Shown here one piece after another: positions 1 to 61,545 of a DNA stretch of 61,545 nt; within the stretch, counting starts at the first letter, position 1, and each line of letters opens with the position of its first letter. The DNA is from a virus. Its lineage: Duplodnaviria; Caudoviricetes. Location: the IMG/VR virus record IMGVR_UViG_3300040806_001491, positions 1 to 61,545 of that record, one strand, 5' to 3'. The position numbers and the translations under genes were made by a program. The notes under the pieces are model-generated. The model ran no database searches. It was not told the DNA's origin and saw only the letters and a list, made by a program, of their open reading frames with translations.

Positions 1-2
1 AT

Positions 3-557
3 ATTGATCCTGCACAAACATTACGTTTTGAATTTTCAGATCCAATTGGTAGATCAGTTATTGATACACAAGGTATAACAACCGGTGCTATTGCAACTAA
101 CATTGCATTTAACACATCTAGAGGTACACCAACTGTTCCTAATGTTGTTAATCCTAGCGATTCACTAGCTCTTATTACAGCATCAGGATATGACGGTGCA
201 GCACAAACACTTAGCTCAACTATTGTAATGAGCGTAGACGGCAACAAATCAGTAAGTGTTGGCGATGTTCCTGGTAAGATTTCATTCTTACCAATCAATA
301 GCGGAGCACTAAGTGGAATTGGCGTAACTATTGATGCTGACAGCAAAATGACTGTCAATAGAGGCTATACTACTGTTGCTCAAGCAACTATGGACATCAA
401 CGGTACAATGCTACTAGAACCACAAACAAGTGCTCCAACAGCAGCAGCAGGTATGATTGCTGTAGCAGACGGAACTACTTGGGATCCTGCATCTAAAGGT
501 GGTGCGTTACCGTATCCAGTATTTTATGATGGAAGTGCTTGGAACGCACTATACTAA
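3..557 (+). CDS. 5'-truncated virion/tail-fibre-like protein (C-terminal part)
   Basis: The frame is open from base 3 (IDPAQTLRFEF...) to the stop at 557. G/T/A/S-rich, with an SRGT...GYDG segment and a C-terminal 'GMIAVADGTTWDP...PVFYDGSAW' module of the kind seen in phage fibre proteins. Confidence 0.6.
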   Translation: MDPAQTLRFEFSDPIGRSVIDTQGITTGAIATNIAFNTSRGTPTVPNVVNPSDSLALITASGYDGAAQTLSSTIVMSVDGNKSVSVGDVPGKISFLPINSGALSGIGVTIDADSKMTVNRGYTTVAQATMDINGTMLLEPQTSAPTAAAGMIAVADGTTWDPASKGGALPYPVFYDGSAWNALY

Positions 558-1240
558 TATAAAGAGTGCATACGCTGTATAAAGTCTGAAGAGTAATTAC
601 TCCTAAAACTTTCAAATACAAGTTTTTGTACATTAGATAATGGCATTGGTTGAGACACATCGATGCCATTATTCTTAAACAGAGCATAAGCACTTTCTAA
701 TCTGTCATCACTAAGATGACTTTCAATATCACTAAACAAAAGTGTTTCTTCTTTGTAATCATAACAAAAGAAGTAATTTATACATTTTAATTTTCCGTTT
801 ACAGGAAAATAACTACTAGGATGAAAACTAAATTTATAAAAACCTAGACTTTTATGTGCTTCTTCTATTTCTATGATTTGTTCTTGCCAGTCTGAAACTA
901 CAGAAGAATAATCATTACCTTCGCATCCTGCTTGATCCCACATATCAGAACCTTGTATTTCTAAGTATATTCTTTTGCTAACATGGTCTATTGCATCTAT
1001 TGTAGGAACGTGTTGCGGATAATGTTTTTGCATAAGTGTGAGATAATGAACTTCTCTAAGCCATTTTTCGTTCATCTTATTAGGATCTACAACCTTGTTC
1101 ATTCCTTTGTGATATTCAGTATCGTTGTGATACCACTGACAAAATATTTCTTTATCTTCGCTTATTAAGCTCGTGTAAATTAGATTGTTTCGACAAAGAC
1201 CTTTGCCCGGAACGTCATTGTAATAATAGTTAAAGTTCAT
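554..1240 (-). CDS. Protein-kinase-like fold protein with degenerate catalytic motifs
   Basis: Probable start is the ATG at 1240, 5 nt after TATAAGTA. Kinase-like order of elements: WLREVHYL (alphaC), VPTI...RIYLEIQG, HKSLGFYKFSFHPSS (catalytic-loop position), KLKCINYF (DFG position). Confidence 0.55.
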   Translation of the reverse strand: MNFNYYYNDVPGKGLCRNNLIYTSLISEDKEIFCQWYHNDTEYHKGMNKVVDPNKMNEKWLREVHYLTLMQKHYPQHVPTIDAIDHVSKRIYLEIQGSDMWDQAGCEGNDYSSVVSDWQEQIIEIEEAHKSLGFYKFSFHPSSYFPVNGKLKCINYFFCYDYKEETLLFSDIESHLSDDRLESAYALFKNNGIDVSQPMPLSNVQKLVFESFRSNYSSDFIQRMHSLY

Positions 1241-1245
1241 AAATA
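1238..1245 (+). promoter_or_regulatory. T4-type late promoter CATAAATA
   Basis: NATAAATA upstream of the GAGGA RBS and the ATG at 1268. Confidence 0.6.
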
Positions 1246-1253
1246 TACTTATA
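1246..1253 (-). promoter_or_regulatory. Late promoter variant TATAAGTA
   Basis: Lies 5 nt upstream of the ATG at 1240; the same octamer has the same spacing at 58899-58906. Confidence 0.5.
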
Positions 1254-1267
1254 TCAAGAGGATAAAC

Positions 1268-2086
1268 ATGATTAGAGGAATTGGTGGGAAACCATATATA
1301 GATCTTGACAAGTACTTGAACATTCCAAGTTTTCAAGCATTGCATCCAGAAATTTGTAAAGGCTTTGCAACAGCAAGACCATATGCTAAAGAAGGTACAT
1401 GGATGGAGCCTGGTTTTAATTTTGATGATTCTAGTTACATATTAAACTGGAAGCCTATATTTCAAACATTTAAAAAGTTTCAAAATCTACCAGATAACGA
1501 TCCTATTAAAGTTGAAGGAATGAAACTGTGGCCTAGTGACTTTAGAAACTTTGAAGAACGTAATATTTTTGTAAGATATTTAAAGGCTGCAATGGGTGCG
1601 CACGACCCTTACATATATTATTTTTTATGGGAAGATGCAAATAATATGAGCGATCGAGGAGAAATTGAGAGGCCTCCTACTCCGGAACAAGAACATTTTC
1701 CAAGTGTTGTAAAATGGGTTGAAAATTTAAAAACACAGGGTGTTATTGAACACATAGGTAGAGTTATATTCTTCTTTAGTGAGTCTAGTTCTAAACCATT
1801 TGAACATAGAGATATTGACCATAGTACACAAGGTGATGAAAACGGATATAGTAATCACAATATAGAATTTATACACATACGCCCTATGATGAAAAGAGGC
1901 TTTTATATATGGGATCCTGAAGCTAAAAAGAAAACATACGTTAACTCTCATTCGTGCTTCTTTAACGATCAAGACTGGCACGGTGGCGAATTTAGTATGG
2001 AGCAAGAATACGGACTACGTATAGATTGTAAATTTACTGATAAGTTTAAAAAACTACTTGGAATAGATCATCTTACACACTACTAG
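1268..2086 (+). CDS. 2OG-Fe(II) oxygenase (Asp/Asn beta-hydroxylase-like)
   Basis: HxD...H facial triad (FEHRD ... DWHGG) followed by a distal Arg (GLRID) in a beta-rich C-terminal half. Confidence 0.7.
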   Translation: MIRGIGGKPYIDLDKYLNIPSFQALHPEICKGFATARPYAKEGTWMEPGFNFDDSSYILNWKPIFQTFKKFQNLPDNDPIKVEGMKLWPSDFRNFEERNIFVRYLKAAMGAHDPYIYYFLWEDANNMSDRGEIERPPTPEQEHFPSVVKWVENLKTQGVIEHIGRVIFFFSESSSKPFEHRDIDHSTQGDENGYSNHNIEFIHIRPMMKRGFYIWDPEAKKKTYVNSHSCFFNDQDWHGGEFSMEQEYGLRIDCKFTDKFKKLLGIDHLTHY

Positions 2087-2756
2087 TAATACCTTCGGGT
2101 ATTACTTTTCTTAAACTAGACAGCATACTAGAGCATACTTCAAAAGATACAAATGTATCTCCTTTAAAAAAGTTATCTAGTTTACCTTGTTTATCTACAT
2201 AGTTGAGCCAGGGACTAATGTGTTTGTCAAATAAAAATCTAGAATTATATACTGTTCCTTGTAGTTTTACAAATACCCCGTTGTGTAAATTACCTCTTGT
2301 TAACAGTTCTCTAATTACTAGTTGTTTTCTTACTTTGTCACCGTGATTACTAGCTGTATGCAATCTTCCTGCATCCATGTACCACCATATACCGTCATAT
2401 ACTAAATTGTACATATCTAAATGTTCTAAGTCTATTAAAAAACTTTCTTCTCCAGATAAATTTATATGCCATCTATTATCAATATCAGAGTGTGACATAT
2501 AACAGTTGCCGGGTTCCATTTCTATAATACGAGCTTCGCCTTTTTGTGTAGGTAAAGAATTATATAGCTCTTCTAAAGGTGTATTTTTATAAATGTCTTT
2601 TAGTTTCCACGGATCGTAAAAGAAGTTTTCTGTTGGCTCGTTTAAAACAAGTTTATCACGTTCGCCTTTGACAACTTCAATGTCATTTGTTATAATATAA
2701 TTATTGCATTGATCTAAAAGATCTGTTGTAACTGTATATCCGGTATTTTCTAGCAT
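2073..2756 (-). CDS. 2OG-Fe(II) oxygenase (Asp/Asn beta-hydroxylase family)
   Basis: ARIIEMEPG..YMSHSD..RWHINL ... DAGRLHTASN..VRKQLV gives the HxD, H and R pattern of the family. Confidence 0.75.
   Translation of the reverse strand: MLENTGYTVTTDLLDQCNNYIITNDIEVVKGERDKLVLNEPTENFFYDPWKLKDIYKNTPLEELYNSLPTQKGEARIIEMEPGNCYMSHSDIDNRWHINLSGEESFLIDLEHLDMYNLVYDGIWWYMDAGRLHTASNHGDKVRKQLVIRELLTRGNLHNGVFVKLQGTVYNSRFLFDKHISPWLNYVDKQGKLDNFFKGDTFVSFEVCSSMLSSLRKVIPEGITSSV
2085..2110 (+). terminator. Intrinsic terminator with cUUCGg tetraloop
   Basis: Perfect 9-bp stem AGTAATACC-TTCG-GGTATTACT followed by a T-rich tract, directly at the stop of 1268..2086. Confidence 0.75.
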
Positions 2757-2760
2757 AAAG

Positions 2761-2804
2761 TATTTACCAGGTCTACGTTAAGTGCTATGTTTACTTGGTA
2801 AATA
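2761..2804. promoter_or_regulatory. Divergent pair of late promoters (GGTAAATA on each strand)
   Basis: TATTTACCA (2761-2769) and TGGTAAATA (2796-2804) form an inverted repeat; each TAAATA is 4-5 nt before an ATG (2756 minus, 2810 plus). Confidence 0.65.
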
Positions 2805-2809
2805 TTTGC

Positions 2810-3526
2810 ATGGACATAGATGGCGTTAACATTCCAATTAACCCTAACTGGAAAAGAATAGGTATTAGTATAAGTGGTGGTGCAGACAGTGCATTACTCA
2901 CATACTTAGTTGCAAGTAATACTAATGCACAAATTTATCTTACCAATCAAATACGATGTTGGAAAACTAGGCCTTGGCAAGAATATATAGCAGACAAAGT
3001 TATACAATGGCTAATGATGGAATTTGATAATATTGTTGGTGTTGAAAGAAATTTTATTCCGCCAGATCTTGAGTGGGGTCGTAAAGGTCAAAATATAGTA
3101 GACGAATATGGAAAACTAAAAAGCGGTAATCAAATTATACTTAGAAGTTATAATGAGTACATAGGACATAAGTATAATTTAGATGCTTGGTTTGCAGCTA
3201 TTAATAAAAATCCAGACATAGATATACCAGGTGCATTAGAAGATAGAAACGAAGGACATATACCTCCAATATTAGAACACATGGGCTGTACTATATGTCA
3301 TCCTTTTGTACATGTAATGAAAGACTGGATTATCAAACAATACTATAGATTAAAAATTACAGATCTGTTAGAACTTACTAGAAGCTGCGAAGGTGATGCT
3401 TTTGACTATCCAGAAGTATTTGGAGATTTAGATTATACTAATTATATACCAGGACAAAAAATTCCAGAATGCGGGAAATGTTTTTGGTGTAAAGAAAGGG
3501 AGTGGGCTCTTGCCAAAATCAAATAG
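2810..3526 (+). CDS. QueC-like PP-loop ATP pyrophosphatase (adenine nucleotide alpha-hydrolase)
   Basis: ISGGADS PP-loop; C-terminal Zn motif RSCEG...CGKCFWCKER. The ATG at 2810 is preferred over the track's start at 2795. Confidence 0.7.
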   Translation: MDIDGVNIPINPNWKRIGISISGGADSALLTYLVASNTNAQIYLTNQIRCWKTRPWQEYIADKVIQWLMMEFDNIVGVERNFIPPDLEWGRKGQNIVDEYGKLKSGNQIILRSYNEYIGHKYNLDAWFAAINKNPDIDIPGALEDRNEGHIPPILEHMGCTICHPFVHVMKDWIIKQYYRLKITDLLELTRSCEGDAFDYPEVFGDLDYTNYIPGQKIPECGKCFWCKEREWALAKIK

Positions 3527-4781
3527 TTGTACATTTTGTATGCATCCATTTACTGGATTAGCTACTAGAGAAGACGGTGCTATTAAAGTATGCTGCCGTA
3601 GCCAGCCAATTGGATGGATACAAAACGAAACTTTGGAAGAAGTTTGGAACGGTGATGCTATGCGTGAAGTGCGCAGACAAGTACTCAATAACGAGCGTCC
3701 AGATGTATGTAAGCCATGCTTTGACCTCGAAGATCAGGGGGTACAGAGCTTACGACAGCGTCATACAGCAGGTGTTATACCTGAAGCTAGGGTCAACTTA
3801 TACCCTGATGCATTAGACGCTTTAAACGACGATTACACAATGCCTTTTGAACTTCCTACTATGGAGATTAAACTTAACAATTTATGTAATTTAAGATGTC
3901 GTATGTGTAACCCACTAGATAGTACTAGTTGGAAAGATTGGGATCAAGTTACAGAGTTTTACAAAAAAGAAAATAACATTTTGATTCCAATTATTGACGA
4001 ACTTACTGATACACCAGGACAGTATATTGGTCCATTTGATAACAGCGATAATTGGTGGGAATCATTTGAAAAATTATTGCCCTATTTCCGTAGGGTAGAA
4101 TTTGCAGGCGGTGAGCCGTTAATGGATCCGTACCATTATAAAATACTTGATAGACTTGCAGAATACGGCGATAATATAGAATTAAAGTATGCTACAAACG
4201 GCACTACGCTAGGTATAAAAGGCGGACGTACTATACACGACTATTGGCCTAAGTTTAGAAGCATAGCTGTAAACGTAAGCATAGACGGTGTACATGACGT
4301 TTACGAGTACATTAGAGGCAACGGTAAGTTTAGCGAGATAGAAGAAAATGTAAAAGTATTCCAAAGTTTTCCTAACGTAACTAGAGTAGTGGGTGCATTT
4401 ACTGTACAAGCAAACAACATCATGCAAATTGATAAAGTAATTGATTACTTCATTAACAAAATGGGCATTGTGTTTTATTCACATCGTGTAAACTATCCAA
4501 TGGTATTAAGCGCACAAGTATTGCCGCCTCAACTAAAAGCAAAAGTTGTTGATAGGCTAGAACAAATGAAAACCGAAATACTTGAATATCCTTTGGTACA
4601 ACAACATAAACTGTTAGAACAAATTACCTTGCAACAGATACAAGATAACATTAATTTTCTAGAATCAAAATGTATGTATAGCTCGCACTGGAAAGACTGT
4701 GTAGAGTTTAATAAGCGTTTAGATAAAACTAGAGGACAAGATTTTCTATCAGCAAATCCGGAGTTTGCAGATTATGTATAA
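3510..4781 (+). CDS. Radical SAM enzyme with N-terminal twitch/SPASM-like Cys cluster
   Basis: CNLRCRMC (CxxxCxxC), AGGEP; N-terminal FCMHPF..VCC..CKPC. Confidence 0.9.
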   Translation: MPKSNSCTFCMHPFTGLATREDGAIKVCCRSQPIGWIQNETLEEVWNGDAMREVRRQVLNNERPDVCKPCFDLEDQGVQSLRQRHTAGVIPEARVNLYPDALDALNDDYTMPFELPTMEIKLNNLCNLRCRMCNPLDSTSWKDWDQVTEFYKKENNILIPIIDELTDTPGQYIGPFDNSDNWWESFEKLLPYFRRVEFAGGEPLMDPYHYKILDRLAEYGDNIELKYATNGTTLGIKGGRTIHDYWPKFRSIAVNVSIDGVHDVYEYIRGNGKFSEIEENVKVFQSFPNVTRVVGAFTVQANNIMQIDKVIDYFINKMGIVFYSHRVNYPMVLSAQVLPPQLKAKVVDRLEQMKTEILEYPLVQQHKLLEQITLQQIQDNINFLESKCMYSSHWKDCVEFNKRLDKTRGQDFLSANPEFADYV

Positions 4782-5673
4782 AGTAACAAGCAAATGGCCA
4801 CATCAAGATAGTGTAAAAATAGAATGGAATATAGGCAAAAGATGCAATCTTGATTGTGCATACTGTCCGTCATTTATACATGATAACTTTAGCCCTCATA
4901 CAGACATAGATGTTTTTAAAAAAGCATTAGCTGAATTATCAAAAATGAATAAACCTTTGAGAATTAGTTTTACAGGCGGCGAGCCATGCGTACACCCTAA
5001 TATTATAGATATAGTCGAGTCGACTAGAGAAGTAGCAGATTGGATTAATATTACTACTAACGGTACACTTCCATATAAGTTATATGGTAGATTACCTGTC
5101 GATCATTATGTTTTTAGTCTACACTTTGATAATGAAGTTGTAGAAAAAACAGTAAACAATATATTGTACTGGAGTCAGTTAAATGATATGGAAAGAAATA
5201 TTCCTTATCAGGTTAATCTAATGGCTCATCATCAGTATATGGATCGTGTAAAAGAAAGCTGTTGTGTATTAGATGGACATAGCGTTCCTTATGTTATTCG
5301 TAGAATAAGATGGACCGAAGGCGATCACGATTGGTTTGACGACATGAGATATGACTCAAAGGATTTAGAATGGATCCTAGACCATAATGCTACAGTTAAA
5401 GCAAATTGTTTAATAGATGATACTGAAGAAATGCATGCCAACGATATTATTAAACATCATAAAAATCAATTTAAAGGTTGGAAATGTAACGCAGGTATTG
5501 AAAGTTTAATGATTAATTGGGACGGTGAAGTACATCGAGCTACGTGCAGAGTGGGTGGGAGTTTAGGTAACATCTATAGTGGCACATTTGAAATTCCTAC
5601 CGAACCAATTACATGTACACGTAATTGGTGTACATGTGCTGCGGATATACCGTTAACTAAAGTTTCCACTTAG
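4774..5673 (+). CDS. Radical SAM enzyme with C-terminal twitch-like cluster
   Basis: CNLDCAYC, TGGEP, TTNG; C-terminal CNAG...ATC...CTRNWCTCAAD. The ATG at 4774 overlaps the end of the upstream gene. Confidence 0.9.
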   Translation: MYKVTSKWPHQDSVKIEWNIGKRCNLDCAYCPSFIHDNFSPHTDIDVFKKALAELSKMNKPLRISFTGGEPCVHPNIIDIVESTREVADWINITTNGTLPYKLYGRLPVDHYVFSLHFDNEVVEKTVNNILYWSQLNDMERNIPYQVNLMAHHQYMDRVKESCCVLDGHSVPYVIRRIRWTEGDHDWFDDMRYDSKDLEWILDHNATVKANCLIDDTEEMHANDIIKHHKNQFKGWKCNAGIESLMINWDGEVHRATCRVGGSLGNIYSGTFEIPTEPITCTRNWCTCAADIPLTKVST

Positions 5674-6655
5674 TAATATGTGTGTCGGGTTGACATCCGC
5701 ATGTTTTATAAGGACAAGTAAATCTGTCAATCTTACTTCTAACATTTTTTAATTTTTCTGTAAATCCTTCTTCAAAAATATTAAAATCTTCTGTTTTAAA
5801 GATAGCAACATTACAACTACCTGTAAGTGAGCCGTCAAAATTTATGCACAAATTTTCATATAACACATTACACTTCCATCCTTGAAAGTGGTTTTCATCA
5901 TTGTTTATATAATCACCTGAACGCTTTGGTAATACACTATCGTTATCGTATAATGCAATACTATCGTGTATCCTAAAGAGATGCATATTTTTTAATAAAA
6001 AATCACTTTCAGGAAGTCTTTTTAATCCACTATTCATATATTCTATCATTTCGGGAGTATAACTTAAATTGTCTTTGCCTTCACATTGTATTACAGGTTT
6101 TGCTTCTATAAACCAAGGGTTTTTACTCGTTTTAAATTTTTCTATAATGTCTTTACATTTTTCAAAATACTCTGCATCCATTAATACTAGAGCTGTAACA
6201 GACACGCCTTGTTCATAAAGATAATCACAAACTTCTATGGTATGATCAATGTCAGCAAATTCATGATGTACACTTAGTGTAACTTTATCAAGATACTTAC
6301 TATGGTTTTCCCACCACCTTAGTGTTCTACTACCGTTTGTTGTTACTGTAAATTCTATGTCATAGACTTTAGATAATCTGTCACAAAATTCTCCAAAGTA
6401 AGGCCATAGTGTAGGTTCGCCTCCTCCTGCAAGATTTAGTTCTACTTTGTTTTTATTATAATGTACACGATAAAACTCAAATAAAGCACTAAAGTTTTTT
6501 ACAATAGTATCTATATTTTTTGAGTATCTGTGTACTCCGTCTTTGCTACCCGGAAAACAATATGTACAATTAAAGTTACATATATCCGTTGGAAAAAATC
6601 TAATGTCTAAAACATCTTTAGGAACAAGACTTACAATTTTTTTTAATTGTGTCAT
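5657..6655 (-). CDS. Radical SAM enzyme with C-terminal twitch-like cluster
   Basis: CNFNCTYC, GGGEPT, TTNGS; C-terminal CNV...GSC...CPYKTCGCQPD. Confidence 0.9.
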   Translation of the reverse strand: MTQLKKIVSLVPKDVLDIRFFPTDICNFNCTYCFPGSKDGVHRYSKNIDTIVKNFSALFEFYRVHYNKNKVELNLAGGGEPTLWPYFGEFCDRLSKVYDIEFTVTTNGSRTLRWWENHSKYLDKVTLSVHHEFADIDHTIEVCDYLYEQGVSVTALVLMDAEYFEKCKDIIEKFKTSKNPWFIEAKPVIQCEGKDNLSYTPEMIEYMNSGLKRLPESDFLLKNMHLFRIHDSIALYDNDSVLPKRSGDYINNDENHFQGWKCNVLYENLCINFDGSLTGSCNVAIFKTEDFNIFEEGFTEKLKNVRSKIDRFTCPYKTCGCQPDTHITKWKL

Positions 6656-8070
6656 AGTAAATGTGCTAACTCCGGAAATATTTTTGCAGCATTTAAACCT
6701 CGAATATTGTCTAATTTATTTACATATTCTTTAAATCCTGGTAACATATGACTGTTATCTTGTGCATTCATATGTTTTAGAACAGCCTCCCAACGTTTCC
6801 ATCCGTAAGGGTTATGTTTCCAATAGTCGTCATCTTGTCTATAGTTTTTCCATAACCAGTCTTTAAAGTCCATAAATCTTTCTTCTACTTCTTGTTTGTC
6901 TTCTTTAGGTAGAATCTGAATGCTTAAAAACGTAGGAATGTATAATAAGTGCATATTAACTAATCCGCCGCCCATTTGTATACCACCTGGAACATTACCT
7001 GAATTTAACTTTTTAAATCCGCTTTCAACTTTCCACTTCATAAAGTCAGGCAAATGCTTTACATTGAATATCTGTATTGCTGTTGCTAAACTTGTTTGTA
7101 TATTATCCGGAGTATTATCAAGCAAATGTAATGTACGTTCTACAGTTTCAAAGTCAGTAGGATAACGTATGTACTCATCACGTTCATGACATGCATCCAT
7201 ACTTACAGCAAATTTTACTTTTTTAAATTTACTCCATAATTCAATTAGATCGTCATCAACAAGTAGCCCATTTGAATTGTAACGTAGCAAAATTTTATCC
7301 TGATAACCTTGACGTACAATTTCTTCAATAAATTCTTTATGCTCTTTTATCATCAACGGTTCGCCGCCGGCAAAATAAACCTGCTTTAGGTTAGGAATTT
7401 GTCTATACATTTCTTCCCAGAATGTATCTTTTTCATGCCACTTGTTATTGAATTCTTTTTTATCCCACATCATTTGACGCTTAACATCTGGGTCTTGTAA
7501 TACAGGTATTAACTGTTGCCAGTCTTTAACCCATTTGCTACTATCATGCGGACTACACATTACACACTTGATATTACATGTATGTCCTAAACGTAAATCT
7601 AAATATACTAACTCTTCTGGTATTGTACCATCTTCTTTAGTTTGTTTAACTAGTTCGGCCATATCAACACCGTCTTCGTCGTGTTGCCAAGTAGCACTTT
7701 CCCAAATACGCTTACTAACTACGCCAACTTTTTCTTCTTCAAAGCATTTACGACAACTAGCAGGTATTTCTCCTGCAAGCATAGTTGTACGTACACTTTT
7801 CATATAATCATTGTTCCAGGCTTCCATAGGTGTTTCACGACCAAAGTTTGCTGGCTTGCCGTTTTCCATTTTAACTAAGCCTACTTCGTGATCGTTTCCT
7901 GCACCGCTGGCGTTTGCACTACAGCACAATCGCATATCGCCATTTGGTCTTGTAGCAAAGTGTATCCAAGGTAACACACAAAATGTAGGTGTGCCTGTTA
8001 ATGTTTCAATTTCTCGTTGAAACTTTCCTAATTTAGTATCTTCTGGGTTATACCAATACTTGTCTGTCAT
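6652..8070 (-). CDS. Radical SAM enzyme with N-terminal twitch/SPASM-like Cys cluster
   Basis: CNIKCVMC, FAGGEPL; N-terminal FCVLPW..LCC..CRKC; same architecture as 3510..4781. Confidence 0.9.
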   Translation of the reverse strand: MTDKYWYNPEDTKLGKFQREIETLTGTPTFCVLPWIHFATRPNGDMRLCCSANASGAGNDHEVGLVKMENGKPANFGRETPMEAWNNDYMKSVRTTMLAGEIPASCRKCFEEEKVGVVSKRIWESATWQHDEDGVDMAELVKQTKEDGTIPEELVYLDLRLGHTCNIKCVMCSPHDSSKWVKDWQQLIPVLQDPDVKRQMMWDKKEFNNKWHEKDTFWEEMYRQIPNLKQVYFAGGEPLMIKEHKEFIEEIVRQGYQDKILLRYNSNGLLVDDDLIELWSKFKKVKFAVSMDACHERDEYIRYPTDFETVERTLHLLDNTPDNIQTSLATAIQIFNVKHLPDFMKWKVESGFKKLNSGNVPGGIQMGGGLVNMHLLYIPTFLSIQILPKEDKQEVEERFMDFKDWLWKNYRQDDDYWKHNPYGWKRWEAVLKHMNAQDNSHMLPGFKEYVNKLDNIRGLNAAKIFPELAHLL

Positions 8071-8669
8071 TAGTGATGTTTCCCTACTATCATGTATCTT
8101 TCATATTTTGGTGTTTCAAATGTTTCTGCAAAATAAGGAGCAACATCTGACATTTTAATAAAGTCAATTATATCTGTTGCACATCTTACATGCTCTTCAT
8201 GCTCAAAGTAATTATTGCTTTGTATGACTACTGTTGCAAAATGCGGTAATTTTTTTAACCATTTATTATATTGTTCTTGTGTAAGATGTTCACAGCTAGT
8301 GTTTATAACTATATCGGCTTTATAATCATAGTCACACATATCTGCTGTAACGGCTTCAAATCTTCCTTCAATTTCTTGACGTTTGTTTATTGTACGTGCT
8401 ATTTCCTCGCATGTAGGATCTATATCAACACTAACAATAGACTCTATATTAATTTTACTATTAAACAATAGGCTTGCTAGCACACCATTCCAGCCGCCGT
8501 GTATAACAATCTTATTCTTTGACGGCAAAGCAAATGTTTCTAAAGTTTCTACTAACCAAACTTTACTCCTTATTTGTCCTTTCCAAAAACTTTCAAGAGT
8601 ACGGAATTTATCGTCACTATTGCGTATTGCATCCATCCAAAAAAGTACATCTTCTATCTCAACTTTCAT
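8070..8669 (-). CDS. Class I SAM-dependent methyltransferase
   Basis: IVIHGGWNG (motif I-like), VSVDID (motif II), ADM, DIVINTSCEH. Confidence 0.7.
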   Translation of the reverse strand: MKVEIEDVLFWMDAIRNSDDKFRTLESFWKGQIRSKVWLVETLETFALPSKNKIVIHGGWNGVLASLLFNSKINIESIVSVDIDPTCEEIARTINKRQEIEGRFEAVTADMCDYDYKADIVINTSCEHLTQEQYNKWLKKLPHFATVVIQSNNYFEHEEHVRCATDIIDFIKMSDVAPYFAETFETPKYERYMIVGKHH

Positions 8670-9670
8670 ATATTTTTTACCTTTGGGATTTTACTATCTG
8701 CACTACTTACACAAGTAGGAGTAATACATTTTTTAGGTTTGCCAAAAATCTTAAAACCATCTGTAATAGTACCAAGAGGTTCGTCATGACAACTATAACT
8801 ACGCTTCACTTCATTCTCTCTTATTACTATTCCCTGATATCCTGCATTGCAGGTCCAGCCTTTAAATTTATTAAAACCAAATGCATTAAATCTTTCTGCT
8901 TGGTCTACATAATACTTATCACCTTTATCGTCCGTAAGTTCTACTTGATATAGAGGTATTAGTTTTTTGTATTCGTCCGGGATTTGCTGTGGGAAACCGG
9001 TTTGCATTTTTTTGATTTGATCTTCTGTATATCCATGTACCACGAAGCTGGCGGTAGGATCGGACTGGGGCTTGAGAGTGACATTAATACCTCTGGCGGC
9101 AAATCGCTCCAAGCGTCCGTAAAGCTCTTCGAACATTTCTGGAACCATAACTTGATTGATTGTAACAAAGGTTCCTCCTTTCATTAGTTGCAAGCATTTG
9201 TCTCCAAACTCTTGCTCGTTTGCAAACTCTGCATGATAACTTGCTGTTATACTTCTGCGTTGCAGAGTTTTAGTGCTGTCTAACCATCTATTCCACCATT
9301 TGCTTCCAGGGCTTAGATTTGTGGTCATATGTATACTTTGGTACTCAGGTGCTGTATCACTACAGTAATGATCTATAATCTCCCCAAAGTATTTATAGGC
9401 TGTAGGCTCGCCGCCACTAAAACTAAAGTGAAAATCTGTAAAGTTATTTGCACGAGCCTGTGCTTTGATACTATCCATAGCCTTTAAGTACGTTTCTAGA
9501 TCTTGGTGGTCAGGGGTACTACATCTTGCGTATGGCCAGCAATAACTACAGTTATAATTACAAAATCTAGCCAGGATCCACGAAACTGTGAAAAGATGGC
9601 TCTTTAGGAGAGTCTTCTGGCCAAACTCAGTAATATTATCCCACGGTATGTCATTAAACTTATTTTGCAT
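8666..9670 (-). CDS. Radical SAM enzyme with C-terminal twitch-like cluster
   Basis: CNYNCSYC, SGGEPT, TTN; C-terminal CNAG...YSC...CITPTCVSSAD. The ATG at 9670 is preferred. Confidence 0.9.
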   Translation of the reverse strand: MQNKFNDIPWDNITEFGQKTLLKSHLFTVSWILARFCNYNCSYCWPYARCSTPDHQDLETYLKAMDSIKAQARANNFTDFHFSFSGGEPTAYKYFGEIIDHYCSDTAPEYQSIHMTTNLSPGSKWWNRWLDSTKTLQRRSITASYHAEFANEQEFGDKCLQLMKGGTFVTINQVMVPEMFEELYGRLERFAARGINVTLKPQSDPTASFVVHGYTEDQIKKMQTGFPQQIPDEYKKLIPLYQVELTDDKGDKYYVDQAERFNAFGFNKFKGWTCNAGYQGIVIRENEVKRSYSCHDEPLGTITDGFKIFGKPKKCITPTCVSSADSKIPKVKNI

Positions 9671-10730
9671 ATAACTCTCTTGAACAGTTTTTAACACACG
9701 TAATACACTTGTTTTCACCTATCCAGTACTGTTCTAATTTTTCCCACATGTCGATTTTTTGCAATAAACCGTCGATATTAGCGGTATTTAGATTAGGAAC
9801 TCCGACATCTATCATTACTTGTTTACTATTGTCTACAGTTATGTCTCTTAATTTTTGTAACACAAAATCACCATTAAGAGGTTCTTCTATCCAATCACTA
9901 CCAATCCAACAACAAGGTAATATATTACCGTAAGGATCTACATATATTTCATTTTTGTTTATACACTGTGGCTCTACTGTAGCATTATCACAAACTTTTT
10001 TTATAAAATTAGGATCTAAAAATGCTTCAATGTTTCCTGCAAACCCAGGATTCCATTTTTCTTGTGTTGCAGGTTCTAGATCGTATATATGTTTACCTTC
10101 TTTATCTTGTACAGCAAATTTTCCTAGATTATAGAATCTTTTGGTGGATTTAAAATTTACTTCTTTAACACCTAAGTTTAAAAGAAATTTTTCTAATTTG
10201 TCTGTTTCGTGTTCATTGTGTGCAAATACTAAACTGTCTACTCTTGCATCGCCGCCGGCTTCTACAAATGCTGTAATACTTTCTATTACTTTTTCAAACT
10301 TAGTATTTCTTCTATATATTTCATGCTTTCCTGCAAATCCGTCAACAGCAAAAATTACTTGTCCGTTTGGACTAATAACATTAGCAAGTTCCTTCCACCA
10401 CTGTGTTGTTCTTAAACTTCCATTGGTATGCAATGCTAGTCGAGTTGTTGGATTGCACTCTCTAACATAAGAATAAATTTCTAAACAATCTTTAGCAAAC
10501 GCAGGATCTCCATAGTTTCCGCAACTATAAAGGTTATTAAGTTTTGATAAAAAATTAGGCGTAAACCATTGTTTAAATTGTTCAATACTGATATCTGCAT
10601 TCTTTATAAATGGTCTGTCAGCACCTCCATTTATATTTCTAGCACACATAGGACATGCTGCTTGGCATTTATCTGTAAGCTCTATATGTAATGCTGTAAT
10701 ATTATCTAAATACTCACGTATTTGTGTCAT
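9660..10730 (-). CDS. Radical SAM enzyme with C-terminal SPASM/twitch-like domain
   Basis: CQAACPMC, CGNYGDP, HTNGS; C-terminal PQC...LPCCW...CITCVKNC. Confidence 0.9.
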   Translation of the reverse strand: MTQIREYLDNITALHIELTDKCQAACPMCARNINGGADRPFIKNADISIEQFKQWFTPNFLSKLNNLYSCGNYGDPAFAKDCLEIYSYVRECNPTTRLALHTNGSLRTTQWWKELANVISPNGQVIFAVDGFAGKHEIYRRNTKFEKVIESITAFVEAGGDARVDSLVFAHNEHETDKLEKFLLNLGVKEVNFKSTKRFYNLGKFAVQDKEGKHIYDLEPATQEKWNPGFAGNIEAFLDPNFIKKVCDNATVEPQCINKNEIYVDPYGNILPCCWIGSDWIEEPLNGDFVLQKLRDITVDNSKQVMIDVGVPNLNTANIDGLLQKIDMWEKLEQYWIGENKCITCVKNCSRELYAK

Positions 10731-12309
10731 TTTTAAATTGCTCCCTAAGCCAATCGAAGTCGTTAATTAATCTTAAACGATCTGGCTTATCGAAATTATC
10801 GTAACCAAACTGACGGCCACTACGAGCGCCACTAGTAGCAAATTTTCCAAAACGAGCATTGACACTTTCTTCGCACCAAGTGTTAAGCCTTTCTTCTGTT
10901 TCTGCATTGTCTTTTCTGTCAATAGTACCACTTGCTAATTTTACACATTCTCTAAATGCTGCTCTCCATGTAGTAAATGGATCAACATCAAATTTTGTAA
11001 TATTAGATACTTGTGCAATACTTTTAAAACTTTTACTAATACTAGTTGTCATGTCAACTGTATTGTCTGGTAAATTACGTGTTAGGTGTGTAGGTAATAA
11101 TTTTACACCTCCATATCCGTATTGCAAATTATTTACAGGATTTTTACTACGCCAAACATGAACAGTATTCTTATCCCAATCTTCTACTTCTAGATAGAAG
11201 TTAAAGTCTTTTACAATTTCAGCATCGCCGTCTACTACCCAAAACATATCTGTTTCTGCAAGATGTGCTGCGGCACGATGTGCGTTTTGTATACCTTTAA
11301 TTCCGTGCATACGTTTGGCCCTTGGAAAACGTTTTTTTAGTTCTTCAAAGTTTTTATCTGCTTCTGGTTCGTCATATGTAATCATTACAATATCATAAAC
11401 GTGAGATTGTATTAGAGAACGTCCTGGTTTATCTATCCTACTAGGATTAATATAAACTTCTTTAAAGAAAGCACTCTGTTCGGCATCCATAGGAGTTACA
11501 GATATTGGTAAATCTAGTTCGTTACGTAAAATCTCGCCGTAATGTTTTGCACCTTCAAATGGGTCATTGTGCTTAATTGTATCAAAGAATGTATTAAGCC
11601 AATCAAAGTCTCTTACATTAACAAAGTCCCAATCAGTTAACATTGTCATATTAAGACCTTGTCTTGCTCCGTAGATTGACCAAATACCGTTTTCTACATC
11701 TGTACCAACATTACACCATATATAAAGCCAATGTAAAGTTCTCCACGGATTGCTTAAAAGTTTTTCTTTGCTAATACGTCTACCATTAGATAGACCCATC
11801 TTAACGCCTTCTCGAAATCCTGCTCTCCAAGCCTGACGTTCGCTTGCGTTATTATACACATCTGAAAAACATTCGTTCATTTGTTTGTAATCTAGATCCC
11901 AACAAAAGTCTACTTGTGCTGCTTCGTTATTAGGATCAGCATTTTCATGTGTACGCATGTTTTGTACAATGTGTTTAGGCCAACATTTAACTCCGCCATT
12001 GCCGTACTGTAAATGATTGATTACATTTTTGCCGCACCAACTGATTACAGTATTGTCGCTTACCATATCTTTAGGTATGCTCCAATTTAATAAACTTGGA
12101 CGTATTCTATTGTCGCCGTCAACTGTAACAAATCTGTCTGTGTCAGCAATATCTGCACAGGCTTTGTGTGCTGCATCCGAACCTTTTACACCATGAACAC
12201 GCTTGGCCCACGGTATCTTAGTTAATAGATCTGCATAATTTTGTTCACAGTTGGGTTCGTCGTAAGACAAAAATATTACATCGAAATCATTTATTCGTAG
12301 TTCGCTCAT
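10714..12309 (-). CDS. Glycosyltransferase with two tandem GT-A-like domains
   Basis: Internal duplication: SYDEP..HGVKG..AH..VDGD..YGNGGVK..WRAGFREGVK and TYDEP..HGIKG..AH..VDGD..YGYGGVK..WRAAFRECVK; DxD motif in both halves. Confidence 0.75.
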   Translation of the reverse strand: MSELRINDFDVIFLSYDEPNCEQNYADLLTKIPWAKRVHGVKGSDAAHKACADIADTDRFVTVDGDNRIRPSLLNWSIPKDMVSDNTVISWCGKNVINHLQYGNGGVKCWPKHIVQNMRTHENADPNNEAAQVDFCWDLDYKQMNECFSDVYNNASERQAWRAGFREGVKMGLSNGRRISKEKLLSNPWRTLHWLYIWCNVGTDVENGIWSIYGARQGLNMTMLTDWDFVNVRDFDWLNTFFDTIKHNDPFEGAKHYGEILRNELDLPISVTPMDAEQSAFFKEVYINPSRIDKPGRSLIQSHVYDIVMITYDEPEADKNFEELKKRFPRAKRMHGIKGIQNAHRAAAHLAETDMFWVVDGDAEIVKDFNFYLEVEDWDKNTVHVWRSKNPVNNLQYGYGGVKLLPTHLTRNLPDNTVDMTTSISKSFKSIAQVSNITKFDVDPFTTWRAAFRECVKLASGTIDRKDNAETEERLNTWCEESVNARFGKFATSGARSGRQFGYDNFDKPDRLRLINDFDWLREQFKNDTNT

Positions 12310-12315
12310 ACTGTT

Positions 12316-12344
12316 ATTATACCTTCTAAAAAGGATTTTGTCAA
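12316..12344 (-). promoter_or_regulatory. Consensus sigma70 (early-type) promoter
   Basis: TTGACA-N17-TATAAT on the minus strand, 6 nt before the ATG at 12309. Confidence 0.85.
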
Positions 12345-12351
12345 TAATTAA

Positions 12352-13758
12352 TTAATTGGCGCCGGCTTCTAAATACAGGATAACTGAAATAGTATCAACT
12401 AGAGTAGCAGAATCTGCAACCCTAACTGAAACCGTTATATTAGCTTGCTCAAAACTAGCTGAGGAATATTCAAAAATTTTCCAATTATTAGCTGATGGAC
12501 GCATCCACGTATTTTCAGCGTTTGTTATAGGATTACCATCTGCATCTACTCCATCATCGCCGGGTGATATTATCATGTTCGATGACACTACTTGCCATTT
12601 CCATTCGTAATCTGTACGTGTTGGTGTAGGAGAGCCATCTGGTAACCAATTAGACCATTGTTGAGATGAAGTATTGCTTATAACTTCTCCATAAGCAATA
12701 AGTCTAGGCGCAAGATTTCCACCTTCATATGTATGTGTAACTTGAGCATAACTACTATATGATGGATTAATTGTCGTATCAAAGAAAGTTATATTGTTTT
12801 TGGCAAAGACAGGTGTTGCAGCATTTGATGCCGATCCTTGACTTGAAACTACCGGATTATATGATACAGGTTGTAGATCATTTGGTAGTCTACTAGGATA
12901 TTTTATGTTTACCGAAAATGCAACATTTGTATCAACATCTTCGTCAATGTAGTCATCTGGATTACCACTATCTAAATCTTGTAAGGATAATCGTGTAACA
13001 AACTTACCAGTACCGGTAAAGTCATCTACTTTTACTTGTATGTTACCAACATTATTACTGTATGTTGAATTTCCTGTAGAGCTTGCTACATTTACAAATG
13101 TAGTATTAGAATAGTCTGTTGTTGTGTACGTATAACTTAGATTATCTATCATGTTTGACCAATCAAGATCTTTGTCTGAAGTTGCACCACTACTAGATGC
13201 TGCTGCAATTATACCACCTAATGCCCTACTAAAGTGTTGTCTATGTACAGCAGGTGTTGCTACGGCTGTTGCGCCTGCCGAATTGGTAGTATAAGTATAT
13301 CCTCCAGGAAATCCCCAAATTTGATCTATTTCAAGTCTTCCGTTCCAAGCAAGCTCATACGAAGCTGATGGAGAGTTAAGTATTGCAAAATCAAAATTTG
13401 TAAGTTGTCCAGACCTAAGTATAGCTGTATCAAGTGCTGATTCTAGTGTATTGTAATCGGCATCGTCAATTTCGTCAGTACTTGCTGCACTAAACCCAGG
13501 ATCAAAAACACTTCCTCCAAAATAAGTATTAAATGTTGTTGCATAATCAAATTCACCAGTTGTAGAATAATACAAAAAGTCCATTATGTCTTCTGCTAGA
13601 TCATTCCAATCACTAGCACTAATAACTGAGGTACTTGATTTTGTAGTTGTCCCAGATCGTAGTTGCTGACCCATATAACTTGCATAATTAGAAACTAATC
13701 TATCTACAAGATTGTTAAACTGGGTATTGAGAATATTGTCGCCTTCACTAACCGCCAT
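12352..13758 (-). CDS. Putative virion fibre/baseplate-associated protein (paralog family A)
   Basis: S/T/G/N-rich; shares WNDL..DI, GFPGGY.Y..N..G and YPS.L motifs with 18191..19537, and a looser pattern with 14206..15711. Confidence 0.55.
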   Translation of the reverse strand: MAVSEGDNILNTQFNNLVDRLVSNYASYMGQQLRSGTTTKSSTSVISASDWNDLAEDIMDFLYYSTTGEFDYATTFNTYFGGSVFDPGFSAASTDEIDDADYNTLESALDTAILRSGQLTNFDFAILNSPSASYELAWNGRLEIDQIWGFPGGYTYTTNSAGATAVATPAVHRQHFSRALGGIIAAASSSGATSDKDLDWSNMIDNLSYTYTTTDYSNTTFVNVASSTGNSTYSNNVGNIQVKVDDFTGTGKFVTRLSLQDLDSGNPDDYIDEDVDTNVAFSVNIKYPSRLPNDLQPVSYNPVVSSQGSASNAATPVFAKNNITFFDTTINPSYSSYAQVTHTYEGGNLAPRLIAYGEVISNTSSQQWSNWLPDGSPTPTRTDYEWKWQVVSSNMIISPGDDGVDADGNPITNAENTWMRPSANNWKIFEYSSASFEQANITVSVRVADSATLVDTISVILYLEAGAN

Positions 13759-14206
13759 TGTTTATAAACCTTAGTCTAGTATGTGTATCAGTTGCTTTAT
13801 ATTGTTTAATATTATGTGTTTGTGATAAACTTTTTATTATACCGTTATGCATGGCGCTATCTGACAATACAAGTATATCTACAAAAAGACTTTTGTTGCG
13901 AACTTCTTGTATAGATAAAGCTATATGATCTGGATTGTTAAACCAATCTTGATTTCCTTGAGAATCTTGACCAAACAAGCAAAACACAAAAGAAGGTACA
14001 CCGTTATATATTTTGCAAGCACTCATTGTTACAGGAACGTCATTATCTTTAGTTAATGTAACAATGTCGCTAGTTTTAAATATACTTTCTGCAAGGAATT
14101 TGTCTACCGAATATCCTAGATTTTTATGTAATAATCTATTACACTGATTCCATAGTGTATCAAATATTTCTTGATCAAAATTAATTATGCTACTAGTTAT
14201 TGTCAT
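13748..14206 (-). CDS. Hypothetical protein
   Basis: 152-aa ORF overlapping both neighbours; no motif recognised. Confidence 0.5.
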   Translation of the reverse strand: MTITSSIINFDQEIFDTLWNQCNRLLHKNLGYSVDKFLAESIFKTSDIVTLTKDNDVPVTMSACKIYNGVPSFVFCLFGQDSQGNQDWFNNPDHIALSIQEVRNKSLFVDILVLSDSAMHNGIIKSLSQTHNIKQYKATDTHTRLRFINNGG

Positions 14207-15711
14207 TATATAAACTCTATTTCAAAATTTCCGCCGTTAAAATTAAAAGAGCTTGGGTAAATTGGCAAGAATTGGCTATTACTGTCTTGCCAAGTAAATT
14301 GTATAAATGCCCAAGTAGCTGCCGATCCGTACTGATATAGTAGTCCGTTTGAAGAAACCGTTTGATTTGTAATTGAAGAAGTTGTAGCAAAAGACCGGTC
14401 TAATGTTTTTGATGTTCCGTTATCTAAATCTCTTACAATCAAAGATGTCCATGTTCCTTGAGATGGTACAGTATTATTAGGATTACCTATATATAAGTAA
14501 GGCAATCCGCCCGTTCCATCTGATTGAGCTATAACGTTACTTATTGCAGCAATATAATTACCGCTCCAGGCAGAATCAAATTTTCCTGCATCTACATCAT
14601 CGATAGTTCCAACAATATTAAGTGTCACATGATTATAACCTGATAGATAAAATTTTCCATCGTAGACAATAGAAGAGCTACCTTGGGAAACAGTGCTAGT
14701 GGTAGGGCCGCTGCCACCGCCTGTAGTTGTTGTGGTAGCACTAATCGAAGGCTTCCATTTGTTAACCAAATGTCCTGGATAGTAGACTCTCACACTCAAG
14801 TTAAAATTAGTAGTAACAGCTTCGTCGTATGCTGCTTCAGTATAATCTGTACCTGAGCCGTCACCATCAGAGCCATCTATATAGTGCAAGGCATAGTGTA
14901 TTACATTTGAACTGTCTCTTCTACATATTAATCTTAATACATTTCCTGAATATGCTGTGCTCGTTTCTGTTTGTAGGGTCGAATAGTTACTCCAATTATC
15001 AGACAAAGTAATACTTGTTATAGGCCAAGGATTATGTATATAACTTATGTTGTTTAACATACTTTTAACATCTTCGTCTTTTGATGTTCCGTTACTACCA
15101 GTACCTGAAGCTGTTATAACAATACGGCCGCCACATTGTGTCATAAATCGTATCTTGTTAGTATTATTACCAGTATAGCTAGCTGTTGCACCATTTATAT
15201 TAGTTGCTACAGTGCCATCAGCATCTGTACCACTCCAGTCTACACCCATTTCACAAAAGATTTTTGCGTTATCATCATCTGCGGCTACATTTGTAGTAGA
15301 CGATGCGTTACCTGTAATACTACTAGTAAAGTTTGAATAGCTTGGCTGTCCAGCTTGTTTGGCAAGATCAATTCCATTCTGTAATTGATTTATATCTTGA
15401 TATCTAATTTCTGATCCAAAAACTTCTGGACTGTTATAGCTATCATTGCCGTTATTAAAATTAGAGTTTGAATTAAAAATTAAATTGTAACATTCTGATA
15501 ATGTAAATGATCCTACTTGTGTTGCAAAATAAAAATCTCTAGTGTCAAGTGCAAGTTTTTCAAGATCAAAGTCATTTACAAAAGTAGATACCCTATTATT
15601 TGCGCCTCGGCAAGGCTGACCGTATACAGTAGAATAACTATCTATAATTTGTTGTATCAAACTATCAATATGATCTACTCTAATTTCATCGTTTTGTGCT
15701 ACCGATACCAT
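14206..15711 (-). CDS. Putative virion fibre protein (paralog family A) with Thr/Gly linker and distinct C-terminal domain
   Basis: GGRIVITASG, RVYYPGHL, linker ATTTTTGGGSGPTTST; preceded by a late promoter and an AGGAG RBS. Confidence 0.55.
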   Translation of the reverse strand: MVSVAQNDEIRVDHIDSLIQQIIDSYSTVYGQPCRGANNRVSTFVNDFDLEKLALDTRDFYFATQVGSFTLSECYNLIFNSNSNFNNGNDSYNSPEVFGSEIRYQDINQLQNGIDLAKQAGQPSYSNFTSSITGNASSTTNVAADDDNAKIFCEMGVDWSGTDADGTVATNINGATASYTGNNTNKIRFMTQCGGRIVITASGTGSNGTSKDEDVKSMLNNISYIHNPWPITSITLSDNWSNYSTLQTETSTAYSGNVLRLICRRDSSNVIHYALHYIDGSDGDGSGTDYTEAAYDEAVTTNFNLSVRVYYPGHLVNKWKPSISATTTTTGGGSGPTTSTVSQGSSSIVYDGKFYLSGYNHVTLNIVGTIDDVDAGKFDSAWSGNYIAAISNVIAQSDGTGGLPYLYIGNPNNTVPSQGTWTSLIVRDLDNGTSKTLDRSFATTSSITNQTVSSNGLLYQYGSAATWAFIQFTWQDSNSQFLPIYPSSFNFNGGNFEIEFI

Positions 15712-15714
15712 TTT

Positions 15715-16224
15715 TTACTCCTGTGTAGTATATTTATTTGATTTTAAAGTAAAGGTTTTATCATACGGAGCAACAAAAAATCTCTTGTTTTGATAAGAAC
15801 GTTTATGAACTAGTTTATCTTTTGTAAAATTAAGAGTATCTATAGCAAGGCCGGGATCTTTTTCTGTTACGTAAACAACAATAGTTCCATTAAATTCAAA
15901 ATGTGTTTTCATTGATACAGTGTCTTCTTCAACTGTTAACTCTACTTGAGCATTTGTTGATTGAACAATTTCTATTAGATTAGATTTAATATGTATTGAA
16001 TTGCTCTTTTCAATCTTTTCTAATCTAGGTTTTTTCGTTATAGGATTTTCTACAACAACTACATCTTTTGGAATTTTCCGCCAGGCAGAAAATATCTCTA
16101 TTTGATCTGCAGGACTATAATCGTCAATTGTTAGATAACGGCTTGTAGATCCTTTGTAAGGTGCATCTGGTTGTACTTCTTGTATTTGTCCTTCTTTGTT
16201 ATAATGTATGTACCAAACTACCAT
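15715..16224 (-). CDS. Hypothetical protein
   Basis: 169-aa ORF, last gene of the GT8-like operon; GGAG RBS. Confidence 0.55.
   Translation of the reverse strand: MVVWYIHYNKEGQIQEVQPDAPYKGSTSRYLTIDDYSPADQIEIFSAWRKIPKDVVVVENPITKKPRLEKIEKSNSIHIKSNLIEIVQSTNAQVELTVEEDTVSMKTHFEFNGTIVVYVTEKDPGLAIDTLNFTKDKLVHKRSYQNKRFFVAPYDKTFTLKSNKYTTQE
15731..15738 (-). promoter_or_regulatory. Late promoter AATAAATA
   Basis: Upstream of the AGGAG RBS and the ATG at 15711. Confidence 0.55.
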
Positions 16225-17023
16225 AATAGTACTCCATTTTTAATTCATCGCAAAAGTGCTTTTCTGTATAATGAAAAACACCTGTTTGTTTATAACCGCC
16301 TACATATAAATCTAAATCTTCTGTTAAGTAGTGTGTAGCAATTTCAGTCCAAGGTTTGTTATAATTGGGCCAATCTTGACATTTAGATTTCATATGCACA
16401 AACGAAATCAAATCGTGTGAACTAGTAATTTGTTCTGTTATACCTAGCATTTCACTAGCTATAGCTGTACTTACATCAATACTAGCCCATGGTTGTTTTT
16501 TCCATAGTTTTATGTCATGCCAATTTGTCATTACCCACTTTAATTGATCAAAGAATTTTTTTGATAACTCTGTTTTTTTAAAATAGTATATTGCACTATA
16601 GAAATCTGGAAGATAATTAGCATCAAATGTAGCTCTATAGTATCTACTAGTTACATTATTATTTCTAAATGTTTTAACATTTGTACAAAAGTAAAGCTCA
16701 TAGTTAGATAAAAAATTCCACTTAATGTCAAAGTTATCTAATATCAACATATCTGTATCAAATACTACAGTTTCGTCGTAGGGAGTAAGGTCGTATGCTG
16801 TAACTCTATTTTCTATTTTCCAATTACTGTTTATAGCTAGATCATTTTCTATAGGTATAATTTTATCAAAAAACTTTTGATATTTTTTAGGTACTTTATC
16901 ATTTGTTACAATACTAACTAAACTACCAGGTGTAGATGAATGTATGCTCATTGCTAATAAACATGCTTGATTTACATAATTATACTCGGAGTTTTGCGCA
17001 AAAAATAAAAATCCTTTACTCAT
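16199..17023 (-). CDS. GT-A fold (GT8-like) glycosyltransferase
   Basis: KGFLFFA..Y..A..LA.SI, VTND, YDLTPYDETVVFDTDML (DxD), FVHMK. The ATG at 17023 is an ATGA overlap with the upstream stop. Confidence 0.7.
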   Translation of the reverse strand: MSKGFLFFAQNSEYNYVNQACLLAMSIHSSTPGSLVSIVTNDKVPKKYQKFFDKIIPIENDLAINSNWKIENRVTAYDLTPYDETVVFDTDMLILDNFDIKWNFLSNYELYFCTNVKTFRNNNVTSRYYRATFDANYLPDFYSAIYYFKKTELSKKFFDQLKWVMTNWHDIKLWKKQPWASIDVSTAIASEMLGITEQITSSHDLISFVHMKSKCQDWPNYNKPWTEIATHYLTEDLDLYVGGYKQTGVFHYTEKHFCDELKMEYYYGSLVHTL

Positions 17024-17811
17024 AGATACTCCTCTAACCAATATTTGTTCATAACATGGATATCACAATTTTCTAATCTTACTGGTATTTTAATTCTCTT
17101 GGCAGATGTTATTGCTTTAAATTCTGTGTCAGATAGCAAAATTGGGGTGTCTTTATCTAAACTGTAGTACATTTTTCCTGGTAGTATATCTGCAAAATTA
17201 TTATCTAACAGATTTAACGCAATACTAAAAAGATAGTCATTTCTAAACATGTCATTTTTAAATTTATACTGATCTACATAATATCTATAATTGTTTTGTA
17301 TAACATTAAGTAAATCAAAAAATTGTTTTACTTCTTTAGTTTTTTGAAAACAAAACACTGTAGCCCAGTAGAACATTGGTCCAATTGAACTAGTATAAGT
17401 AAATTCGTCCCTATCTCTATCAGGATGAATATCTACAGCATCTTTATAAATTTGAAACTGTCTATCTAATTCAAAAGAGTGTTTTAGTGTGTCTGAACAT
17501 AACATATAATCAACATCCATTACCAGCGTTGTATCAAACGGTGTTAGATCGTATGCTTTAGATCTTGCTGTATTTCGAAATGTAAGGGTATTAGTTGTTT
17601 TAGAGCCGTTAGAATATATTCTTTTGCTAAAGGTATTCTTTTCTTGATAATTAATTACTTTTACAAAACTTTTAGATTTTATGTCACTGTCTGTTACAAG
17701 TGCAACAGGAACATCTAAATATTTTTTTATTCTTCTAGCACATTCTTCTGCCTGTTTTATATAATTAATTTGTTCATTAGCAAAAGCAAATAAAAGTACG
17801 CCTTTATCCAT
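17020..17811 (-). CDS. GT-A fold (GT8-like) glycosyltransferase
   Basis: KGVLLFA, VALVTD, YDLTPFDTTLVMDVDY (DxD), FRND, IHVMNK; paralog of the downstream gene. Confidence 0.7.
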   Translation of the reverse strand: MDKGVLLFAFANEQINYIKQAEECARRIKKYLDVPVALVTDSDIKSKSFVKVINYQEKNTFSKRIYSNGSKTTNTLTFRNTARSKAYDLTPFDTTLVMDVDYMLCSDTLKHSFELDRQFQIYKDAVDIHPDRDRDEFTYTSSIGPMFYWATVFCFQKTKEVKQFFDLLNVIQNNYRYYVDQYKFKNDMFRNDYLFSIALNLLDNNFADILPGKMYYSLDKDTPILLSDTEFKAITSAKRIKIPVRLENCDIHVMNKYWLEEYL

Positions 17812-18133
17812 TAACCAGCCCTTGTACAGAACGATTAGACTTTAATTCTTCATATGCATCAAAGTAAGATTGTAAAGCATTATTTCTTGCTTTTACAAGT
17901 GTTGCTAAAAACTCATCTATATTAGAAATACGAATAGGAGTACCTTTGTCATCGATCTCTATAGTACTAAGGGTATTATGTTCAATAGTATTAAGATAAC
18001 TTATACGAGACGTTGATGCAGAAAATTCTCCTCCATTATAAAATATAATTAAATCAGTTTCAAATTTTTCTTTAAGTAATCTTTTTTGATTAGAGAAAGT
18101 TTTTGCATAATTTGCAAAGTCATAAACGTCCAT
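17804..18133 (-). CDS. Hypothetical protein
   Basis: 109-aa ORF with a GGAG RBS downstream of a sigma70 promoter. Confidence 0.6.
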   Translation of the reverse strand: MDVYDFANYAKTFSNQKRLLKEKFETDLIIFYNGGEFSASTSRISYLNTIEHNTLSTIEIDDKGTPIRISNIDEFLATLVKARNNALQSYFDAYEELKSNRSVQGLVNG

Positions 18134-18156
18134 AATGATACTCCAAGTCTAAGTAT

Positions 18157-18185
18157 ATTATAACTTATCTATTAATAAAAGTCAA
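18157..18185 (-). promoter_or_regulatory. Sigma70 (early-type) promoter
   Basis: TTGACT-N17-TATAAT on the minus strand. Confidence 0.8.
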
Positions 18186-18190
18186 GAGTT

Positions 18191-19537
18191 TTAATTAGGA
18201 TCTATCTGGAATCTTAATTTTGCAGCTACCCAGTGAGGTCCGTCACCTTGATAACGCCATCTGAGAACAGCATAATGAACAGCAATTCCTGAACATTCAA
18301 AGCTAAAGTTTACTGTGTTTGTTCTTGCACTTGTAGATTTACCATTAATCACACGCTGTACTACAAGGTCAGGTCCAGTGTAACTTAGTGTTCTAATTAT
18401 TAGATCTACATCTCCTGCTGGGTCTTTATCAAGTCCAAACAGTCCGTCTCTAGTTCCATCTACACTAACAGTACCTGTTACTGTTACAGTCCAATCGCCT
18501 AGCGGTATATTGTATTCGCCAATGGTATTAGTATCTGTATTTGTAGGATCATTAAATAATCCCGATGTTCCTGATTGAGAGCCTGTACGAGGTAACTCAA
18601 TGTCAACATAATAATCTGTAACCCCTTGATTAACAAGAGCTGGTTGTGTAGCAACAGGAGTTAGTGGATTATCTAAATAAGAAGGATGATACACACGATT
18701 GTTTAGCGTAAAGTCTGCTGTTACAATTTCGTCAGGAGCACCTGTTGAGCCGTCATCTAATCTTAGTTGAACTTCACCTGCATATGATGTAAGTTTACGA
18801 GCTCTTACATCTAAAAAGTTAGATGTATATGTGCCTGTTGCATATGTGTTATATGCACTTTGTTCAGCAGCAAGTGATCTCCAATTAGCATCACCTTCAA
18901 TTGGGCTCCACACTGGAGGATTGGCACTTATAAGATTTGCCATATCTTCGTAGTCTTTGTTTTTATCATCTTCCGGAACATTAGAAGCAACTACATCAGT
19001 TATTACTATGCCCCCAGCATTTTGCCAATGCCTTGCATGATCTTCATTGCTTGCTCTTCGAGTATCGCCATTAGCATTACTAGTATAATTATATCCGCCT
19101 GGAAAACCAATTATTGTTGATCCTTCAAACCCTACATTTGTATCATCTGGAATTGTAAAAGAAAAATTTGTATTACCTAAATTAGCATAACCCGGATTTA
19201 ATGCTGTTGCTGCATCTTGTATCATCTGTTCTGCTGCATTGTATAATGCTGCTGATATAACATGATTGCTTGGTATTCCTGCTGGTGACCACGGTGACGG
19301 AAGTTGTTGATGCACTTCTTCTTTTGTTGCACTACCTTTAAGAGTAAATGCTCTAGCATCAACTATATCAGAAATTAAATCATTCCAACTTTCGTTTGTA
19401 ATAATGTCATCCGAACCAACAAAACGTGTTAATGGTCGACAAAGTTGTCCTAGTTCTAATCCCCAATAATTTATTGTTTGAGTAACTAGTTCATTAAACG
19501 TGTCTGCTGTTGCTGATGTAGTAGTGGTAACTGGCAT
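18191..19537 (-). CDS. Putative virion fibre/baseplate-associated protein (paralog family A)
   Basis: Shares N-terminal and central motifs with 12352..13758; directly follows the tail fibre genes. Confidence 0.55.
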   Translation of the reverse strand: MPVTTTTSATADTFNELVTQTINYWGLELGQLCRPLTRFVGSDDIITNESWNDLISDIVDARAFTLKGSATKEEVHQQLPSPWSPAGIPSNHVISAALYNAAEQMIQDAATALNPGYANLGNTNFSFTIPDDTNVGFEGSTIIGFPGGYNYTSNANGDTRRASNEDHARHWQNAGGIVITDVVASNVPEDDKNKDYEDMANLISANPPVWSPIEGDANWRSLAAEQSAYNTYATGTYTSNFLDVRARKLTSYAGEVQLRLDDGSTGAPDEIVTADFTLNNRVYHPSYLDNPLTPVATQPALVNQGVTDYYVDIELPRTGSQSGTSGLFNDPTNTDTNTIGEYNIPLGDWTVTVTGTVSVDGTRDGLFGLDKDPAGDVDLIIRTLSYTGPDLVVQRVINGKSTSARTNTVNFSFECSGIAVHYAVLRWRYQGDGPHWVAAKLRFQIDPN

Positions 19538-19552
19538 TAGTAATTACTTCCT

Positions 19553-22519
19553 TTAAACTTTTAAAACACATTCAACAAGTTTTTCGCCTTCTTCTGCATT
19601 ACTGTTTAGTGCGATACCTACTAATGATCCTCCGTTAATTACAGTACTTGCACAACCATTGTCGTCTACATATACAGCTTGTCCTTTTTTAACAGGACCT
19701 ATAACTCTAACTGGTACACGCCCTTTAAGCGCAATATACTGGCCTTCAGCTTCTGCATTCATCATAAATGCTGGATCTGTACTTACAACACCTATAGCAA
19801 TATCGCCACGTTGTGCTGTATCTGCTTCGTATTCTTCACTTTGTGAAATACTAACAACAGTACCAGGAGATAGCTCTTCTGGTGTTGAATATTTTTCTGC
19901 TAAGTCAGCATAGTATGCTTGAGTTGCAACACCAACAAAATTACCAGTGTGTAGTGTAATACCGTCGGCATCATACGTACTATGTCCAGTACTATTATGA
20001 GTCATAGTAATATTTGTGCTAGATGTTGTAACTTTTTGTGGAGCATTAGAATCGTTAATATTCTTAATTTCTGAAGTGCTAATTCCACCAATAGTATCAT
20101 TTAAACCGCTTACAGCACTTGATATTTTTGCATCAACTTCACCTGAACTATCTATACCAAGATTAGACCTAGCTGTTGCTTTGCCAGAAGCATCACTAGC
20201 ATCTACACCTAAGCCGCCAACTGAAAGAGGTATAATTCCTCCGCTTTCGCCAACATAGTTTAGTGTAGTAACGTTGATAGTACCAAATGTAGCTGAAGTA
20301 CCGTCAAAAATGTTTGCATGTAGTGTACCTGAATCACCTTCTACATATACATCTGGGTGTGTTTTACTTTCTTGATATGCGCTTCCGACATCAGTTGGAA
20401 CTGTTGTAATAAAGAAATTACCTGCAGACGAAGTTGAAACTGTCTTAATAGTATCTGATTCTAATGCAAGATTTGCTGTTCCATTAAATGTTCTTGCTAC
20501 AACATCAACTACTTTAGTTGCACCTTGACCAATATAGTCATATATATCGCCACCAACATTACCAGTAAACGTACCTGTGTGATCTCCAGCTGCATTGCCT
20601 GTTAAATTACCAGTTACATTACCAGTTAAGTCACCAGTTACATCGCCAGTTACATCGCCAGTTAAGTTACCAGTTACATCGCCTACGATATTACCGCTAA
20701 AGTCTCCATGGAAGGTATTTGCATATAAATCACCGTCGCCGTCTCTAGCAGCTAGTACACCTGCTTGTGCTGTTGCACTTGCACTAATTCCTAGTGTAAC
20801 TCTTGCATTTTCTCTAGGTGTTGCATCTTGTACTTCATTTACAAAAACATTTAAATATGCTTCACCTGTAACTTCTTTAATACTTTCTACAAAGTTACCA
20901 GTAGTGTCTGTTCCTAGTGCAATACTATCTGCATTGTTAGTAATATTAATTGTTAAATCTGATGTTCCATCAAGTGTTCCACTACCTGTAACATCTCCAG
21001 AAAATGTAATTGTTCTAGGTGTTTGCCATTTAGTGGCTGATGCAGCATTACCATTAAGTTCACCAACAAACTGTCTTGCAAATACATCTTGATCGCCATT
21101 ACGTACCATTACCGTATTTGCACTACTGTTTACATTTGCGCCACGATACTCGGTACCTACAGCAATAGTGCTTGATCTAGTTGCAACACCGTTAAATACG
21201 TTTGCTGTAATATTACCAGAACCATCTCTTACAGCTACAGTATTATTATCTGCTGCTGTGCTTCCTGTTCTAAAGTCTGTACCGTTAACTAGTAAATTTT
21301 CTGCCTGAGTTACTTTTGCTGTAATTGCAGCATTAACATCAGCCTTATTCCTTAGTGCATCTGCAACTAATTCTCTTGCATAAATGTCTCCAGCGTTGTC
21401 TCTGCGCACTACTGTGTTTGCGTTTTCAACTTTGTCTAAAGATCTATAATTGCCACTTTCATCTATTAGTGTATCTGCTTTATCAGCAATACCTCTAAAA
21501 TTTGCTGCATGTACATTTGCCCATTGTAAATTTAATGACCCTAGATTATAAGTTAAATGAGCACCCGGTACTGGACCTTGTTTGTCCATTTCCATAGGAA
21601 CTTTATTAACACCGTTAGAGTCATTTACTACAAATGACAATCTTTCATCATTTTGTGAGGCTTTAATTACTGGCTTCCCGCCAACGTACTCTAATACTAG
21701 TTGTCCTGTTGCACCAATAGCAAGACCATCGTTAACCTTAATATCAACTTGGCCTAAAAATTCTGCTCCTACTCTTTGAATATATTCTTCAGCTAGAACA
21801 CCGCCTAACTTTTGTGAATTAGTAACACTACCATTTATAATATATTCACTCGATGTTACTCCGCCTTCAGCTTCTTGTGTATCAACAAGATTGATACCTT
21901 TTCTAAGTCTATCAAAACCTAGTATACTATTACTCGAATCGAGTGTAAAATCATCGTTACTTGATATGAAAATTGTTTTACCGTCAACAATACCTTTAAG
22001 TATTAAATGTTGATAGTTAGCAATTTGGCTAGGATCTACAGGGTCTGGTAATTGATCATCGTATACTAGGGCTTCTATTACTTCTGTTTGTCTATTAGTT
22101 GTTACCTTGGGGCCAACAAGCATAAAGTCTGTGCCATTGTAAACATACAGTTGGCTAGTTACATCATCCCACCAAAGATCACCGTCTTTTACATTTTGTG
22201 CTGAAAGATCAGTTCCTGTTGGCAGCTCTCCTTGATGGATATTTGCAAGACTAGTAAATATCTTATTGTCATTTCCATCAAATAGCTTTAAGCGTAAAGA
22301 TGTAGCATCTTGGTCAAACCAAAGTTGCCCTGGAATTGGTCTTGCAGGTTGTTGTTCGCTTGCAAAATTTTCTAACAGTTTTACAAAATTTTCGTTTTGT
22401 ATTTCTCCGTATCCACTATAGTTTTTACCTACTAATTTAATATCAGTAGTATTATCTATGGTTCCGTCTTCAACAACTGTTAAAATACTGTTATTTGTTA
22501 GTTCTATTGTGTATGCCAT
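19553..22519 (-). CDS. Tail fibre protein with C-terminal intramolecular-chaperone-like domain
   Basis: N-terminal LVGKNYSGYG..ENF..LLENFA..GQLWFD domain; RDxxGxIxA and GxVT repeats; C-terminal YADLAEKY...GVVSTDP..MN...ALKGRVPV. Confidence 0.75.
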   Translation of the reverse strand: MAYTIELTNNSILTVVEDGTIDNTTDIKLVGKNYSGYGEIQNENFVKLLENFASEQQPARPIPGQLWFDQDATSLRLKLFDGNDNKIFTSLANIHQGELPTGTDLSAQNVKDGDLWWDDVTSQLYVYNGTDFMLVGPKVTTNRQTEVIEALVYDDQLPDPVDPSQIANYQHLILKGIVDGKTIFISSNDDFTLDSSNSILGFDRLRKGINLVDTQEAEGGVTSSEYIINGSVTNSQKLGGVLAEEYIQRVGAEFLGQVDIKVNDGLAIGATGQLVLEYVGGKPVIKASQNDERLSFVVNDSNGVNKVPMEMDKQGPVPGAHLTYNLGSLNLQWANVHAANFRGIADKADTLIDESGNYRSLDKVENANTVVRRDNAGDIYARELVADALRNKADVNAAITAKVTQAENLLVNGTDFRTGSTAADNNTVAVRDGSGNITANVFNGVATRSSTIAVGTEYRGANVNSSANTVMVRNGDQDVFARQFVGELNGNAASATKWQTPRTITFSGDVTGSGTLDGTSDLTINITNNADSIALGTDTTGNFVESIKEVTGEAYLNVFVNEVQDATPRENARVTLGISASATAQAGVLAARDGDGDLYANTFHGDFSGNIVGDVTGNLTGDVTGDVTGDLTGNVTGNLTGNAAGDHTGTFTGNVGGDIYDYIGQGATKVVDVVARTFNGTANLALESDTIKTVSTSSAGNFFITTVPTDVGSAYQESKTHPDVYVEGDSGTLHANIFDGTSATFGTINVTTLNYVGESGGIIPLSVGGLGVDASDASGKATARSNLGIDSSGEVDAKISSAVSGLNDTIGGISTSEIKNINDSNAPQKVTTSSTNITMTHNSTGHSTYDADGITLHTGNFVGVATQAYYADLAEKYSTPEELSPGTVVSISQSEEYEADTAQRGDIAIGVVSTDPAFMMNAEAEGQYIALKGRVPVRVIGPVKKGQAVYVDDNGCASTVINGGSLVGIALNSNAEEGEKLVECVLKV
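20595..20695 (-). repeat. 12-bp coding tandem repeat (G-[D/N]-[V/L]-T)n
   Basis: Degenerate CCAGTTACATCG-type units encoding GDVTGNLTGDVTGDVTGDLTGNVTGNLTG. Confidence 0.8.
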
Positions 22520-22543
22520 TCATATACCCCTGTAACGATATAG

Positions 22544-22551
22544 TATTTATC
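22544..22551 (-). promoter_or_regulatory. Late promoter GATAAATA
   Basis: In the intergenic gap upstream of the AGGGG RBS and the ATG at 22519. Confidence 0.6.
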
Positions 22552-22559
22552 GCCTGCCC

Positions 22560-24776
22560 TTATTCTGTTTGTATTGCTTCTGCTTCAGGAACTTCTGTCC
22601 ATACTCGAGTTGAACCCGAAACAACTACTTTGTAGTATCTTTTTCTTCTAGCAACATTAAGACCCACTGTACCTGAAACTTCGTCTTCAAATGCAATATC
22701 TTCTAATAGCTGCTGGTTTGAGCCATCACCTGGTGGCTGCAATTCATTGTTTGAACTTCTTGTAACTGAAATATCACCGGTATCTATTAAAGTTTTCCAG
22801 TTAACATTTACCCATTCTTTAGTCATAGCGTCATTGATATTAACGCCGTCTACTCTACCGCTGTATTCAACAGTATATAAACGTGCTAGACATCCAATTT
22901 CTCTAAACTGTGCCGGATACATAAATTCTATAAAATCTAATATTTGACTGTTTTGTGTTTCAAAAGATCCATCCGGCATACCTGTAACGTCTAAGAATAA
23001 TGATAACGGTTCGCTTCTTACCTTAGTATCTACATAAAACTTTGTACTAGCATCTTGTGCATTAATAGGATTTCCTAAATTGCTTATAGTTTTTTGATTA
23101 GCGATAGTAATACTTGAAGCACTGTCTATTGTTAACCCGGCACCGGTTGTTTTAATAGTAGGAACACCTGCTATTTCGTCAAGTGTCATAGTAGTATGCA
23201 CTCGAAGCTGTGTAAGTATACCTAAATTTTGTAGGTTTGAATTAACAACATTAGATCCTATCGTAGTAGCATTTAAAACTTCGTCATCGTCTACTCTAAT
23301 TGATTTTCCAGCTACAAGATTTATATTATCACTGAATTCCCAGTTAGTTCCGTTAATAGTATCATTGATCCACTTAATGTGTTTATCATATTGATTAATA
23401 GAGCTGGCTGGACCTTTTACAATTATGCCGGCACCGTTTGCTGTAATGTCTGTTCGTTGACTAACTCCTGTAGCATAAACTGTTTGGTTACTATCAACTT
23501 CTTGTGTTAAACTTCCGGATTGGCTACCTATAAACGCATCGTTAGAATTAGTTGTAAATGTTCCGTTAATAGGTTCAAGATACATTGTAGATCTATCTGA
23601 TGAAATAGATTTAAATGATCCTGATGCTAAACTGTTGGTTTGTGTTATAATTTCACCTACAACTAGTCCACTAGCAATAGTTGCTTTTAGCGGTGTGTTA
23701 AAAGTAAGTACAGCGTCAGCATGACCTAATTCTATATTATAATCATCTACTGTAAGTGTAGCGGTCTCGATAGTTGTATTAGAGCCTTCAACTACTAAAT
23801 CACCTCTAATTCTAGCATCACCATTTACATCTAATGTACTAGTAGGAAGAGCACCTTGGTCCATGTTTAAACCTACACGTCTTGTAGGTGCATGAATTAC
23901 TACTCCGTCAAAAAAGTCATCTACATCGTTTAGTAGTCTAAAACGCATACTATCATTAGTATTGTTAGTTTGTATATTAAAGAATGGTCCAGATGTTCTA
24001 AGTTGAGCGTTTTGTGTTGGTCCAATAATAAGACCTTGCGGACTAGCAATAGTCAAACTTCCTGAAGTATTTCCATCTGCATCATTACGCAAAAACTGAG
24101 AGGCTGTTAATCTAATAGTTTCGCCAGTGACTTGATCTGTTTGGTCAGTGATTAAACTGTTTGCAGCATCTGATAATCCAAATAATCTAAAATTGTCTTG
24201 ATCAATAATTGTAAAACCTTTTTGGATTGCTCCTGAAATTCCTGGTATATTCTGTGCTGACACTGGAGTAAAAGTTTCGTTACTAAGAACAGCAACTCTA
24301 GAGTTTGCTATCCATAAAACTAATACTGTTCTACCTTTACTATCATTACCTGTAACAGTAATTACTTCAAAGCCTGATTTACCTTGTGCTGCACTGTATA
24401 TAGGCCCAACCAATTGGATATCAGATCCGTCAAAGAAATATAATTTGTTATCAGCATTGTCAATCCATATATCGCCTGCAACCATTTGCGGCTGTGTATT
24501 TTGTACAATAGGACCATTTGACTTAAATCCAAAACCATCATATATTTTTAATCTACTTTCTGATGTATCAAACCAAAGTTGTCCTGTTAACGGCGTAGAT
24601 GGAGCACTTGTGCTAGCAAAATTTTCTAGCATTTTAATAAGGTTTTCGTTATAAAATTCTCCGAATCCTGTATAGTTTCTTCCTATTAATGTTAAATCTG
24701 TAGATGTTTGATCAATTTGTCCGTCAACTAGTTCTACTAGTAATGATCCATCTGTTTTATTTAATTTGTAACTCAT
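22560..24776 (-). CDS. Tail fibre/baseplate structural protein
   Basis: Same N-terminal domain as both neighbours (LIGRNYTGFG..ENL..MLENFA..GQLWFD); LDVNGD, QDASTKFYVD fibre-type motifs. Confidence 0.7.
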   Translation of the reverse strand: MSYKLNKTDGSLLVELVDGQIDQTSTDLTLIGRNYTGFGEFYNENLIKMLENFASTSAPSTPLTGQLWFDTSESRLKIYDGFGFKSNGPIVQNTQPQMVAGDIWIDNADNKLYFFDGSDIQLVGPIYSAAQGKSGFEVITVTGNDSKGRTVLVLWIANSRVAVLSNETFTPVSAQNIPGISGAIQKGFTIIDQDNFRLFGLSDAANSLITDQTDQVTGETIRLTASQFLRNDADGNTSGSLTIASPQGLIIGPTQNAQLRTSGPFFNIQTNNTNDSMRFRLLNDVDDFFDGVVIHAPTRRVGLNMDQGALPTSTLDVNGDARIRGDLVVEGSNTTIETATLTVDDYNIELGHADAVLTFNTPLKATIASGLVVGEIITQTNSLASGSFKSISSDRSTMYLEPINGTFTTNSNDAFIGSQSGSLTQEVDSNQTVYATGVSQRTDITANGAGIIVKGPASSINQYDKHIKWINDTINGTNWEFSDNINLVAGKSIRVDDDEVLNATTIGSNVVNSNLQNLGILTQLRVHTTMTLDEIAGVPTIKTTGAGLTIDSASSITIANQKTISNLGNPINAQDASTKFYVDTKVRSEPLSLFLDVTGMPDGSFETQNSQILDFIEFMYPAQFREIGCLARLYTVEYSGRVDGVNINDAMTKEWVNVNWKTLIDTGDISVTRSSNNELQPPGDGSNQQLLEDIAFEDEVSGTVGLNVARRKRYYKVVVSGSTRVWTEVPEAEAIQTE

Positions 24777-26872
24777 TAGCCGCCTACTCCAGTGTATATA
24801 ATATAGTTTACAGCAACAAACGGATTCATAACATTTAATGATTCGCCAACATTGTCATCAGTGTCAATCTTACCAGTTTTAGGTATCAGTAACCCTTGTG
24901 CTGATCCAGTTGCTTGCGTAGCCGGAAAATCACTAACTACGTTTGGATCTGATGATGATTGAGTATCATCAGGTCTAACAGCATAAAACTCTAAGTCTTG
25001 TTCTCCTTGACTGTTGTAACTATATAATTCGTGTTCGTGTTCTGGTAAGTTGTTAACACCAATTCTTCTAGCTTGTGTAGCATAAGTTGGTGAAGCACCT
25101 ACGTTATCAGCACCTTCAGTTACTCGTCCTCGAGCATTACCGTTCATGTTGTCAACACCTAGAGGAAATGCTCCTCTCATATCAGGTAATCCAAAAAATC
25201 CTGTTTGATTATTTTGTTCTGATTGAACTGTGGCTGCATCTTTAAAAGAATTACCAATAACATCATATAACGGTAGATAATCTTCTATCCTTATATTTCT
25301 ACCGTCACAAAACAACCAACCATCAGGTTCTTCTGATCCAGCAAATGGAACTATAGTACCTATTGGCATTAATCCAGTAATACCATTGAATATAGAACTT
25401 GCTTTTACTTTGTAAGTTCCAGTAGGCTCTGAATTTCTATATAAAATAAACTCGTCTTGTGGTTCAGTAGCTGAAACAAGAGTTTGACCATTAATAAACT
25501 CGTCATTAACTGTAGTTTGGAATGTAAGTGTTCCTTGTTGTCCGTCAAAGCTAACATTAGGTGCTGTTACTTGTCCAGACATCCTAAGTACTGTAGGCGT
25601 TGTTAATTTGTCAGCACTACCTGCACGTTGTGATACAGAACCAATAACGTCTCCTACCAACGTACCTCTAAACTCTGTTGCATGAACAGTATTAAATTTG
25701 TTTATAGGTGTACCAACAGTAATTGTATTACTAGAAGGAACAATATTTCCGCCTGTTGTAATTTCTCCTAAGACAGTTAAGGTATCTCCGATATTTGCAT
25801 CTCCTGCAATACCTACACCACCGTCTACTACCAATGCTCCGCTGCTAATACTAGTTGAAGGTATCTGACCTGAAACTTCAATAACTGTATCAGTTTTTAT
25901 TTTTCCGCCAACATGTAATGTTGCATCTTGATCAGGATTAAGTTTGTTAACACCAACGTTTCCAGAATTTCCATCAAGTCTTAATTGTGTTCCTAAAACA
26001 CCGTTTACAGAAACTCCAAAATCTAAGTTGCCGCCGCCTTCATTAGACAAGTAACCTGCACTACCAGTCACTCTTAGTTTTAATAAACTATCTGCTCCAA
26101 TTGTAGTAAGTCCATTATCATTTTGAATACTTATACCATAATTTGTAACATTGACCTGGTCTTTACGCATAAAGCTACTTGCTGGAATTGGATTATCAAT
26201 ATCTGCTTGTGTAGTACCAACTATTAAACCTTCTGCTTTTTCTGCAATACCTCTAAACTTAGTTAATCCGTCTCCTGTAATATCAATCGTTGATAAATTT
26301 ATACCAGGACGAATAATATTAAACCCTTCGATTTTAGTTTTTGGTGTAAATGTTTCGCTTGCTATAATAGCTACTTCTTTACCTTTAGTTTCTATTAAAA
26401 CAGCACCGTAGGTTCTATCATCTGTTCCAATTACTTCAATTGGTCTAGAACCAGTAGCTAGGCCTTCTGCAAATTCTGGGCCTACTAATATCCAAGTAGC
26501 ACCAGTAAACAAATATAACTGTTGATTGTCAGTATCTGCCCACAAATCTCCTACTACTGATTTGCCTACATCAGGAGCGGTTGGAGCTTTTTTTAATCCT
26601 CCTGCTGCTACCCAATTAGTACCATCATATAATTTTAATTGATCAACACCAATCGTATTATCATACCAAAGTTGACCTTCAATTGGATTAGTAGGTTCTT
26701 GATTATTAGCAAAATTTTCTAATAGATGTAAAAAGTTTTCAGCTACAGCCGCACCGTATGCTGTTGTGTTTCTTCCTGGCAACGACAAACTAGTTTCTGT
26801 ATTTAGAGTACTGTCCTCTATAACTAGTGTTCCTTTATTAGTTAAATCTGAAAATTTTATTTCGTATGCCAT
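24776..26872 (-). CDS. Tail-collar-domain fibre protein
   Basis: PIGTIVPFAG..PDGWLFCDG..Y..LYDVIG..FGLPDMRG collar motif; NLPEHEH; C-terminal NPFVAVNYII. Confidence 0.8.
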   Translation of the reverse strand: MAYEIKFSDLTNKGTLVIEDSTLNTETSLSLPGRNTTAYGAAVAENFLHLLENFANNQEPTNPIEGQLWYDNTIGVDQLKLYDGTNWVAAGGLKKAPTAPDVGKSVVGDLWADTDNQQLYLFTGATWILVGPEFAEGLATGSRPIEVIGTDDRTYGAVLIETKGKEVAIIASETFTPKTKIEGFNIIRPGINLSTIDITGDGLTKFRGIAEKAEGLIVGTTQADIDNPIPASSFMRKDQVNVTNYGISIQNDNGLTTIGADSLLKLRVTGSAGYLSNEGGGNLDFGVSVNGVLGTQLRLDGNSGNVGVNKLNPDQDATLHVGGKIKTDTVIEVSGQIPSTSISSGALVVDGGVGIAGDANIGDTLTVLGEITTGGNIVPSSNTITVGTPINKFNTVHATEFRGTLVGDVIGSVSQRAGSADKLTTPTVLRMSGQVTAPNVSFDGQQGTLTFQTTVNDEFINGQTLVSATEPQDEFILYRNSEPTGTYKVKASSIFNGITGLMPIGTIVPFAGSEEPDGWLFCDGRNIRIEDYLPLYDVIGNSFKDAATVQSEQNNQTGFFGLPDMRGAFPLGVDNMNGNARGRVTEGADNVGASPTYATQARRIGVNNLPEHEHELYSYNSQGEQDLEFYAVRPDDTQSSSDPNVVSDFPATQATGSAQGLLIPKTGKIDTDDNVGESLNVMNPFVAVNYIIYTGVGG

Positions 26873-26875
26873 AAG

Positions 26876-27490
26876 TTACACCTCGTTGAAACCTGTTAAA
26901 CTTTGTACCCTTACAGTATAATCAATTTGAATAAGTCTGTTCAACGACTTTTGCACCGGGTGGAAAATAACATGTGTTAGTAGTCTACCAACAGTATTGT
27001 CGGTTCCTCTACTTATTAGTCCTAATTCATCAAACACAAACAAGTCTTCTGATTGAGTTGCTGTATCAAATGCATCTTGTCCTTGTGGCTCACCGTAATC
27101 TAACAAACATGAAACTAAGATATCGGTATAGTTTGCTCCACTTACATGACGTGTTTCTATTTTATTTCTGACAGGGTCTAAATTTTCGTTACTTAAATCA
27201 TCAACTACTTTGCTATAAGTTTGACTATATAGTCCAGCATTTGAACCAGTAGAGTTAGGTGTCAAGTATGTAATAATACCAGTAGGATCAACTGACGTTC
27301 CTCCGTTACCAAACGCCATTTGATATATAGGCCCTTGCCCGGCATTAGCCAAACTTTCAGCTAGTGCTATACTCATATTTTCGTAATGGATTGCATTACG
27401 CTTATCAATAAGGACTTCGCCGGATTCAGGGTCACTTATCTTAATGTGTCCTTGAACTAGCACTCCTTGCATATCTTTTAATTTATCCAT
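26876..27490 (-). CDS. Probable baseplate/virion structural protein
   Basis: GHIKI.D..GE..KRNAIH, FDELGL, LLTHVIFHPVQKSLNR; lies between the wedge and fibre genes. The ATG at 27490 with an AGGTGG RBS is preferred. Confidence 0.6.
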   Translation of the reverse strand: MDKLKDMQGVLVQGHIKISDPESGEVLIDKRNAIHYENMSIALAESLANAGQGPIYQMAFGNGGTSVDPTGIITYLTPNSTGSNAGLYSQTYSKVVDDLSNENLDPVRNKIETRHVSGANYTDILVSCLLDYGEPQGQDAFDTATQSEDLFVFDELGLISRGTDNTVGRLLTHVIFHPVQKSLNRLIQIDYTVRVQSLTGFNEV

Positions 27491-27512
27491 GTTTGTTTCC
27501 ACCTGTCATATG

Positions 27513-27520
27513 TATTTATT
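27513..27520 (-). promoter_or_regulatory. Late promoter AATAAATA
   Basis: Overlaps the stop codon of the giant wedge gene. Confidence 0.55.
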
Positions 27521-30500
27521 TTGGTAAGCTGGTTGTTGTTTCTCTCAAGAAATCAGCAATTGAATTTCTTGCGTATCTCAACTGTTCTCCCGAATTTACC
27601 CATGTTTTTCCTATTTTTCTAACTGTATATAACTTAACGTCCTCTGGTAACGTTGTTTCTAGAGTCAGTGTGCCGCCTTCAATAGTATATTCAGCAGGTA
27701 CTGTAACATCTGCTTCCGGACTATCTTGATTAATTGTATTATCAAATACCTGTAAAGGTCCTTTTCTTAAACGCTTACCTTGAGCAAATACCTCAATTTC
27801 GTCACTTGACGAAGGTACAAAGTCTAAACTGTATGTATTTGATTCCCCGTCTGTAATAAATTGTAGTGTACGAGACTCGTCAACATATGGTATTGTTTCT
27901 TGTCTACCTTGATCTTCAACTTCTGTACCAGCTGCATAGACATTCTTTGTACCAGTGCCTAGTGTACCTCTACGTAATTGTCCTAGTGTGTTTCCGTTAA
28001 CAGTAAAATACTCTATTCTTTCCCCGTCAATAAACAATACTCCAGGACTGTTTATTTCTTTACTAGGTGTGCCTATACCGCTTGCATCTACAAGTTCAAT
28101 AGTATCATCATTATAGTGTAAATCTGACGCTAATTGGAACACTTTGTCTGAATTTAATCTCTTGTAATGTGTTCTGTTAAGCATGTCTTTAAAGATTCTA
28201 TAACCAAACTTACTATTGGTCTTTTGAGCTGCAAAGTGTATTACTTCAATTATATCGTCTGCTGTTACAGGGATTTTAATTTCAACTTTATCGTTAAATC
28301 TTGAAAGTGTGTAATCAACATTAGCATCTAATAAAGTTCCGTTTAATGTTACCCATACATAGTCTACACTAAGTGCAGGCTTACGTAAAGAAACTATACC
28401 TCTAGTAAGCAAGTGATAATTATAGTAATCTCTGCTTCCTGCTTGTGTTGTAATTCTTGAAGTAACTGTTTTTACTTGTCTTTCAATACCTTGTATATCA
28501 TGCTTACTAAAAGTAAATATTTCTATAGTTTCGTTTTGCAACGGAACATTTTCTAGTATAACAATATCTCCACCTTCTATCAAACCTGTGCCTGATATCT
28601 GTGCTGTTGCCTCGCTTATTATACCTTCTATAGTAACTGTATTTCCGTCATTAAATAAATCAATTACTTCTTGCGCTGTTCCTTTGATTTCTAAAATATT
28701 GTTAGCAAAAGATTTTATTACATAGGTATATGTCGACGAACCTGAAGTAAATGTAACTTCTTCTCCTTCTTGGAATCTTCCGTCTAATGAAGTTAACGAA
28801 ATTCTAGTATTTGTATCAAATCTGTATTCTCCAGTACCAAGTACAAATATTTCAATAGTATCGCCAATATCGCCAACGTTATCAAATAATGAAACTGTTG
28901 TGTTTGCAAAGTCCCAACTAAACTCATCTAGGAAAGACAGCTTAGTTCCATTTCTAAATACTAACACGTTTTCAGGGCTAACAGAACTATACGGAATTTG
29001 TCCTAAATCTAGAGTAAAGTTTCTTATTCCTGGCTGAACTGTAAATTCTTCATTGTAGTCGGGTGTTAATATCTTATTTCCTACTTTTACAATAATATTA
29101 TGTGTTAAAGGCAGACTGTCAAATGGACTTTGTGCCAGTGTATACGCTGCTGTGCTGCCATCAGCTGTAAACTGATCTACTGTTGCCTGACTAAATGATT
29201 GTTCAGCACTTTGATATATTGCATACTGTATTTTTGCATTTTCTTCAGGAGCAATTACAAATTTAAATGCAATAACACCTTTGTTATCTCCGTAGCTTTC
29301 ATCAGCTTCAAAGATATTAACTTCAACAGGGTTACCGTCAATTGTTACAAATACACTAACATCTTGTTTTTCTAAAAATTCTTTGCCATCAACCGTTGTT
29401 GCTGTTTTAGGATACAATACATTCGAAACAAATATTTGTGTAACACCGTCTCCTACAAAGTTATCAATATCAAGCAAGTTTTCACCATTAACTCCCATTG
29501 AGAAAATGTTAACACTATCTCCTGCATTTAATCCCGAGTCAAATGTTAAAAATCCTTCTTCATAATTTACTTCATAATTTTTTACAATAGTTCCGTTAAC
29601 TTTAACAAAACATGCTTCTGAACTATGAGGTAGTATAGACAAGTCAAATACAGTTTGTCCTTGATCTGATTGATAATTACGAACACTGATTAAGCTACCG
29701 CCGTCTGCTGGTCTGTCAACAACTTTAATATCTAACACATCTAATAATTGTCCAGGAACTAGTTCTTCAGGACCTTTAGATGTAGTAGGTGTAACAAAAC
29801 CATCACCGTCTACTGTAATATCTTCTGGTGCATACCCTGTTGCTGTACCGTATGCTAAGTTTCCGCCCTGTAGTACAGTATCTAAACCTATACCTTCTGG
29901 TAAGAAACTTCCGTCTGATGTACTCTTACGAATAATTATTTTAGATTGATCTTTATATAAACTTTCTAGTTCAACAACATTTTCAAACTTAATTGTTAAA
30001 TTTTCTGCATCATAAAATTCGCTAGATGTAGTAAGTGTTGGCATAATAGCATTTGGATTTGCTAATGCTAATGTTTCGCCAGAAGTAGGATCTACGTAAG
30101 TTCGTGTACTTCCGTCATAATTAGGATCATCTATTCTAACGCCGTTTACATATACATTATAATCAGTATTATCATCTAACGCCTGTTCTAATTGGAATAC
30201 TGTTGTGCTTCCATCATATGCAAATACTATATCTTCGTAGCTTTCGTCATAGGAATCCCAGCTGTCAGTATACCATCCGGCGTTATCCCATCCTAGATTT
30301 TGTCCAAACTCAAAACTCTTTACTTGAACGCCGCCGTAGTCAATACCATCCATTAGTTGACTTAGATCTTTTCCTAATAATCCTTCATTAGATTCGTATA
30401 GTAAATTTATTCGATCTTGTGCATTTAACAAGTCCATATTTCTGTTATATTCTATAACAATAGTACTATCTTTAGGAGGTGTGTTAACAAATAAAACATA

Positions 30501-33500
30501 TCCTATTTGTCTCTTATAAGACTTAGTCTTGTCGTCTTCGTTACCAACTGAATACTCACTACTTAAAGGCTCTTGTCCGTCTATAGTAATTTTAGTTTTA
30601 TTCTTGGTAATATTTAAAGGCCATTTTAAATAATATTTTAATTGACTTCCTGAAGCTGTAAATGTTTCAGTTTCAATTAAATTAGTAGTTTCATATTGAC
30701 CACTTACTCTATCAAAACGTTGAGTAACTTTTATTGATCTAGTTTTTTCATTACCCATTACTAGCGAAATTTTAGCAGGAATACTTCCTTCAACTTGAGT
30801 TCCTTCTACTTCAATAGTAGGAATGCCAAAATATCCGGTACCTGGATTTGTAATTTCAATCTTTTTAATAGAACCTTGTCCTAAGAATGCTTTTGCTGTG
30901 GCATCTCGGCCGCCTCCGCCTCGGATAGTAATTACTGGAACTTCAGTATATCCTGTGCCGCCATCTTCAATGTCAATTCTAATTACTTGAAGTGCTGCAT
31001 TGTCTAACCAATGACGCTCCGGATACTCTGTAATACTTTCAGGTAAGTTAGTTAAAACATTCTCATCAACCTTAATTGATTTTGGTTCTATAATTCCTGT
31101 TGCTTCGTTATATACAGGTGTTAGATCAAAATCTGTTACTACCGATCCAGTATTTTCTTGTTTTTCGTAACTGGACAAGTATTCTCTAATATTAGTTTTA
31201 TATGGTTTAACTTCCCTAATATATTCTTCATAACTTGGTAGATTATCATTTTGGAATGTTACTCTTTGTGTAAGCTCTCCTACATTATGTTTTGCTTTTA
31301 CAAAACTAGTTTTAAATAACCAATCTACATATTTTTGCTCGCTTAGAACATAACGTAATTGAGCAAAAAATAGATTATTATATTCTATTTCTAATTCGTC
31401 TACAAACAAATTGTCTCTAATTGCTTCAAATATTTTTCTAAGTTCTACAGCATTGTTTGTTCCGGTAATACAACTATTTGTAAATTGTATAGTACCATCT
31501 TGTCTGCCAACAACTTCGTAGTTTTCAGTATACTGTGGAGTATCTTTATTAACACTTTTTCGATAAAGAACCCAACCGCCTGAACCAGAGTTTTCTACCT
31601 TAACAATATCACCAATATTGTCATCAATTATGTTTAGCTGATAAGGCTCATCAATTAAGAAATCAATGTTTGTTAAAGTGCTATAACCTTCTGCATACCA
31701 GTCTGAATAATTCCAGTAGTCTCTTACATCATAGGATTGTCTTTGTCCTTGAGTCCATTCTCTTGTAGTTGCATCGTAAGTATATATTGCCCATTTACCG
31801 TCAATTGTTGAGTCTGCTCTAACTAGAGCACTTAGAGGTCTAACTGTAATAGTTGTATTTGCATCATAATAGTTTCCTTGTGCTAATACTTCTGTTTCAA
31901 TAATTTGTCCTAAATTATTAATATACGTTTCTATTATTGCTTCAGAACCTGTTCCATTAATTGTTAGTGTAGGTCCTTTTCGTTTAGACGAAACATTAAC
32001 ATCGAATGTGATGTCTTTATAACCTCTACCAGGATTTTCAATAGTAACACTTACAATTTTTCCATCTTGTATTACAGGAATCAGCTGTGCTGTTTCTGCT
32101 CTTACAGTTCCAATAAATCTTAGTTCGTCTTCTGTATCAACCGAAACATCGTAGTGTCTACTTATATCTGTTGGCTGTGGATCAAAATCTAATAACGAAT
32201 CAATGTTAAAGTTGTCAAGAAGTAGTGTTTGATCTAACACTCTGTTAACTCTTTCAAAGTACTCTTTTCTTGCTTCAACTGGATTTTTAAACCAACTTTG
32301 TCTTGGTGTAAATAGAGATCCGTATTTTTGCTTGTCACTAAGTGTGCTATCTGGAACTATTCTACCAAATTTATCTTGTTCACATAAACTATCAAACCAT
32401 TTTAGTTCTATGTCTCTCTTTGGCTTACTAGTTGAAAGGCCTTCAGAAATAATTTGATATTCATTATGTATGTTTTGATCTTGATTGTCAATAGTCCAGT
32501 AACGGAAATTAAGAGCTACATCATTATCAGAAATATCTTTTTTTACATTATGTAAAATAAATTTGTCATTTCCTGCTAAACTTACAAAAGGCACTAACTT
32601 ACTGTTTGGATTTTCAATAAGTGATGCTACTTCGTCAGCTGATTTCTTTCTATTTTCTACATTAGGAACTTTAGTTGGACGTCTTACCCAGTAATAGTAT
32701 CTAGTAATAAAACGCTGTGCAACTTTGTCATATGTTTGATTCTGTACATATAAACGATCACCGTATAAAGAAGTACCAGTAATATTTCGTCTGGCTCCTT
32801 CGTTTGTTCCGCTTAGGTTATCCCATTCTGAAGGTAATACTGTTGTTTCTACCCATTCGTACACATCAATACTTGCACCAAACGCAAGTCTATTCCAAGC
32901 AAATTGTGAATAGTTTATATCGCCTTGATATGCATTTAAGAATTTAGCTCTACTTAAATCCCACCATAATTGTCCAACTTGATCTTTACCCCAAGTATTA
33001 AACAAATCTACAAACGCTTCTTCGCTTACGTTATAAGTTGCAGGGTCATAATATGTTTTATATGTTAATTCTTGTTCTGCAACACCTATTAATTTATTAG
33101 CAACCGGATCAACAATATCTAAATATCTAATAAGTTCGCTAGACTTAGTATTATACAAGAAGCAACCTTTAAATTTATTAATGTTAACTTGATCTGTAGG
33201 CTCTCTATGAACTACCCAACTATTATCACCTGGAGTTTTTCTAAAATTAATAATTTGTCCGTTAGCATCTCCGTAATTAGTTAAACCTACGTAAACATGA
33301 TTTTGTTTTATAAGTAAATTTTTTCCAAAACCGTATACATCAAAATCTCTATAGCTAATTTGTTGTCCGTAAACTAGTGTATTGTTAATTCTTTCATACA
33401 AATATACAACACCACTATCTATTACTCGTCTAACAAAATTAGTAAATCCGTTGTCAAGGAAAGTATTATTTCCGTCAAATGTAGTATCTAAACGAATATC

Positions 33501-36500
33501 ACCATTAGCACTTGTTACAGCAAGTTGATCTCCATCAAATCCAATTCTAAATCCAAAGTTTTCAACTGGTTCTGCATTTTCACTTGTTAATGTCTGTGTA
33601 AGTTGATACCCATTAGAACCAAGCAAGTATATAAAGACTTTTCCTTGGAACTTAGAATTGCTATCTGCATCCGGAGCACTTACAGCAATTAATTTTCCAT
33701 CGTCGGATACAGCTACCTGCGAACCAAAGCCTGGTGCATCTTCAGGTTGTTCTATAACTTGATATAAAGAATGATGGAATTCATCAAGTCTGTACACGGC
33801 AATTTTAATAGTGCTATCATATTCGACCACCGAAGCTATTGTTTTTCCGTTTTCAGATGTATCAAAATTGCTTGCAAATCCTATTAATGGATTGTCCTGA
33901 TCTTGATTAACTACAAGAACTGGATTTATTGCTGTTTCACCAGCAAAATTATATCCTGAAGTATTTGGTAGGTAACCTACAAAGTCAATATGATCGCCAA
34001 TTTCGCTCCATTTGTTTGGATTAAATGGTCCATCTTGCATATTAATTTTTGCTCTGTACCATGTTCCGTTATATTCAACAACATCATTTGCTGAATATAA
34101 TGAGTTTTGACTATAAGATCCTTTATAGTTTGGATCTTTTGCAAGAGTCCAGTTATAAGAAATATTATTTAAGTTTCCGTATAGCACCTGATGCAATCGG
34201 CCCCTAGATTCAGGACTTACATTTCCTCGATCGTCAGCGTGTGATTCGTCACTATTAATTAATAATCTAGTATAATCAGGTGTTTGTGCAAGTTTAATAA
34301 CCGAACCAAGTTTTCTTTCATTTTCTCTATTAGGAAGTATAAATCCATTAACTAAATTAAATGTATTATTAAATTCGTTATATTCGTATACGAAATAAGC
34401 ACCTTCATTTGTAAAGGAACTTGCATCTTTTGTATTGTCAATAGGAATATTATTAACTTGTACCCAGTCGTTATTTTGATCGCTAGGGTATAATGGGCTT
34501 CTTGATATTCCTAACCTAGTTTCTTCTATCCAAGATTGCCACTCGATGTTTGTTACAAACTTAGTTTTAAAACTAGCCGTATCTATTGGAGTAAAGACAT
34601 TAACATCGTAATCAATTTGATCAGGTATTGCAAAATTATCTTGTTCATAAAATACAGCAACCTTACCGATATCTCCATCAGCAAGTTGTCTTGCTTGTAT
34701 ACTACCTAGTTCAACTTCATTGCCGTTAGGAAAGATTTTCTTAATAGTTGATAAAAAGTCTGTCTCGCCGTATCTTCGACCAAATGTAAAAGTACCGTCA
34801 ATTATTTTAATCCAGAGTCTTGCACTTAAATTATCTCTTTGATAGTGCATAACTCTTGCTCTAGCACCATTTTCAGCTTCTTGTACTAAGTCACCAACTT
34901 CAAACTCTATATCAGTACGAGTTAGTCTTATGTCTAACCATCCATCCCATAAATCATCAGGATCTGATATAGTATGTGTCTTATTAACAATGTCAAAACT
35001 TAGACCAGTGTCGCTTAGATCCCATTCTACTCTATCTCTAATGAATCTAATCTTTGTATCTATATCTAAAGGATTACCGTCAGCATCAAGCTGTCTTGCT
35101 TTGTTTAACCAAAGACCTAATTTAACTTCTTCGCCGTTTTCTAATTTTTGTGAAGCCACATCAGACACGGCTTTATCTAAACGAACTACCCATCTATTGT
35201 CTAACTGATCAACAGGTAATATATCTCCAAGCCCAGCATTACCTACATAACTAAGAACACGCATCATGCTTGTTTCTTTTTGGAATGCTGTTGTTCCTGC
35301 TATTTGGAATGGTGGATTATTTTGCTGTGATAATAAACTATTACTAGTAGGCAACGGTGTTGCTGTTGCTGTATCTAGTGTTAAATCTTGATAAACTAAA
35401 CCTCTGTATGTATCAACTTGTGGATCGTCAACAACATATGTTCCGTTAGTTTCTATTTCCCAATATCCTCCAAGACTTTGTGATCTTTCTATAGTATCTG
35501 CTAGAGGTCTTGCATAGTTTCCTATTAAAAACACATTGTCAATTTTTAGTTGGTCGTTGTTAGCAAAAATACCATTTTTATTATTAACGTAAAGTACCAT
35601 CTTGGCACTTTCAATTCTTACTTTTACTACAGTGGCATTACCTGTATCAGTTGTAACAACATCGCCTACTTCTGGTATTGCCAACGGATTTTCTATGTAA
35701 AATACTTCATCAACTTTTCGTCTAATTTCGTGAGGACCAGCTTCTAAAAATGTGTTTGTGATATTTGCATATGCATTGTTAAATGGTTTTTCTATTTTGC
35801 TAATGAAGCCTGCAAAATCTCCCGGTGCGCTTGATCCTAACAATCCTACACTTGCATCTACAGGTATAGTAAGAGCTGCATCTCTATAAAGTTCTACAGT
35901 ATCATTTGCAACAGCCTTAACATAAAATCTTTGATTTTGTAAACCTGCTATACCAAAATTTTCTTTGACATTTAATGCAATGTCTGGATTTGAATTATCA
36001 AAGGAAGGTATTACCAAAGGATTTCCATTTGCATCAAATTGAGTTGCAGATGTTTCTAAAAATCCATTGTTAGGTATTTCTGTAAGTAATATTTCGTCAC
36101 CAGTAGCTAAGTTAATTTCCAATTGACCACTAAATGCACTAAATGCTCTTGCACTATTTTCTTGATATGTTCCTGCCCACGCTGTGCCGTTTACAGTTTG
36201 TGTTAAATCGATATCTGAATATAGTTCAAATTCATCTGCATTTATAACTCTAATATAATACTCATTGTTTATATCTACTAATCCAACGGCGCCTGCTATT
36301 ATTATACGTTGTCCGTTTTCAAATTCGTGACTTTCGCTTTCAATTCTAACAGGATTAAGTTTAAAAACTTGATTTACTACACGAACAAAACTATCAAACG
36401 TAACATGAATTCTGTCAGTATCATCTACTGAAGTTTCAAAAATATTTTTTATCGGTATCTTGTTTATTGGTCGTAAATTGTTAGTAATTTCGCTGTGTTC

Positions 36501-39500
36501 AAAATAAACATAATCCCCTGGCTTAGATCCATCATACATATCGTCAGGTGCTCTAACTAGTACATGATCTGTTACAAAAGGTATAGTAACAGGATTGCTA
36601 TCTGATACATCTTGATTAATATCGAAGTTTGGATTTTCTTGTTCGATGCCTAGAGGATAGTCTCCTGTTATTAAAGTAGGAATGTTTGAATAGCTCCCGT
36701 AAGTATCAAAAAGGTTGTCTTCTATTTTAGAAATTAAATCAAAACTATTAAACGAAACGTTGTCTACTTGACCTTTAACACTTCTTCTAGATTGCCAAAG
36801 ATTTTCAGCATATGATACAATAGCTGCATTATTATAGTTTGCGGTTATATCAAATTCATCCTTAAATGCACTCTTTACATTTGATGCAAAAGGTGCTGAT
36901 ACAGCTATATAGTTGCCGTCTTGGCTGACCGCAACACTTTGTCCGTAACGACTATTAGAACTTGCATAATTGTCAATTGGTTCTAGTGTAACTAAAGGTT
37001 CTAGATTTTCATTTTCTGAGGTTCTTTGATAAACATACACTTTGCCGTCGCCGTCTTCTGGAGCGCCAATAGCTAGTATTTTGTTATCAGCCGAAGCTGA
37101 TAAAGATTGACCGTAAAATGTTGCTGTAGTTGTTGGATTGTTTATTGTTTCGTTTAATGCATAACTTTTATTAGATTTAATAACATTCCATTTTCCACTA
37201 CCGTTATCATCAACCCAAATTATTTCGCCGTCATCAACATCTTGTTGTGCATATAAGTTTGCATCACTTAACGTTTTAACTCTATTACTAGTAAACTTAG
37301 AAACTATTCCATTTGCTTCATCAACAGAATCGGGTATATTTTCTCCTAGATTAATTGTAACTCGATTTAATACTGAAGTTACAACTTCATAAAAACCGTT
37401 AAATCCTGGAACATCTTGTATTCCGATAATGTCACCTTCTACAAACGATGATAGTCTATCAAAGAATATAGTTGCAGAAGTGCCGCCTCCGACTTGTGCT
37501 GAGGTTACTTTTAATCCACTGTCAATATGTTTGTATACATTCCAATCTTCACTATCAAATGTAGCCCAAACATATTCTCCTTGCTCAATCTCTTCAATTG
37601 GAATATTTAAAATATCTGCTTTTTGTAGTATAGTCCACTGTACATCATCAGCTCTAACATATCCTGCTGTTTTTACAGGATTTTCTTCTACATATTTTGT
37701 AGGAAATGGTGCATGAGTATAATCTTTTGTTTTTAGATAAACTTCGTCTTCGGTTAATCTATAAACTAAGTCTGTTGGTACATCCGGTACTTCATTTGTA
37801 AGTAATACTGGCTGCGGACTTATTAAAAATTTATCTTCTGATAATTTAAATTCAACTTCTTCAAATCCGTCTGCTGCACCATATTGTCCTAATTTTACAG
37901 CCCATTCTTCGTAAAATTCAATGCTGTCTTTATTAGCACTACTTAAACTATCAAATAATTTTGACAATGCATTCTTAGTACCTTTATCGGCAATCATTCC
38001 TTGATAGAACTTATATTGACTAACATCGTCATTAATAATGTTAGAAAGATACTGGCGTTTTTGATAACCAATCAAGTGTTGGGCAATTCTTTGTTGCTCA
38101 ACATCAAAATTGTCAGTATCTAAATCATAAAAATCTGCAAACTGATTTACTTTATATTCAAGATTAGGTTTTAATCCAGGTTCGGGCTTTTCATTTAATC
38201 TATACCATTTGTTTGGATCAAAAGTTTCTGAACCAGTTACTTTGTTAATTGCGGTATAGTAAAACTCTTTGTTCTTTACAATATCTCCAATGGCATAATC
38301 TTTCCATTGTTCCCAATCATATACAATAGCATCATCATATAAGAATCCTGGAATGTTTAAAGTACCTTTCCAGTCGGCGGTTCTATAACCTAAAACTCTA
38401 ATTCTTTCTTGTCTATATCCAGTTTCAGGTTCATATATTACGTCTTTAAATGCTGTTTTAGAATCTAAAACAACGGTATGTTCTTTTTGAACTAACGGAA
38501 GTTTAATTGCATATACACCATCTGCTGTATTTTTAAGAGTAAGGTCAAAACCGTTTTCGTCTTGACGTACAATGTTTAAGAAATCTTCTCTAATTTGTGT
38601 TCCGTCTGCTTTTAAAACACTATACTCATAAAAGCTATCAAAAATATTATCAACCATAGTATTATCTCTATAGAATCTAATATTTTGTGCAGCTGGACTT
38701 AAACTAATTAATGTTCCTGAGTCCCAGTTTTGCGATGCCCAGAATAAAAATTCTTTGGCACTTAGTTTCCAATTTTCTACACTAGCAATATCTGAATTAT
38801 AATTTTCAAATATAAATCCTAGGTCTTCTAGATACTCGCCATAGCCTATTAAGAAGTCGACTACTTCTTGACTTGTTCTAAGTTGTGTTCCGTATGGCAA
38901 AATTTGGACTGATGACTTGTCAAAAGAAGTTCTTATTAATGCACTTCTACCTCCGTCGTTAGGTAGTTCAGGAAGTACTACAAACTTTGTTCCCTCAAAT
39001 GTTGAAGTACTTGTGTGTGTTTCTAAAGTACGATAATATCTATCATTATATTTTACAACTTTACCTTGCACATATTGTTTGTTTTCATTCCATTCGGTAA
39101 AAGATTCACTAACTCCGCCAACAGTAATATTAGTGTCACTTGAACGCTCGTTATACTGATAATACCTAAAGACAGGATCTGTAGAATCATAGCCTCGTAT
39201 AATCCAACCACTTGCAGATTTTTCAACTACTACTCCGCTATAATTTGCAACATCAATTGGACTGGATGTAGTTAAAATTACTCTGTAATTTTCTTCAGGA
39301 ACAAATACGTTGCCTTCATTTAAAGGTGTTCTAGAATCTAAAATAAGATTTAGTTTTGACTTGTCTGTAAATCCACCTAACTTAAATGCAATTTGATTTT
39401 CTAATCTTGTTAATCTTTCTTTATAGTTTGAAAAATTAGTTAATACATTGCTTGCTAGGTAGTTTGCTATAAAGTTTACTAACCCTAATGTAAATATACG

Positions 39501-42500
39501 CTGTACATTTCCGGCATCATTAGGAAAAATTAAATCAGAAGTTTTAATTCTTCTTCCAGTTTCACTATAAACAAGTTGGCCTGCACTATTTCTTACAGTT
39601 CTTAGTCTATCAAAAGCAAGACCTATAGTTTTAGCAGGTTTGTTTAGTATAAACGACTTAATTAGTGCAAACGGATATTCAGAGCTTCGTCTCCAAGCTG
39701 TTTCAACCGGTGCTTCGTCTCCAAACACAAATGCTTTTCTTGTTAAACTATTAACATAATTTTTTGCATAGTTACTATCTAAAGGCGAAAGTAGTTCACC
39801 TTGATCGTTTACTGGCAAGTGATTTGTTAATCCGGGTCTAGCATATTGTGATAGTGTTCTAATAGGTCTACCAGGTTGTCTGATTTTACCTTTTTCAATA
39901 TCTTGCCATAAAATTAAGTTATTACTTGTATATGGCGCTGGTCCGTACTGATCTTCCCACCAATCAGGTTTAATACTAAACCCTAACATTTCCCAAGGGT
40001 GAGTGTGCGGATGATCGGTATCATATGCATTTTTGTATACAGCTCTCCAAAAACCAGGTAAAGGCTTACCGTCAGGCGATGACATAGAGCTATAATTGTA
40101 TGTAAATGTATTTGCTCTTTGATAAAACGCAAAACTAGTATAATCTTCATTTCCAATGACATTTAACCAAGATGCAAAGTCTTTTATCATTGCTGTATCA
40201 AGATTTGATCTAGGTATCCTGTCAGAGTCTCTGTACTCGCCTTCTATAAATTCATGTATATCAAAAATACTAGTGTCGTAATCTAGTTTAAGATTATTAT
40301 ATATTCTTCTTTCAATTTCAAGGATAAGATCGTCTCTATAATCATCGTATGCTATAATCTTAGAACCATCGTGACCTATTATAATTTTTTTAGGTTCAAT
40401 ATACGTGTCGTCAACTGTAATCTCCGGAATATACTTAGGGTATAATCCAAGTTTTGTTGGAGTAGGAGGTATGTAATTGCCGTCTGTAGTTTCATACTCG
40501 TAGATATCAATTCTATCATTTAAATTTTTTGTTGCTGTAATTTGACAAAAACCTTCATTATTAAAAGTATAGTCTTTATCAATAATAAGTTGTGTATCAT
40601 TTATATAAACGCCTACAGCTTTTACGTCAATAGCGTCTTCATTAAAAGTCCTTGACAATGCATAAAATTCATTTTCTGGATCAAAAACTGTGTAGGTAAT
40701 TCGTTTTGCTCCTGTAACAGGAGCCATGTCCGAAAAGTAAAATGGCATAGTAATATTCTTATCACTATTCATTTCTCTTAGAATTATATCAACATGCTCT
40801 TTAGGCGATCCATCAAAACCTGTAGAATAAGCTGTTTGTAAAAACAGTCTTTTAAATTTAGCATACTCTCTACGACTATAATCTATTGCCTTAATAATAT
40901 TATTATCTTTATCAGTTAAATGATACAGTGCTAAATTAATAGGTCCAGAGTGTTGTAAAAACTTTTTACCATAAATGCCTACGTTTCCGAGATCTCTTAA
41001 ATTACTAACTCCTGGATATGCTCCAGAAAATCCGTCAACTTCTGAAACTATACTTTCTACATGCTCATTAACTTCACCTAATGTAAAATCATTAATTTCA
41101 TTGTTTAAAGGATTTCTTTCATAATTGCTTGGAATCTCGTATAAACCATTTTGGTTTTTACTTGCCGAGCTTTGTGTTTTTATTAAAATTATATCATTTT
41201 CATTTGCAGAAGAATTTAAACGCACTACTTTAGTAGAAACTTTGTTAACAATTTCAAAGTCTACACCTTCAAATAGCAAATTGTTGTTTTGGAAAAGTTT
41301 TACTTTAATATCATTTATTAAATGGCTGTTGTTGTAAACATCGATATTAAAATCTGTTTGTCCTTCGTTGGCAATGTATTGTCTTATAACATCTTGACGA
41401 CTATTGCCTTTGGCTTTTATCCAGCCATTAACAGATTTAAAATTTTCTCGAGACGTATGCTGGTGTAACACACAATTACTTGTAGAAACAGTTATTGGCT
41501 GTGCTGCAACTACATACTCAAACTCATCAGCAACTAAATTAAAATCATAAACAATATCACCCACATTTGATATAGATCTATATGATAATGGAAAACCTAG
41601 TTCAGTATCAACAGTGCCTGATCCAATTCTATAAGAAAATACTTTATTTCCCCTAAAAGTAGATCCAGGATATTCGTTCAAGTCTCCGTAACTAGATCCG
41701 TTGTCATCAAATAAATCAAATAATGGTGCTTGATTAACTTTAGTTTTTTCCTGTGTTAAATTCCAAGAAGCACCGTTAAAATAAAATAATCTTCCTTGAT
41801 AAGCCTGGCCATTGAGTGCTAATACAACTTCGTTTAATTTTGGTACAGAATCAGGTTCTTCTACAAGAGTAATTTGTCTTTTACCGTTATGATTAATAAA
41901 TCTAACTTTAAAAATTTTGCCTGCTTCTCTAATATCTTGTTCAGCGGTAAACAATACACGCATTCCGTCAACTAAATCAATTCCGTCTATGTTGTATCCT
42001 AATGATCCTTCAATAGTACTAAAAATGTCTGTAGTAAATGTATCAATTAAGTCAACATTAGATTTGCCTTCTGTTCCATATTGAAACAAATGCAAGCCTG
42101 CATTAAATTCTATAATAGGTCTTGTTGCACGAGCGGTTTGATCAACACTAATAGGCTGACTGTTATACTCTGCACTATTTTCAATTACTGTTTTATGAAA
42201 CCATCTATTGCCTCTGCTCCAAGCGTTTCTATCCGAACTAGCACGATTAACAACAATATAGTCCTTAGTTGCTGTATACCCTGCTGCATTGTCAAACGGC
42301 AATCTGTCAAATGCTTGTGTGTCGAAAGGAATTTCTAAGTCTTCATTGTAAGTGCTTGGTATTTCTAAATCGTCTTCACTTACTAACTGAATTCTCTCTC
42401 CAACACCTTCAACATACCATTGGCCTTTGCTATATTTTTCAGGAGTAACTTCTCCAATAAACTCTAGTTTCATACCATTAGAAAGAGGAAATCCTCTTTC

Positions 42501-43385
42501 TGTTGTATAATTTTTCTTTCCTAAAATTTCTTTTTCAACATCAATTTTTGTATTTTCTTCGATATCTAGAATTTGTATCATTCCAGAATTATTAATATCT
42601 TCTGATGAGACGTAATATAAAACATCAGGAGCACCTTCTGGTACTGTAAATATTATTGTTCCTTGTGCAACACCTTGTTCAGATATACCATCTTCATAAT
42701 TAAATCCTGCATCCAATGTTTTTGAGGTCCTAATATTAAATGGCATATCAGGAGCATCAATATCAAACTTATATGTTTGACCTCTATACAAAATTATTGT
42801 AGGTGTTTGTGTTAGTCCGTCTGGCGAAAATACATATGCTTCGTTATCAATATTTGTTTCTAAAGTAATTGTATATGTAGATTCTACAGCTTTACTTTGT
42901 CCAAATATTTGTACCGCTTGAGGGCCGTTTGGTAGCCAATAGTATTCACGAAAGTTTACAAACATGTCCCAGTTTACATTAGGATTCCATGCATAGTATT
43001 CTTGACTGTTTAAAAAATTTTGATTTTCAACATTGCCGCCAAAGTTTTTAATTTGATTGATATAATCATTATAATCTTTATAAAGTACAACGTTTCCAAT
43101 ATCGTTTTTAATAATAGTAGCAGGCTCTAGCTGATAGTCTTCTCTTTGTTTAGAAGTATCGCCAATATAATTGTCATCTGCTAAAAATGCTTTAGAATGT
43201 TTTCTTCCAAAGTACCCGTTAATTTTTTCAGCAACACCTGGTCTTGTAACCTGATCTAATGTTGCTTCTAAAAACTTTTTGTTTACGCTAGTTCTAAAAT
43301 ATCTAGGTAATAGAGATGCACTGTTCCTTTTTTCATTATTACTTGTTGGAACTGGGGATTCATTCTGGTCGTCATTGTAGGCCAT
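27516..43385 (-). CDS. Giant baseplate wedge protein (gp7-like position), 5289 aa
   Basis: Uninterrupted 15.9-kb ORF coupled to the gp6-like gene; FG-GAP-like blades (YGQSVAVS.DG..IAVSAP), GxGY repeats, YIREVKPY segment, C-terminal LRRGTLGT module. Confidence 0.7.
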   Translation of the reverse strand: MAYNDDQNESPVPTSNNEKRNSASLLPRYFRTSVNKKFLEATLDQVTRPGVAEKINGYFGRKHSKAFLADDNYIGDTSKQREDYQLEPATIIKNDIGNVVLYKDYNDYINQIKNFGGNVENQNFLNSQEYYAWNPNVNWDMFVNFREYYWLPNGPQAVQIFGQSKAVESTYTITLETNIDNEAYVFSPDGLTQTPTIILYRGQTYKFDIDAPDMPFNIRTSKTLDAGFNYEDGISEQGVAQGTIIFTVPEGAPDVLYYVSSEDINNSGMIQILDIEENTKIDVEKEILGKKNYTTERGFPLSNGMKLEFIGEVTPEKYSKGQWYVEGVGERIQLVSEDDLEIPSTYNEDLEIPFDTQAFDRLPFDNAAGYTATKDYIVVNRASSDRNAWSRGNRWFHKTVIENSAEYNSQPISVDQTARATRPIIEFNAGLHLFQYGTEGKSNVDLIDTFTTDIFSTIEGSLGYNIDGIDLVDGMRVLFTAEQDIREAGKIFKVRFINHNGKRQITLVEEPDSVPKLNEVVLALNGQAYQGRLFYFNGASWNLTQEKTKVNQAPLFDLFDDNGSSYGDLNEYPGSTFRGNKVFSYRIGSGTVDTELGFPLSYRSISNVGDIVYDFNLVADEFEYVVAAQPITVSTSNCVLHQHTSRENFKSVNGWIKAKGNSRQDVIRQYIANEGQTDFNIDVYNNSHLINDIKVKLFQNNNLLFEGVDFEIVNKVSTKVVRLNSSANENDIILIKTQSSASKNQNGLYEIPSNYERNPLNNEINDFTLGEVNEHVESIVSEVDGFSGAYPGVSNLRDLGNVGIYGKKFLQHSGPINLALYHLTDKDNNIIKAIDYSRREYAKFKRLFLQTAYSTGFDGSPKEHVDIILREMNSDKNITMPFYFSDMAPVTGAKRITYTVFDPENEFYALSRTFNEDAIDVKAVGVYINDTQLIIDKDYTFNNEGFCQITATKNLNDRIDIYEYETTDGNYIPPTPTKLGLYPKYIPEITVDDTYIEPKKIIIGHDGSKIIAYDDYRDDLILEIERRIYNNLKLDYDTSIFDIHEFIEGEYRDSDRIPRSNLDTAMIKDFASWLNVIGNEDYTSFAFYQRANTFTYNYSSMSSPDGKPLPGFWRAVYKNAYDTDHPHTHPWEMLGFSIKPDWWEDQYGPAPYTSNNLILWQDIEKGKIRQPGRPIRTLSQYARPGLTNHLPVNDQGELLSPLDSNYAKNYVNSLTRKAFVFGDEAPVETAWRRSSEYPFALIKSFILNKPAKTIGLAFDRLRTVRNSAGQLVYSETGRRIKTSDLIFPNDAGNVQRIFTLGLVNFIANYLASNVLTNFSNYKERLTRLENQIAFKLGGFTDKSKLNLILDSRTPLNEGNVFVPEENYRVILTTSSPIDVANYSGVVVEKSASGWIIRGYDSTDPVFRYYQYNERSSDTNITVGGVSESFTEWNENKQYVQGKVVKYNDRYYRTLETHTSTSTFEGTKFVVLPELPNDGGRSALIRTSFDKSSVQILPYGTQLRTSQEVVDFLIGYGEYLEDLGFIFENYNSDIASVENWKLSAKEFLFWASQNWDSGTLISLSPAAQNIRFYRDNTMVDNIFDSFYEYSVLKADGTQIREDFLNIVRQDENGFDLTLKNTADGVYAIKLPLVQKEHTVVLDSKTAFKDVIYEPETGYRQERIRVLGYRTADWKGTLNIPGFLYDDAIVYDWEQWKDYAIGDIVKNKEFYYTAINKVTGSETFDPNKWYRLNEKPEPGLKPNLEYKVNQFADFYDLDTDNFDVEQQRIAQHLIGYQKRQYLSNIINDDVSQYKFYQGMIADKGTKNALSKLFDSLSSANKDSIEFYEEWAVKLGQYGAADGFEEVEFKLSEDKFLISPQPVLLTNEVPDVPTDLVYRLTEDEVYLKTKDYTHAPFPTKYVEENPVKTAGYVRADDVQWTILQKADILNIPIEEIEQGEYVWATFDSEDWNVYKHIDSGLKVTSAQVGGGTSATIFFDRLSSFVEGDIIGIQDVPGFNGFYEVVTSVLNRVTINLGENIPDSVDEANGIVSKFTSNRVKTLSDANLYAQQDVDDGEIIWVDDNGSGKWNVIKSNKSYALNETINNPTTTATFYGQSLSASADNKILAIGAPEDGDGKVYVYQRTSENENLEPLVTLEPIDNYASSNSRYGQSVAVSQDGNYIAVSAPFASNVKSAFKDEFDITANYNNAAIVSYAENLWQSRRSVKGQVDNVSFNSFDLISKIEDNLFDTYGSYSNIPTLITGDYPLGIEQENPNFDINQDVSDSNPVTIPFVTDHVLVRAPDDMYDGSKPGDYVYFEHSEITNNLRPINKIPIKNIFETSVDDTDRIHVTFDSFVRVVNQVFKLNPVRIESESHEFENGQRIIIAGAVGLVDINNEYYIRVINADEFELYSDIDLTQTVNGTAWAGTYQENSARAFSAFSGQLEINLATGDEILLTEIPNNGFLETSATQFDANGNPLVIPSFDNSNPDIALNVKENFGIAGLQNQRFYVKAVANDTVELYRDAALTIPVDASVGLLGSSAPGDFAGFISKIEKPFNNAYANITNTFLEAGPHEIRRKVDEVFYIENPLAIPEVGDVVTTDTGNATVVKVRIESAKMVLYVNNKNGIFANNDQLKIDNVFLIGNYARPLADTIERSQSLGGYWEIETNGTYVVDDPQVDTYRGLVYQDLTLDTATATPLPTSNSLLSQQNNPPFQIAGTTAFQKETSMMRVLSYVGNAGLGDILPVDQLDNRWVVRLDKAVSDVASQKLENGEEVKLGLWLNKARQLDADGNPLDIDTKIRFIRDRVEWDLSDTGLSFDIVNKTHTISDPDDLWDGWLDIRLTRTDIEFEVGDLVQEAENGARARVMHYQRDNLSARLWIKIIDGTFTFGRRYGETDFLSTIKKIFPNGNEVELGSIQARQLADGDIGKVAVFYEQDNFAIPDQIDYDVNVFTPIDTASFKTKFVTNIEWQSWIEETRLGISRSPLYPSDQNNDWVQVNNIPIDNTKDASSFTNEGAYFVYEYNEFNNTFNLVNGFILPNRENERKLGSVIKLAQTPDYTRLLINSDESHADDRGNVSPESRGRLHQVLYGNLNNISYNWTLAKDPNYKGSYSQNSLYSANDVVEYNGTWYRAKINMQDGPFNPNKWSEIGDHIDFVGYLPNTSGYNFAGETAINPVLVVNQDQDNPLIGFASNFDTSENGKTIASVVEYDSTIKIAVYRLDEFHHSLYQVIEQPEDAPGFGSQVAVSDDGKLIAVSAPDADSNSKFQGKVFIYLLGSNGYQLTQTLTSENAEPVENFGFRIGFDGDQLAVTSANGDIRLDTTFDGNNTFLDNGFTNFVRRVIDSGVVYLYERINNTLVYGQQISYRDFDVYGFGKNLLIKQNHVYVGLTNYGDANGQIINFRKTPGDNSWVVHREPTDQVNINKFKGCFLYNTKSSELIRYLDIVDPVANKLIGVAEQELTYKTYYDPATYNVSEEAFVDLFNTWGKDQVGQLWWDLSRAKFLNAYQGDINYSQFAWNRLAFGASIDVYEWVETTVLPSEWDNLSGTNEGARRNITGTSLYGDRLYVQNQTYDKVAQRFITRYYYWVRRPTKVPNVENRKKSADEVASLIENPNSKLVPFVSLAGNDKFILHNVKKDISDNDVALNFRYWTIDNQDQNIHNEYQIISEGLSTSKPKRDIELKWFDSLCEQDKFGRIVPDSTLSDKQKYGSLFTPRQSWFKNPVEARKEYFERVNRVLDQTLLLDNFNIDSLLDFDPQPTDISRHYDVSVDTEDELRFIGTVRAETAQLIPVIQDGKIVSVTIENPGRGYKDITFDVNVSSKRKGPTLTINGTGSEAIIETYINNLGQIIETEVLAQGNYYDANTTITVRPLSALVRADSTIDGKWAIYTYDATTREWTQGQRQSYDVRDYWNYSDWYAEGYSTLTNIDFLIDEPYQLNIIDDNIGDIVKVENSGSGGWVLYRKSVNKDTPQYTENYEVVGRQDGTIQFTNSCITGTNNAVELRKIFEAIRDNLFVDELEIEYNNLFFAQLRYVLSEQKYVDWLFKTSFVKAKHNVGELTQRVTFQNDNLPSYEEYIREVKPYKTNIREYLSSYEKQENTGSVVTDFDLTPVYNEATGIIEPKSIKVDENVLTNLPESITEYPERHWLDNAALQVIRIDIEDGGTGYTEVPVITIRGGGGRDATAKAFLGQGSIKKIEITNPGTGYFGIPTIEVEGTQVEGSIPAKISLVMGNEKTRSIKVTQRFDRVSGQYETTNLIETETFTASGSQLKYYLKWPLNITKNKTKITIDGQEPLSSEYSVGNEDDKTKSYKRQIGYVLFVNTPPKDSTIVIEYNRNMDLLNAQDRINLLYESNEGLLGKDLSQLMDGIDYGGVQVKSFEFGQNLGWDNAGWYTDSWDSYDESYEDIVFAYDGSTTVFQLEQALDDNTDYNVYVNGVRIDDPNYDGSTRTYVDPTSGETLALANPNAIMPTLTTSSEFYDAENLTIKFENVVELESLYKDQSKIIIRKSTSDGSFLPEGIGLDTVLQGGNLAYGTATGYAPEDITVDGDGFVTPTTSKGPEELVPGQLLDVLDIKVVDRPADGGSLISVRNYQSDQGQTVFDLSILPHSSEACFVKVNGTIVKNYEVNYEEGFLTFDSGLNAGDSVNIFSMGVNGENLLDIDNFVGDGVTQIFVSNVLYPKTATTVDGKEFLEKQDVSVFVTIDGNPVEVNIFEADESYGDNKGVIAFKFVIAPEENAKIQYAIYQSAEQSFSQATVDQFTADGSTAAYTLAQSPFDSLPLTHNIIVKVGNKILTPDYNEEFTVQPGIRNFTLDLGQIPYSSVSPENVLVFRNGTKLSFLDEFSWDFANTTVSLFDNVGDIGDTIEIFVLGTGEYRFDTNTRISLTSLDGRFQEGEEVTFTSGSSTYTYVIKSFANNILEIKGTAQEVIDLFNDGNTVTIEGIISEATAQISGTGLIEGGDIVILENVPLQNETIEIFTFSKHDIQGIERQVKTVTSRITTQAGSRDYYNYHLLTRGIVSLRKPALSVDYVWVTLNGTLLDANVDYTLSRFNDKVEIKIPVTADDIIEVIHFAAQKTNSKFGYRIFKDMLNRTHYKRLNSDKVFQLASDLHYNDDTIELVDASGIGTPSKEINSPGVLFIDGERIEYFTVNGNTLGQLRRGTLGTGTKNVYAAGTEVEDQGRQETIPYVDESRTLQFITDGESNTYSLDFVPSSSDEIEVFAQGKRLRKGPLQVFDNTINQDSPEADVTVPAEYTIEGGTLTLETTLPEDVKLYTVRKIGKTWVNSGEQLRYARNSIADFLRETTTSLPK

Positions 43386-46300
43386 TAGTAGCTGCTACCT
43401 CCATTTGTACCGATAGAGTAGTTTGCAAAATTTGTTTGCTCTACTGTAGTAGTTGAACTAGATACTACTCCTGTTGTATCATTATCAACTGTTGTAACAA
43501 GATCTCCACTTGATCTTAAACGAGATGCTGTTATTGCATCAATAACTTCTATGTTATCTACTGTTGCACCGCTTACAAAAATTTCGTCTGCTTCAGACTT
43601 TACTTCAAATAAACTACCAAATGCTTGTGTTGACTGATTAGGAACAATAACAATAGATGCTAAATCTGGAGCAACACTGTTCATAATGAATGTTGCAAGC
43701 TCTTGGAAATAAAATGTTTCGCCAAACTCCCAATTTTCTAGTGCAAAATAACTATTAATTGCACTAATTACTCTTGCTTTAATTTCGTTATCATTAACAA
43801 CAAGATCTGGATTTTTAACTATTTTAAATGTTGCTTGCAAATCACTAGCCGCCTTTGTTCCAAACAGTATTTTGTACTTAACAGGATGATAAATTACTTC
43901 GTCACTGATTGATTTAATCTTATTAATTTCCTGTCCAAAGTTATTAAACAAAGAATCGGTGCTAGGAGGCAAAGGTTTTTCATTTAATGATCCTTCTAAC
44001 CAACGTCTATATGACGTATCATATGTTTTCGATAACAGATATGTATCTATAATATTTGAACTACTAGGATCGATTCTGTTGCTTTCATCTGCTGCATGTT
44101 CGTATTGGAATTGTAGCTGATCTCTTCCTTTATACGCACGGTAAGTTGTTAGTAGACTTAGTGCTTCGTCTGCTTCGTTATAAATTTTAAATACATCAGT
44201 TTCATGGAAGTAAAAGATAGTTTGATCTAAAAAGTTAATTAATCCAATTGTAGTGACTTCTGCTTCGTTAGCAAAAACTTGTATTTGTTTACTTGCTTGA
44301 TCTACATATCTAAAATCTTCAACACCGTCTGCTGTTGTATACTGTTCTTGAAATATCCACTGATGTTTTATATTAGATGAAACAATATCTTCAAAGATAT
44401 CAGGATTATCAATAACACCGTCATCATCAGAATCAAAGAAACCTACTTGAATCTTCTTACTATCTACATAACCTTCACGATCTCTGTATTCTTCTTGTAA
44501 CTCTAAAGAGTATCCAATGTTGAGAGGTAGTAATCCTAATTTAGTAGTTGTTCCTGGACGTCTGTTTATAGGTAATATTGTAATTTTGTCTTTAACAATT
44601 TCACCAGTTTGAGGATTGTACACTTTGTCTGAACTATCATAATAGAAACGTATTTCTTTATCGCTCTCAAACACATATCTTTGATTTCTATATGTTAGTG
44701 TATACTTTTCTCCGTCTGTTTCAAATAATAATAACCAACTAGAATCTTGTCTTGTACTTGTAGTGTCTCCGGTCTTACCTGTACTAAATTCGCCATTAAT
44801 ATTTAGGTCACTATCTACAATAACTCTCCATAGTCCGGTGTTTACATCAAATCGTAATCCAAAACTTTTATATGCAAAGAACTGATCTATCATTCTAGTT
44901 TTAACATCATTTTCTAGTGTAGTTGCAAGTCTTGGAATTAATTGTTCTACTAATGCTCCTTCCGGAATAACATCATTAAACACAACCGGTCCTCTGCCGT
45001 TTGTTATATCTGTTCCTGGTCCAGAAACACTAACAACTTTAGTCCATTTATATGTAGACGCATTAGGATGATCTGCAGGACCTTCCATAAGTTTTGACAT
45101 ATCGTCTAACATAAAATGATAGCCTTCTGGTGCAATAAATTTTATTAAAGAACCAGGCGACACATACTTAAAATTATTACCTGTAAATGTGCCCAATCTT
45201 AATGATCTACCCGATTCTTGCAAATAACCTGTTGACTGATTTAAACTTCTAGTTGTTTGCACCCAAGATGCATTTAGGTCACTTACTATAATTCTTGGAA
45301 ATTGACTATAATAATAATTTTTAATTTTGATGTCAGATATAATAGGCTCTATTGTATTTTTTATAATACCTTCAATATCTGTTCTGGTAGTAAAATTAAA
45401 CTGTGCTTTTGTTTTTAAGAATTGCGTATATAATATTCCGTCTATACCAAATAGATTTGTTTTAGAATATTTTCCAGTTGCATCTAATAAATCAAAATAT
45501 CTGCTTATGCCACTACTTGTTCTATTAACACTTTTTACTTTAATAATTTCTTGACTAACATTAAGCGGAGCAACATTATAATCTTCTCCAGTTACCATTC
45601 TATTCTGAGTATAATATGTAGCAGGTGCATTTGTTTTAATGCTTTCATTAGACTCTGAAGTAGCAGCATTAGATATTGTATATTTTAAATTAAGTCCAAT
45701 AGTAAGTTTTTCAGTAGTGCCTGATTTAGAAATATAAGGAACTGATATTGAAATCCCGATCATATCGTCAGGATTAATAATCATATTTCTATTATCTGAA
45801 ATACGATAATAAACACGGAAACTACCTTTAGGAAGCTCACCAAACACACCGTCTGAGAAAATTAAACTAATTCTATCTTCAACACGAGTTAGTACACTAT
45901 AAATGCTTCTGATATTTTTGTTTAAACTATTATAAACAATATTGTTTCCTTCAACAGCATCGACTTTAGTCCATAGTTCGTTTTCTATACCTGCATTATC
46001 TAATCTATAAAGCCATACATCAGTATTGTTAACATTTGTTGCATCAATAGCAACTGTTTGGTTAGTACTTGGCGTTTGAACAGAAAAATTTCCGGTATCT
46101 AAACGTCCTTGACGGAAATGTAGGAAATATCCAGTATTGCTAGACGAAGCGCCTTGGCCGTCATCTCTATATAAGAACGAAAGATTGTTTCCAGGTAATG
46201 GTGGTTCTTCTATTATTTCACCGTTTGATACATCAGTTGAAACAATCTCAAACTGGCTGCTTTTTCCGTTAATATTTTTACTAAATCCGTAGTTAGGAAT

Positions 46301-46885
46301 ATCTGTATTTGTTGCATTAAATCTATACTGTTCTACATTAATTCCATTAACTGAGTCTACTTTAATAGGACGACCGATAACACTATTTGCAGGTAATGCT
46401 GCATTTAAAACTTTTACAAACTGTTCATACCAATACTGGTTAGAAACATCATTCCAAACAATAGTTTGACCACCTAGATTTACTCCATTAGAGTCTAAAA
46501 TATTTTCCGATGTAGTAACACTTGCAAATTTTAATAGTCCGTTTGCTGATTGATTACGCTTAGGATTATAAGAAAGTAAACGTGCTAAACGTAGTATACT
46601 TTCTCTACGCTCTGCAAGTTCTAGATAGTTTTCTCTTGCATTTAAATCAATACGGAAAGCAATGTTTTGTCCAAGGTAAGCAATAAGATCAATCAGTGCT
46701 AGATATTCTGAACTTTCAATGTAATCATTAAAGTCTTCTGGATAATTTTGACGTAGATAGTTAATCATTGTTCGACGTAAATTGTCGAAGTCATAACTTT
46801 GAAAATCTGCGTTGCGGAATGACTGGTAGACACGCTTCCAGTCTTCGGCTAGTAATAATCTATTTTGACGATCTGTAGTTGACAT
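43385..46885 (-). CDS. gp6: Baseplate wedge subunit, gp6-like
   Basis: YDFDNLR..YLR..FNDY.ESS, ENYLELAERRESI.RLARLLSY.P, FSDGVFG..P, ES.ESIK.NAP..Y.TQNRMVT..DY. Confidence 0.8.
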   Translation of the reverse strand: MSTTDRQNRLLLAEDWKRVYQSFRNADFQSYDFDNLRRTMINYLRQNYPEDFNDYIESSEYLALIDLIAYLGQNIAFRIDLNARENYLELAERRESILRLARLLSYNPKRNQSANGLLKFASVTTSENILDSNGVNLGGQTIVWNDVSNQYWYEQFVKVLNAALPANSVIGRPIKVDSVNGINVEQYRFNATNTDIPNYGFSKNINGKSSQFEIVSTDVSNGEIIEEPPLPGNNLSFLYRDDGQGASSSNTGYFLHFRQGRLDTGNFSVQTPSTNQTVAIDATNVNNTDVWLYRLDNAGIENELWTKVDAVEGNNIVYNSLNKNIRSIYSVLTRVEDRISLIFSDGVFGELPKGSFRVYYRISDNRNMIINPDDMIGISISVPYISKSGTTEKLTIGLNLKYTISNAATSESNESIKTNAPATYYTQNRMVTGEDYNVAPLNVSQEIIKVKSVNRTSSGISRYFDLLDATGKYSKTNLFGIDGILYTQFLKTKAQFNFTTRTDIEGIIKNTIEPIISDIKIKNYYYSQFPRIIVSDLNASWVQTTRSLNQSTGYLQESGRSLRLGTFTGNNFKYVSPGSLIKFIAPEGYHFMLDDMSKLMEGPADHPNASTYKWTKVVSVSGPGTDITNGRGPVVFNDVIPEGALVEQLIPRLATTLENDVKTRMIDQFFAYKSFGLRFDVNTGLWRVIVDSDLNINGEFSTGKTGDTTSTRQDSSWLLLFETDGEKYTLTYRNQRYVFESDKEIRFYYDSSDKVYNPQTGEIVKDKITILPINRRPGTTTKLGLLPLNIGYSLELQEEYRDREGYVDSKKIQVGFFDSDDDGVIDNPDIFEDIVSSNIKHQWIFQEQYTTADGVEDFRYVDQASKQIQVFANEAEVTTIGLINFLDQTIFYFHETDVFKIYNEADEALSLLTTYRAYKGRDQLQFQYEHAADESNRIDPSSSNIIDTYLLSKTYDTSYRRWLEGSLNEKPLPPSTDSLFNNFGQEINKIKSISDEVIYHPVKYKILFGTKAASDLQATFKIVKNPDLVVNDNEIKARVISAINSYFALENWEFGETFYFQELATFIMNSVAPDLASIVIVPNQSTQAFGSLFEVKSEADEIFVSGATVDNIEVIDAITASRLRSSGDLVTTVDNDTTGVVSSSTTTVEQTNFANYSIGTNGGSSY

Positions 46886-46909
46886 CTATCGCTTCCTTAC
46901 TTTATACAA

Positions 46910-46917
46910 TATTTATG
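46910..46917 (-). promoter_or_regulatory. Late promoter CATAAATA
   Basis: In the intergenic gap upstream of the AAGGAAG RBS and the ATG at 46885. Confidence 0.6.
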
Positions 46918-46937
46918 TTATTTAGAAAAGTGCGTAT

Positions 46938-47384
46938 TTAATTGATGAGTCCATTATTCTCATCAAATTTTAATACCATAGATTCAGAAATACTGTAGGG
47001 AAGATAGGTTAAATCGCATTCAATTTGTATGCCAGATTCGTATGCTGATACGGCTATATTTTCAGCATTTACTCTTGGATCATAGTTGATTATTTCAGTA
47101 ACGTTTTTTGCAATAGCGTTTTTTACTTGCGGCGTAAGAGGTTCAAATAGTACGTCCCAAATTATTGTTCCAAAATTAGGATTTTCTAATTTTTCGCCTT
47201 TACGTATATGAAAATGATTTATTAAGTCTTGTTTAATTAATGCAATATCGTAAACAGTGTAACTGGTATTTTCAGGATTAACTGTAGTCAGCCCTCTGTA
47301 AGCACGGCTTTTAACCTGAGGTTTAGGACTTTCTGATGACTCAACCCTAATATTTTTATACAAATCTTTTTCTATAGTACTCAT
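46938..47384 (-). CDS. gp25: Baseplate wedge/sheath initiator, gp25-like
   Basis: LIKQDLINHF.IRKGEKL.NPNFGT.I...LFEP...YDPRV. Confidence 0.85.
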   Translation of the reverse strand: MSTIEKDLYKNIRVESSESPKPQVKSRAYRGLTTVNPENTSYTVYDIALIKQDLINHFHIRKGEKLENPNFGTIIWDVLFEPLTPQVKNAIAKNVTEIINYDPRVNAENIAVSAYESGIQIECDLTYLPYSISESMVLKFDENNGLIN

Positions 47385-47389
47385 AGCAA

Positions 47390-47397
47390 TATTTATC
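47390..47397 (-). promoter_or_regulatory. Late promoter GATAAATA
   Basis: 5 nt before the ATG at 47384. Confidence 0.6.
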
Positions 47398-47401
47398 CGC
47401 T

Positions 47402-48166
47402 TTAAACTGTGCTATCATTACCAGCTTGTGCTGCTGCTGTACCGTCAATTGATACATCTGCTTCAGGAGGTAATGCCCAGTTACGTTTAACATGTTTTAC
47501 ATATTGTTTATCGCTGTTAAAACTATAGTTAGAAATTTTAGCATCGTTGCCTTGATTTCCACCAAGTACTTTAATAGTACCGTTTGATGTTATTTCTTTA
47601 ATAAATCCAATATGTCCGCCACTACGTGTTTTTGATTTAAACACGACAATATCCCATTTACGGATCTGTGAAGTATCACGCCAGTTTACTTCTCCGCCAT
47701 AATTTCCCCAACCTTGACTACTCATAGTTCTATTGCTAGGAAGACCGGCTGTAACTAATACCCAACTAACAAATGCTGAACACCATGCATATGCCATTTC
47801 GCTACTATCTCGAGTATAGCTTAAATTACAGGCTCTGTAACATTCAAGTATTCTTGGATTGCCTGGGTTTCCTCTTTCAGCCCAATCTTGAGTCAGTACA
47901 TTATTAAGAATTGCATCTAGTCTTTCCCAACCAGGATTTTCTGGAATAGGACCAGGTTCAACATCACCAGGAGCATAACCTCCGCCGCCGCCTGGACTAT
48001 ACGAGCCGCCGCCGTTATTTCCATTACCTCCGAAGTTTCTTGGATAGTCACCTTCTAGATCTAAATAATTAAATCTTCCACTTTCTAAAATATCGTTAGA
48101 ATTTTCGTAATCTCTAGGTTCTAACGGATTAACTACTACTGATGTTGGTACTAATACTTGACACAT
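47402..48166 (-). CDS. CHAP/NlpC-P60-like (TIGR02594-type) peptidoglycan amidase
   Basis: NPRI..Y, AWCSAFVSW, DIVVF...GGHIGF...VLGGNQ (Cys-His dyad). Confidence 0.8.
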   Translation of the reverse strand: MCQVLVPTSVVVNPLEPRDYENSNDILESGRFNYLDLEGDYPRNFGGNGNNGGGSYSPGGGGGYAPGDVEPGPIPENPGWERLDAILNNVLTQDWAERGNPGNPRILECYRACNLSYTRDSSEMAYAWCSAFVSWVLVTAGLPSNRTMSSQGWGNYGGEVNWRDTSQIRKWDIVVFKSKTRSGGHIGFIKEITSNGTIKVLGGNQGNDAKISNYSFNSDKQYVKHVKRNWALPPEADVSIDGTAAAQAGNDSTV

Positions 48167-50790
48167 TATCCTAACCTCGGGTCATATGAATCAGGGTTTG
48201 GACTTTCAATCCAAGTCATATCCCATGTTCCATCTGCATTTTTCTTATTTTCAAGGTATCCTAAATCTTTAGGTCTACCTAAATCGTATCCTCTTGCTGT
48301 TCCTGCAATAGCCATACGCATGTTTCCTACAATGTCAGGTTTACCTAGGTCTCTATAACGTTCACCTAGATATGCTGCACACACAGCACATGAAGTTTCT
48401 ACGTCTGTCAACAACACTGTTGGGTCGTCAACAATAGTTACAGCAAAAGGATTGTATGCTTCTTTTGCTGGATCGTTTTGTGTAGGGTCGCTTTCGTCTT
48501 GTATAAGAGTTTCGTCAATTAAGCCTGCAAGTTTACCATAACGTTGGTGATTTGCTTTACCTGTTAACTGAATTAATCCTCTACCAATAAACTTAGCACC
48601 ATCACCTGGTGTTGTATTTCCTAGACCACGTCCTGTGCTGTTTCCTGGACCGTAAACTAATTCAAAGAATTGAGGATCATCTTGTTTAATCGTTGTAAGC
48701 TCTGCATCACTAACTTGTCTTGCTCCGCGGAAAATACTTCTAATTCTTTCATTACTAGTACCTCCGTATCCTCTTTCTGATTTTAATTGTAAGCCAGACT
48801 CTGTTTCAGCACATGCAATAGCAGCAAAAATTTCATCAGTGTTGAATCCTGCAATTTCTCTAAGTTTTTGTGCAAAGATTCTAGTAAGTGCTTTCTTTTC
48901 GATTTCAACAGCCGGTGGATCAGGTGGTATGCTTGCAGCACCTTGTGACGAGTATCCAGTACTACCTTCAACTCCGGCGCCGCCGCTATTGTAAAAGCTA
49001 GGTTGTGATCCACTTTGAGCAAATGTTCCGCCCGGTCCTCTATTAAATGTATCAGGCGTAGCTGGTGGGTAACTTTCTCCAGTTTGTCCGCCTGCTCTAG
49101 TTTTTTCTGGAGTGTACTCTGCTGGATTAATATGTTCGTGTTCAAACCAAGGCTCAATCTGAGGAACGCGAGTAGTAGCAAATGCTACTTCCGGCGGAGT
49201 AGGATCAAACACATTTGGAGCTGCTGGTATAATAGCATTTGCTGGTTCTGGTGGTGCAGCTGGCTCTGCTCCTTGAATGTCAACATTTGCATCTGACTTA
49301 ATTTGTGTATCGGAGGTTGACTTCATTCCAATAGTTGCTTCACTGTTAACTAATATACTTCCTACAGCCTTAACACCTATTGCATTACCCGATTGTATTT
49401 TTGTTGCTAACGAACTAATTTGACTTAGTTCTGCTTTTGTTTCTACTTTAATATTTCCAAGAGCTTTTAAATCGTATTCACCATCTGTTGTTAAACGTAT
49501 ATGACCGCAGCCTTCAATACCAACACTAGTTGTACTTCCTATAGCAAGATGATCAGCAGAAAGAATACTTGTCTGTCCTTGCGCTGCGGTTTCTAAGTCT
49601 CCGTTAGCATATGCTATAAAATTTTCTTGTGCATTTAGAGATACATTTGTTCCCGACGAAACAGCCCAATCTTTACCTGCTACAAAATTAGTTGTTAAAC
49701 TACTGTTTACTCTTACTGTTTCTGCAACTAGGTTAAAGTCTTTACTTGCTGTTAAATTAATATCTCTTGCTGCGGTAAAGTTTAAATCATTAGAACTGTG
49801 TACACTTACACTGTCTGCGGCATAGATATCAATTTTACCGTTACTAGTCATTTCTATCCAACTAGTTCCTCGACCGTTTGCAATATAAATTAAATCTTCT
49901 GAATTGTGTAATAATATTTGATGACCTGTTCTAGTTCTTAAACGCACACATTCATTATGAGGGATAGATCTATCACCTTCTTCACCGTTACGAACATTTG
50001 AATATTCCATTGGACTATCTTTTGGATGTCCTCTACGTATAAGTTTATCATCGCCGTCGTCGAAAACTAGACTACTTCCACCGAGTCTACTACTAGGAAT
50101 ATTTGCTGTACCTTCGTGCGGGCCTTGAGGAGTAGAAGGAGCGCCATTTCTTTTATCCAACGGTCCAGGAGTTGAAATTCCGTATACATTACTAGGTGCT
50201 TCTCTCCTTGAACTAGATGATGTTAAACCTCTAACTTCGTCGTCGATAAGACCTTGTGCTGCAAGTCTATTTGCAAAATCTTGATTTACAGGTTTAGGAT
50301 ATCTTGTAGGTTCTCTATCTGTAGGATTAGTAATAAACTTGTTGTATTCACCAACTGGAAGTTTTCTATTATTATCAGTAGTGTTAAACTTTGTAGTAAC
50401 TCTAGGCTCTGGAATCATGAAGTTCATAAATTCGTCTTGAACACAACCTATCCAAAATCCTCTAGCCATATTGCCTTCTGCAAAAATAACTAATACTCTT
50501 GAACCAACATCAGGAGGAACAAACCAAAATCCATAACTTTTTTGTGTAGTTTGGTATGAGTCATTCCTGTTATTACCGTTTAGTGGAGTAGTTCCATAAA
50601 ACGGATTCATATATCGAACTGTGATTATTTGTCCGCTACGCTGTGGCTGGTTTCCTGAGCCTGAAGACTTTAATAATTCAACTTGAAGTCCTCCCATAAA
50701 TTTTGGGTCAAGATGATTTACAACAACAGCTTCGTACGGTCCTGGATTATCTAAAGGACGTTCGACGCCAGTTCGTCTTTCAGTAGGCAT
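48166..50790 (-). CDS. gp5/VgrG-like baseplate spike with C-terminal GH19-type lytic domain
   Basis: OB-fold (VV..LDP...L.V, PPDVGSRVLV.F), RTRTGHQI.L, beta-helix repeats; C-terminal ES..E..YG..GN..GDG.KFIGRGLIQLTGKAN (GH19-like). Confidence 0.8.
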   Translation of the reverse strand: MPTERRTGVERPLDNPGPYEAVVVNHLDPKFMGGLQVELLKSSGSGNQPQRSGQIITVRYMNPFYGTTPLNGNNRNDSYQTTQKSYGFWFVPPDVGSRVLVIFAEGNMARGFWIGCVQDEFMNFMIPEPRVTTKFNTTDNNRKLPVGEYNKFITNPTDREPTRYPKPVNQDFANRLAAQGLIDDEVRGLTSSSSRREAPSNVYGISTPGPLDKRNGAPSTPQGPHEGTANIPSSRLGGSSLVFDDGDDKLIRRGHPKDSPMEYSNVRNGEEGDRSIPHNECVRLRTRTGHQILLHNSEDLIYIANGRGTSWIEMTSNGKIDIYAADSVSVHSSNDLNFTAARDINLTASKDFNLVAETVRVNSSLTTNFVAGKDWAVSSGTNVSLNAQENFIAYANGDLETAAQGQTSILSADHLAIGSTTSVGIEGCGHIRLTTDGEYDLKALGNIKVETKAELSQISSLATKIQSGNAIGVKAVGSILVNSEATIGMKSTSDTQIKSDANVDIQGAEPAAPPEPANAIIPAAPNVFDPTPPEVAFATTRVPQIEPWFEHEHINPAEYTPEKTRAGGQTGESYPPATPDTFNRGPGGTFAQSGSQPSFYNSGGAGVEGSTGYSSQGAASIPPDPPAVEIEKKALTRIFAQKLREIAGFNTDEIFAAIACAETESGLQLKSERGYGGTSNERIRSIFRGARQVSDAELTTIKQDDPQFFELVYGPGNSTGRGLGNTTPGDGAKFIGRGLIQLTGKANHQRYGKLAGLIDETLIQDESDPTQNDPAKEAYNPFAVTIVDDPTVLLTDVETSCAVCAAYLGERYRDLGKPDIVGNMRMAIAGTARGYDLGRPKDLGYLENKKNADGTWDMTWIESPNPDSYDPRLG

Positions 50791-53700
50791 TAAGTAACTC
50801 CTCCGGTTCGTGATATTGTGTTAACAGCACTATTAACTTGGTTTCTTAAATCTTCAGATGACAAACTTGATGTTGCTGCATTTAAAGCAGAAGTTGCTTG
50901 CCCTGCAAGATTTTGAATACTACTTGTATCTAGTCCTGCTGTAAGCCCTCCAGCAGCAGATCTGATGTCCTCTGCAGATATTGGTAAGCCAGTAATATCT
51001 AAACTTGTAATTTGAGATTGTAAATCTCCAAGATTTAATTGACTAAATTGTGATTGTAAATCTCCTAATTGTCCTGATAAATTTAGTTCAGAAAATTGAC
51101 TTGCAATATCACTAGGTATGTTTATTTGTTCACCGCCAAACGAAACATTTACATTTGGCATTATATCAGTGAATCCTACATTAAATGCATTTTGAAGTTT
51201 TTCTTCAACTGTTAAAGGAATATTAATAGCTTCTTGAACATTAGTAACAATACCACTTGCAAGTGTTGGATCATTATTAATATTATTAGCAGCATCGCCT
51301 TGTATAAACGGAGTATTTTCACCCGGGGTTCCTGACTCTCCTGTGTCTAGAGGTTGGTTTGGTACTCTAAATGCTTTTAAAGTTTGTGTAAATGTTCCTC
51401 CACTAAATTCGTTATCTACTTGTGTTAACCTATATAGACCACTAAATGCATTTACCGGAACACTGGAATTTGGAAACGATAGTAAACCATTGTCGCCGAT
51501 GTCTACAGGCGTTCTAAAATTAATAATAAAATGTACCTCGTTTCTTTGATAATCGAGAGAACCATCTGCGTTGATAGTAGGAACATTACCCGGACCACTA
51601 CTATAGTTTCCCATGCCGCTGTCGGCTATAAAATAAGGATCTCCCATTATTTTCATTTCGATGTTAATCATGTCAACACCTTCAACAAGGGCTTTTTGAA
51701 ATTGTCGAGCAACGGTTATTTCTGGAGTTTCTGTTCCTCTAGCGCCTCCGGCTCTATTTTCTTCGTTAGTATCTTCTACAACGGGAGCCGTTCCGCTTTG
51801 ACTTACAACTTGATTTCCTGGATTTTCTACTAGAGTTGTTTGCTGAGTAGGAGCAACACCATCATTTGCCTGTGTTCTAGTATCGCTAGAACTCATGCCA
51901 CCGTCAGCTCGTTTAGATTGAAAATATGCAAATTTAAAATCTATGCTAAAATCTAATATGTCTTTGTTTTTTCCTGTATAGATATAATTGTAAACTTTAC
52001 TTACATTTCTTGCTATTTCTTCAGTACCGACTGTAGCTGTGCTAGGTTGTTGAAAATGACTACTTTGTACTTCGTACATTAATACACGATACACATAAAT
52101 TTTTGGATTGTCGCCGGTTGCCGAAACAGAGTTAGTATTTTCTAATAAAAAGCATTGACTGTCAATTCTAAACCAAGGAATATTTCCTCGACCATTCTCT
52201 AATGTTGAAGCAGCAGCCTTTCCATACTCACTTACTAGCACAAGTTCTTCAATAATTTTTTCAATTTTAGTGCCTTTTTTCCATTTAAAAGTTCGCAAGT
52301 CTTCAGATACTTGCATTGCGCCGCCGTTTGTAAAAATCTTTTTAGTTTCGTCCCATTCAAACGCTGCAATGCCAAACGGGGTATCTCCGCCTTTAAATAC
52401 ACTAGATGCTATTTTGCATTTACCTATATCATTGACTGTTGATTCGTTTTGTACTGTTTGTCTAATATTGTCAGCTGTTTGAGAACTTGCTTCTAGTCCT
52501 AACAGTCTACTTCTATATGCATTAAAATTGCTCGGAACTGGAACATTAGGATTTCCTGAAATACTTGCAAAAACTTCTTCGTCTGTTAGTCCTTCAGTAC
52601 TTGCTAAACTGATAGTAGCTCTATTTGTGTTATCAGGCTGTCCGCCTTGAATACTAGATGCAGGGTCTTTTGGAAAAATTATAATGTATTCGTCTTGTTT
52701 ACTAGTTGTTTGTGTTTGTGTTGCTTCTAATATTCTTGTATTAAGTAATGTTGTTAAACTCTTACCTCCAGTTTGTAAAAGTTCTACTAAATCACCGCCT
52801 TGTATTTCAACATCTGTTTTTGTGCTTTGAACAGTATCTTGAAGTGTTTGTTCATTCCATGCAATAGCTCTAACATCATATGTACAACCTCCTTCGTTAA
52901 CATTAAATTCCATATTAACTAATGTGATCGGAATTACTCTTCTTAAATTTCCGTCTGTGCTAATTTTTCCATCATCGTCGTATCCTATCCATTCTATAAT
53001 TAAGTAATACGGTGCTTTATTAAAATTAGTGATTCCTTTTTTCTGTGCAGCAACAATACAACTCTGCAGGAAAAGTCCCATACTGTATGGTTCAGTTACT
53101 TGAAATGAAATATTTGTTGCGTTTGATGTTCGTGTTCTAGTAGTTGGAGCAATAATAGCACCAATCTCTATATTATCTATAAAAAATTCTAACCCTTCGC
53201 CGCCTTCTGGTGTTGCTCCTTTTGTTGGGCCACCGCCGCTATTAATAATAACTGTTTCAGGAGTTGATCTCCTATAAGTATTAATCGGGTCATTTACTTC
53301 ATCAGTGCTTAACATACCAAAAACAAATCTATAATTTACACTGGCATATTTTTCTAAGACATTATCTAATGCATTTGGTGTTGAATATCCAGAAGTATTA
53401 CTTCCGTTATAAGAAGATCCGTTGTTAGCTGATGTTGAACTTCCTGAGGATGGTGAAAAATCTAAAGAAAATTCTTGTTGTATAAAGTCATTAAATAAAT
53501 CTTCAATTTGATCTTCTAACAAATTTTTAAAACTAGCACCGTCAAACTTTGCAATAGCATCGGTTAGTAGGCCGCCGCCTTCGTTTAGAACATTAATAGC
53601 ATTTCCTAAATTAGACTGTGTTAGCCCCGAATTAATAAGACCTTCAATGTCACTAGCAGCACCTGCTATTCCGTTTTCTAGATCTTGAGCAAACGCGGTA

Positions 53701-53792
53701 GCTTCAGATCTCAAAGAATCAACTTGCGAATTAAGTTTGTTCTGGATCTGATTTCCTAGATTATTCAAAGACCTAGTTGGATTAATTGCCAT
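50790..53792 (-). CDS. Baseplate hub-like protein (gp27/gpD-like) with low-complexity ends
   Basis: Position upstream of the spike gene; ISFQVTEPYS, EMKIMGDPYF, FSGLYRL..V.N.F.GG.FTQ.L hub-type motifs. Confidence 0.6.
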   Translation of the reverse strand: MAINPTRSLNNLGNQIQNKLNSQVDSLRSEATAFAQDLENGIAGAASDIEGLINSGLTQSNLGNAINVLNEGGGLLTDAIAKFDGASFKNLLEDQIEDLFNDFIQQEFSLDFSPSSGSSTSANNGSSYNGSNTSGYSTPNALDNVLEKYASVNYRFVFGMLSTDEVNDPINTYRRSTPETVIINSGGGPTKGATPEGGEGLEFFIDNIEIGAIIAPTTRTRTSNATNISFQVTEPYSMGLFLQSCIVAAQKKGITNFNKAPYYLIIEWIGYDDDGKISTDGNLRRVIPITLVNMEFNVNEGGCTYDVRAIAWNEQTLQDTVQSTKTDVEIQGGDLVELLQTGGKSLTTLLNTRILEATQTQTTSKQDEYIIIFPKDPASSIQGGQPDNTNRATISLASTEGLTDEEVFASISGNPNVPVPSNFNAYRSRLLGLEASSQTADNIRQTVQNESTVNDIGKCKIASSVFKGGDTPFGIAAFEWDETKKIFTNGGAMQVSEDLRTFKWKKGTKIEKIIEELVLVSEYGKAAASTLENGRGNIPWFRIDSQCFLLENTNSVSATGDNPKIYVYRVLMYEVQSSHFQQPSTATVGTEEIARNVSKVYNYIYTGKNKDILDFSIDFKFAYFQSKRADGGMSSSDTRTQANDGVAPTQQTTLVENPGNQVVSQSGTAPVVEDTNEENRAGGARGTETPEITVARQFQKALVEGVDMINIEMKIMGDPYFIADSGMGNYSSGPGNVPTINADGSLDYQRNEVHFIINFRTPVDIGDNGLLSFPNSSVPVNAFSGLYRLTQVDNEFSGGTFTQTLKAFRVPNQPLDTGESGTPGENTPFIQGDAANNINNDPTLASGIVTNVQEAINIPLTVEEKLQNAFNVGFTDIMPNVNVSFGGEQINIPSDIASQFSELNLSGQLGDLQSQFSQLNLGDLQSQITSLDITGLPISAEDIRSAAGGLTAGLDTSSIQNLAGQATSALNAATSSLSSEDLRNQVNSAVNTISRTGGVT

Positions 53793-53793
53793 A

Positions 53794-54096
53794 TTATATT
53801 CCTAGTGTTCTTTTTAAGGCTGCTTCTTGTGGTATATAAATTTTAACTCCTGGTATTAAATCAAACACAGGATCTTTTAGTACATCCATATTTCTTTGTG
53901 CAAATACCCACCAAAGTTTTGGTGTGCCGTATACCGCTTGGGCTAGCAAGTCAGGTCTGTGAGTGTAAATTGGTTCTATTTCATATAACGGATCGTCATC
54001 ACTAGCTGGTATAGCTCGAATACGTAATATATCAAGATATTGATTTTGTTTTACTTTTGTACCATAATAGGGACTTGTTTTTTTATATGCCGACAT
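53794..54096 (-). CDS. gp53-like (LysM-like) baseplate protein
   Basis: HRPDLLA..VYGTP.LWWVFA..N...I.IP. Confidence 0.75.
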   Translation of the reverse strand: MSAYKKTSPYYGTKVKQNQYLDILRIRAIPASDDDPLYEIEPIYTHRPDLLAQAVYGTPKLWWVFAQRNMDVLKDPVFDLIPGVKIYIPQEAALKRTLGI

Positions 54097-54938
54097 TAGA
54101 TAAATCCTTCTCCGTCTAAGTCACCTTTGATAAAGGAATTTAAATTGAAGGAAGAAACTTTCTTTCTACTGTACATTGGTTGTACAGTAACAGCAAATTG
54201 ACTTTGTGCAGGTACCCAACCTGTTTTTGCAGAAGTTTGTGCAGATCTACTCTGTCCTGTTGCGGCTTGAAAAATTTCTTCTTCTGTTAATGTATCTCCT
54301 ACGTCAACATCCATAATATCACGAGAATCTGCAGATCCGTTTAAGCCTGTTTTTATGTAATCTACATCTGCTGGTAAATCAATATTAAACGTTGTGACTA
54401 CAACAGGAACATTATTAAAAACAAAATCGCCGTATCCATTGAGTTTTACTATTGGTGGTGGGGCGCCTAAATTTTGACCCGCACCGTAAAACATTTTAGT
54501 TACACTTCTTAAATAATGTAGTACAGCAATCCAATATTTGGCGTCAACCGCATTTTCAACAAAAAAATCTCCTACAATAGTAAAGTTTTCAGTACTACTA
54601 TTCTGGTAGTTGAAGAAAGGATAATTAGTATGTATAGGTTGTAATGCATTATAATTAGCACTATGGTTCATAATAATAGACGGAGTATAAGGAAATACTA
54701 ATCCATCTGTTTCTTTGAGTGGTGCAAGTATCGGACTATTATTAAAGGCATCAATGTCTGGCAAACTAAGTCTTACTCGCCAGTCACTGTCATTAAATGA
54801 AGCCGTAGACGGAGTTTTAACATTGCCAGAAAGAGCGTTTCTTAAACTAGGTGTACCAAATAAGTCACCAAGGGGTCCTAGTTGTCCTTTGATACTTCCT
54901 ACCGCTTTGTCTGCGAATCCTTTTAAAAAATTAGCCAT
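54096..54938 (-). CDS. Tail tube initiator/baseplate protein (gp48/gp54-like)
   Basis: GLVFPYTP.I, YLRSVTKMFYG, GAPPPIV.L.GYG.F.FNNVPVVV; first gene of the baseplate module. Confidence 0.65.
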   Translation of the reverse strand: MANFLKGFADKAVGSIKGQLGPLGDLFGTPSLRNALSGNVKTPSTASFNDSDWRVRLSLPDIDAFNNSPILAPLKETDGLVFPYTPSIIMNHSANYNALQPIHTNYPFFNYQNSSTENFTIVGDFFVENAVDAKYWIAVLHYLRSVTKMFYGAGQNLGAPPPIVKLNGYGDFVFNNVPVVVTTFNIDLPADVDYIKTGLNGSADSRDIMDVDVGDTLTEEEIFQAATGQSRSAQTSAKTGWVPAQSQFAVTVQPMYSRKKVSSFNLNSFIKGDLDGEGFI

Positions 54939-54957
54939 TATGCATTCTCCTGTAAAG

Positions 54958-54965
54958 TATTTATT
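54958..54965 (-). promoter_or_regulatory. Late promoter AATAAATA for the baseplate operon
   Basis: Upstream of the AGGAG RBS and the ATG at 54938. Confidence 0.65.
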
Positions 54966-54992
54966 GACTTTTTAAAGTACATAGTTTATAAT
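54964..54992 (+). promoter_or_regulatory. Sigma70 promoter for gp55
   Basis: TTGACT-N17-TATAAT, then a GGAG RBS. Confidence 0.8.
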
Positions 54993-55013
54993 AAGATATC
55001 AATTGGAGAAAAT

Positions 55014-55844
55014 ATGAGAAAAGTAAATTACCTTAACAATAAAGACATTTTAGCCGAAATACATAAGTCAAAGTCACGGTTTTGTAGCTTCATTGATCAG
55101 GACTATCACCAGTATGATATCATACTTACTGATGTTGAAAAAATCAACATCCGTACTATTGCAGAAGCAAAGCGTAACAAAGCAAAACGATTAGGTGATG
55201 CCGAGTATCAAAGAAGAAAGGCCAATGGTGAACGAGTAAAACAAGCAGAATGCGAAGTTGATTATAAAACTATCACTAAAGAAGAATTAATATTTCGCAT
55301 TATGACGTTTGATCATGTTCCTGAAGAGCCTGGTCGTAAGAAAAATCCTAAAACTGTAGCAGATACAAAAGTGAAACTAAACTTTCCTCCATTCCAACAT
55401 TATAAATTTGACGATGACGGCAATTTACAATGTGTAGGCAAAAGCCATTGGGTTGGCGGTATGGAAAACGGACACTTCAGTATGAAACATGCAAAGGCAA
55501 CAGACAAACTTGCTATGATGTGGATGAAACTATGTGAACGCTATGCAACTAGAGGAAATGTACGAGGATATACCTACAATGACGAAATGCGAGGACAAGC
55601 AATACTACAACTTGCACAAATTGGCTTACAATTTGACGAAAGCAAGTCAAATAATCCTTTTGCTTACTATACCGCTGCCGTTACTAATAGTTTTGTACGC
55701 ATTATTAACATAGAGAAACGAAATCAAAATATACGTGACGACATATTAGAAATGAACCATATGAATCCTAGTTATACAAGACAGTCTCAAGGAGAATGGG
55801 AAGCAGCCGTAAAACGTGAAAAAGAAAATCAAAATAATGGTTGA
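55014..55844 (+). CDS. gp55: T4 gp55-like late transcription sigma factor
   Basis: NYLNNKD.L, N.RGYTY.DEM, QFDESKS.NPFAYYT....NSF.R.I..EK; gene order gp55-gp47-gp46. Confidence 0.85.
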   Translation: MRKVNYLNNKDILAEIHKSKSRFCSFIDQDYHQYDIILTDVEKINIRTIAEAKRNKAKRLGDAEYQRRKANGERVKQAECEVDYKTITKEELIFRIMTFDHVPEEPGRKKNPKTVADTKVKLNFPPFQHYKFDDDGNLQCVGKSHWVGGMENGHFSMKHAKATDKLAMMWMKLCERYATRGNVRGYTYNDEMRGQAILQLAQIGLQFDESKSNNPFAYYTAAVTNSFVRIINIEKRNQNIRDDILEMNHMNPSYTRQSQGEWEAAVKREKENQNNG

Positions 55845-55869
55845 CAAAAGTGTACAAATATCGTATACT
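55841..55869 (+). promoter_or_regulatory. Sigma70 promoter for gp47-gp46
   Basis: TTGACA-N17-TATACT. Confidence 0.75.
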
Positions 55870-55898
55870 TTAACACAGTATGATAGAGGAATTTTATC

Positions 55899-56909
55899 TT
55901 GTTTAAGAAAGCTGCCGTTTTTACGGATATACATTTTGGACTAAAAAGTAATTCAAAGATACACAATCAAGATTGTGAAGAATTTGTTGACTGGTTTATA
56001 GCACAAGCTAAGGAAAACGGTTGTGAAACCGGTATTTTCTGTGGTGACTGGCATCACAACAGGAATAGTCTTAACCTTACAACCATGGACGCTACTATTC
56101 GTAGTTTAGAAAAACTAGGAAATAGTTTCGAACAGTTCTTTTACTTTCCTGGAAACCACGATTTGTACTACAAAGACAAGCGTGACATCCATTCTGTTGA
56201 GTTTGGCAAGTATGTGCCAGGCATAACAGTTGTAAACGAAATTTTAGAAAAAGAAGATGTTGCACTTATACCTTGGTTAGTAGGTGACGAATGGAAACAA
56301 ATAGAAAAAATTAAAGCCAAATATATGTTTGGACACTTTGAATTGCCAAGTTTTTATATGAATGCTATGGTTAAGATGCCTGATCATGGAGATTTGCGAC
56401 CACAACACTTTGTAAATCAAGATTATGTGTTTTCAGGACACTTCCATAAACGTCAAGTACAAGGTAAAATTCATTACATTGGTAATGCATTTCCGCACAA
56501 TTATGCAGATGCATGGGACGATGAACGTGGCATGATGATACTTGACAAAGAAAATAGTGAAGAACCAAGGTACATCAATTGGCCAGACTGTCCGAAATAT
56601 AGAACTGTAAAATTGTCTCAGTTATTAGATCCTAATTCGGATATCATTAAAAGTAAGATGTATTTGCGTGTTACTATTGACGTTCCGATTAGCTATGAGG
56701 AAGCACAGTTTATTAAGGAAACGTATATTAATCAATACGATTGTAGAGAAATTACACTTATTCCTCAAAAACAAGTAGAAGAAATTACAACAGACGTTGA
56801 CATTACACAATTTGAAAGTGTTGATCAAATTGTAACGAATGAGATTGTAGCTATCGAAAGTGAGAGCTACAAAACAAAAACACTACTAGACATATACAAT
56901 AATTTGTAG
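55899..56909 (+). CDS. gp47: Recombination endonuclease subunit (Mre11/SbcD-like)
   Basis: DIHFG, GDW.H, GNHD, GHFE, SGHFH metallophosphoesterase motifs; TTG start with GAGGA RBS. Confidence 0.9.
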   Translation: MFKKAAVFTDIHFGLKSNSKIHNQDCEEFVDWFIAQAKENGCETGIFCGDWHHNRNSLNLTTMDATIRSLEKLGNSFEQFFYFPGNHDLYYKDKRDIHSVEFGKYVPGITVVNEILEKEDVALIPWLVGDEWKQIEKIKAKYMFGHFELPSFYMNAMVKMPDHGDLRPQHFVNQDYVFSGHFHKRQVQGKIHYIGNAFPHNYADAWDDERGMMILDKENSEEPRYINWPDCPKYRTVKLSQLLDPNSDIIKSKMYLRVTIDVPISYEEAQFIKETYINQYDCREITLIPQKQVEEITTDVDITQFESVDQIVTNEIVAIESESYKTKTLLDIYNNL

Positions 56910-56916
56910 GATTCCA

Positions 56917-58689
56917 ATGATTAGAATAAAAGATTTGACAGTTAAAAATTTTATGAGTGTTGGCAATCAAACTCAAGCGGTTGATTTTAACAAAGACAAC
57001 CTTACCTTAGTGTTAGGAGAAAATCTAGACCAAGGAGGCGATGACAGCGGCTCGCGTAATGGTACAGGTAAAACAACTATTATTAATGCATTAAGTTATG
57101 CATTATACGGTCAAGCACTAACAAATATTAAACGTAACAACCTTATCAATAAAACAAACGGTAAAGGTATGTTAGTTACACTTCATTTCGAAAAAAATAA
57201 TACTGATTACCGAATTGAAAGAGGACGGTCGCCTAATGTACTAAAGTTTTTTATTAACGACCAAGAGCAAGAACTTATTGACGAGTCGCAAGGCGATAGT
57301 CGTAAAACACAAGAAGACATTAACGACTTGTTAGGTATGAGTCACGACATGTTTAAGCACGTTGTAGCACTCAACACCTATACAGAACCGTTTTTATCAA
57401 TGCGAGCAAACGACCAACGTGCTATCATTGAACAGTTATTAGGTATAACAATACTAAGTGAAAAGGCAGAAGCACTAAAAGAACAAGTTAGACAAACTAA
57501 AGATCTAATTACTGAAGAAACTCTCAAAATTAATGCAATACAAAGTGCCAATGAAAAAATTGATGTTACAATTAGTAGTTTAAAGAGCAAGCAAAAAGCC
57601 TGGCTTGGTAAACAGTCTACAGATATTATAAAATTAAAAGAATCTATCGACGAATTAGAACGTGTAAACATTGAAAAAGAGCTCGAAGCACACGAACAAT
57701 TAGCAAATTGGACTGAGATGAATAATGCTGTTACGGCTCTTAATAAAGAAAAAAGCACACTAGAGAGTGCATTACTACGTGCTACTAAATCTGTAGAAAA
57801 AGCAGAAAAAGACATCGCAAATCTCGAAGATGCTACTTGTTATACTTGTGGTCAAGCACTACACGACGAGAAAAAGCAAGAAATTGAAGAACGAAAGAGC
57901 AAAGAATTAAATGATGCGATTGCATATCAAACTGAAGTTGCTGATAAACTAACTGAAGTTATCGAAGGCTTAACAGAAATTGGTAACATTAATGGTCGTC
58001 CTAATACGTTTTATGAAACAGCCAAAGAAGCATATGAACATAGACAAAACGTTGATAGTTTAAGACAGGCTTGGCAGAATAAAAAAGACGAGGTTGATCC
58101 TTATAAAGAACAAATTGAAGACCTTGAACAAACAGCAATTCAAGATATTGATTGGACTATTGTAAATGATCTTAATAGTTTTAAAGACCATCAAGATTTT
58201 CTGTTAAAACTTCTTACAAACAAAGACAGTTTTATTCGTAAGAAAATTATTGATCAGAATTTAATGTATCTAAACAATAGATTAACTTCTTACTTAGATA
58301 AATTAGGATTGCCGCATCAAGTAGTATTCCAAAATGATCTAAATGTAGAAATTACACAACTTGGACAAGACTTAGATTTTGATAACTTGTCAAGAGGTGA
58401 GCGTAATAGATTAATTCTTGGTATGAGTTTTGCATTCCGTGACGTTTGGGAGAGCTTGTATCAAAAAATTAATCTGTTGTTTATCGATGAACTTATTGAT
58501 AGCGGTATGGATGCAAACGGAGTTGAAAATAGTTTAGGCATTCTTAAAAAGATGGGTCGTGAAGGCGAAAAGAATGTATACCTAATTTCACACAAAGACG
58601 AATTAGTCGGTCGTGTTAACAATGTAATGAAAGTTGTAAAAGAAAACGGATTTACAAGTTACGAAAACGACATTGAGATATTTGAATGA
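56917..58689 (+). CDS. gp46: Recombination ATPase subunit (Rad50/SbcC-like)
   Basis: KNFMSVG, Walker A NGTGKTT, coiled coil with Zn hook CYTC, LSRGE signature, LFIDE, ISH. Confidence 0.92.
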   Translation: MIRIKDLTVKNFMSVGNQTQAVDFNKDNLTLVLGENLDQGGDDSGSRNGTGKTTIINALSYALYGQALTNIKRNNLINKTNGKGMLVTLHFEKNNTDYRIERGRSPNVLKFFINDQEQELIDESQGDSRKTQEDINDLLGMSHDMFKHVVALNTYTEPFLSMRANDQRAIIEQLLGITILSEKAEALKEQVRQTKDLITEETLKINAIQSANEKIDVTISSLKSKQKAWLGKQSTDIIKLKESIDELERVNIEKELEAHEQLANWTEMNNAVTALNKEKSTLESALLRATKSVEKAEKDIANLEDATCYTCGQALHDEKKQEIEERKSKELNDAIAYQTEVADKLTEVIEGLTEIGNINGRPNTFYETAKEAYEHRQNVDSLRQAWQNKKDEVDPYKEQIEDLEQTAIQDIDWTIVNDLNSFKDHQDFLLKLLTNKDSFIRKKIIDQNLMYLNNRLTSYLDKLGLPHQVVFQNDLNVEITQLGQDLDFDNLSRGERNRLILGMSFAFRDVWESLYQKINLLFIDELIDSGMDANGVENSLGILKKMGREGEKNVYLISHKDELVGRVNNVMKVVKENGFTSYENDIEIFE

Positions 58690-58892
58690 GTGAACTTGAG
58701 AACGACACACACGACGAACTTGTGTTAGCATACTTAGAATATTTTAAGGCTAACGAAAAGTTTGAACAGAGAAAGTCTTATAGAACAAGACTTGCTGCTC
58801 GTCGTGCGTTGAGATCTCTAAGAGAACTTGCAAAAACACGAATGGACGAAATACAAGACACATATTATTCAAAAGGCACCGAAGAAGAATAG
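58686..58892 (+). CDS. Small basic helical hypothetical protein
   Basis: 68 aa, ATGA overlap with gp46; AARRALRSLRELAKTR basic helix. Confidence 0.6.
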   Translation: MSELENDTHDELVLAYLEYFKANEKFEQRKSYRTRLAARRALRSLRELAKTRMDEIQDTYYSKGTEEE

Positions 58893-58898
58893 GCATTT

Positions 58899-58906
58899 TA
58901 TAAGTA
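58899..58906 (+). promoter_or_regulatory. Late promoter variant TATAAGTA
   Basis: 5 nt before the ATG at 58912. Confidence 0.55.
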
Positions 58907-58911
58907 AGTTC

Positions 58912-59361
58912 ATGCAATGGACTTATGAAGGCAAACCAGTTGATACAATACCAGACGAGTATGAAGGTTTTGTTTATCTCATAACCAATCTAACAACTGG
59001 GCAAAAGTACATAGGCAAGAAACTAGCAAAGTTTAAAACCACTAAGCCACCTCTCAAAGGCAAAAAGAATAAACGCAGAGGCTATAAAGAATCAGACTGG
59101 CGTGACTATTGGGGATCGTCAGACAGATTAAACGCAGATGTACAGGCACTAGGCCCAGAAAACTTCACAAGAGAAATATTATATCTTTGCAAAGGCAGAG
59201 GCGAAATGTCCTACATAGAGGCAAGAGAGCAATTTGACCGCCGTGTATTAGAGAGCGACGAGTATTACAATGGAATTATTAATGTTAGAGTTGGCGGTTC
59301 CGACAAATTGCGACAGGCATTGCTAGAACATAGCATCAAGGCAAAACAATCCGACACATAA
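58912..59361 (+). CDS. Stand-alone GIY-YIG (Seg-like) nuclease, 149 aa
   Basis: GFVYLITN...KYIGKK, YWGSS, F.REIL, E..EQ, YYN. The ATG at 58912 is preferred over the track's start at 58828. Confidence 0.8.
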   Translation: MQWTYEGKPVDTIPDEYEGFVYLITNLTTGQKYIGKKLAKFKTTKPPLKGKKNKRRGYKESDWRDYWGSSDRLNADVQALGPENFTREILYLCKGRGEMSYIEAREQFDRRVLESDEYYNGIINVRVGGSDKLRQALLEHSIKAKQSDT

Positions 59362-59777
59362 GGTTAGCGGGCCAGTTCAAAAATACCGCTGTGGAAAAAG
59401 CATCCGTATAGGAGCACACGTAACATACTGAGCGGCATCCGGTAGTAGGATGTTTGATTGGTATAGGCGGAATGTCGGCTGTCGAAAAAACGCACAATGT
59501 ACATAAAAACCGTATGCACAGGAACGAAGCAACGGGTAAAAGTATAGTGTATTAGCTATAATTTAGAAATTATTGCTTATAAGCTATATCTTGATGTCGA
59601 CGTAGGTTGGGAAAGGTCAGAGCCCATTGTACAGCGCAAAATACCTACTTCCAAGTCTCGGCTGTGACGAACTCACATGAAGCTAATTTTGAGACAGGCT
59701 GGAACCGTAACAGGTTCCGTCTGACTGAAACAATCTACATGAAACTTAAACATTAACACTTCGTGTTAATGTGTTTT
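59362..59777 (+). ncRNA. Candidate large structured non-coding RNA (no family assigned)
   Basis: ORF-free region with about 9 helices, several containing G-U pairs that work on the plus strand, plus long-range complementarities and a 3' hairpin followed by Ts. Confidence 0.55.
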
Positions 59778-59853
59778 ATCATAATAACTTATATCATACA
59801 AACGAAGTGTATAGTTTGAGCGTTAGCGAAAACTTGTTTCGTGCAACGAAACA
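59751..59853. other. Array of four short hairpins with GNA/GNNA mini-loops
   Basis: CATTAACAC-TTC-GTGTTAATG; ATACA..C-GAA-G.TGTAT; AGTTT-GAGC-GTTA-GCGA-AAACT; TGTTTCGT-GCA-ACGAAACA. Confidence 0.65.
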
Positions 59854-59861
59854 TATAAATA
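59854..59861 (+). promoter_or_regulatory. Canonical T4 late promoter TATAAATA
   Basis: Exact T4 consensus upstream of the AAGGA RBS and the ATG at 59894. Confidence 0.8.
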
Positions 59862-59893
59862 CACTTAACAAACTATCTTAAGGATAACTCAGA

Positions 59894-60526
59894 ATGAATG
59901 TTTATGATATTATTGCAGAAAAGAAAGATCTAGACGAAGCACCTGTTGGCGCACTAAAACAGATAGGTAGACGTGTAGGTTCTAAAGCAGCTGGTATGGT
60001 TGGTATGAAACAAACAGCTGGCAATTTAAGTGGTAAGGCTGATACTGGAGCAGAAGCAAATCAACTACGCAAAGGGTTTTCTAACTTCTTAGGTCGTATG
60101 ATGAAGTCTCCTAAAGAAGCTAACGCACAAGATTTAGCAAAATATCTGTCACAAAATGGTTATCCTGTAACATCGCTTAAAGGAATGAGTGGTGTACTAA
60201 CTAAAAAGCAAATTGATCAAATTACTCTTAAGGCGGTTGCTGATAAAGCTGCCGGTGATGATGTTCCTGGAGTGGGCGGCGCTGCCGCACCGCAAAGCGG
60301 GCCACAAAGTGGAGGACAGGCTGCACCTGCTAAAAAACAAGGCGCTTTAAAATCTTTTGCCCAAGGATTTAAACAAGGTTCATCTGGAGATGCAACTACA
60401 GCAGCACCCGGCGGCACAGCAAATGCTGCTCCTGCTGATAAATCAGTTAAAATATCACCTGAGTTACAAAAGAAAATTAATAGTTTAAATCCGCAACAGA
60501 AAAAACAATTGGTAGGTATGCTATGA
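59894..60526 (+). CDS. Putative internal head protein (Ala/Gly/Lys-rich)
   Basis: Late promoter; N-terminal MNVYDIIAE..LDEA with I/L-x-E motifs resembling T4 gp21 cleavage sites; low-complexity linker. Confidence 0.5.
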   Translation: MNVYDIIAEKKDLDEAPVGALKQIGRRVGSKAAGMVGMKQTAGNLSGKADTGAEANQLRKGFSNFLGRMMKSPKEANAQDLAKYLSQNGYPVTSLKGMSGVLTKKQIDQITLKAVADKAAGDDVPGVGGAAAPQSGPQSGGQAAPAKKQGALKSFAQGFKQGSSGDATTAAPGGTANAAPADKSVKISPELQKKINSLNPQQKKQLVGML

Positions 60527-61545
60527 GATTACAAGAAGTAACAGGATATAATTCACGAACAGCAAAAATACTAACAGAAGGATATCAAGACCTTACTGAA
60601 AGTCAAATACTATATCTTGGCAAGTTTGAAAAAGAGCTATGGCCACTTGTTGAACAATATGTAAAACTTGCTGAAGCAGAATTAACAAAAGATCAAATTA
60701 TGAGCATCTTCCAAGGTGCTGAAGAAGTTGCAATGGCAAGCGGCGATAATACAACTGTTGCTGGTAAGATTGGTAAAGGTGCAGCAGCAGCGGCTAAACT
60801 TCCAATTGATATTGCTAAAAAAGTTGATGCAAAAATTAATGAACTAGGACGTATGGCACAAAATGCAGGTCCTGTAAAAAATGCTGATCAAAAATTTGAA
60901 GAACTTAAAAAACAAATTACCGCAAACAACAGCGACAGTAAAATTGTACAAGGTATTCAAAAGATCAGTGATTGGGCTAAAGAAAATCCTGGCAAAGCAT
61001 CACTTGCTGTTGGTATTCTAACTACTATGGCAGCATTTGCAGGCGGTCCTGCAGGTGGTGCAGCAGCAGGTTTAATTCTACGTGCTTCTAAAGATTTACT
61101 ACAAGGCGAAAAACTTTCAACAGCGGTTGGTAAATCAATTAAGACTGGTGTTTATGGTGCTCTTGCTGGCCTAGCATTTAAAGAACTTACAGACAACATA
61201 GTTGACAACATTGCAACAGCGCAAAACGCAGAACTAGATGCAATGGAAGCAGCAATGAAAGCAGAAAACTTCCAAAATGCAAAAGCAGATCTGTTTGCTG
61301 ATCTAGGTATGGACGTTGATGCACTTGACGGTGCAAGTAGAATGAGAATGAGTGGTAACTTAAATCAGTTTTTCTATTCATATGATACTGTTATTCCACC
61401 TGACATGATGGCACAGTACAATGCTCTTGAAGCGGCTATGGACAGTGCAAAAGACTTTAGTCCAGAACATTATGCAGCAGCAGCTAAGTTTCACGACTTT
61501 ATGGGTCAGCTAGTAAACAATCCTGAAGCAAAGAACTTAACAGCA
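60523..61545 (+). CDS. 3'-truncated putative internal/ejected virion protein (absent from the ORF track)
   Basis: ATGA overlap at 60523; frame open to the window end: MRLQEVTGYNSRTAKILTEG...KENPGKASLAVGILTTMAAFAGGPAGGAAAGLILR... Confidence 0.7.
   Translation, partial: MRLQEVTGYNSRTAKILTEGYQDLTESQILYLGKFEKELWPLVEQYVKLAEAELTKDQIMSIFQGAEEVAMASGDNTTVAGKIGKGAAAAAKLPIDIAKKVDAKINELGRMAQNAGPVKNADQKFEELKKQITANNSDSKIVQGIQKISDWAKENPGKASLAVGILTTMAAFAGGPAGGAAAGLILRASKDLLQGEKLSTAVGKSIKTGVYGALAGLAFKELTDNIVDNIATAQNAELDAMEAAMKAENFQNAKADLFADLGMDVDALDGASRMRMSGNLNQFFYSYDTVIPPDMMAQYNALEAAMDSAKDFSPEHYAAAAKFHDFMGQLVNNPEAKNLTA

Follow-up and report, generated by a model that had tools for sequence, protein, structure and literature searches.

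The analysed window, a 61,545-nt stretch of viral DNA, contains 14 enzyme-like genes between positions 554 and 18133 together with three paralogs of a fibre-like protein (FLP), as identified by profile, fold and motif analysis, and this island most likely encodes enzymes that tailor nucleotide sugars and transfer glycosyl groups. Tailoring of nucleotide sugars is favoured because the islands of related phages add UDP-sugar dehydrogenases and epimerase/dehydratases. The carrier of the island is an uncultured estuarine giant (jumbo) phage of roughly 360 kb, of the Rak2/Atu_ph07 type.

Gene content of the island

A sequence-only reading of this DNA had proposed an island of enzyme genes, and profile and structure searches of the island enzymes (Pfam, NCBIfam, PDB profiles and model folds) confirmed it, recovering families and folds with some calls weak. 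The features are listed by window coordinates and strand; loci are 80 related viral loci, and RsoM2USA is a cultured soil Ralstonia jumbo phage.

3..557, +, partial ORF at the left window end, 184 aa, 21% Ser+Thr, fibre-like by composition only
554..1345, -, protein-kinase-like fold protein (8-ortholog profile vs PDB: TTK kinase, E 2.6e-5)
1239..1245, +, ATAAATA late-type promoter motif, 23 nt ahead of the 1268-2086 start
1268..2086, +, Fe(II)/2-oxoglutarate oxygenase of an unnamed family, invariant HxD...H (fold model)
2073..2756, -, Asp/Asn beta-hydroxylase-type cupin Fe/2OG oxygenase (profile vs Cpz10, 7V4F, E 4.8e-15)
2668..2696, +, perfect sigma-70-type promoter, TTGACA-17-TATAAT with TG extension, preceding operon 2795>3510>4765
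2795..3526, +, PP-loop ATPase, QueC-like, SGGxDS, Cys cluster at C-terminus (weak Pfam QueC match, motif)
3510..4781, +, N_Twi radical SAM, N-terminal twitch/SPASM half-domain (NF033640 335 bits vs cut-off 170; Pfam; median ortholog identity 84%)
4765..5673, +, radical SAM, Cys-rich (twitch-like) C-terminal tail (Pfam, CxxxCxxC, NCBIfam)
5657..6655, -, radical SAM, Cys-rich C-terminal tail (Pfam; best named match prokaryotic viperin, 57.8 bits, far below cut-off 180)
6652..8070, -, N_Twi radical SAM, the island's most conserved gene (NF033640 396 bits vs cut-off 170)
8070..8669, -, methyltransferase-like protein (Methyltransf_25 21.2 bits vs cut-off 27)
8666..9718, -, radical SAM, Cys-rich C-terminal tail (Pfam, NCBIfam)
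9660..10730, -, radical SAM (sole solved relative BlsE cytosylglucuronate decarboxylase, 7VOB, E 1.1e-5)
10714..12309, -, two GT-A-fold domains in tandem (DxD), virus-only family (profile and model)
12316..12344, -, perfect sigma-70-type promoter, preceding operon 10714>9660>8666>8070>6652>5657
12352..13758, -, FLP paralog inserted in the island, 22% Ser+Thr (metagenome contigs span the insertion)
13748..14206, -, 152-aa ORF, no recognisable family in profile searches
14206..15711, -, FLP paralog, 23% Ser+Thr, own ATAAATA at 15731-15737 (homology, composition)
15715..16224, -, small protein at a conserved position between GT8-like pair and GT-A (positional counterparts)
16199..17041, -, GT8-like DxD protein, paralog of 17020-17811
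17020..17811, -, GT8-like DxD protein, 421 viral relatives
17804..18133, -, conserved 109-aa first gene of the transferase operon (homolog in 79/80 loci and RsoM2USA)
18157..18185, -, sigma-70-type promoter, 11/12, preceding 17804-18133
18191..19537, -, FLP at a conserved site between fibres and transferase operon (homology, synteny)
19553..26872, -, three tail-fibre genes with a common N-terminal domain (PHROG tail-fibre matches)

The six radical SAM genes that had been read from the sequence were all borne out, as each ORF scores above the Pfam Radical_SAM cut-off (34.6-53.6 bits vs 29.5, repeated in six frames) and CxxxCxxC is visible in every translation. Two of them, 3510-4781 and 6652-8070, encode a SPASM-like half-domain at the N-terminus (Pfam) and are members of NF033640 (N_Twi_rSAM) by score and architecture. 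No characterised member of this family was found in the databases or literature searched, so membership indicates no reaction. Conservation in the region is highest for these two genes, with median identities of 84-86% compared to 54% for baseplate gp6 (window vs the relative G001). The 6652-8070 protein has 218 viral relatives, the best 80 of which share 82-92% identity, and no solved relative at E 0.01. One bacterial N_Twi gene has GT4, GT2 and GT87 genes and five PhyH oxygenases as neighbours. The 9660-10730 protein is not a BlsE ortholog, since it reaches 33.4 bits against TIGR04466, far below the equivalog cut-off of 400.

Three glycosyltransferase-like genes account for the four transferase domains of the earlier reading, namely the tandem GT-A protein and, more weakly assigned, two GT8-like DxD paralogs. 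Both domains of 10714-12309 are paralogous with an invariant DxD, and the model of the C-terminal one (pLDDT 89.7) has the GT-A / nucleotide-diphospho-sugar-transferase fold (Z 11.4). The 16199-17041 and 17020-17811 proteins share an invariant DxD and C-terminal His and have no Pfam match; a language model alone links them to a family, that of the GT8/Nucleotid_trans clusters (0.96), and the GT8 assignment is a weak one. At 15715-16224, positional counterparts in G001, L062 and RsoM2USA show 16-25% identity, and an unlabelled ORF occupies this position in the relatives' locus maps.

The predicted PP-loop enzyme was also recovered, with SGGxDS invariant across 23 orthologs and a weak likeness to QueC (16.8 bits vs the Pfam cut-off of 22), and its gene always adjoins one of the two N_Twi genes. 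Both proposed oxygenases are real, 2073-2756 at the profile level, with an invariant HxD...H (H89, D91, H133), and 1268-2086 at the fold level. The model of the latter (pLDDT 76.5) retrieved solely Fe/2OG oxygenases among the 50 matches listed (Z up to 9.8), including AlkB, TET-type, PolD, PasI and orthosomycin oxygenases and protein hydroxylases, many of them tied. The kinase-fold ORF probably starts at Met36, about position 1240, as its orthologs start near residue 38. The gene read as a methyltransferase is present and conserved, with an ortholog in 79/80 loci and in RsoM2USA, but its identity as a methyltransferase is weak, given a score below cut-off, and no PDB relative was found.

Fibre-like genes had been described as flanking and interrupting the island. 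This holds inside it (12352-13758, 14206-15711) and on the right (18191-26872), whereas the left ORF (3-557) has no match in Pfam, PHROG or the phage database; in G001 the left neighbour of the island is a replication module, not fibres. The FLP paralogs contain 17-23% Ser+Thr. None of the island proteins looks membrane-embedded, since no 19-residue stretch exceeds 1.39 on the Kyte-Doolittle scale, and we regard all as soluble. The island genes overlap or abut, with gaps of only 38-57 bp that hold the promoters.

Synteny and promoters

Examination of gene neighbourhoods, which the earlier reading had proposed as a check, revealed conserved synteny with the fibre module in 80 loci centred on the GT8-like gene and in the distant RsoM2USA. 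The backbone of fibres, FLP, small gene, two GT8-like genes, small gene, GT-A and N_Twi radical SAM is found in nearly all of these loci (denominators vary, 62-79). An FLP lies at most two ORFs upstream of the GT8-like gene in 71/72 loci whose sequence extends far enough that way, 77/79 have the GT8-like pair, GT-A is the fourth gene in 62/62, the N_Twi gene the fifth in 61/62, and fibre-N-domain genes lie upstream in 63/63. As all 80 loci come from one phage lineage, much of this synteny is inheritance, with RsoM2USA the sole independent case. This phage carries, in order, methyltransferase-like, GT-A, N_Twi, GT-A, small, two GT8-like and small genes, and the next gene after the module, ORF355, fuses a fibre N-domain (E 1e-12) to an FLP core (E 2e-7). 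Its neighbours, ORFs 356, 359 and 361, are reported as virion proteins detected by mass spectrometry (PMC8504454). No known fold or function was found for the FLP family, and even its presumed place in the virion is drawn from the RsoM2USA fusion. In 80 loci taken around the N_Twi gene, UDP-glucose/GDP-mannose dehydrogenase genes occur in 29/80 and SDR epimerase/dehydratase genes in 22/80 (either in 35/80). In Vibrio phage K566, N_Twi paralogs lie away from the fibres and a PagP-annotated gene stands about 0.6 kb past the radical SAM cluster.

Sigma-70-type (early) promoters precede all three enzyme operons, perfect at two and 11/12 at the third. Among the relatives, 17 of 64 unique regions upstream of GT-A and 31 of 46 upstream of the transferase operon score at least 11/12. 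The fibre and FLP genes instead have the T4-type late motif ATAAATA, for example before 19553-22519 and 14206-15711. The motif occurs 9 times in the window versus 48.7 in shuffles, and 8 of the 9 sites are 6-33 nt ahead of a start codon on the correct strand.

Proposed product and acceptor of the pathway

The GT-A folds, the nucleotide-sugar genes of relatives, the BlsE-like radical SAM protein and the synteny all support the earlier proposal of a dedicated pathway with glycan or sugar chemistry. We tentatively favour a cytoplasmic phage pathway that tailors and transfers sugars onto the phage's own FLP or fibre proteins, although our confidence in this acceptor falls somewhat short of even. 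Nucleotide sugars would be drawn from the host, and many relatives may also oxidise or epimerise them with island UDP-sugar dehydrogenases and SDR enzymes. The six radical SAM enzymes, the two Fe/2OG oxygenases, the kinase-fold protein, the QueC-like, presumably carboxylate-activating ATPase and the probable methyltransferase would edit the sugars, which the four GT-A-type domains would then transfer. Early expression from promoters read by the host RNA polymerase would have the Fe-S enzymes and the sugar pool ready beforehand, and the product would be a heavily edited, O-linked decoration on the late-made, Ser/Thr-rich FLP or fibre proteins of the host-recognition apparatus. The proposal of virion fibres as acceptor is supported by location, with an FLP within two ORFs in 71/72 loci, but is weakened by timing, as early enzyme promoters and a late fibre/FLP motif fit pre-virion functions at least equally well. 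Also contrary to it, the far side of the G001 island adjoins replication genes and the K566 N_Twi paralogs lie away from fibres. Moreover, lipopolysaccharide is also a substrate of GT8-like, kinase-fold and LpxO-type hydroxylase families.

This last point bears on a reading that is unlikely but must be taken seriously, in which the same enzymes alter a host-cell glycan during infection, either the LPS core/O-chain or capsule precursors at the inner membrane face. Superinfection would then be blocked, or progeny kept from sticking to debris, and the island would travel with fibres through co-evolution of receptor binding with receptor editing. The early promoters of all three enzyme operons, and of 31/46 unique transferase-operon upstream regions in relatives, agree with this, as do the GT8-like, kinase-fold and Asp/Asn-hydroxylase-type proteins, families to which WaaJ and WaaP, acting on the LPS core, and the lipid A hydroxylase LpxO belong. 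The PagP-annotated gene of K566 points the same way. For strictly lytic T4-like phages, though, we know of no tested precedent for surface editing. Pfam and hydrophobicity searches of the window revealed no flippase, polymerase, ligase, polyprenyl-phosphate transferase or any membrane protein, nor do those functions appear in the relatives' islands, going by their 59 most frequent gene clusters. Nor does host-glycan editing need the FLP/fibre adjacency or the RsoM2USA fusion. In its passages on the pelagimyophage host recognition cluster, a previous study favours O-chain modification for the glycosyltransferases there (Zaragoza-Solas et al. 2020, PMC7029224), which would support such editing.

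Rather improbable, in our estimate, is action of the island, or of a highly conserved core of the QueC-like ATPase and the two N_Twi enzymes, on a 7-deazapurine or other nucleobase or nucleotide, so that phage DNA or tRNA would contain a hypermodified and possibly glycosylated base. In the records of five relatives, 42-75% complete, FolE and a QueE-like radical SAM protein occur in 4/5 and QueD in 2/5; no canonical QueC was found, nor was a further QueC-like gene (E <= 0.001), which makes the island protein the sole candidate for the QueC step. Its adjacency to N_Twi genes and their conservation, which fits a universal small-molecule substrate, also favour a nucleobase product, as do the early promoters of T4 DNA-modification genes, which resemble those of the island, and the AlkB and TET-type neighbours of 1268-2086, though these are tied with many others. 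However, the five records have no TGT/DpdA-family or thymidylate-synthase-family (hydroxymethylase) match, while controls detected both in known genomes; a Tet_JBP search found nothing in them, and its controls gave no match either. The FolE/QueE pair lies 13-20 kb past the island amid other genes, the QueC-like protein falls below the Pfam cut-off, and the minimal RsoM2USA module (transferases, one N_Twi radical SAM, methyltransferase-like) has no QueC-like match.

We give little weight to the production of a free small molecule, for instance a nucleoside- or aminoglycoside-like sugar compound, acting on the host or competitors unattached to a macromolecule. The nearest characterised relatives of several enzymes (BlsE, Cpz10) do come from nucleoside-antibiotic pathways, PolD, PasI and orthosomycin oxygenases are fold neighbours, and tailoring enzymes are many and transferases few. 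These similarities are, however, at the superfamily level and tied with protein hydroxylases, no exporter or resistance gene was found by Pfam in the window or among the commonest gene clusters of relatives, and the four GT-A-type domains and the fixed fibre linkage would be left unexplained. Most improbable of all is that the radical SAM proteins are RiPP-type maturases cross-linking or epimerising a phage protein or peptide. Their SPASM/twitch domains and many weak matches to peptide maturase models would suit this, but all such matches are far below model cut-offs (e.g. 47.8 bits vs 400), the accessory genes of relatives are nucleotide-sugar enzymes, and the tightly packed genes, with promoters in the sole gaps, leave no space for a precursor gene.

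Comparison with known systems

The literature searched mentions such cassettes and tests the function of none, in agreement with the sequence-only reading that no phage pathway of this composition is characterised. One similar system is the host recognition cluster of pelagimyophages and cyanomyophages, as described in part of the study by Zaragoza-Solas et al. (2020, PMC7029224), a variable structural-region island of marine T4-like phages with tail fibres, glycosyltransferases and radical SAM cassettes. The present lineage differs, being of the Rak2/Atu_ph07 type, and its backbone is fixed whereas that cluster is non-syntenic; the portions of that study consulted test no function and make no mention of N_Twi proteins, FLPs or the promoters. 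The marine T4-like environmental genome TARA_ERS488813_N000010 is alike by description only, in its radical SAM richness (12 genes), and the relevant portion of Nishimura et al. (2017, PMC5332604) raises it only under Fe-S metabolism and describes neither a pathway nor synteny nor a function for it. BlsE, of blasticidin S biosynthesis, is a twitch-type radical SAM enzyme acting on a uronic-acid sugar, and the UDP-sugar dehydrogenases of relatives' islands would make uronic acids. Virus-encoded glycosylation of virion proteins is known for the chlorovirus PBCV-1 capsid, mimivirus fibrils and mycobacteriophage capsid and tail, and to our knowledge none of these systems uses radical SAM arrays. 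Among the fold neighbours of 10714-12309 is a PBCV-1 transferase (2P6W, Z 8.7). The likeness to these viruses is that viral surface proteins would be decorated in the cytoplasm by soluble GT-A and tailoring enzymes that the virus itself encodes, a glycosylation that we infer for the present phage.

Conservation and gene order of the island

The block of modification enzymes beside the tail-fibre genes (554-18133, the island) is a real, conserved and uncharacterised pathway, most likely one of sugar tailoring and glycosyl transfer tied to the host-recognition apparatus. The window is an entire IMG/VR virus record, and its completeness rating of about 17% implies a genome near 360 kb. The right half is of T4 type, with structural and replication genes that include baseplate wedge gp6-, gp25- and gp5-like genes, a gp55-like late sigma factor and gp46/gp47-type nuclease subunits. 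The gp6-like protein is nearest to the Rak2/Atu_ph07/SCTP-2 jumbo myoviruses, at an identity of only 33-37%, and the island found no nucleotide match among 50,697 phage records. Near-identical contigs were found in 19 DNA runs, spread over 12 estuarine or marine studies, with no RNA runs among those listed.

Two other genes of the record deserve mention. Between the fibre genes and baseplate gp6 lies a single ORF of 5,289 residues (27516-43385, minus strand), which has a counterpart at 29-44% identity in the 159-kb relative G001 and the same relative position as the giant virion protein ORF361 of the cultured Ralstonia jumbo phage RsoM2USA. The ORF at 58828-59361 (plus strand), between the gp46-like gene and the next gene, matches both a PHROG NAD synthetase (E 1.5e-39) and a homing endonuclease (E 1e-14) and, judged by these matches, may be a mobile endonuclease insertion.

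A search with the radical SAM (rSAM) gene 6652-8070, one of two belonging to the N-terminal twitch family NF033640 (N_Twi), confirmed 218 relatives in viral contigs, the best 80 of them at 82-92% identity. In 80 N_Twi loci the rSAM, methyltransferase-like, PP-loop and GT-A genes and both oxygenases recur in a shared order, and the loci with full flanks carry 5-12 ORFs bearing CxxxCxxC.

Table. Genes of the island (window coordinates, strand where assigned, description) with, for those compared, the median identity of relatives to the window.
554-1345, kinase-like gene
1268-2086 (+), oxygenase
2073-2756 (-), oxygenase
2795-3526 (+), PP-loop (QueC-like) protein; 55%
3510-4781 (+), N_Twi rSAM; 84%
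4765-5673 (+), rSAM; 60%, as for the methyltransferase-like gene
5657-6655 (-) and 9660-10730 (-), rSAMs; 35-37%
6652-8070 (-), N_Twi rSAM; 86%
8666-9718 (-), rSAM; 72%
10714-12309 (-), GT-A tandem
12352-13758, 14206-15711 and 18191-19537, fibre-like paralogs (FLPs)
16199-17041 (-) and 17020-17811 (-), GT8-like pair
17804-18133 (-), first gene of the transferase operon

Baseplate gp6 serves as a yardstick: the window and G001 share 54% identity in it, so that by protein sequence the N_Twi rSAMs are more conserved than the baseplate. For the QueC-like gene, 2737 protein clusters were found.

A second scan was anchored on the GT8-like gene and gave 421 relatives, of which 80 were retained; this search of viral contigs was based on a 3-row alignment, and a single-sequence pattern search of viral contigs confirmed none. 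The loci share an almost invariant backbone on one strand that runs from two or three fibre genes with a shared N-domain through one to three FLPs, a homolog of 17804-18133, two GT8-like genes and a small gene to a GT-A gene and an N_Twi rSAM. Since these loci all belong to one lineage, the counts are in large part a matter of inheritance: genes with the fibre N-domain are found upstream in 63/63 loci and an FLP at most two ORFs upstream in 71/72, the GT8-like pair is present in 77/79, the fourth gene is GT-A in 62/62 and the fifth an N_Twi rSAM in 61/62. The window differs from this backbone in having two extra FLPs and a 152-aa ORF between the small gene and GT-A, and in the fusion of two GT-A domains. 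The FLP insertion is not an assembly error, since metagenome contigs from three studies bridge it. Some contigs jump from 12003 to 16260 or from 12210 to 17720; these joints have sides of only 30 and 23 letters and may stem from relatives without the insertion.

The independent case of the module is RsoM2USA, a soil phage of 344 kb. Its ORFs 347-354 encode, in order, a methyltransferase-like protein, GT-A, an N_Twi rSAM, GT-A, a small gene, two GT8-like proteins and a 17804-like protein, at 25-45% identity. ORF355 joins a fibre N-domain to an FLP core (E 1e-12 to one FLP and 2e-7 to another), so that both a minimal module and an FLP-fibre fusion are seen in this phage. ORFs 356, 359 and 361 were identified as virion proteins by mass spectrometry; the available text of that paper makes no mention of the module, and the word 'radical' is absent from it (PMC8504454).

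Enzyme families and the chemistry of the pathway

All six rSAM ORFs pass Radical_SAM PF04055 (34.6-53.6 bits against a gathering cut-off of 29.5), a six-frame repeat agrees, and CxxxCxxC is present in all six translations. Against NF033640 (cut-off 170), 3510-4781 scores 335.3 bits and 6652-8070 scores 396.2 bits over model positions 2-397 of 398, and Pfam places a SPASM half-domain N-terminal to the core in both (SPASM at residues 10-70 and 31-109, with the Radical_SAM core at 123-286 and 162-317). None of the remaining four belongs to NF033640 (26-33 bits or unlisted); these have Cys-rich C-terminal tails and match named rSAM models only far under their cut-offs. Membership in RiPP-type rSAM/SPASM maturase families was rejected, the best scores being 20-48 bits against cut-offs of 300-850. 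The sole solved relative of 9660-10730 is BlsE, a decarboxylase of a glucuronic-acid nucleoside; at 33.4 bits against a cut-off of 400 the protein is a relative of that family (TIGR04466) rather than a member.

No characterised member of the N_Twi family was found in the literature and databases searched. We inspected four bacterial neighbourhoods of full-length N_Twi rSAMs. The Lysobacterales example holds five PhyH oxygenases with GT4, GT2 and GT87 genes, and a Bdellovibrionales chromosome (L087 5329-14450) has five tandem N_Twi-like paralogs beside phosphoglucomutase, an array broken up by a transposase fragment and an HTH gene. The other two, from Halobacteriovorax and Flavobacteriales, had no clear theme. 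The family appears to be common to giant phages and predatory bacteria. The KVP40-like Vibrio phage K566 (L115 8705-17492 and 18718-19167) also has four N_Twi-like paralogs in a non-structural region, with a gene annotated as the lipid A acyltransferase PagP about 0.6 kb past the rSAM cluster and NAMPT near.

Two paralogous domains stand in tandem in 10714-12309. For the C-terminal one, the model (pLDDT 89.7) predicts a GT-A, or nucleotide-diphospho-sugar-transferase, fold: it aligns with B4GALNT1 (Z 11.4, rmsd 3.0 over 142 residues), its 48 chains at Z >= 8 mix GT-A transferases with sugar nucleotidyltransferases, and Foldseek matches at E about 1e-4 include polypeptide GalNAc-transferases, RmlT, TarS/TarP and SunS. 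The DxD residues D65 and D67 are invariant across 29 domain sequences, and in a language-model atlas the family falls among virus-only clusters without a Pfam family, with a lead (0.86) to a GT2-bearing cluster. The paralogs 16199-17041 and 17020-17811 share an invariant DxD and a C-terminal His, and their sole family pointer is an atlas lead (0.96) to GT8/Nucleotid_trans clusters. None of these three genes matched Pfam at E 0.01, GT2 (PF00535) and GT8 (PF01501) included.

A profile of 15 orthologs of the oxygenase 2073-2756 matches the solved Fe/2OG beta-hydroxylase Cpz10 (7V4F; PMC9814697) at E 4.8e-15 with an invariant HxD...H; the single sequence had no Pfam match at E 0.01 (PF05118 included), and a separate cluster in the relatives' islands matches PF05118 directly. 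For 1268-2086, which is without a sequence family, all 50 matches listed for an AlphaFold model of medium confidence (pLDDT 76.5) are Fe/2OG oxygenases (Z <= 9.8), and H180, D182 and H238 are invariant. These two genes converge, and a terminator-like hairpin of 9 pairs followed by a T-run lies at their junction (2085-2106).

The PP-loop motif SGGxDS of 2795-3526 (S27 G28 G29 A30 D31 S32) is invariant in 23 orthologs. The C-terminus of the protein is weakly QueC-like: it matches the PHROG 'QueC-like' family at E 1.8e-6 and Pfam QueC (PF06508) at 16.8 bits, under the cut-off of 22 and over profile positions 177-209 of 210 only; PF06508 is carried by 7/120 of its listed homologs. With that score and no NCBIfam QueC match, a family-level QueC assignment was rejected. 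We infer that this ATPase would activate a carboxylate such as a uronic acid. PDB sequence and profile searches gave nothing useful for the N_Twi rSAM 6652-8070, the PP-loop protein, 1268-2086, the GT-A family or the FLPs.

A profile of 554-1345 matches a protein kinase (E 2.6e-5), and no membrane-like hydrophobic stretch was found in the island proteins. The methyltransferase-like gene is a weak assignment (Methyltransf_25 at 21.2 bits against 27); its orthologs conserve GGWxG and an acidic-loop pattern, and a profile of 14 of them found no solved relative at E 1 or better. The enzyme inventory of the sequence-only reading thus holds overall, its methyltransferase and GT8 labels being soft. 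For the partial left ORF 3-557, no match in Pfam, PHROG or the phage database supports a fibre gene.

The three FLPs are 22-26% identical to one another and consist of 17-23% Ser and Thr. PHROG offered no convincing family (one member each at E 0.0032 and 0.089), and a word-based search returned only 6 close homologs. The GT-A, GT8-like, FLP and 1268-type proteins lie outside any curated family.

For the accessory genes, ORFs of at least 90 residues from the 80 N_Twi loci were clustered and representatives of the 59 commonest clusters scanned. UDP-glucose/GDP-mannose dehydrogenases occur in 29/80 loci and NAD-dependent epimerase/dehydratases in 22/80; one or the other is present in 35/80, and among the 17 fully flanked loci in 10. 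The scan also identified additional Fe/2OG oxygenases, a PF05118 hydroxylase and extra rSAMs. No polyprenyl-phosphate transferase, flippase, polymerase, DNA transferase or precursor-peptide-like gene was present in these 59 clusters. Given the accessory sugar genes, the kinship with BlsE and the bacterial N_Twi neighbourhoods, nucleotide-sugar tailoring with glycosyl transfer is the best-supported chemistry.

Promoters and timing

The motif ATAAATA occurs at 9 sites in the window against 48.7 +/- 7.4 in shuffles, an approximately fivefold depletion, and 8 of the 9 lie 6-33 nt ahead of a start codon on the right strand.

Table. Gene-linked ATAAATA sites.
1239, oxygenase 1268-2086
15731, FLP 14206-15711
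22544, fibre 19553-22519
27513, gene 26876-27502
46910 and 47390, gp6 and gp25
54958, gene 54096-54938
59855, gene 59894-60526

This placement at gene starts, together with the gp55-like sigma factor, identifies ATAAATA as a late promoter of T4 type whose first base is relaxed. As the window's motif, the complete T4 late consensus TATAAATA was rejected (2 sites against 12 expected). Ahead of each of the three enzyme operons we found TTGACA-17-TATAAT, a site type also present ahead of gp55 and gp47.

Table. Sigma-70-type sites ahead of the enzyme operons.
2668-2696 (+), perfect; operon 2795>3510>4765
12344-12316 (-), perfect; operon 10714>9660>8666>8070>6652>5657
18185-18157 (-), 11 of 12; operon 17804>16199

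Sites of at least 11/12 are not in excess in the window (7 against a shuffle mean of 4.6); with raw number at chance, the case for promoters is their position before operon-first genes and their conservation in relatives. Upstream of the 17804-like gene in relatives (L116-L195), 31/46 unique regions score at least 11/12, with 12-29 nt between the -10 element and the start codon. Regions scoring below 10/12 contain TAAATA in 9/13 cases, as against 1/31 of the high scorers, and the two promoter types look mutually exclusive across relatives. ATAAATA precedes 38/118 fibre genes and 18/76 FLP genes in relatives, and none of their GT8-like, GT-A, N_Twi or 17804-like genes. In the window and most relatives the enzymes therefore look, from their promoter motifs, to be early and read by host RNA polymerase and the fibres late; in a minority of relatives the transferase operon has switched to a late-type site. 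The perfect site ahead of the GT-A gene (12309-12344, minus strand) ends only 6 nt from its ATG and overlaps the sole Shine-Dalgarno-like bases there, so a transcript from 12344-12316 would be nearly leaderless, or the gene would also be read through from upstream.

The acceptor and comparison with known systems

We tentatively favour the phage's own FLP and fibre proteins as the glycosylated acceptor, at somewhat less than an even chance, on the strength of their fixed place beside the transferase operon, the FLP-fibre fusion of RsoM2USA, the high Ser and Thr content of the FLPs and the solubility of the transferases. Editing of a host envelope glycan by the island enzymes is rather less probable, although early-type promoters ahead of the enzyme operons would suit it. 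The GT8-like, kinase-fold and LpxO-type families have an LPS-type flavour that counts for a host glycan. The view that Zaragoza-Solas et al. take of the glycosyltransferases of pelagimyophage clusters counts in the same direction (PMC7029224). The PagP-annotated gene of K566 would also point to the host envelope, but K566 overlaps with the island in its N_Twi paralogs only. A free small molecule as product is very improbable, and peptide maturation is hardly to be expected; no precursor peptide gene adjoins the rSAMs, whose genes abut or overlap with sole intergenic gaps of 38-57 bp.

A deazapurine or other nucleic-acid product is unlikely. We searched for deazapurine genes in five relatives' records (42-75% complete; G001, with L082 1846-3652, and G006, G007, G008 and G002) and found FolE with a QueE-like rSAM in 4/5 and QueD in 2/5. 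No canonical QueC, TGT/DpdA-family or thymidylate-synthase-family gene was found in these five records, which leaves the island's QueC-like gene as the sole candidate for the missing 7-deazaguanine step, and this gene invariably adjoins one of the two ultra-conserved N_Twi rSAMs. However, the search gave no base-exchange enzyme, FolE and QueE stand 13-20 kb past the island and the RsoM2USA minimal module has no QueC-like match. A Tet_JBP search gave no match, but neither did its controls, so it carries no weight. It is quite a long shot that the QueC-like ATPase and the two N_Twi rSAMs would take 7-carboxy-7-deazaguanine from phage FolE/QueD/QueE and, with the GT-A transferases, build early in infection a glycosylated, radical-edited 7-deazapurine for phage DNA or tRNA or as an anchor for fibre decoration. 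If true, this would add a new class to the hypermodified bases or nucleosides.

In a widespread giant-phage lineage of seas, estuaries and lakes, represented also by contigs of 354-375 kb, at least 18 kb of genome goes to this island, for whose enzyme families we found no tested reaction. Decoration of fibres, our preferred reading, would be a new kind of virion modification with a bearing on host recognition and marine phage-host arms races; modification of bases or the host surface would bring a new chemistry of defence evasion or exclusion. In either case the island offers several new radical SAM reactions on sugars, and the question is testable, since a cultured phage has the minimal module and all the proteins are soluble.

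In the searched literature on phage and jumbo-phage radical SAM enzymes, marine T4-like phages and virion glycosylation, whose coverage leaves out most subscription journals, no functional study of such an island was found. Nishimura et al. 2017 described a T4-like marine genome with 12 rSAM genes, their function untested in the text available (PMC5332604). In layout, the window resembles the pelagimyophage/cyanomyophage host recognition clusters of Zaragoza-Solas et al. 2020, where fibres, glycosyltransferases and rSAM cassettes, likewise untested in the available text, lie in the structural region of marine T4-like phages (PMC7029224). In its enzymes, we liken the island to the sugar-tailoring parts of clusters for nucleoside or aminoglycoside antibiotics, coupled with a module for viral glycosylation.

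What the first reader, a model, noticed from the sequence alone, without database searches (positions are those of the whole stretch)
59362..59777. ~400-nt highly structured non-coding element in an otherwise gap-free region
Seen (plus-strand pairings): AGCGG 59366-70/CCGCT 59386-90; ATACTGA 59425-31/TTGGTAT 59458-64 enclosing GGCATCC/GGATGTT; ATGTCGGC 59472-79/GTCGACGT 59596-603; CCGT..TGC/GCA.ACGG 59510-35; an AU-rich arm 59543-88; GTAGGT 59602-07/ACCTAC 59643-48 enclosing TGGG/CCCA; GTCTCGG 59655-61/TTGAGAC 59689-95 enclosing TGTGA/TCACA; GGAACC/GGTTCC 59701-18. Linkers are GAAA-rich and ACATGAA occurs twice. Every other intergenic gap in the window is under ~80 bp. Inference: a large folded RNA (ribozyme, RNP scaffold or packaging-related RNA) that I cannot match to a known class by eye.
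Basis: partly seen in the sequence, partly recalled or inferred. Interest (0 to 1): 0.85.

Follow-up and report, generated by a model that had tools for sequence, protein, structure and literature searches.

The report
New large structured phage RNA
The gap holds a real, highly folded RNA gene of about 430 bases that matches no described RNA family, is shared by hundreds of uncultured marine phages, and carries two short boxes that always mutate together, so it probably recognises a still unknown partner.

Summary
Window 59351-59779 (+ strand) is a structured RNA; a leader reaches back to at least 59315. On 41 diverse homologues, 71 proposed pairs are 88.9% paired against 35-39% when partners are slid. 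47 pairs show double (compensatory) changes, and 0 of 500 shuffles reach this. There are two crossing pseudoknots. Rfam 15 gives nothing, ARAGORN gives nothing, and 50,697 deposited phage genomes give no match.

The RNA is an autonomous gene. Divergent copies sit behind promoter-like sites with no ORF, or behind unrelated ORFs. In this jumbo-phage clade (gp47-gp46-sORF context) a 149-aa stand-alone GIY-YIG nuclease gene lies inside the RNA's leader, and its last codons form one pseudoknot strand.

The strangest feature is two 7-8-nt boxes (59675-82 and 59737-44). They stay identical to each other in 132 of 135 distinct copies through at least 14 sequence variants. No complementary partner was found in cis.

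Function was not shown. My best reading is a trans-acting RNA that presents two equal recognition boxes to a lineage-specific partner.

The parts
58686..58892 (+). Small ORF (68 aa, arginine-rich middle). Its 3' end carries two AGGCA boxes (58874-78, 58891-95). Context gene, no Pfam family.
   Evidence: tblastn finds it upstream of the nuclease gene in most loci of this clade
58899..58906 (+). TATAAGTA, a late-promoter-like octamer 5 nt before the nuclease ATG. The same or a similar octamer (TATAAGTA, TATAAATA) stands before ORF-less copies of the RNA.
   Evidence: sequence; L333 and L327; upstream contexts. Its role as a promoter is inferred.
58912..59361 (+). Stand-alone GIY-YIG nuclease gene (149 aa, SegE-type catalytic domain only).
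   Evidence: PF19835 E 9.9e-36 over residues 3-123; phrog_447 E 1.7e-39
59315..59343 (+). Leader with two AGGCA boxes (59315-19, 59339-43), overprinted on the last codons of the nuclease ORF.
   Evidence: AGGCA occurs 294 times against 24.4 expected in the 200 nt upstream of 106 distinct copies, with peaks about 25 and 45 nt before the RNA body
59351..59356 (+). PK1 5' strand (CCGACA). It pairs with the loop at 59473-78. The stop codon TAA 59359-61 lies just behind it.
   Evidence: 99.6% paired, 5 of 6 pairs with double changes; top mutual-information pairs
59366..59390 (+). H1 hairpin (59366-70 / 59386-90)
59391..59419 (+). H2: outer 3 bp (59391-93 / 59417-19) and inner hairpin (59400-05 / 59411-15)
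   Evidence: outer 100% paired with UA/AU/GC; inner stem has many pair types
59425..59464 (+). H3: conserved outer stem with an interchangeable inner module
59466..59483 (+). H4 hairpin. Its loop 59471-78 is the PK1 3' strand.
   Evidence: 92.2% paired, 5 of 5 pairs with double changes
59491..59503 (+). PK2 5' strand (59499-503, plus extension 59491-93). It pairs with 59628-36 and crosses H7.
   Evidence: 92.5% paired, 5 of 5 pairs covary; at least 12 different complementary versions listed
59510..59535 (+). H5 (59510-13 / 59532-35), with the invariant AACGA in its loop
59540..59592 (+). H6, a variable-length arm. In other copies it is often capped by GAAA, GCAA or GTAA loops.
59593..59601 (+). 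Near-invariant joining strand GATGTCGAC
59602..59648 (+). H7 (59602-07 / 59643-48). It encloses hairpin H7b (59609-11 / 59623-25, 11-nt loop) and the PK2 3' strand 59628-36.
59655..59695 (+). H8 (59655-59 / 59691-95), whose loop holds repeat unit A
59675..59682 (+). Box R1 (ACATGAAG)
   Evidence: identical to R2 over at least 7 nt in 132 of 135 distinct copies; best mutual-information partner of each variable position is the same position of R2
59697..59722 (+). H9, a 10-bp hairpin
   Evidence: 95.1% paired; CG to UA at the closing pair, UG/CG/AU/GU at the fourth pair
59723..59745 (+). Repeat unit B (single-stranded tail) with box R2 at 59737-44 (ACATGAAA)
59750..59779 (+). Terminator-like hairpin (10 bp, loop TTC) followed by GTTTTAT
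   Evidence: arms covary in A1
59814..59861 (+). Downstream conserved hairpins (59814-33, 59836-52) and TATAAATA (59854-61) before the next gene (ATG 59894). Probably not part of the RNA.
   Evidence: Calling TATAAATA the late-promoter consensus of T4-type phages is recalled knowledge.

Best explanation
Window 59351 to about 59779 (+ strand), with a leader from at least 59315, encodes a member of an undescribed family of large phage non-coding RNAs.

Shown:
- It folds into about twelve helices, including two crossing pseudoknots: PK1 (59351-56 with 59473-78) and PK2 (59491-503 with 59628-36, crossing H7).
- The joining strands are invariant, and the peripheral arms H3 and H6 are freely exchangeable.
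- There is one copy per record.
- It is an autonomous gene. In some phages it follows a promoter-like site with no ORF, and in others it follows unrelated ORFs.

Inferred: in this jumbo-phage clade, a domain-only GIY-YIG nuclease gene of the seg type has settled inside the RNA's leader, between AGGCA boxes. The nuclease mRNA therefore runs into the RNA, and its stop codon lies between PK1 and H1.

Inferred mechanism: the folded core holds two equivalent single-stranded units, A in the loop of H8 and B in the 3' tail. Each ends in the same 7-8-nt box. The boxes change between lineages but stay identical within a molecule, and no complement exists in cis. The RNA therefore most likely acts in trans, as an antisense-type or guide-type RNA or an RNP scaffold. 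It would offer two equal recognition sites to one lineage-specific partner, which is more likely a nucleic acid than a protein.
For: Structure:
- 41 sequences, 71 pairs, 88.9% paired against 35-39% when partners are slid. 47 pairs and 361 cells have double changes. 0 of 500 shuffles reach this.
- the same test on the 3' domain.
- mutual information on 123 distinct sequences.
- at least 12 complementary versions of PK2.

Strand and non-coding nature:
- 225 G.U cells against 74 A.C cells.
- Only 36 of 223 gaps are multiples of three.

No known family:
- Rfam 15 gathering threshold gives 0 hits in the window.
- At E up to 10, only weak hits on the terminator region.
- 10 homologous loci give nothing consistent.
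- No tRNA or tmRNA.
- No blastn match in 50,697 phage records with three family members as queries.

Abundance and context:
- At least 120 stretches carry the 17-mer.
- 107 of 119 new loci have the nuclease ORF upstream. 10 have no room for it, and 2 (L116, L124) have room but lack it.
- The gp47-gp46-sORF context is fixed.

Autonomy:
- 9 loci without the nuclease gene carry short ORFs (QSregVF_b-like, 53 aa, 12 aa) ending at or within about 14 nt of the same place in the leader.
- 23 of 80 metagenome loci match covariance model R1.
- Of 17 with a complete 3' domain, only 1 has the gp46/nuclease context.
- Their neighbours include DUF6552, a class II aldolase and Gp77.
- L333, L327 and L265 have a terminator and/or a promoter-like site directly before the leader.

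Copy number: one copy in the window and one per contig in five other records.

Boxes:
- 132 of 135 distinct copies share an identical string of at least 7 nt. There are 24 distinct strings, and shuffled controls mostly give 4-5 nt.
- Each variable box position has its strongest partner at the same position of the other box.
- No complement within the RNA, within -1100 to +600 or in whole loci.

Expression, weak hint only: contigs from four RNA libraries of three studies hold relatives of 58911-59718.
Against: - No function was tested. No partner for the boxes was found, so action in trans is an argument by elimination.
- Three copies (L027, L045, L144) differ by one base between the boxes. Identity is therefore not absolute.
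- Units A and B resemble each other over about 28 nt, so repeated conversion between them cannot be fully excluded.
- The RNA-library data are contigs. They show neither strand nor ends, and they may contain DNA.
- Within the gp46-context clade the nuclease gene is always present where it could be checked. A functional tie between nuclease and RNA in that clade is therefore not excluded.
- Promoter assignments rest on consensus-like sequences only.
- The set found with the 17-mer is biased towards invariance of that block.
Confidence: 0.5

Rival explanations
1. It is a ribozyme, either self-processing or a group-I-like relic. The invariant joining strands form a catalytic core, and the two identical boxes are two equivalent substrate sites (cleavage or ligation sites) read by the same core.
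For: - Size, crossing pseudoknots, about 50 invariant unpaired positions, and variable peripheral arms that often end in GNRA-type loops.
- Neighbourhood of a GIY-YIG gene, as in phage group I introns (the comparison is recalled knowledge).
- Two identical sites would suit one active site acting twice.
Against: - No Rfam ribozyme or intron model matches, even at E up to 10.
- There are no split flanking genes. ORF-less copies stand in intergenic DNA behind promoter-like sites.
- No internal guide complementary to the boxes was found.
- The hairpin lies between the H7 5' strand and the PK2 3' strand, and there is no hairpin between the PK2 3' strand and the H7 3' strand. This differs from the P3-P7-P8 order of group I introns (the group I order is recalled).
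Confidence: 0.15
2. It is a protein-binding RNA (a decoy or RNP scaffold). The two boxes, and perhaps the AGGCA boxes of the leader, are binding sites for a small, fast-evolving RNA-binding protein or a host factor. Box identity would reflect one protein specificity, as with paired operator sites.
For: - Repeated AGGCA boxes at fixed places.
- Two equal boxes in similar local contexts.
- In this clade an arginine-rich 68-aa ORF ends in the first AGGCA boxes.
- No nucleic-acid partner was found.
Against: - At least 14 box variants occur among otherwise close relatives (nuclease 87-97% identical). A protein would have to change specificity each time.
- No protein gene is conserved next to the RNA across all contexts.
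Confidence: 0.15
3. It is a cis-acting 3' part of the nuclease mRNA. It would set the level of the homing-type nuclease, for example through the pseudoknot at the stop codon, mRNA stabilisation or termination.
For: The ORF ends between PK1 and H1. A terminating ribosome must open PK1, which is an inference. The RNA ends in a terminator-like hairpin. The nuclease gene is always present in this clade where it could be checked.
Against: The same RNA occurs with unrelated or no upstream ORFs. The nuclease family occurs without the RNA in Methylophilales phage Melnitz, where a 148-nt gap follows the gene. About 430 nt with two pseudoknots and about 50 invariant unpaired bases is far more than a stabiliser needs.
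Confidence: 0.1
4. The repeats act at the DNA level (iteron-like origin or recombination sites, or target sites of the nuclease), or the RNA is a template with repeated ends for rolling or repeat-adding synthesis.
For: Direct repeats that evolve in concert are typical of iterons and of template RNAs with repeated ends (recalled knowledge). Units A and B are about 62 nt apart.
Against: - The region between and around the repeats shows RNA-type covariation with G.U pairs.
- Spacing varies mostly from 49 to 68 nt, without helical phasing.
- No RVT_1 reverse transcriptase in five records, including a 2.4-Mb bin with the 335-kb contig (the genomes are incomplete).
- The unit contains stop codons in all frames in the window sequence.
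Confidence: 0.05

Closest known systems
GOLLD and ROOL (large ornate RNAs of phages and prophages, function unknown)
   Same: Large, multi-helix, pseudoknotted, carried by phages as free-standing RNA genes, no protein partner known. I saw the abstract of 10.1101/2024.12.08.627333 in a search listing; the rest is recalled.
   Different: Their Rfam models do not match. This RNA is smaller (about 330-450 nt). It has two co-varying identical boxes and an AGGCA-box leader. No tRNA genes are in the window.
Group I introns of T4-type phages with GIY-YIG homing endonuclease genes
   Same: A structured RNA with crossing long-range helices, variable peripheral arms and an adjacent GIY-YIG gene.
   Different: No exons. 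ORF-less copies stand in intergenic DNA behind promoter-like sites. No hit to the Rfam intron model. The helix order differs. The nuclease ORF lies in the 5' leader, not in a loop.
Nuclease- or recombinase-associated guide RNAs (omega RNA/HEARO of IscB and TnpB, IS110 bridge RNA, IS1111 seekRNA)
   Same: A structured RNA directly next to a small nuclease gene that lacks its own DNA-binding domain, with short variable single-stranded segments set in a conserved scaffold.
   Different: The RNA occurs without the nuclease in many phages. There is no Rfam hit. The two variable segments are identical to each other, not two different guides. No transposon ends were seen.
Template RNAs with repeated ends (telomerase RNA, DRT2- and DRT10-type ncRNAs)
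   Same: Two short identical sequences flanking a segment of a structured RNA. I saw the abstracts of PMC11100668 and 10.64898/2026.06.29.735271 in the listings.
   Different: No reverse transcriptase was found in five records. Unit length is not conserved.
seg-type free-standing GIY-YIG endonucleases of T4
   Same: The catalytic domain matches PF19835. It sits between genes of a T4-like replication and recombination block.
   Different: Only 149 aa, so there is no C-terminal DNA-binding part. It is fixed in this clade rather than seen as present/absent.

Membership tests
Any Rfam 15 family (4227 models, including group I/II introns, RNase P, tmRNA, GOLLD, ROOL, HEARO, riboswitches) | Score at or above the family's gathering threshold | tested here: not met
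   0 matches in the window. At E up to 10 there were only RsaH (24 bits against 50) and mir-287 on the terminator region. Ten homologous loci gave 4 unrelated weak hits.
Group I intron | Interrupts a gene, so that flanking exons join to an open frame or a functional RNA | tested here: not met
   No open frame continues after 59745; all three frames stop within about 20 nt. ORF-less copies lie behind promoter-like sites or terminators.
Group I intron | Core order P3-[P4-P6]-P7-P3'-P8-P7' (recalled) | tested here: not met
   A crossing pair of helices exists (PK2 and H7). However, a hairpin lies between the H7 5' strand and the PK2 3' strand, and none lies between the PK2 3' strand and the H7 3' strand.
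Group I intron | Self-splicing with guanosine | not testable with these tools
   Needs an in vitro assay.
tmRNA / tRNA-like RNA | tRNA-like domain and tag reading frame | tested here: not met
   ARAGORN finds 0 genes in the window.
Guide RNA of a neighbouring nuclease (omega-RNA type) | Obligate co-occurrence of RNA and nuclease gene | tested here: not met
   RNA without the nuclease: L116, L124, L241-L247 and 16 of 17 metagenome members. Nuclease without the RNA: phage Melnitz.
Guide RNA of a neighbouring nuclease (omega-RNA type) | Variable guide segment complementary to a target next to the element | tested here: inconclusive
   The variable boxes exist, but no complementary site was found in the loci or at gene starts of the window.
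Reverse-transcriptase template RNA (DRT or retron type) | A reverse transcriptase gene in the same genome | tested here: not met
   PF00078 gives 0 matches in 5 of 5 records, while the control genomes do give matches. The records are incomplete.
seg-type homing endonuclease (the upstream ORF) | GIY-YIG catalytic domain | tested here: met
   PF19835 E 9.9e-36, residues 3-123 of 149.
seg-type homing endonuclease (the upstream ORF) | C-terminal DNA-binding domain (recalled as typical) | tested here: not met
   Only 26 residues follow the Pfam match, and no second domain is present. The phrog_447 profile is 148 long.
seg-type homing endonuclease (the upstream ORF) | Present or absent among close relatives at the same site | tested here: not met
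   107 of the 109 loci with room upstream have it. The two without it (L116, L124) lie in another genomic context. No empty site was found in the gp46 context.
Intrinsic terminator (3' end) | GC-containing hairpin followed by a T-run | tested here: met
   59750-72, 10 bp, then GTTTTAT. The arms covary.

The most novel reading that the evidence does not exclude
A new class of phage ribonucleic machine. A conserved, doubly pseudoknotted core, catalytic or protein-recruiting, is aimed by two identical and rapidly evolving 7-8-nt guide boxes at a lineage-specific nucleic acid. That target could be a host or rival-phage transcript or DNA site. In the jumbo-phage clade, the domain-only GIY-YIG nuclease encoded in the leader would have become the effector of this RNA, making it an RNA-aimed GIY-YIG nuclease.
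Probability: 0.2. Interest if true: 0.92.

Novelty: categorically new. Interest (0 to 1): 0.82.

Why it matters
Large RNAs with this density of covariation, pseudoknots and invariant unpaired bases have almost always turned out to be ribozymes or cores of RNPs.

This one is abundant in uncultured marine and estuarine phages: hundreds of contigs, and several genomic contexts from jumbo myophages to contigs with podophage-type genes. It is absent from Rfam 15 and from 50,697 deposited phage genomes.

Its two boxes covary as identical copies rather than as complements. That is a rare evolutionary signature, and it points to a partner that can be searched for directly.

Caveat: a catalogue of 10,006 unnamed candidate structured RNAs from IMG/VR exists (PMC10690425; I read passages of the main text only). 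Its supplementary tables were not open to me, so the motif may be listed there without description.

Tried and rejected
- **RNAalifold long-range helices.** These were GTAGGTTG/CAATCTAC, GGTCAG/CTGACT and AGCC/GGCT. I rejected them because L124 and L116 change one side only. In L241, L245 and L246 and in many metagenome members the hairpin loop changes while CTGAC stays. GGG/CCC itself covaries.
Replaced by PK1.
- **Box complementary to the nuclease start codon region.** The start contexts do not follow the box variants.
- **Box complementary to the H4 loop.** This holds only in L124 and L245, not in L116, L241, L246 or the window.
- **Box complement anywhere in the RNA, in the loci or at gene starts of the window.** None found.
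- **Reverse-transcriptase template.** No RVT_1 found.
- **Coding region.** Long stop-free frames on the - strand (median 72 codons) fit the A-over-T skew of the + strand. The gap lengths speak against coding.
- **Genome collection scan with the 17-mer.** 35 of 38 matches lack the other conserved blocks and look like chance.
- **Metagenome pattern scan.** 57 of 80 loci do not match model R1.
- **Cultured relatives.** PA5oct has no nuclease or RNA after its gp46 homologue. Melnitz has the nuclease homologue only.
- **RNA-library contigs.**
  - Bins beyond 59718 and over the downstream gene had little or no cover.
  - Because flanks diverge more than 15% between relatives, and contigs carry no ends, this says nothing about transcript limits.
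  - The first try of the look-up of sequencing runs did not complete; the same request was answered later.
  - My first filter was too strict (9 items), and I redid it.

Full report
**Setting.** The window is a 61.5-kb fragment of an uncultured virus record. It encodes T4-type late-transcription and recombination genes: a gp55-like ORF, a gp47 homologue at 55899-56909 and a gp46 homologue at 56917-58689 (AAA_23, SMC_N and Rad50 hook). By gp46, the nearest cultured relatives are jumbo phages such as Pseudomonas phage PA5oct and Sinorhizobium phage Phosso, at about 49% amino-acid identity. After gp46 come a 68-aa ORF, a 149-aa ORF that is a SegE-type GIY-YIG catalytic domain and nothing more (PF19835, E 9.9e-36; phrog_447), the 532-nt gap, and a gene preceded by TATAAATA. 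In the list of ORFs of 60 aa or more, no other gap between long ORFs exceeds about 76 nt.

- The + strand folds 4 sd better than dinucleotide shuffles. The - strand is only 2.2 sd better.
Of the 80 kept, 54 span the whole gap, always directly downstream of the nuclease gene, at 72-93% nucleotide identity.
- Their alignment shows long invariant blocks between helices whose two sides change together.
- A scan with an invariant 17-mer added at least 120 stretches.

**Structure.** I tested the model below on 41 deliberately diverse sequences, including members that lack the 17-mer. Of 71 pairs, 88.9% of cells are paired, against 35-39% when partners are slid by 1-3 columns. 47 pairs and 361 cells have changes on both sides, and none of 500 shuffles reaches any of the five measures. 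The 3' domain alone gives the same picture. The parts are:
- PK1: 59351-56 with the H4 loop 59473-78 (99.6% paired, 5 of 6 pairs covary).
- H1: 59366-70 / 59386-90.
- H2: outer 59391-93 / 59417-19, inner 59400-05 / 59411-15.
- H3: 59425-31 / 59458-64, with exchangeable inner modules.
- H4: 59466-70 / 59479-83.
- PK2: 59499-503 / 59628-32, plus 59491-93 / 59634-36. At least 12 different complementary versions are listed.
- H5: 59510-13 / 59532-35, with an invariant AACGA in its loop.
- H6: a variable arm.
- H7: 59602-07 / 59643-48. It crosses PK2.
- H7b: 59609-11 / 59623-25.
- H8: 59655-59 / 59691-95.
- H9: a 10-bp stem, 59697-706 / 59713-22.
- A terminator-like hairpin at 59750-72 with a T-run.

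G.U cells outnumber A.C cells 225 to 74, so the + strand is the RNA. Only 36 of 223 gaps are multiples of three. Three long-range helices proposed by RNAalifold fail when divergent members are added.

**Not a known family.** Rfam 15 gives no match at gathering thresholds. At E up to 10 there are only chance-level hits on the terminator region. Ten homologous loci give nothing consistent. ARAGORN finds no tRNA or tmRNA. Three family members used as blastn queries find nothing in 50,697 deposited phage genomes. Three full-text searches found no description.

**The RNA is its own gene.**
- In the clade of the window the order gp47-gp46-sORF-nuclease-RNA is fixed. Of 119 loci from the 17-mer scan, 107 have the nuclease ORF ending 150-570 nt before the motif. 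Ten have no room upstream. Two (L116, L124) have room but no nuclease.
- A pattern from those two found seven more loci (L241-L247). Here the RNA follows short ORFs: QSregVF_b-like ORFs of 66-87 aa, a 53-aa ORF, or a 12-codon ORF. These end at or within about 14 nt of the same leader position. One of these loci has a textbook TTGACA-17-TATAAT.
- A covariance model of the 3' domain confirmed 23 of 80 metagenome loci.
- Of 17 of these loci with a complete 3' domain, only one has the gp46/nuclease context. The others follow unrelated genes (DUF6552, class II aldolase, a Gp77-type tail adaptor). Some follow a terminator and/or a promoter-like site (TATAAGTA, TATAAATA, or TTGACT-17-TAGTAT) with no ORF in between.
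- There is one copy per record.
- The nuclease family also occurs without the RNA, in phage Melnitz. PA5oct has neither after its gp46 homologue.
- The leader carries AGGCA boxes at fixed places: 294 observed against 24.4 expected in 106 distinct upstream stretches. In the window two boxes lie before the nuclease gene (58874-78, 58891-95) and two at its end (59315-19, 59339-43). ORF-less L265 has four in a row.

I therefore infer that the nuclease gene was inserted into the leader of a pre-existing RNA gene, so that its reading frame now runs into the RNA and stops between PK1 and H1.

**The two boxes.** The 3' domain contains two imperfect direct repeats of about 28 nt. Unit A (59655-83) lies in the loop of H8. 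Unit B (59719-45) is the tail after H9. Each ends in an 8-nt box, R1 at 59675-82 and R2 at 59737-44.
- In 132 of 135 distinct copies the two units share an identical string of at least 7 nt at this place. Shuffled controls mostly give 4-5 nt.
- The string differs between lineages. Variants include ACATGAA, ACATAAT, ACATGAT, ACGTGAA, ACATCAA, ACAGAAA, ACAGGAA, ACATGAG, GCATGAA, GCATAAA, GTATGAA, ACAGAAT and GTCGAAA.
- Every variable box position has its best mutual-information partner at the same position of the other box.
- The flanks keep their own constant difference (ACTCAC against ATCTAC). This argues against simple conversion of one repeat by the other.
- No complement exists within the RNA, within the loci, or at gene starts of the window.
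- No reverse transcriptase was found in five records. The spacing of the boxes varies mostly from 49 to 68 nt.

**Expression.** Contigs from four RNA libraries of three studies hold relatives (at least 85% alike) of 58911-59718. This is a weak hint only. Contigs show no strand or ends, and DNA may be present in the libraries.

**Reading.**
- Shown: a conserved, doubly pseudoknotted + strand RNA of a new family. It is an autonomous gene, has no known relatives and carries two boxes under selection to be alike.
- Inferred: the nuclease gene is a later lodger in the leader. The RNA acts in trans and uses the two boxes as equal recognition sites for one partner that differs between lineages.
- Rivals: a ribozyme, a protein-binding scaffold, a cis element of the nuclease mRNA, or a DNA-level or template role. 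These are weighed in their own sections.
- The boldest reading not excluded is that the RNA aims an effector by these boxes, and that in this clade the effector is the domain-only GIY-YIG nuclease.

Noticed in passing
window 27516-43385 (- strand): A single ORF of 5289 aa, followed by further ORFs of 1166, 874 and 1000 aa on the same strand. This is unusually large for a phage protein.
   Followed up: no
loci L002, L003, L005, L008, L009, L022, L028, L032, L033, L035 and others: Many viral contigs end inside the RNA, at window-equivalent positions 59431-59540, which is the H3/H4/PK2 region with interchangeable modules. These are probably assembly breaks caused by strain-level module swapping.
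   Followed up: partly
window 58686-58892: The 68-aa ORF before the nuclease gene has an arginine-rich stretch (RKSYRTRLAARRALRSLRELAKTR) and no Pfam family. Its stop codon lies in an AGGCA box. It could be an RNA-binding peptide.
   Followed up: no
window 59814-59852: Two conserved hairpins (GTTTGAGCGTTAGCGAAAAC and GTTTCGTGCAACGAAAC) lie between the RNA's terminator and the TATAAATA of the next gene. The first covaries (GAGCG..GCG to GAGTG..ACG) and marks where similarity between loci usually ends (about 59834).
   Followed up: partly
window 59756-59764 and 59804-59812: ACACTTCGT in the apex of the terminator hairpin is complementary to ACGAAGTGT about 40 nt downstream. Both are conserved rather than clearly covarying. 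Meaning unknown.
   Followed up: partly
L189, L160, L166: Tandem CAGACACCAAGTC-like repeats lie between the nuclease gene and the RNA leader in some relatives.
   Followed up: no
L233 and L237 (genome contigs): A bin labelled Candidatus Neomarinimicrobiota holds contigs of 335 kb and 153 kb that carry this phage RNA and the nuclease gene. They are probably jumbo-phage contigs binned with a bacterium. A Crocinitomicaceae bin (L201) likewise.
   Followed up: no
L241, L245, L246, L300: Small QSregVF_b/DUF3820-like ORFs (66-87 aa) take the place of the nuclease gene in front of the RNA in one divergent lineage.
   Followed up: partly
L179, L087, L093, L233, L309, L304 and others: A second, shorter type of 5' domain (beginning ...GGACACTGTTTGATCGAGG...) replaces H1-H4 and PK1 in part of the family, while PK2, H5 and the 3' domain stay the same. 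I did not model its structure.
   Followed up: no
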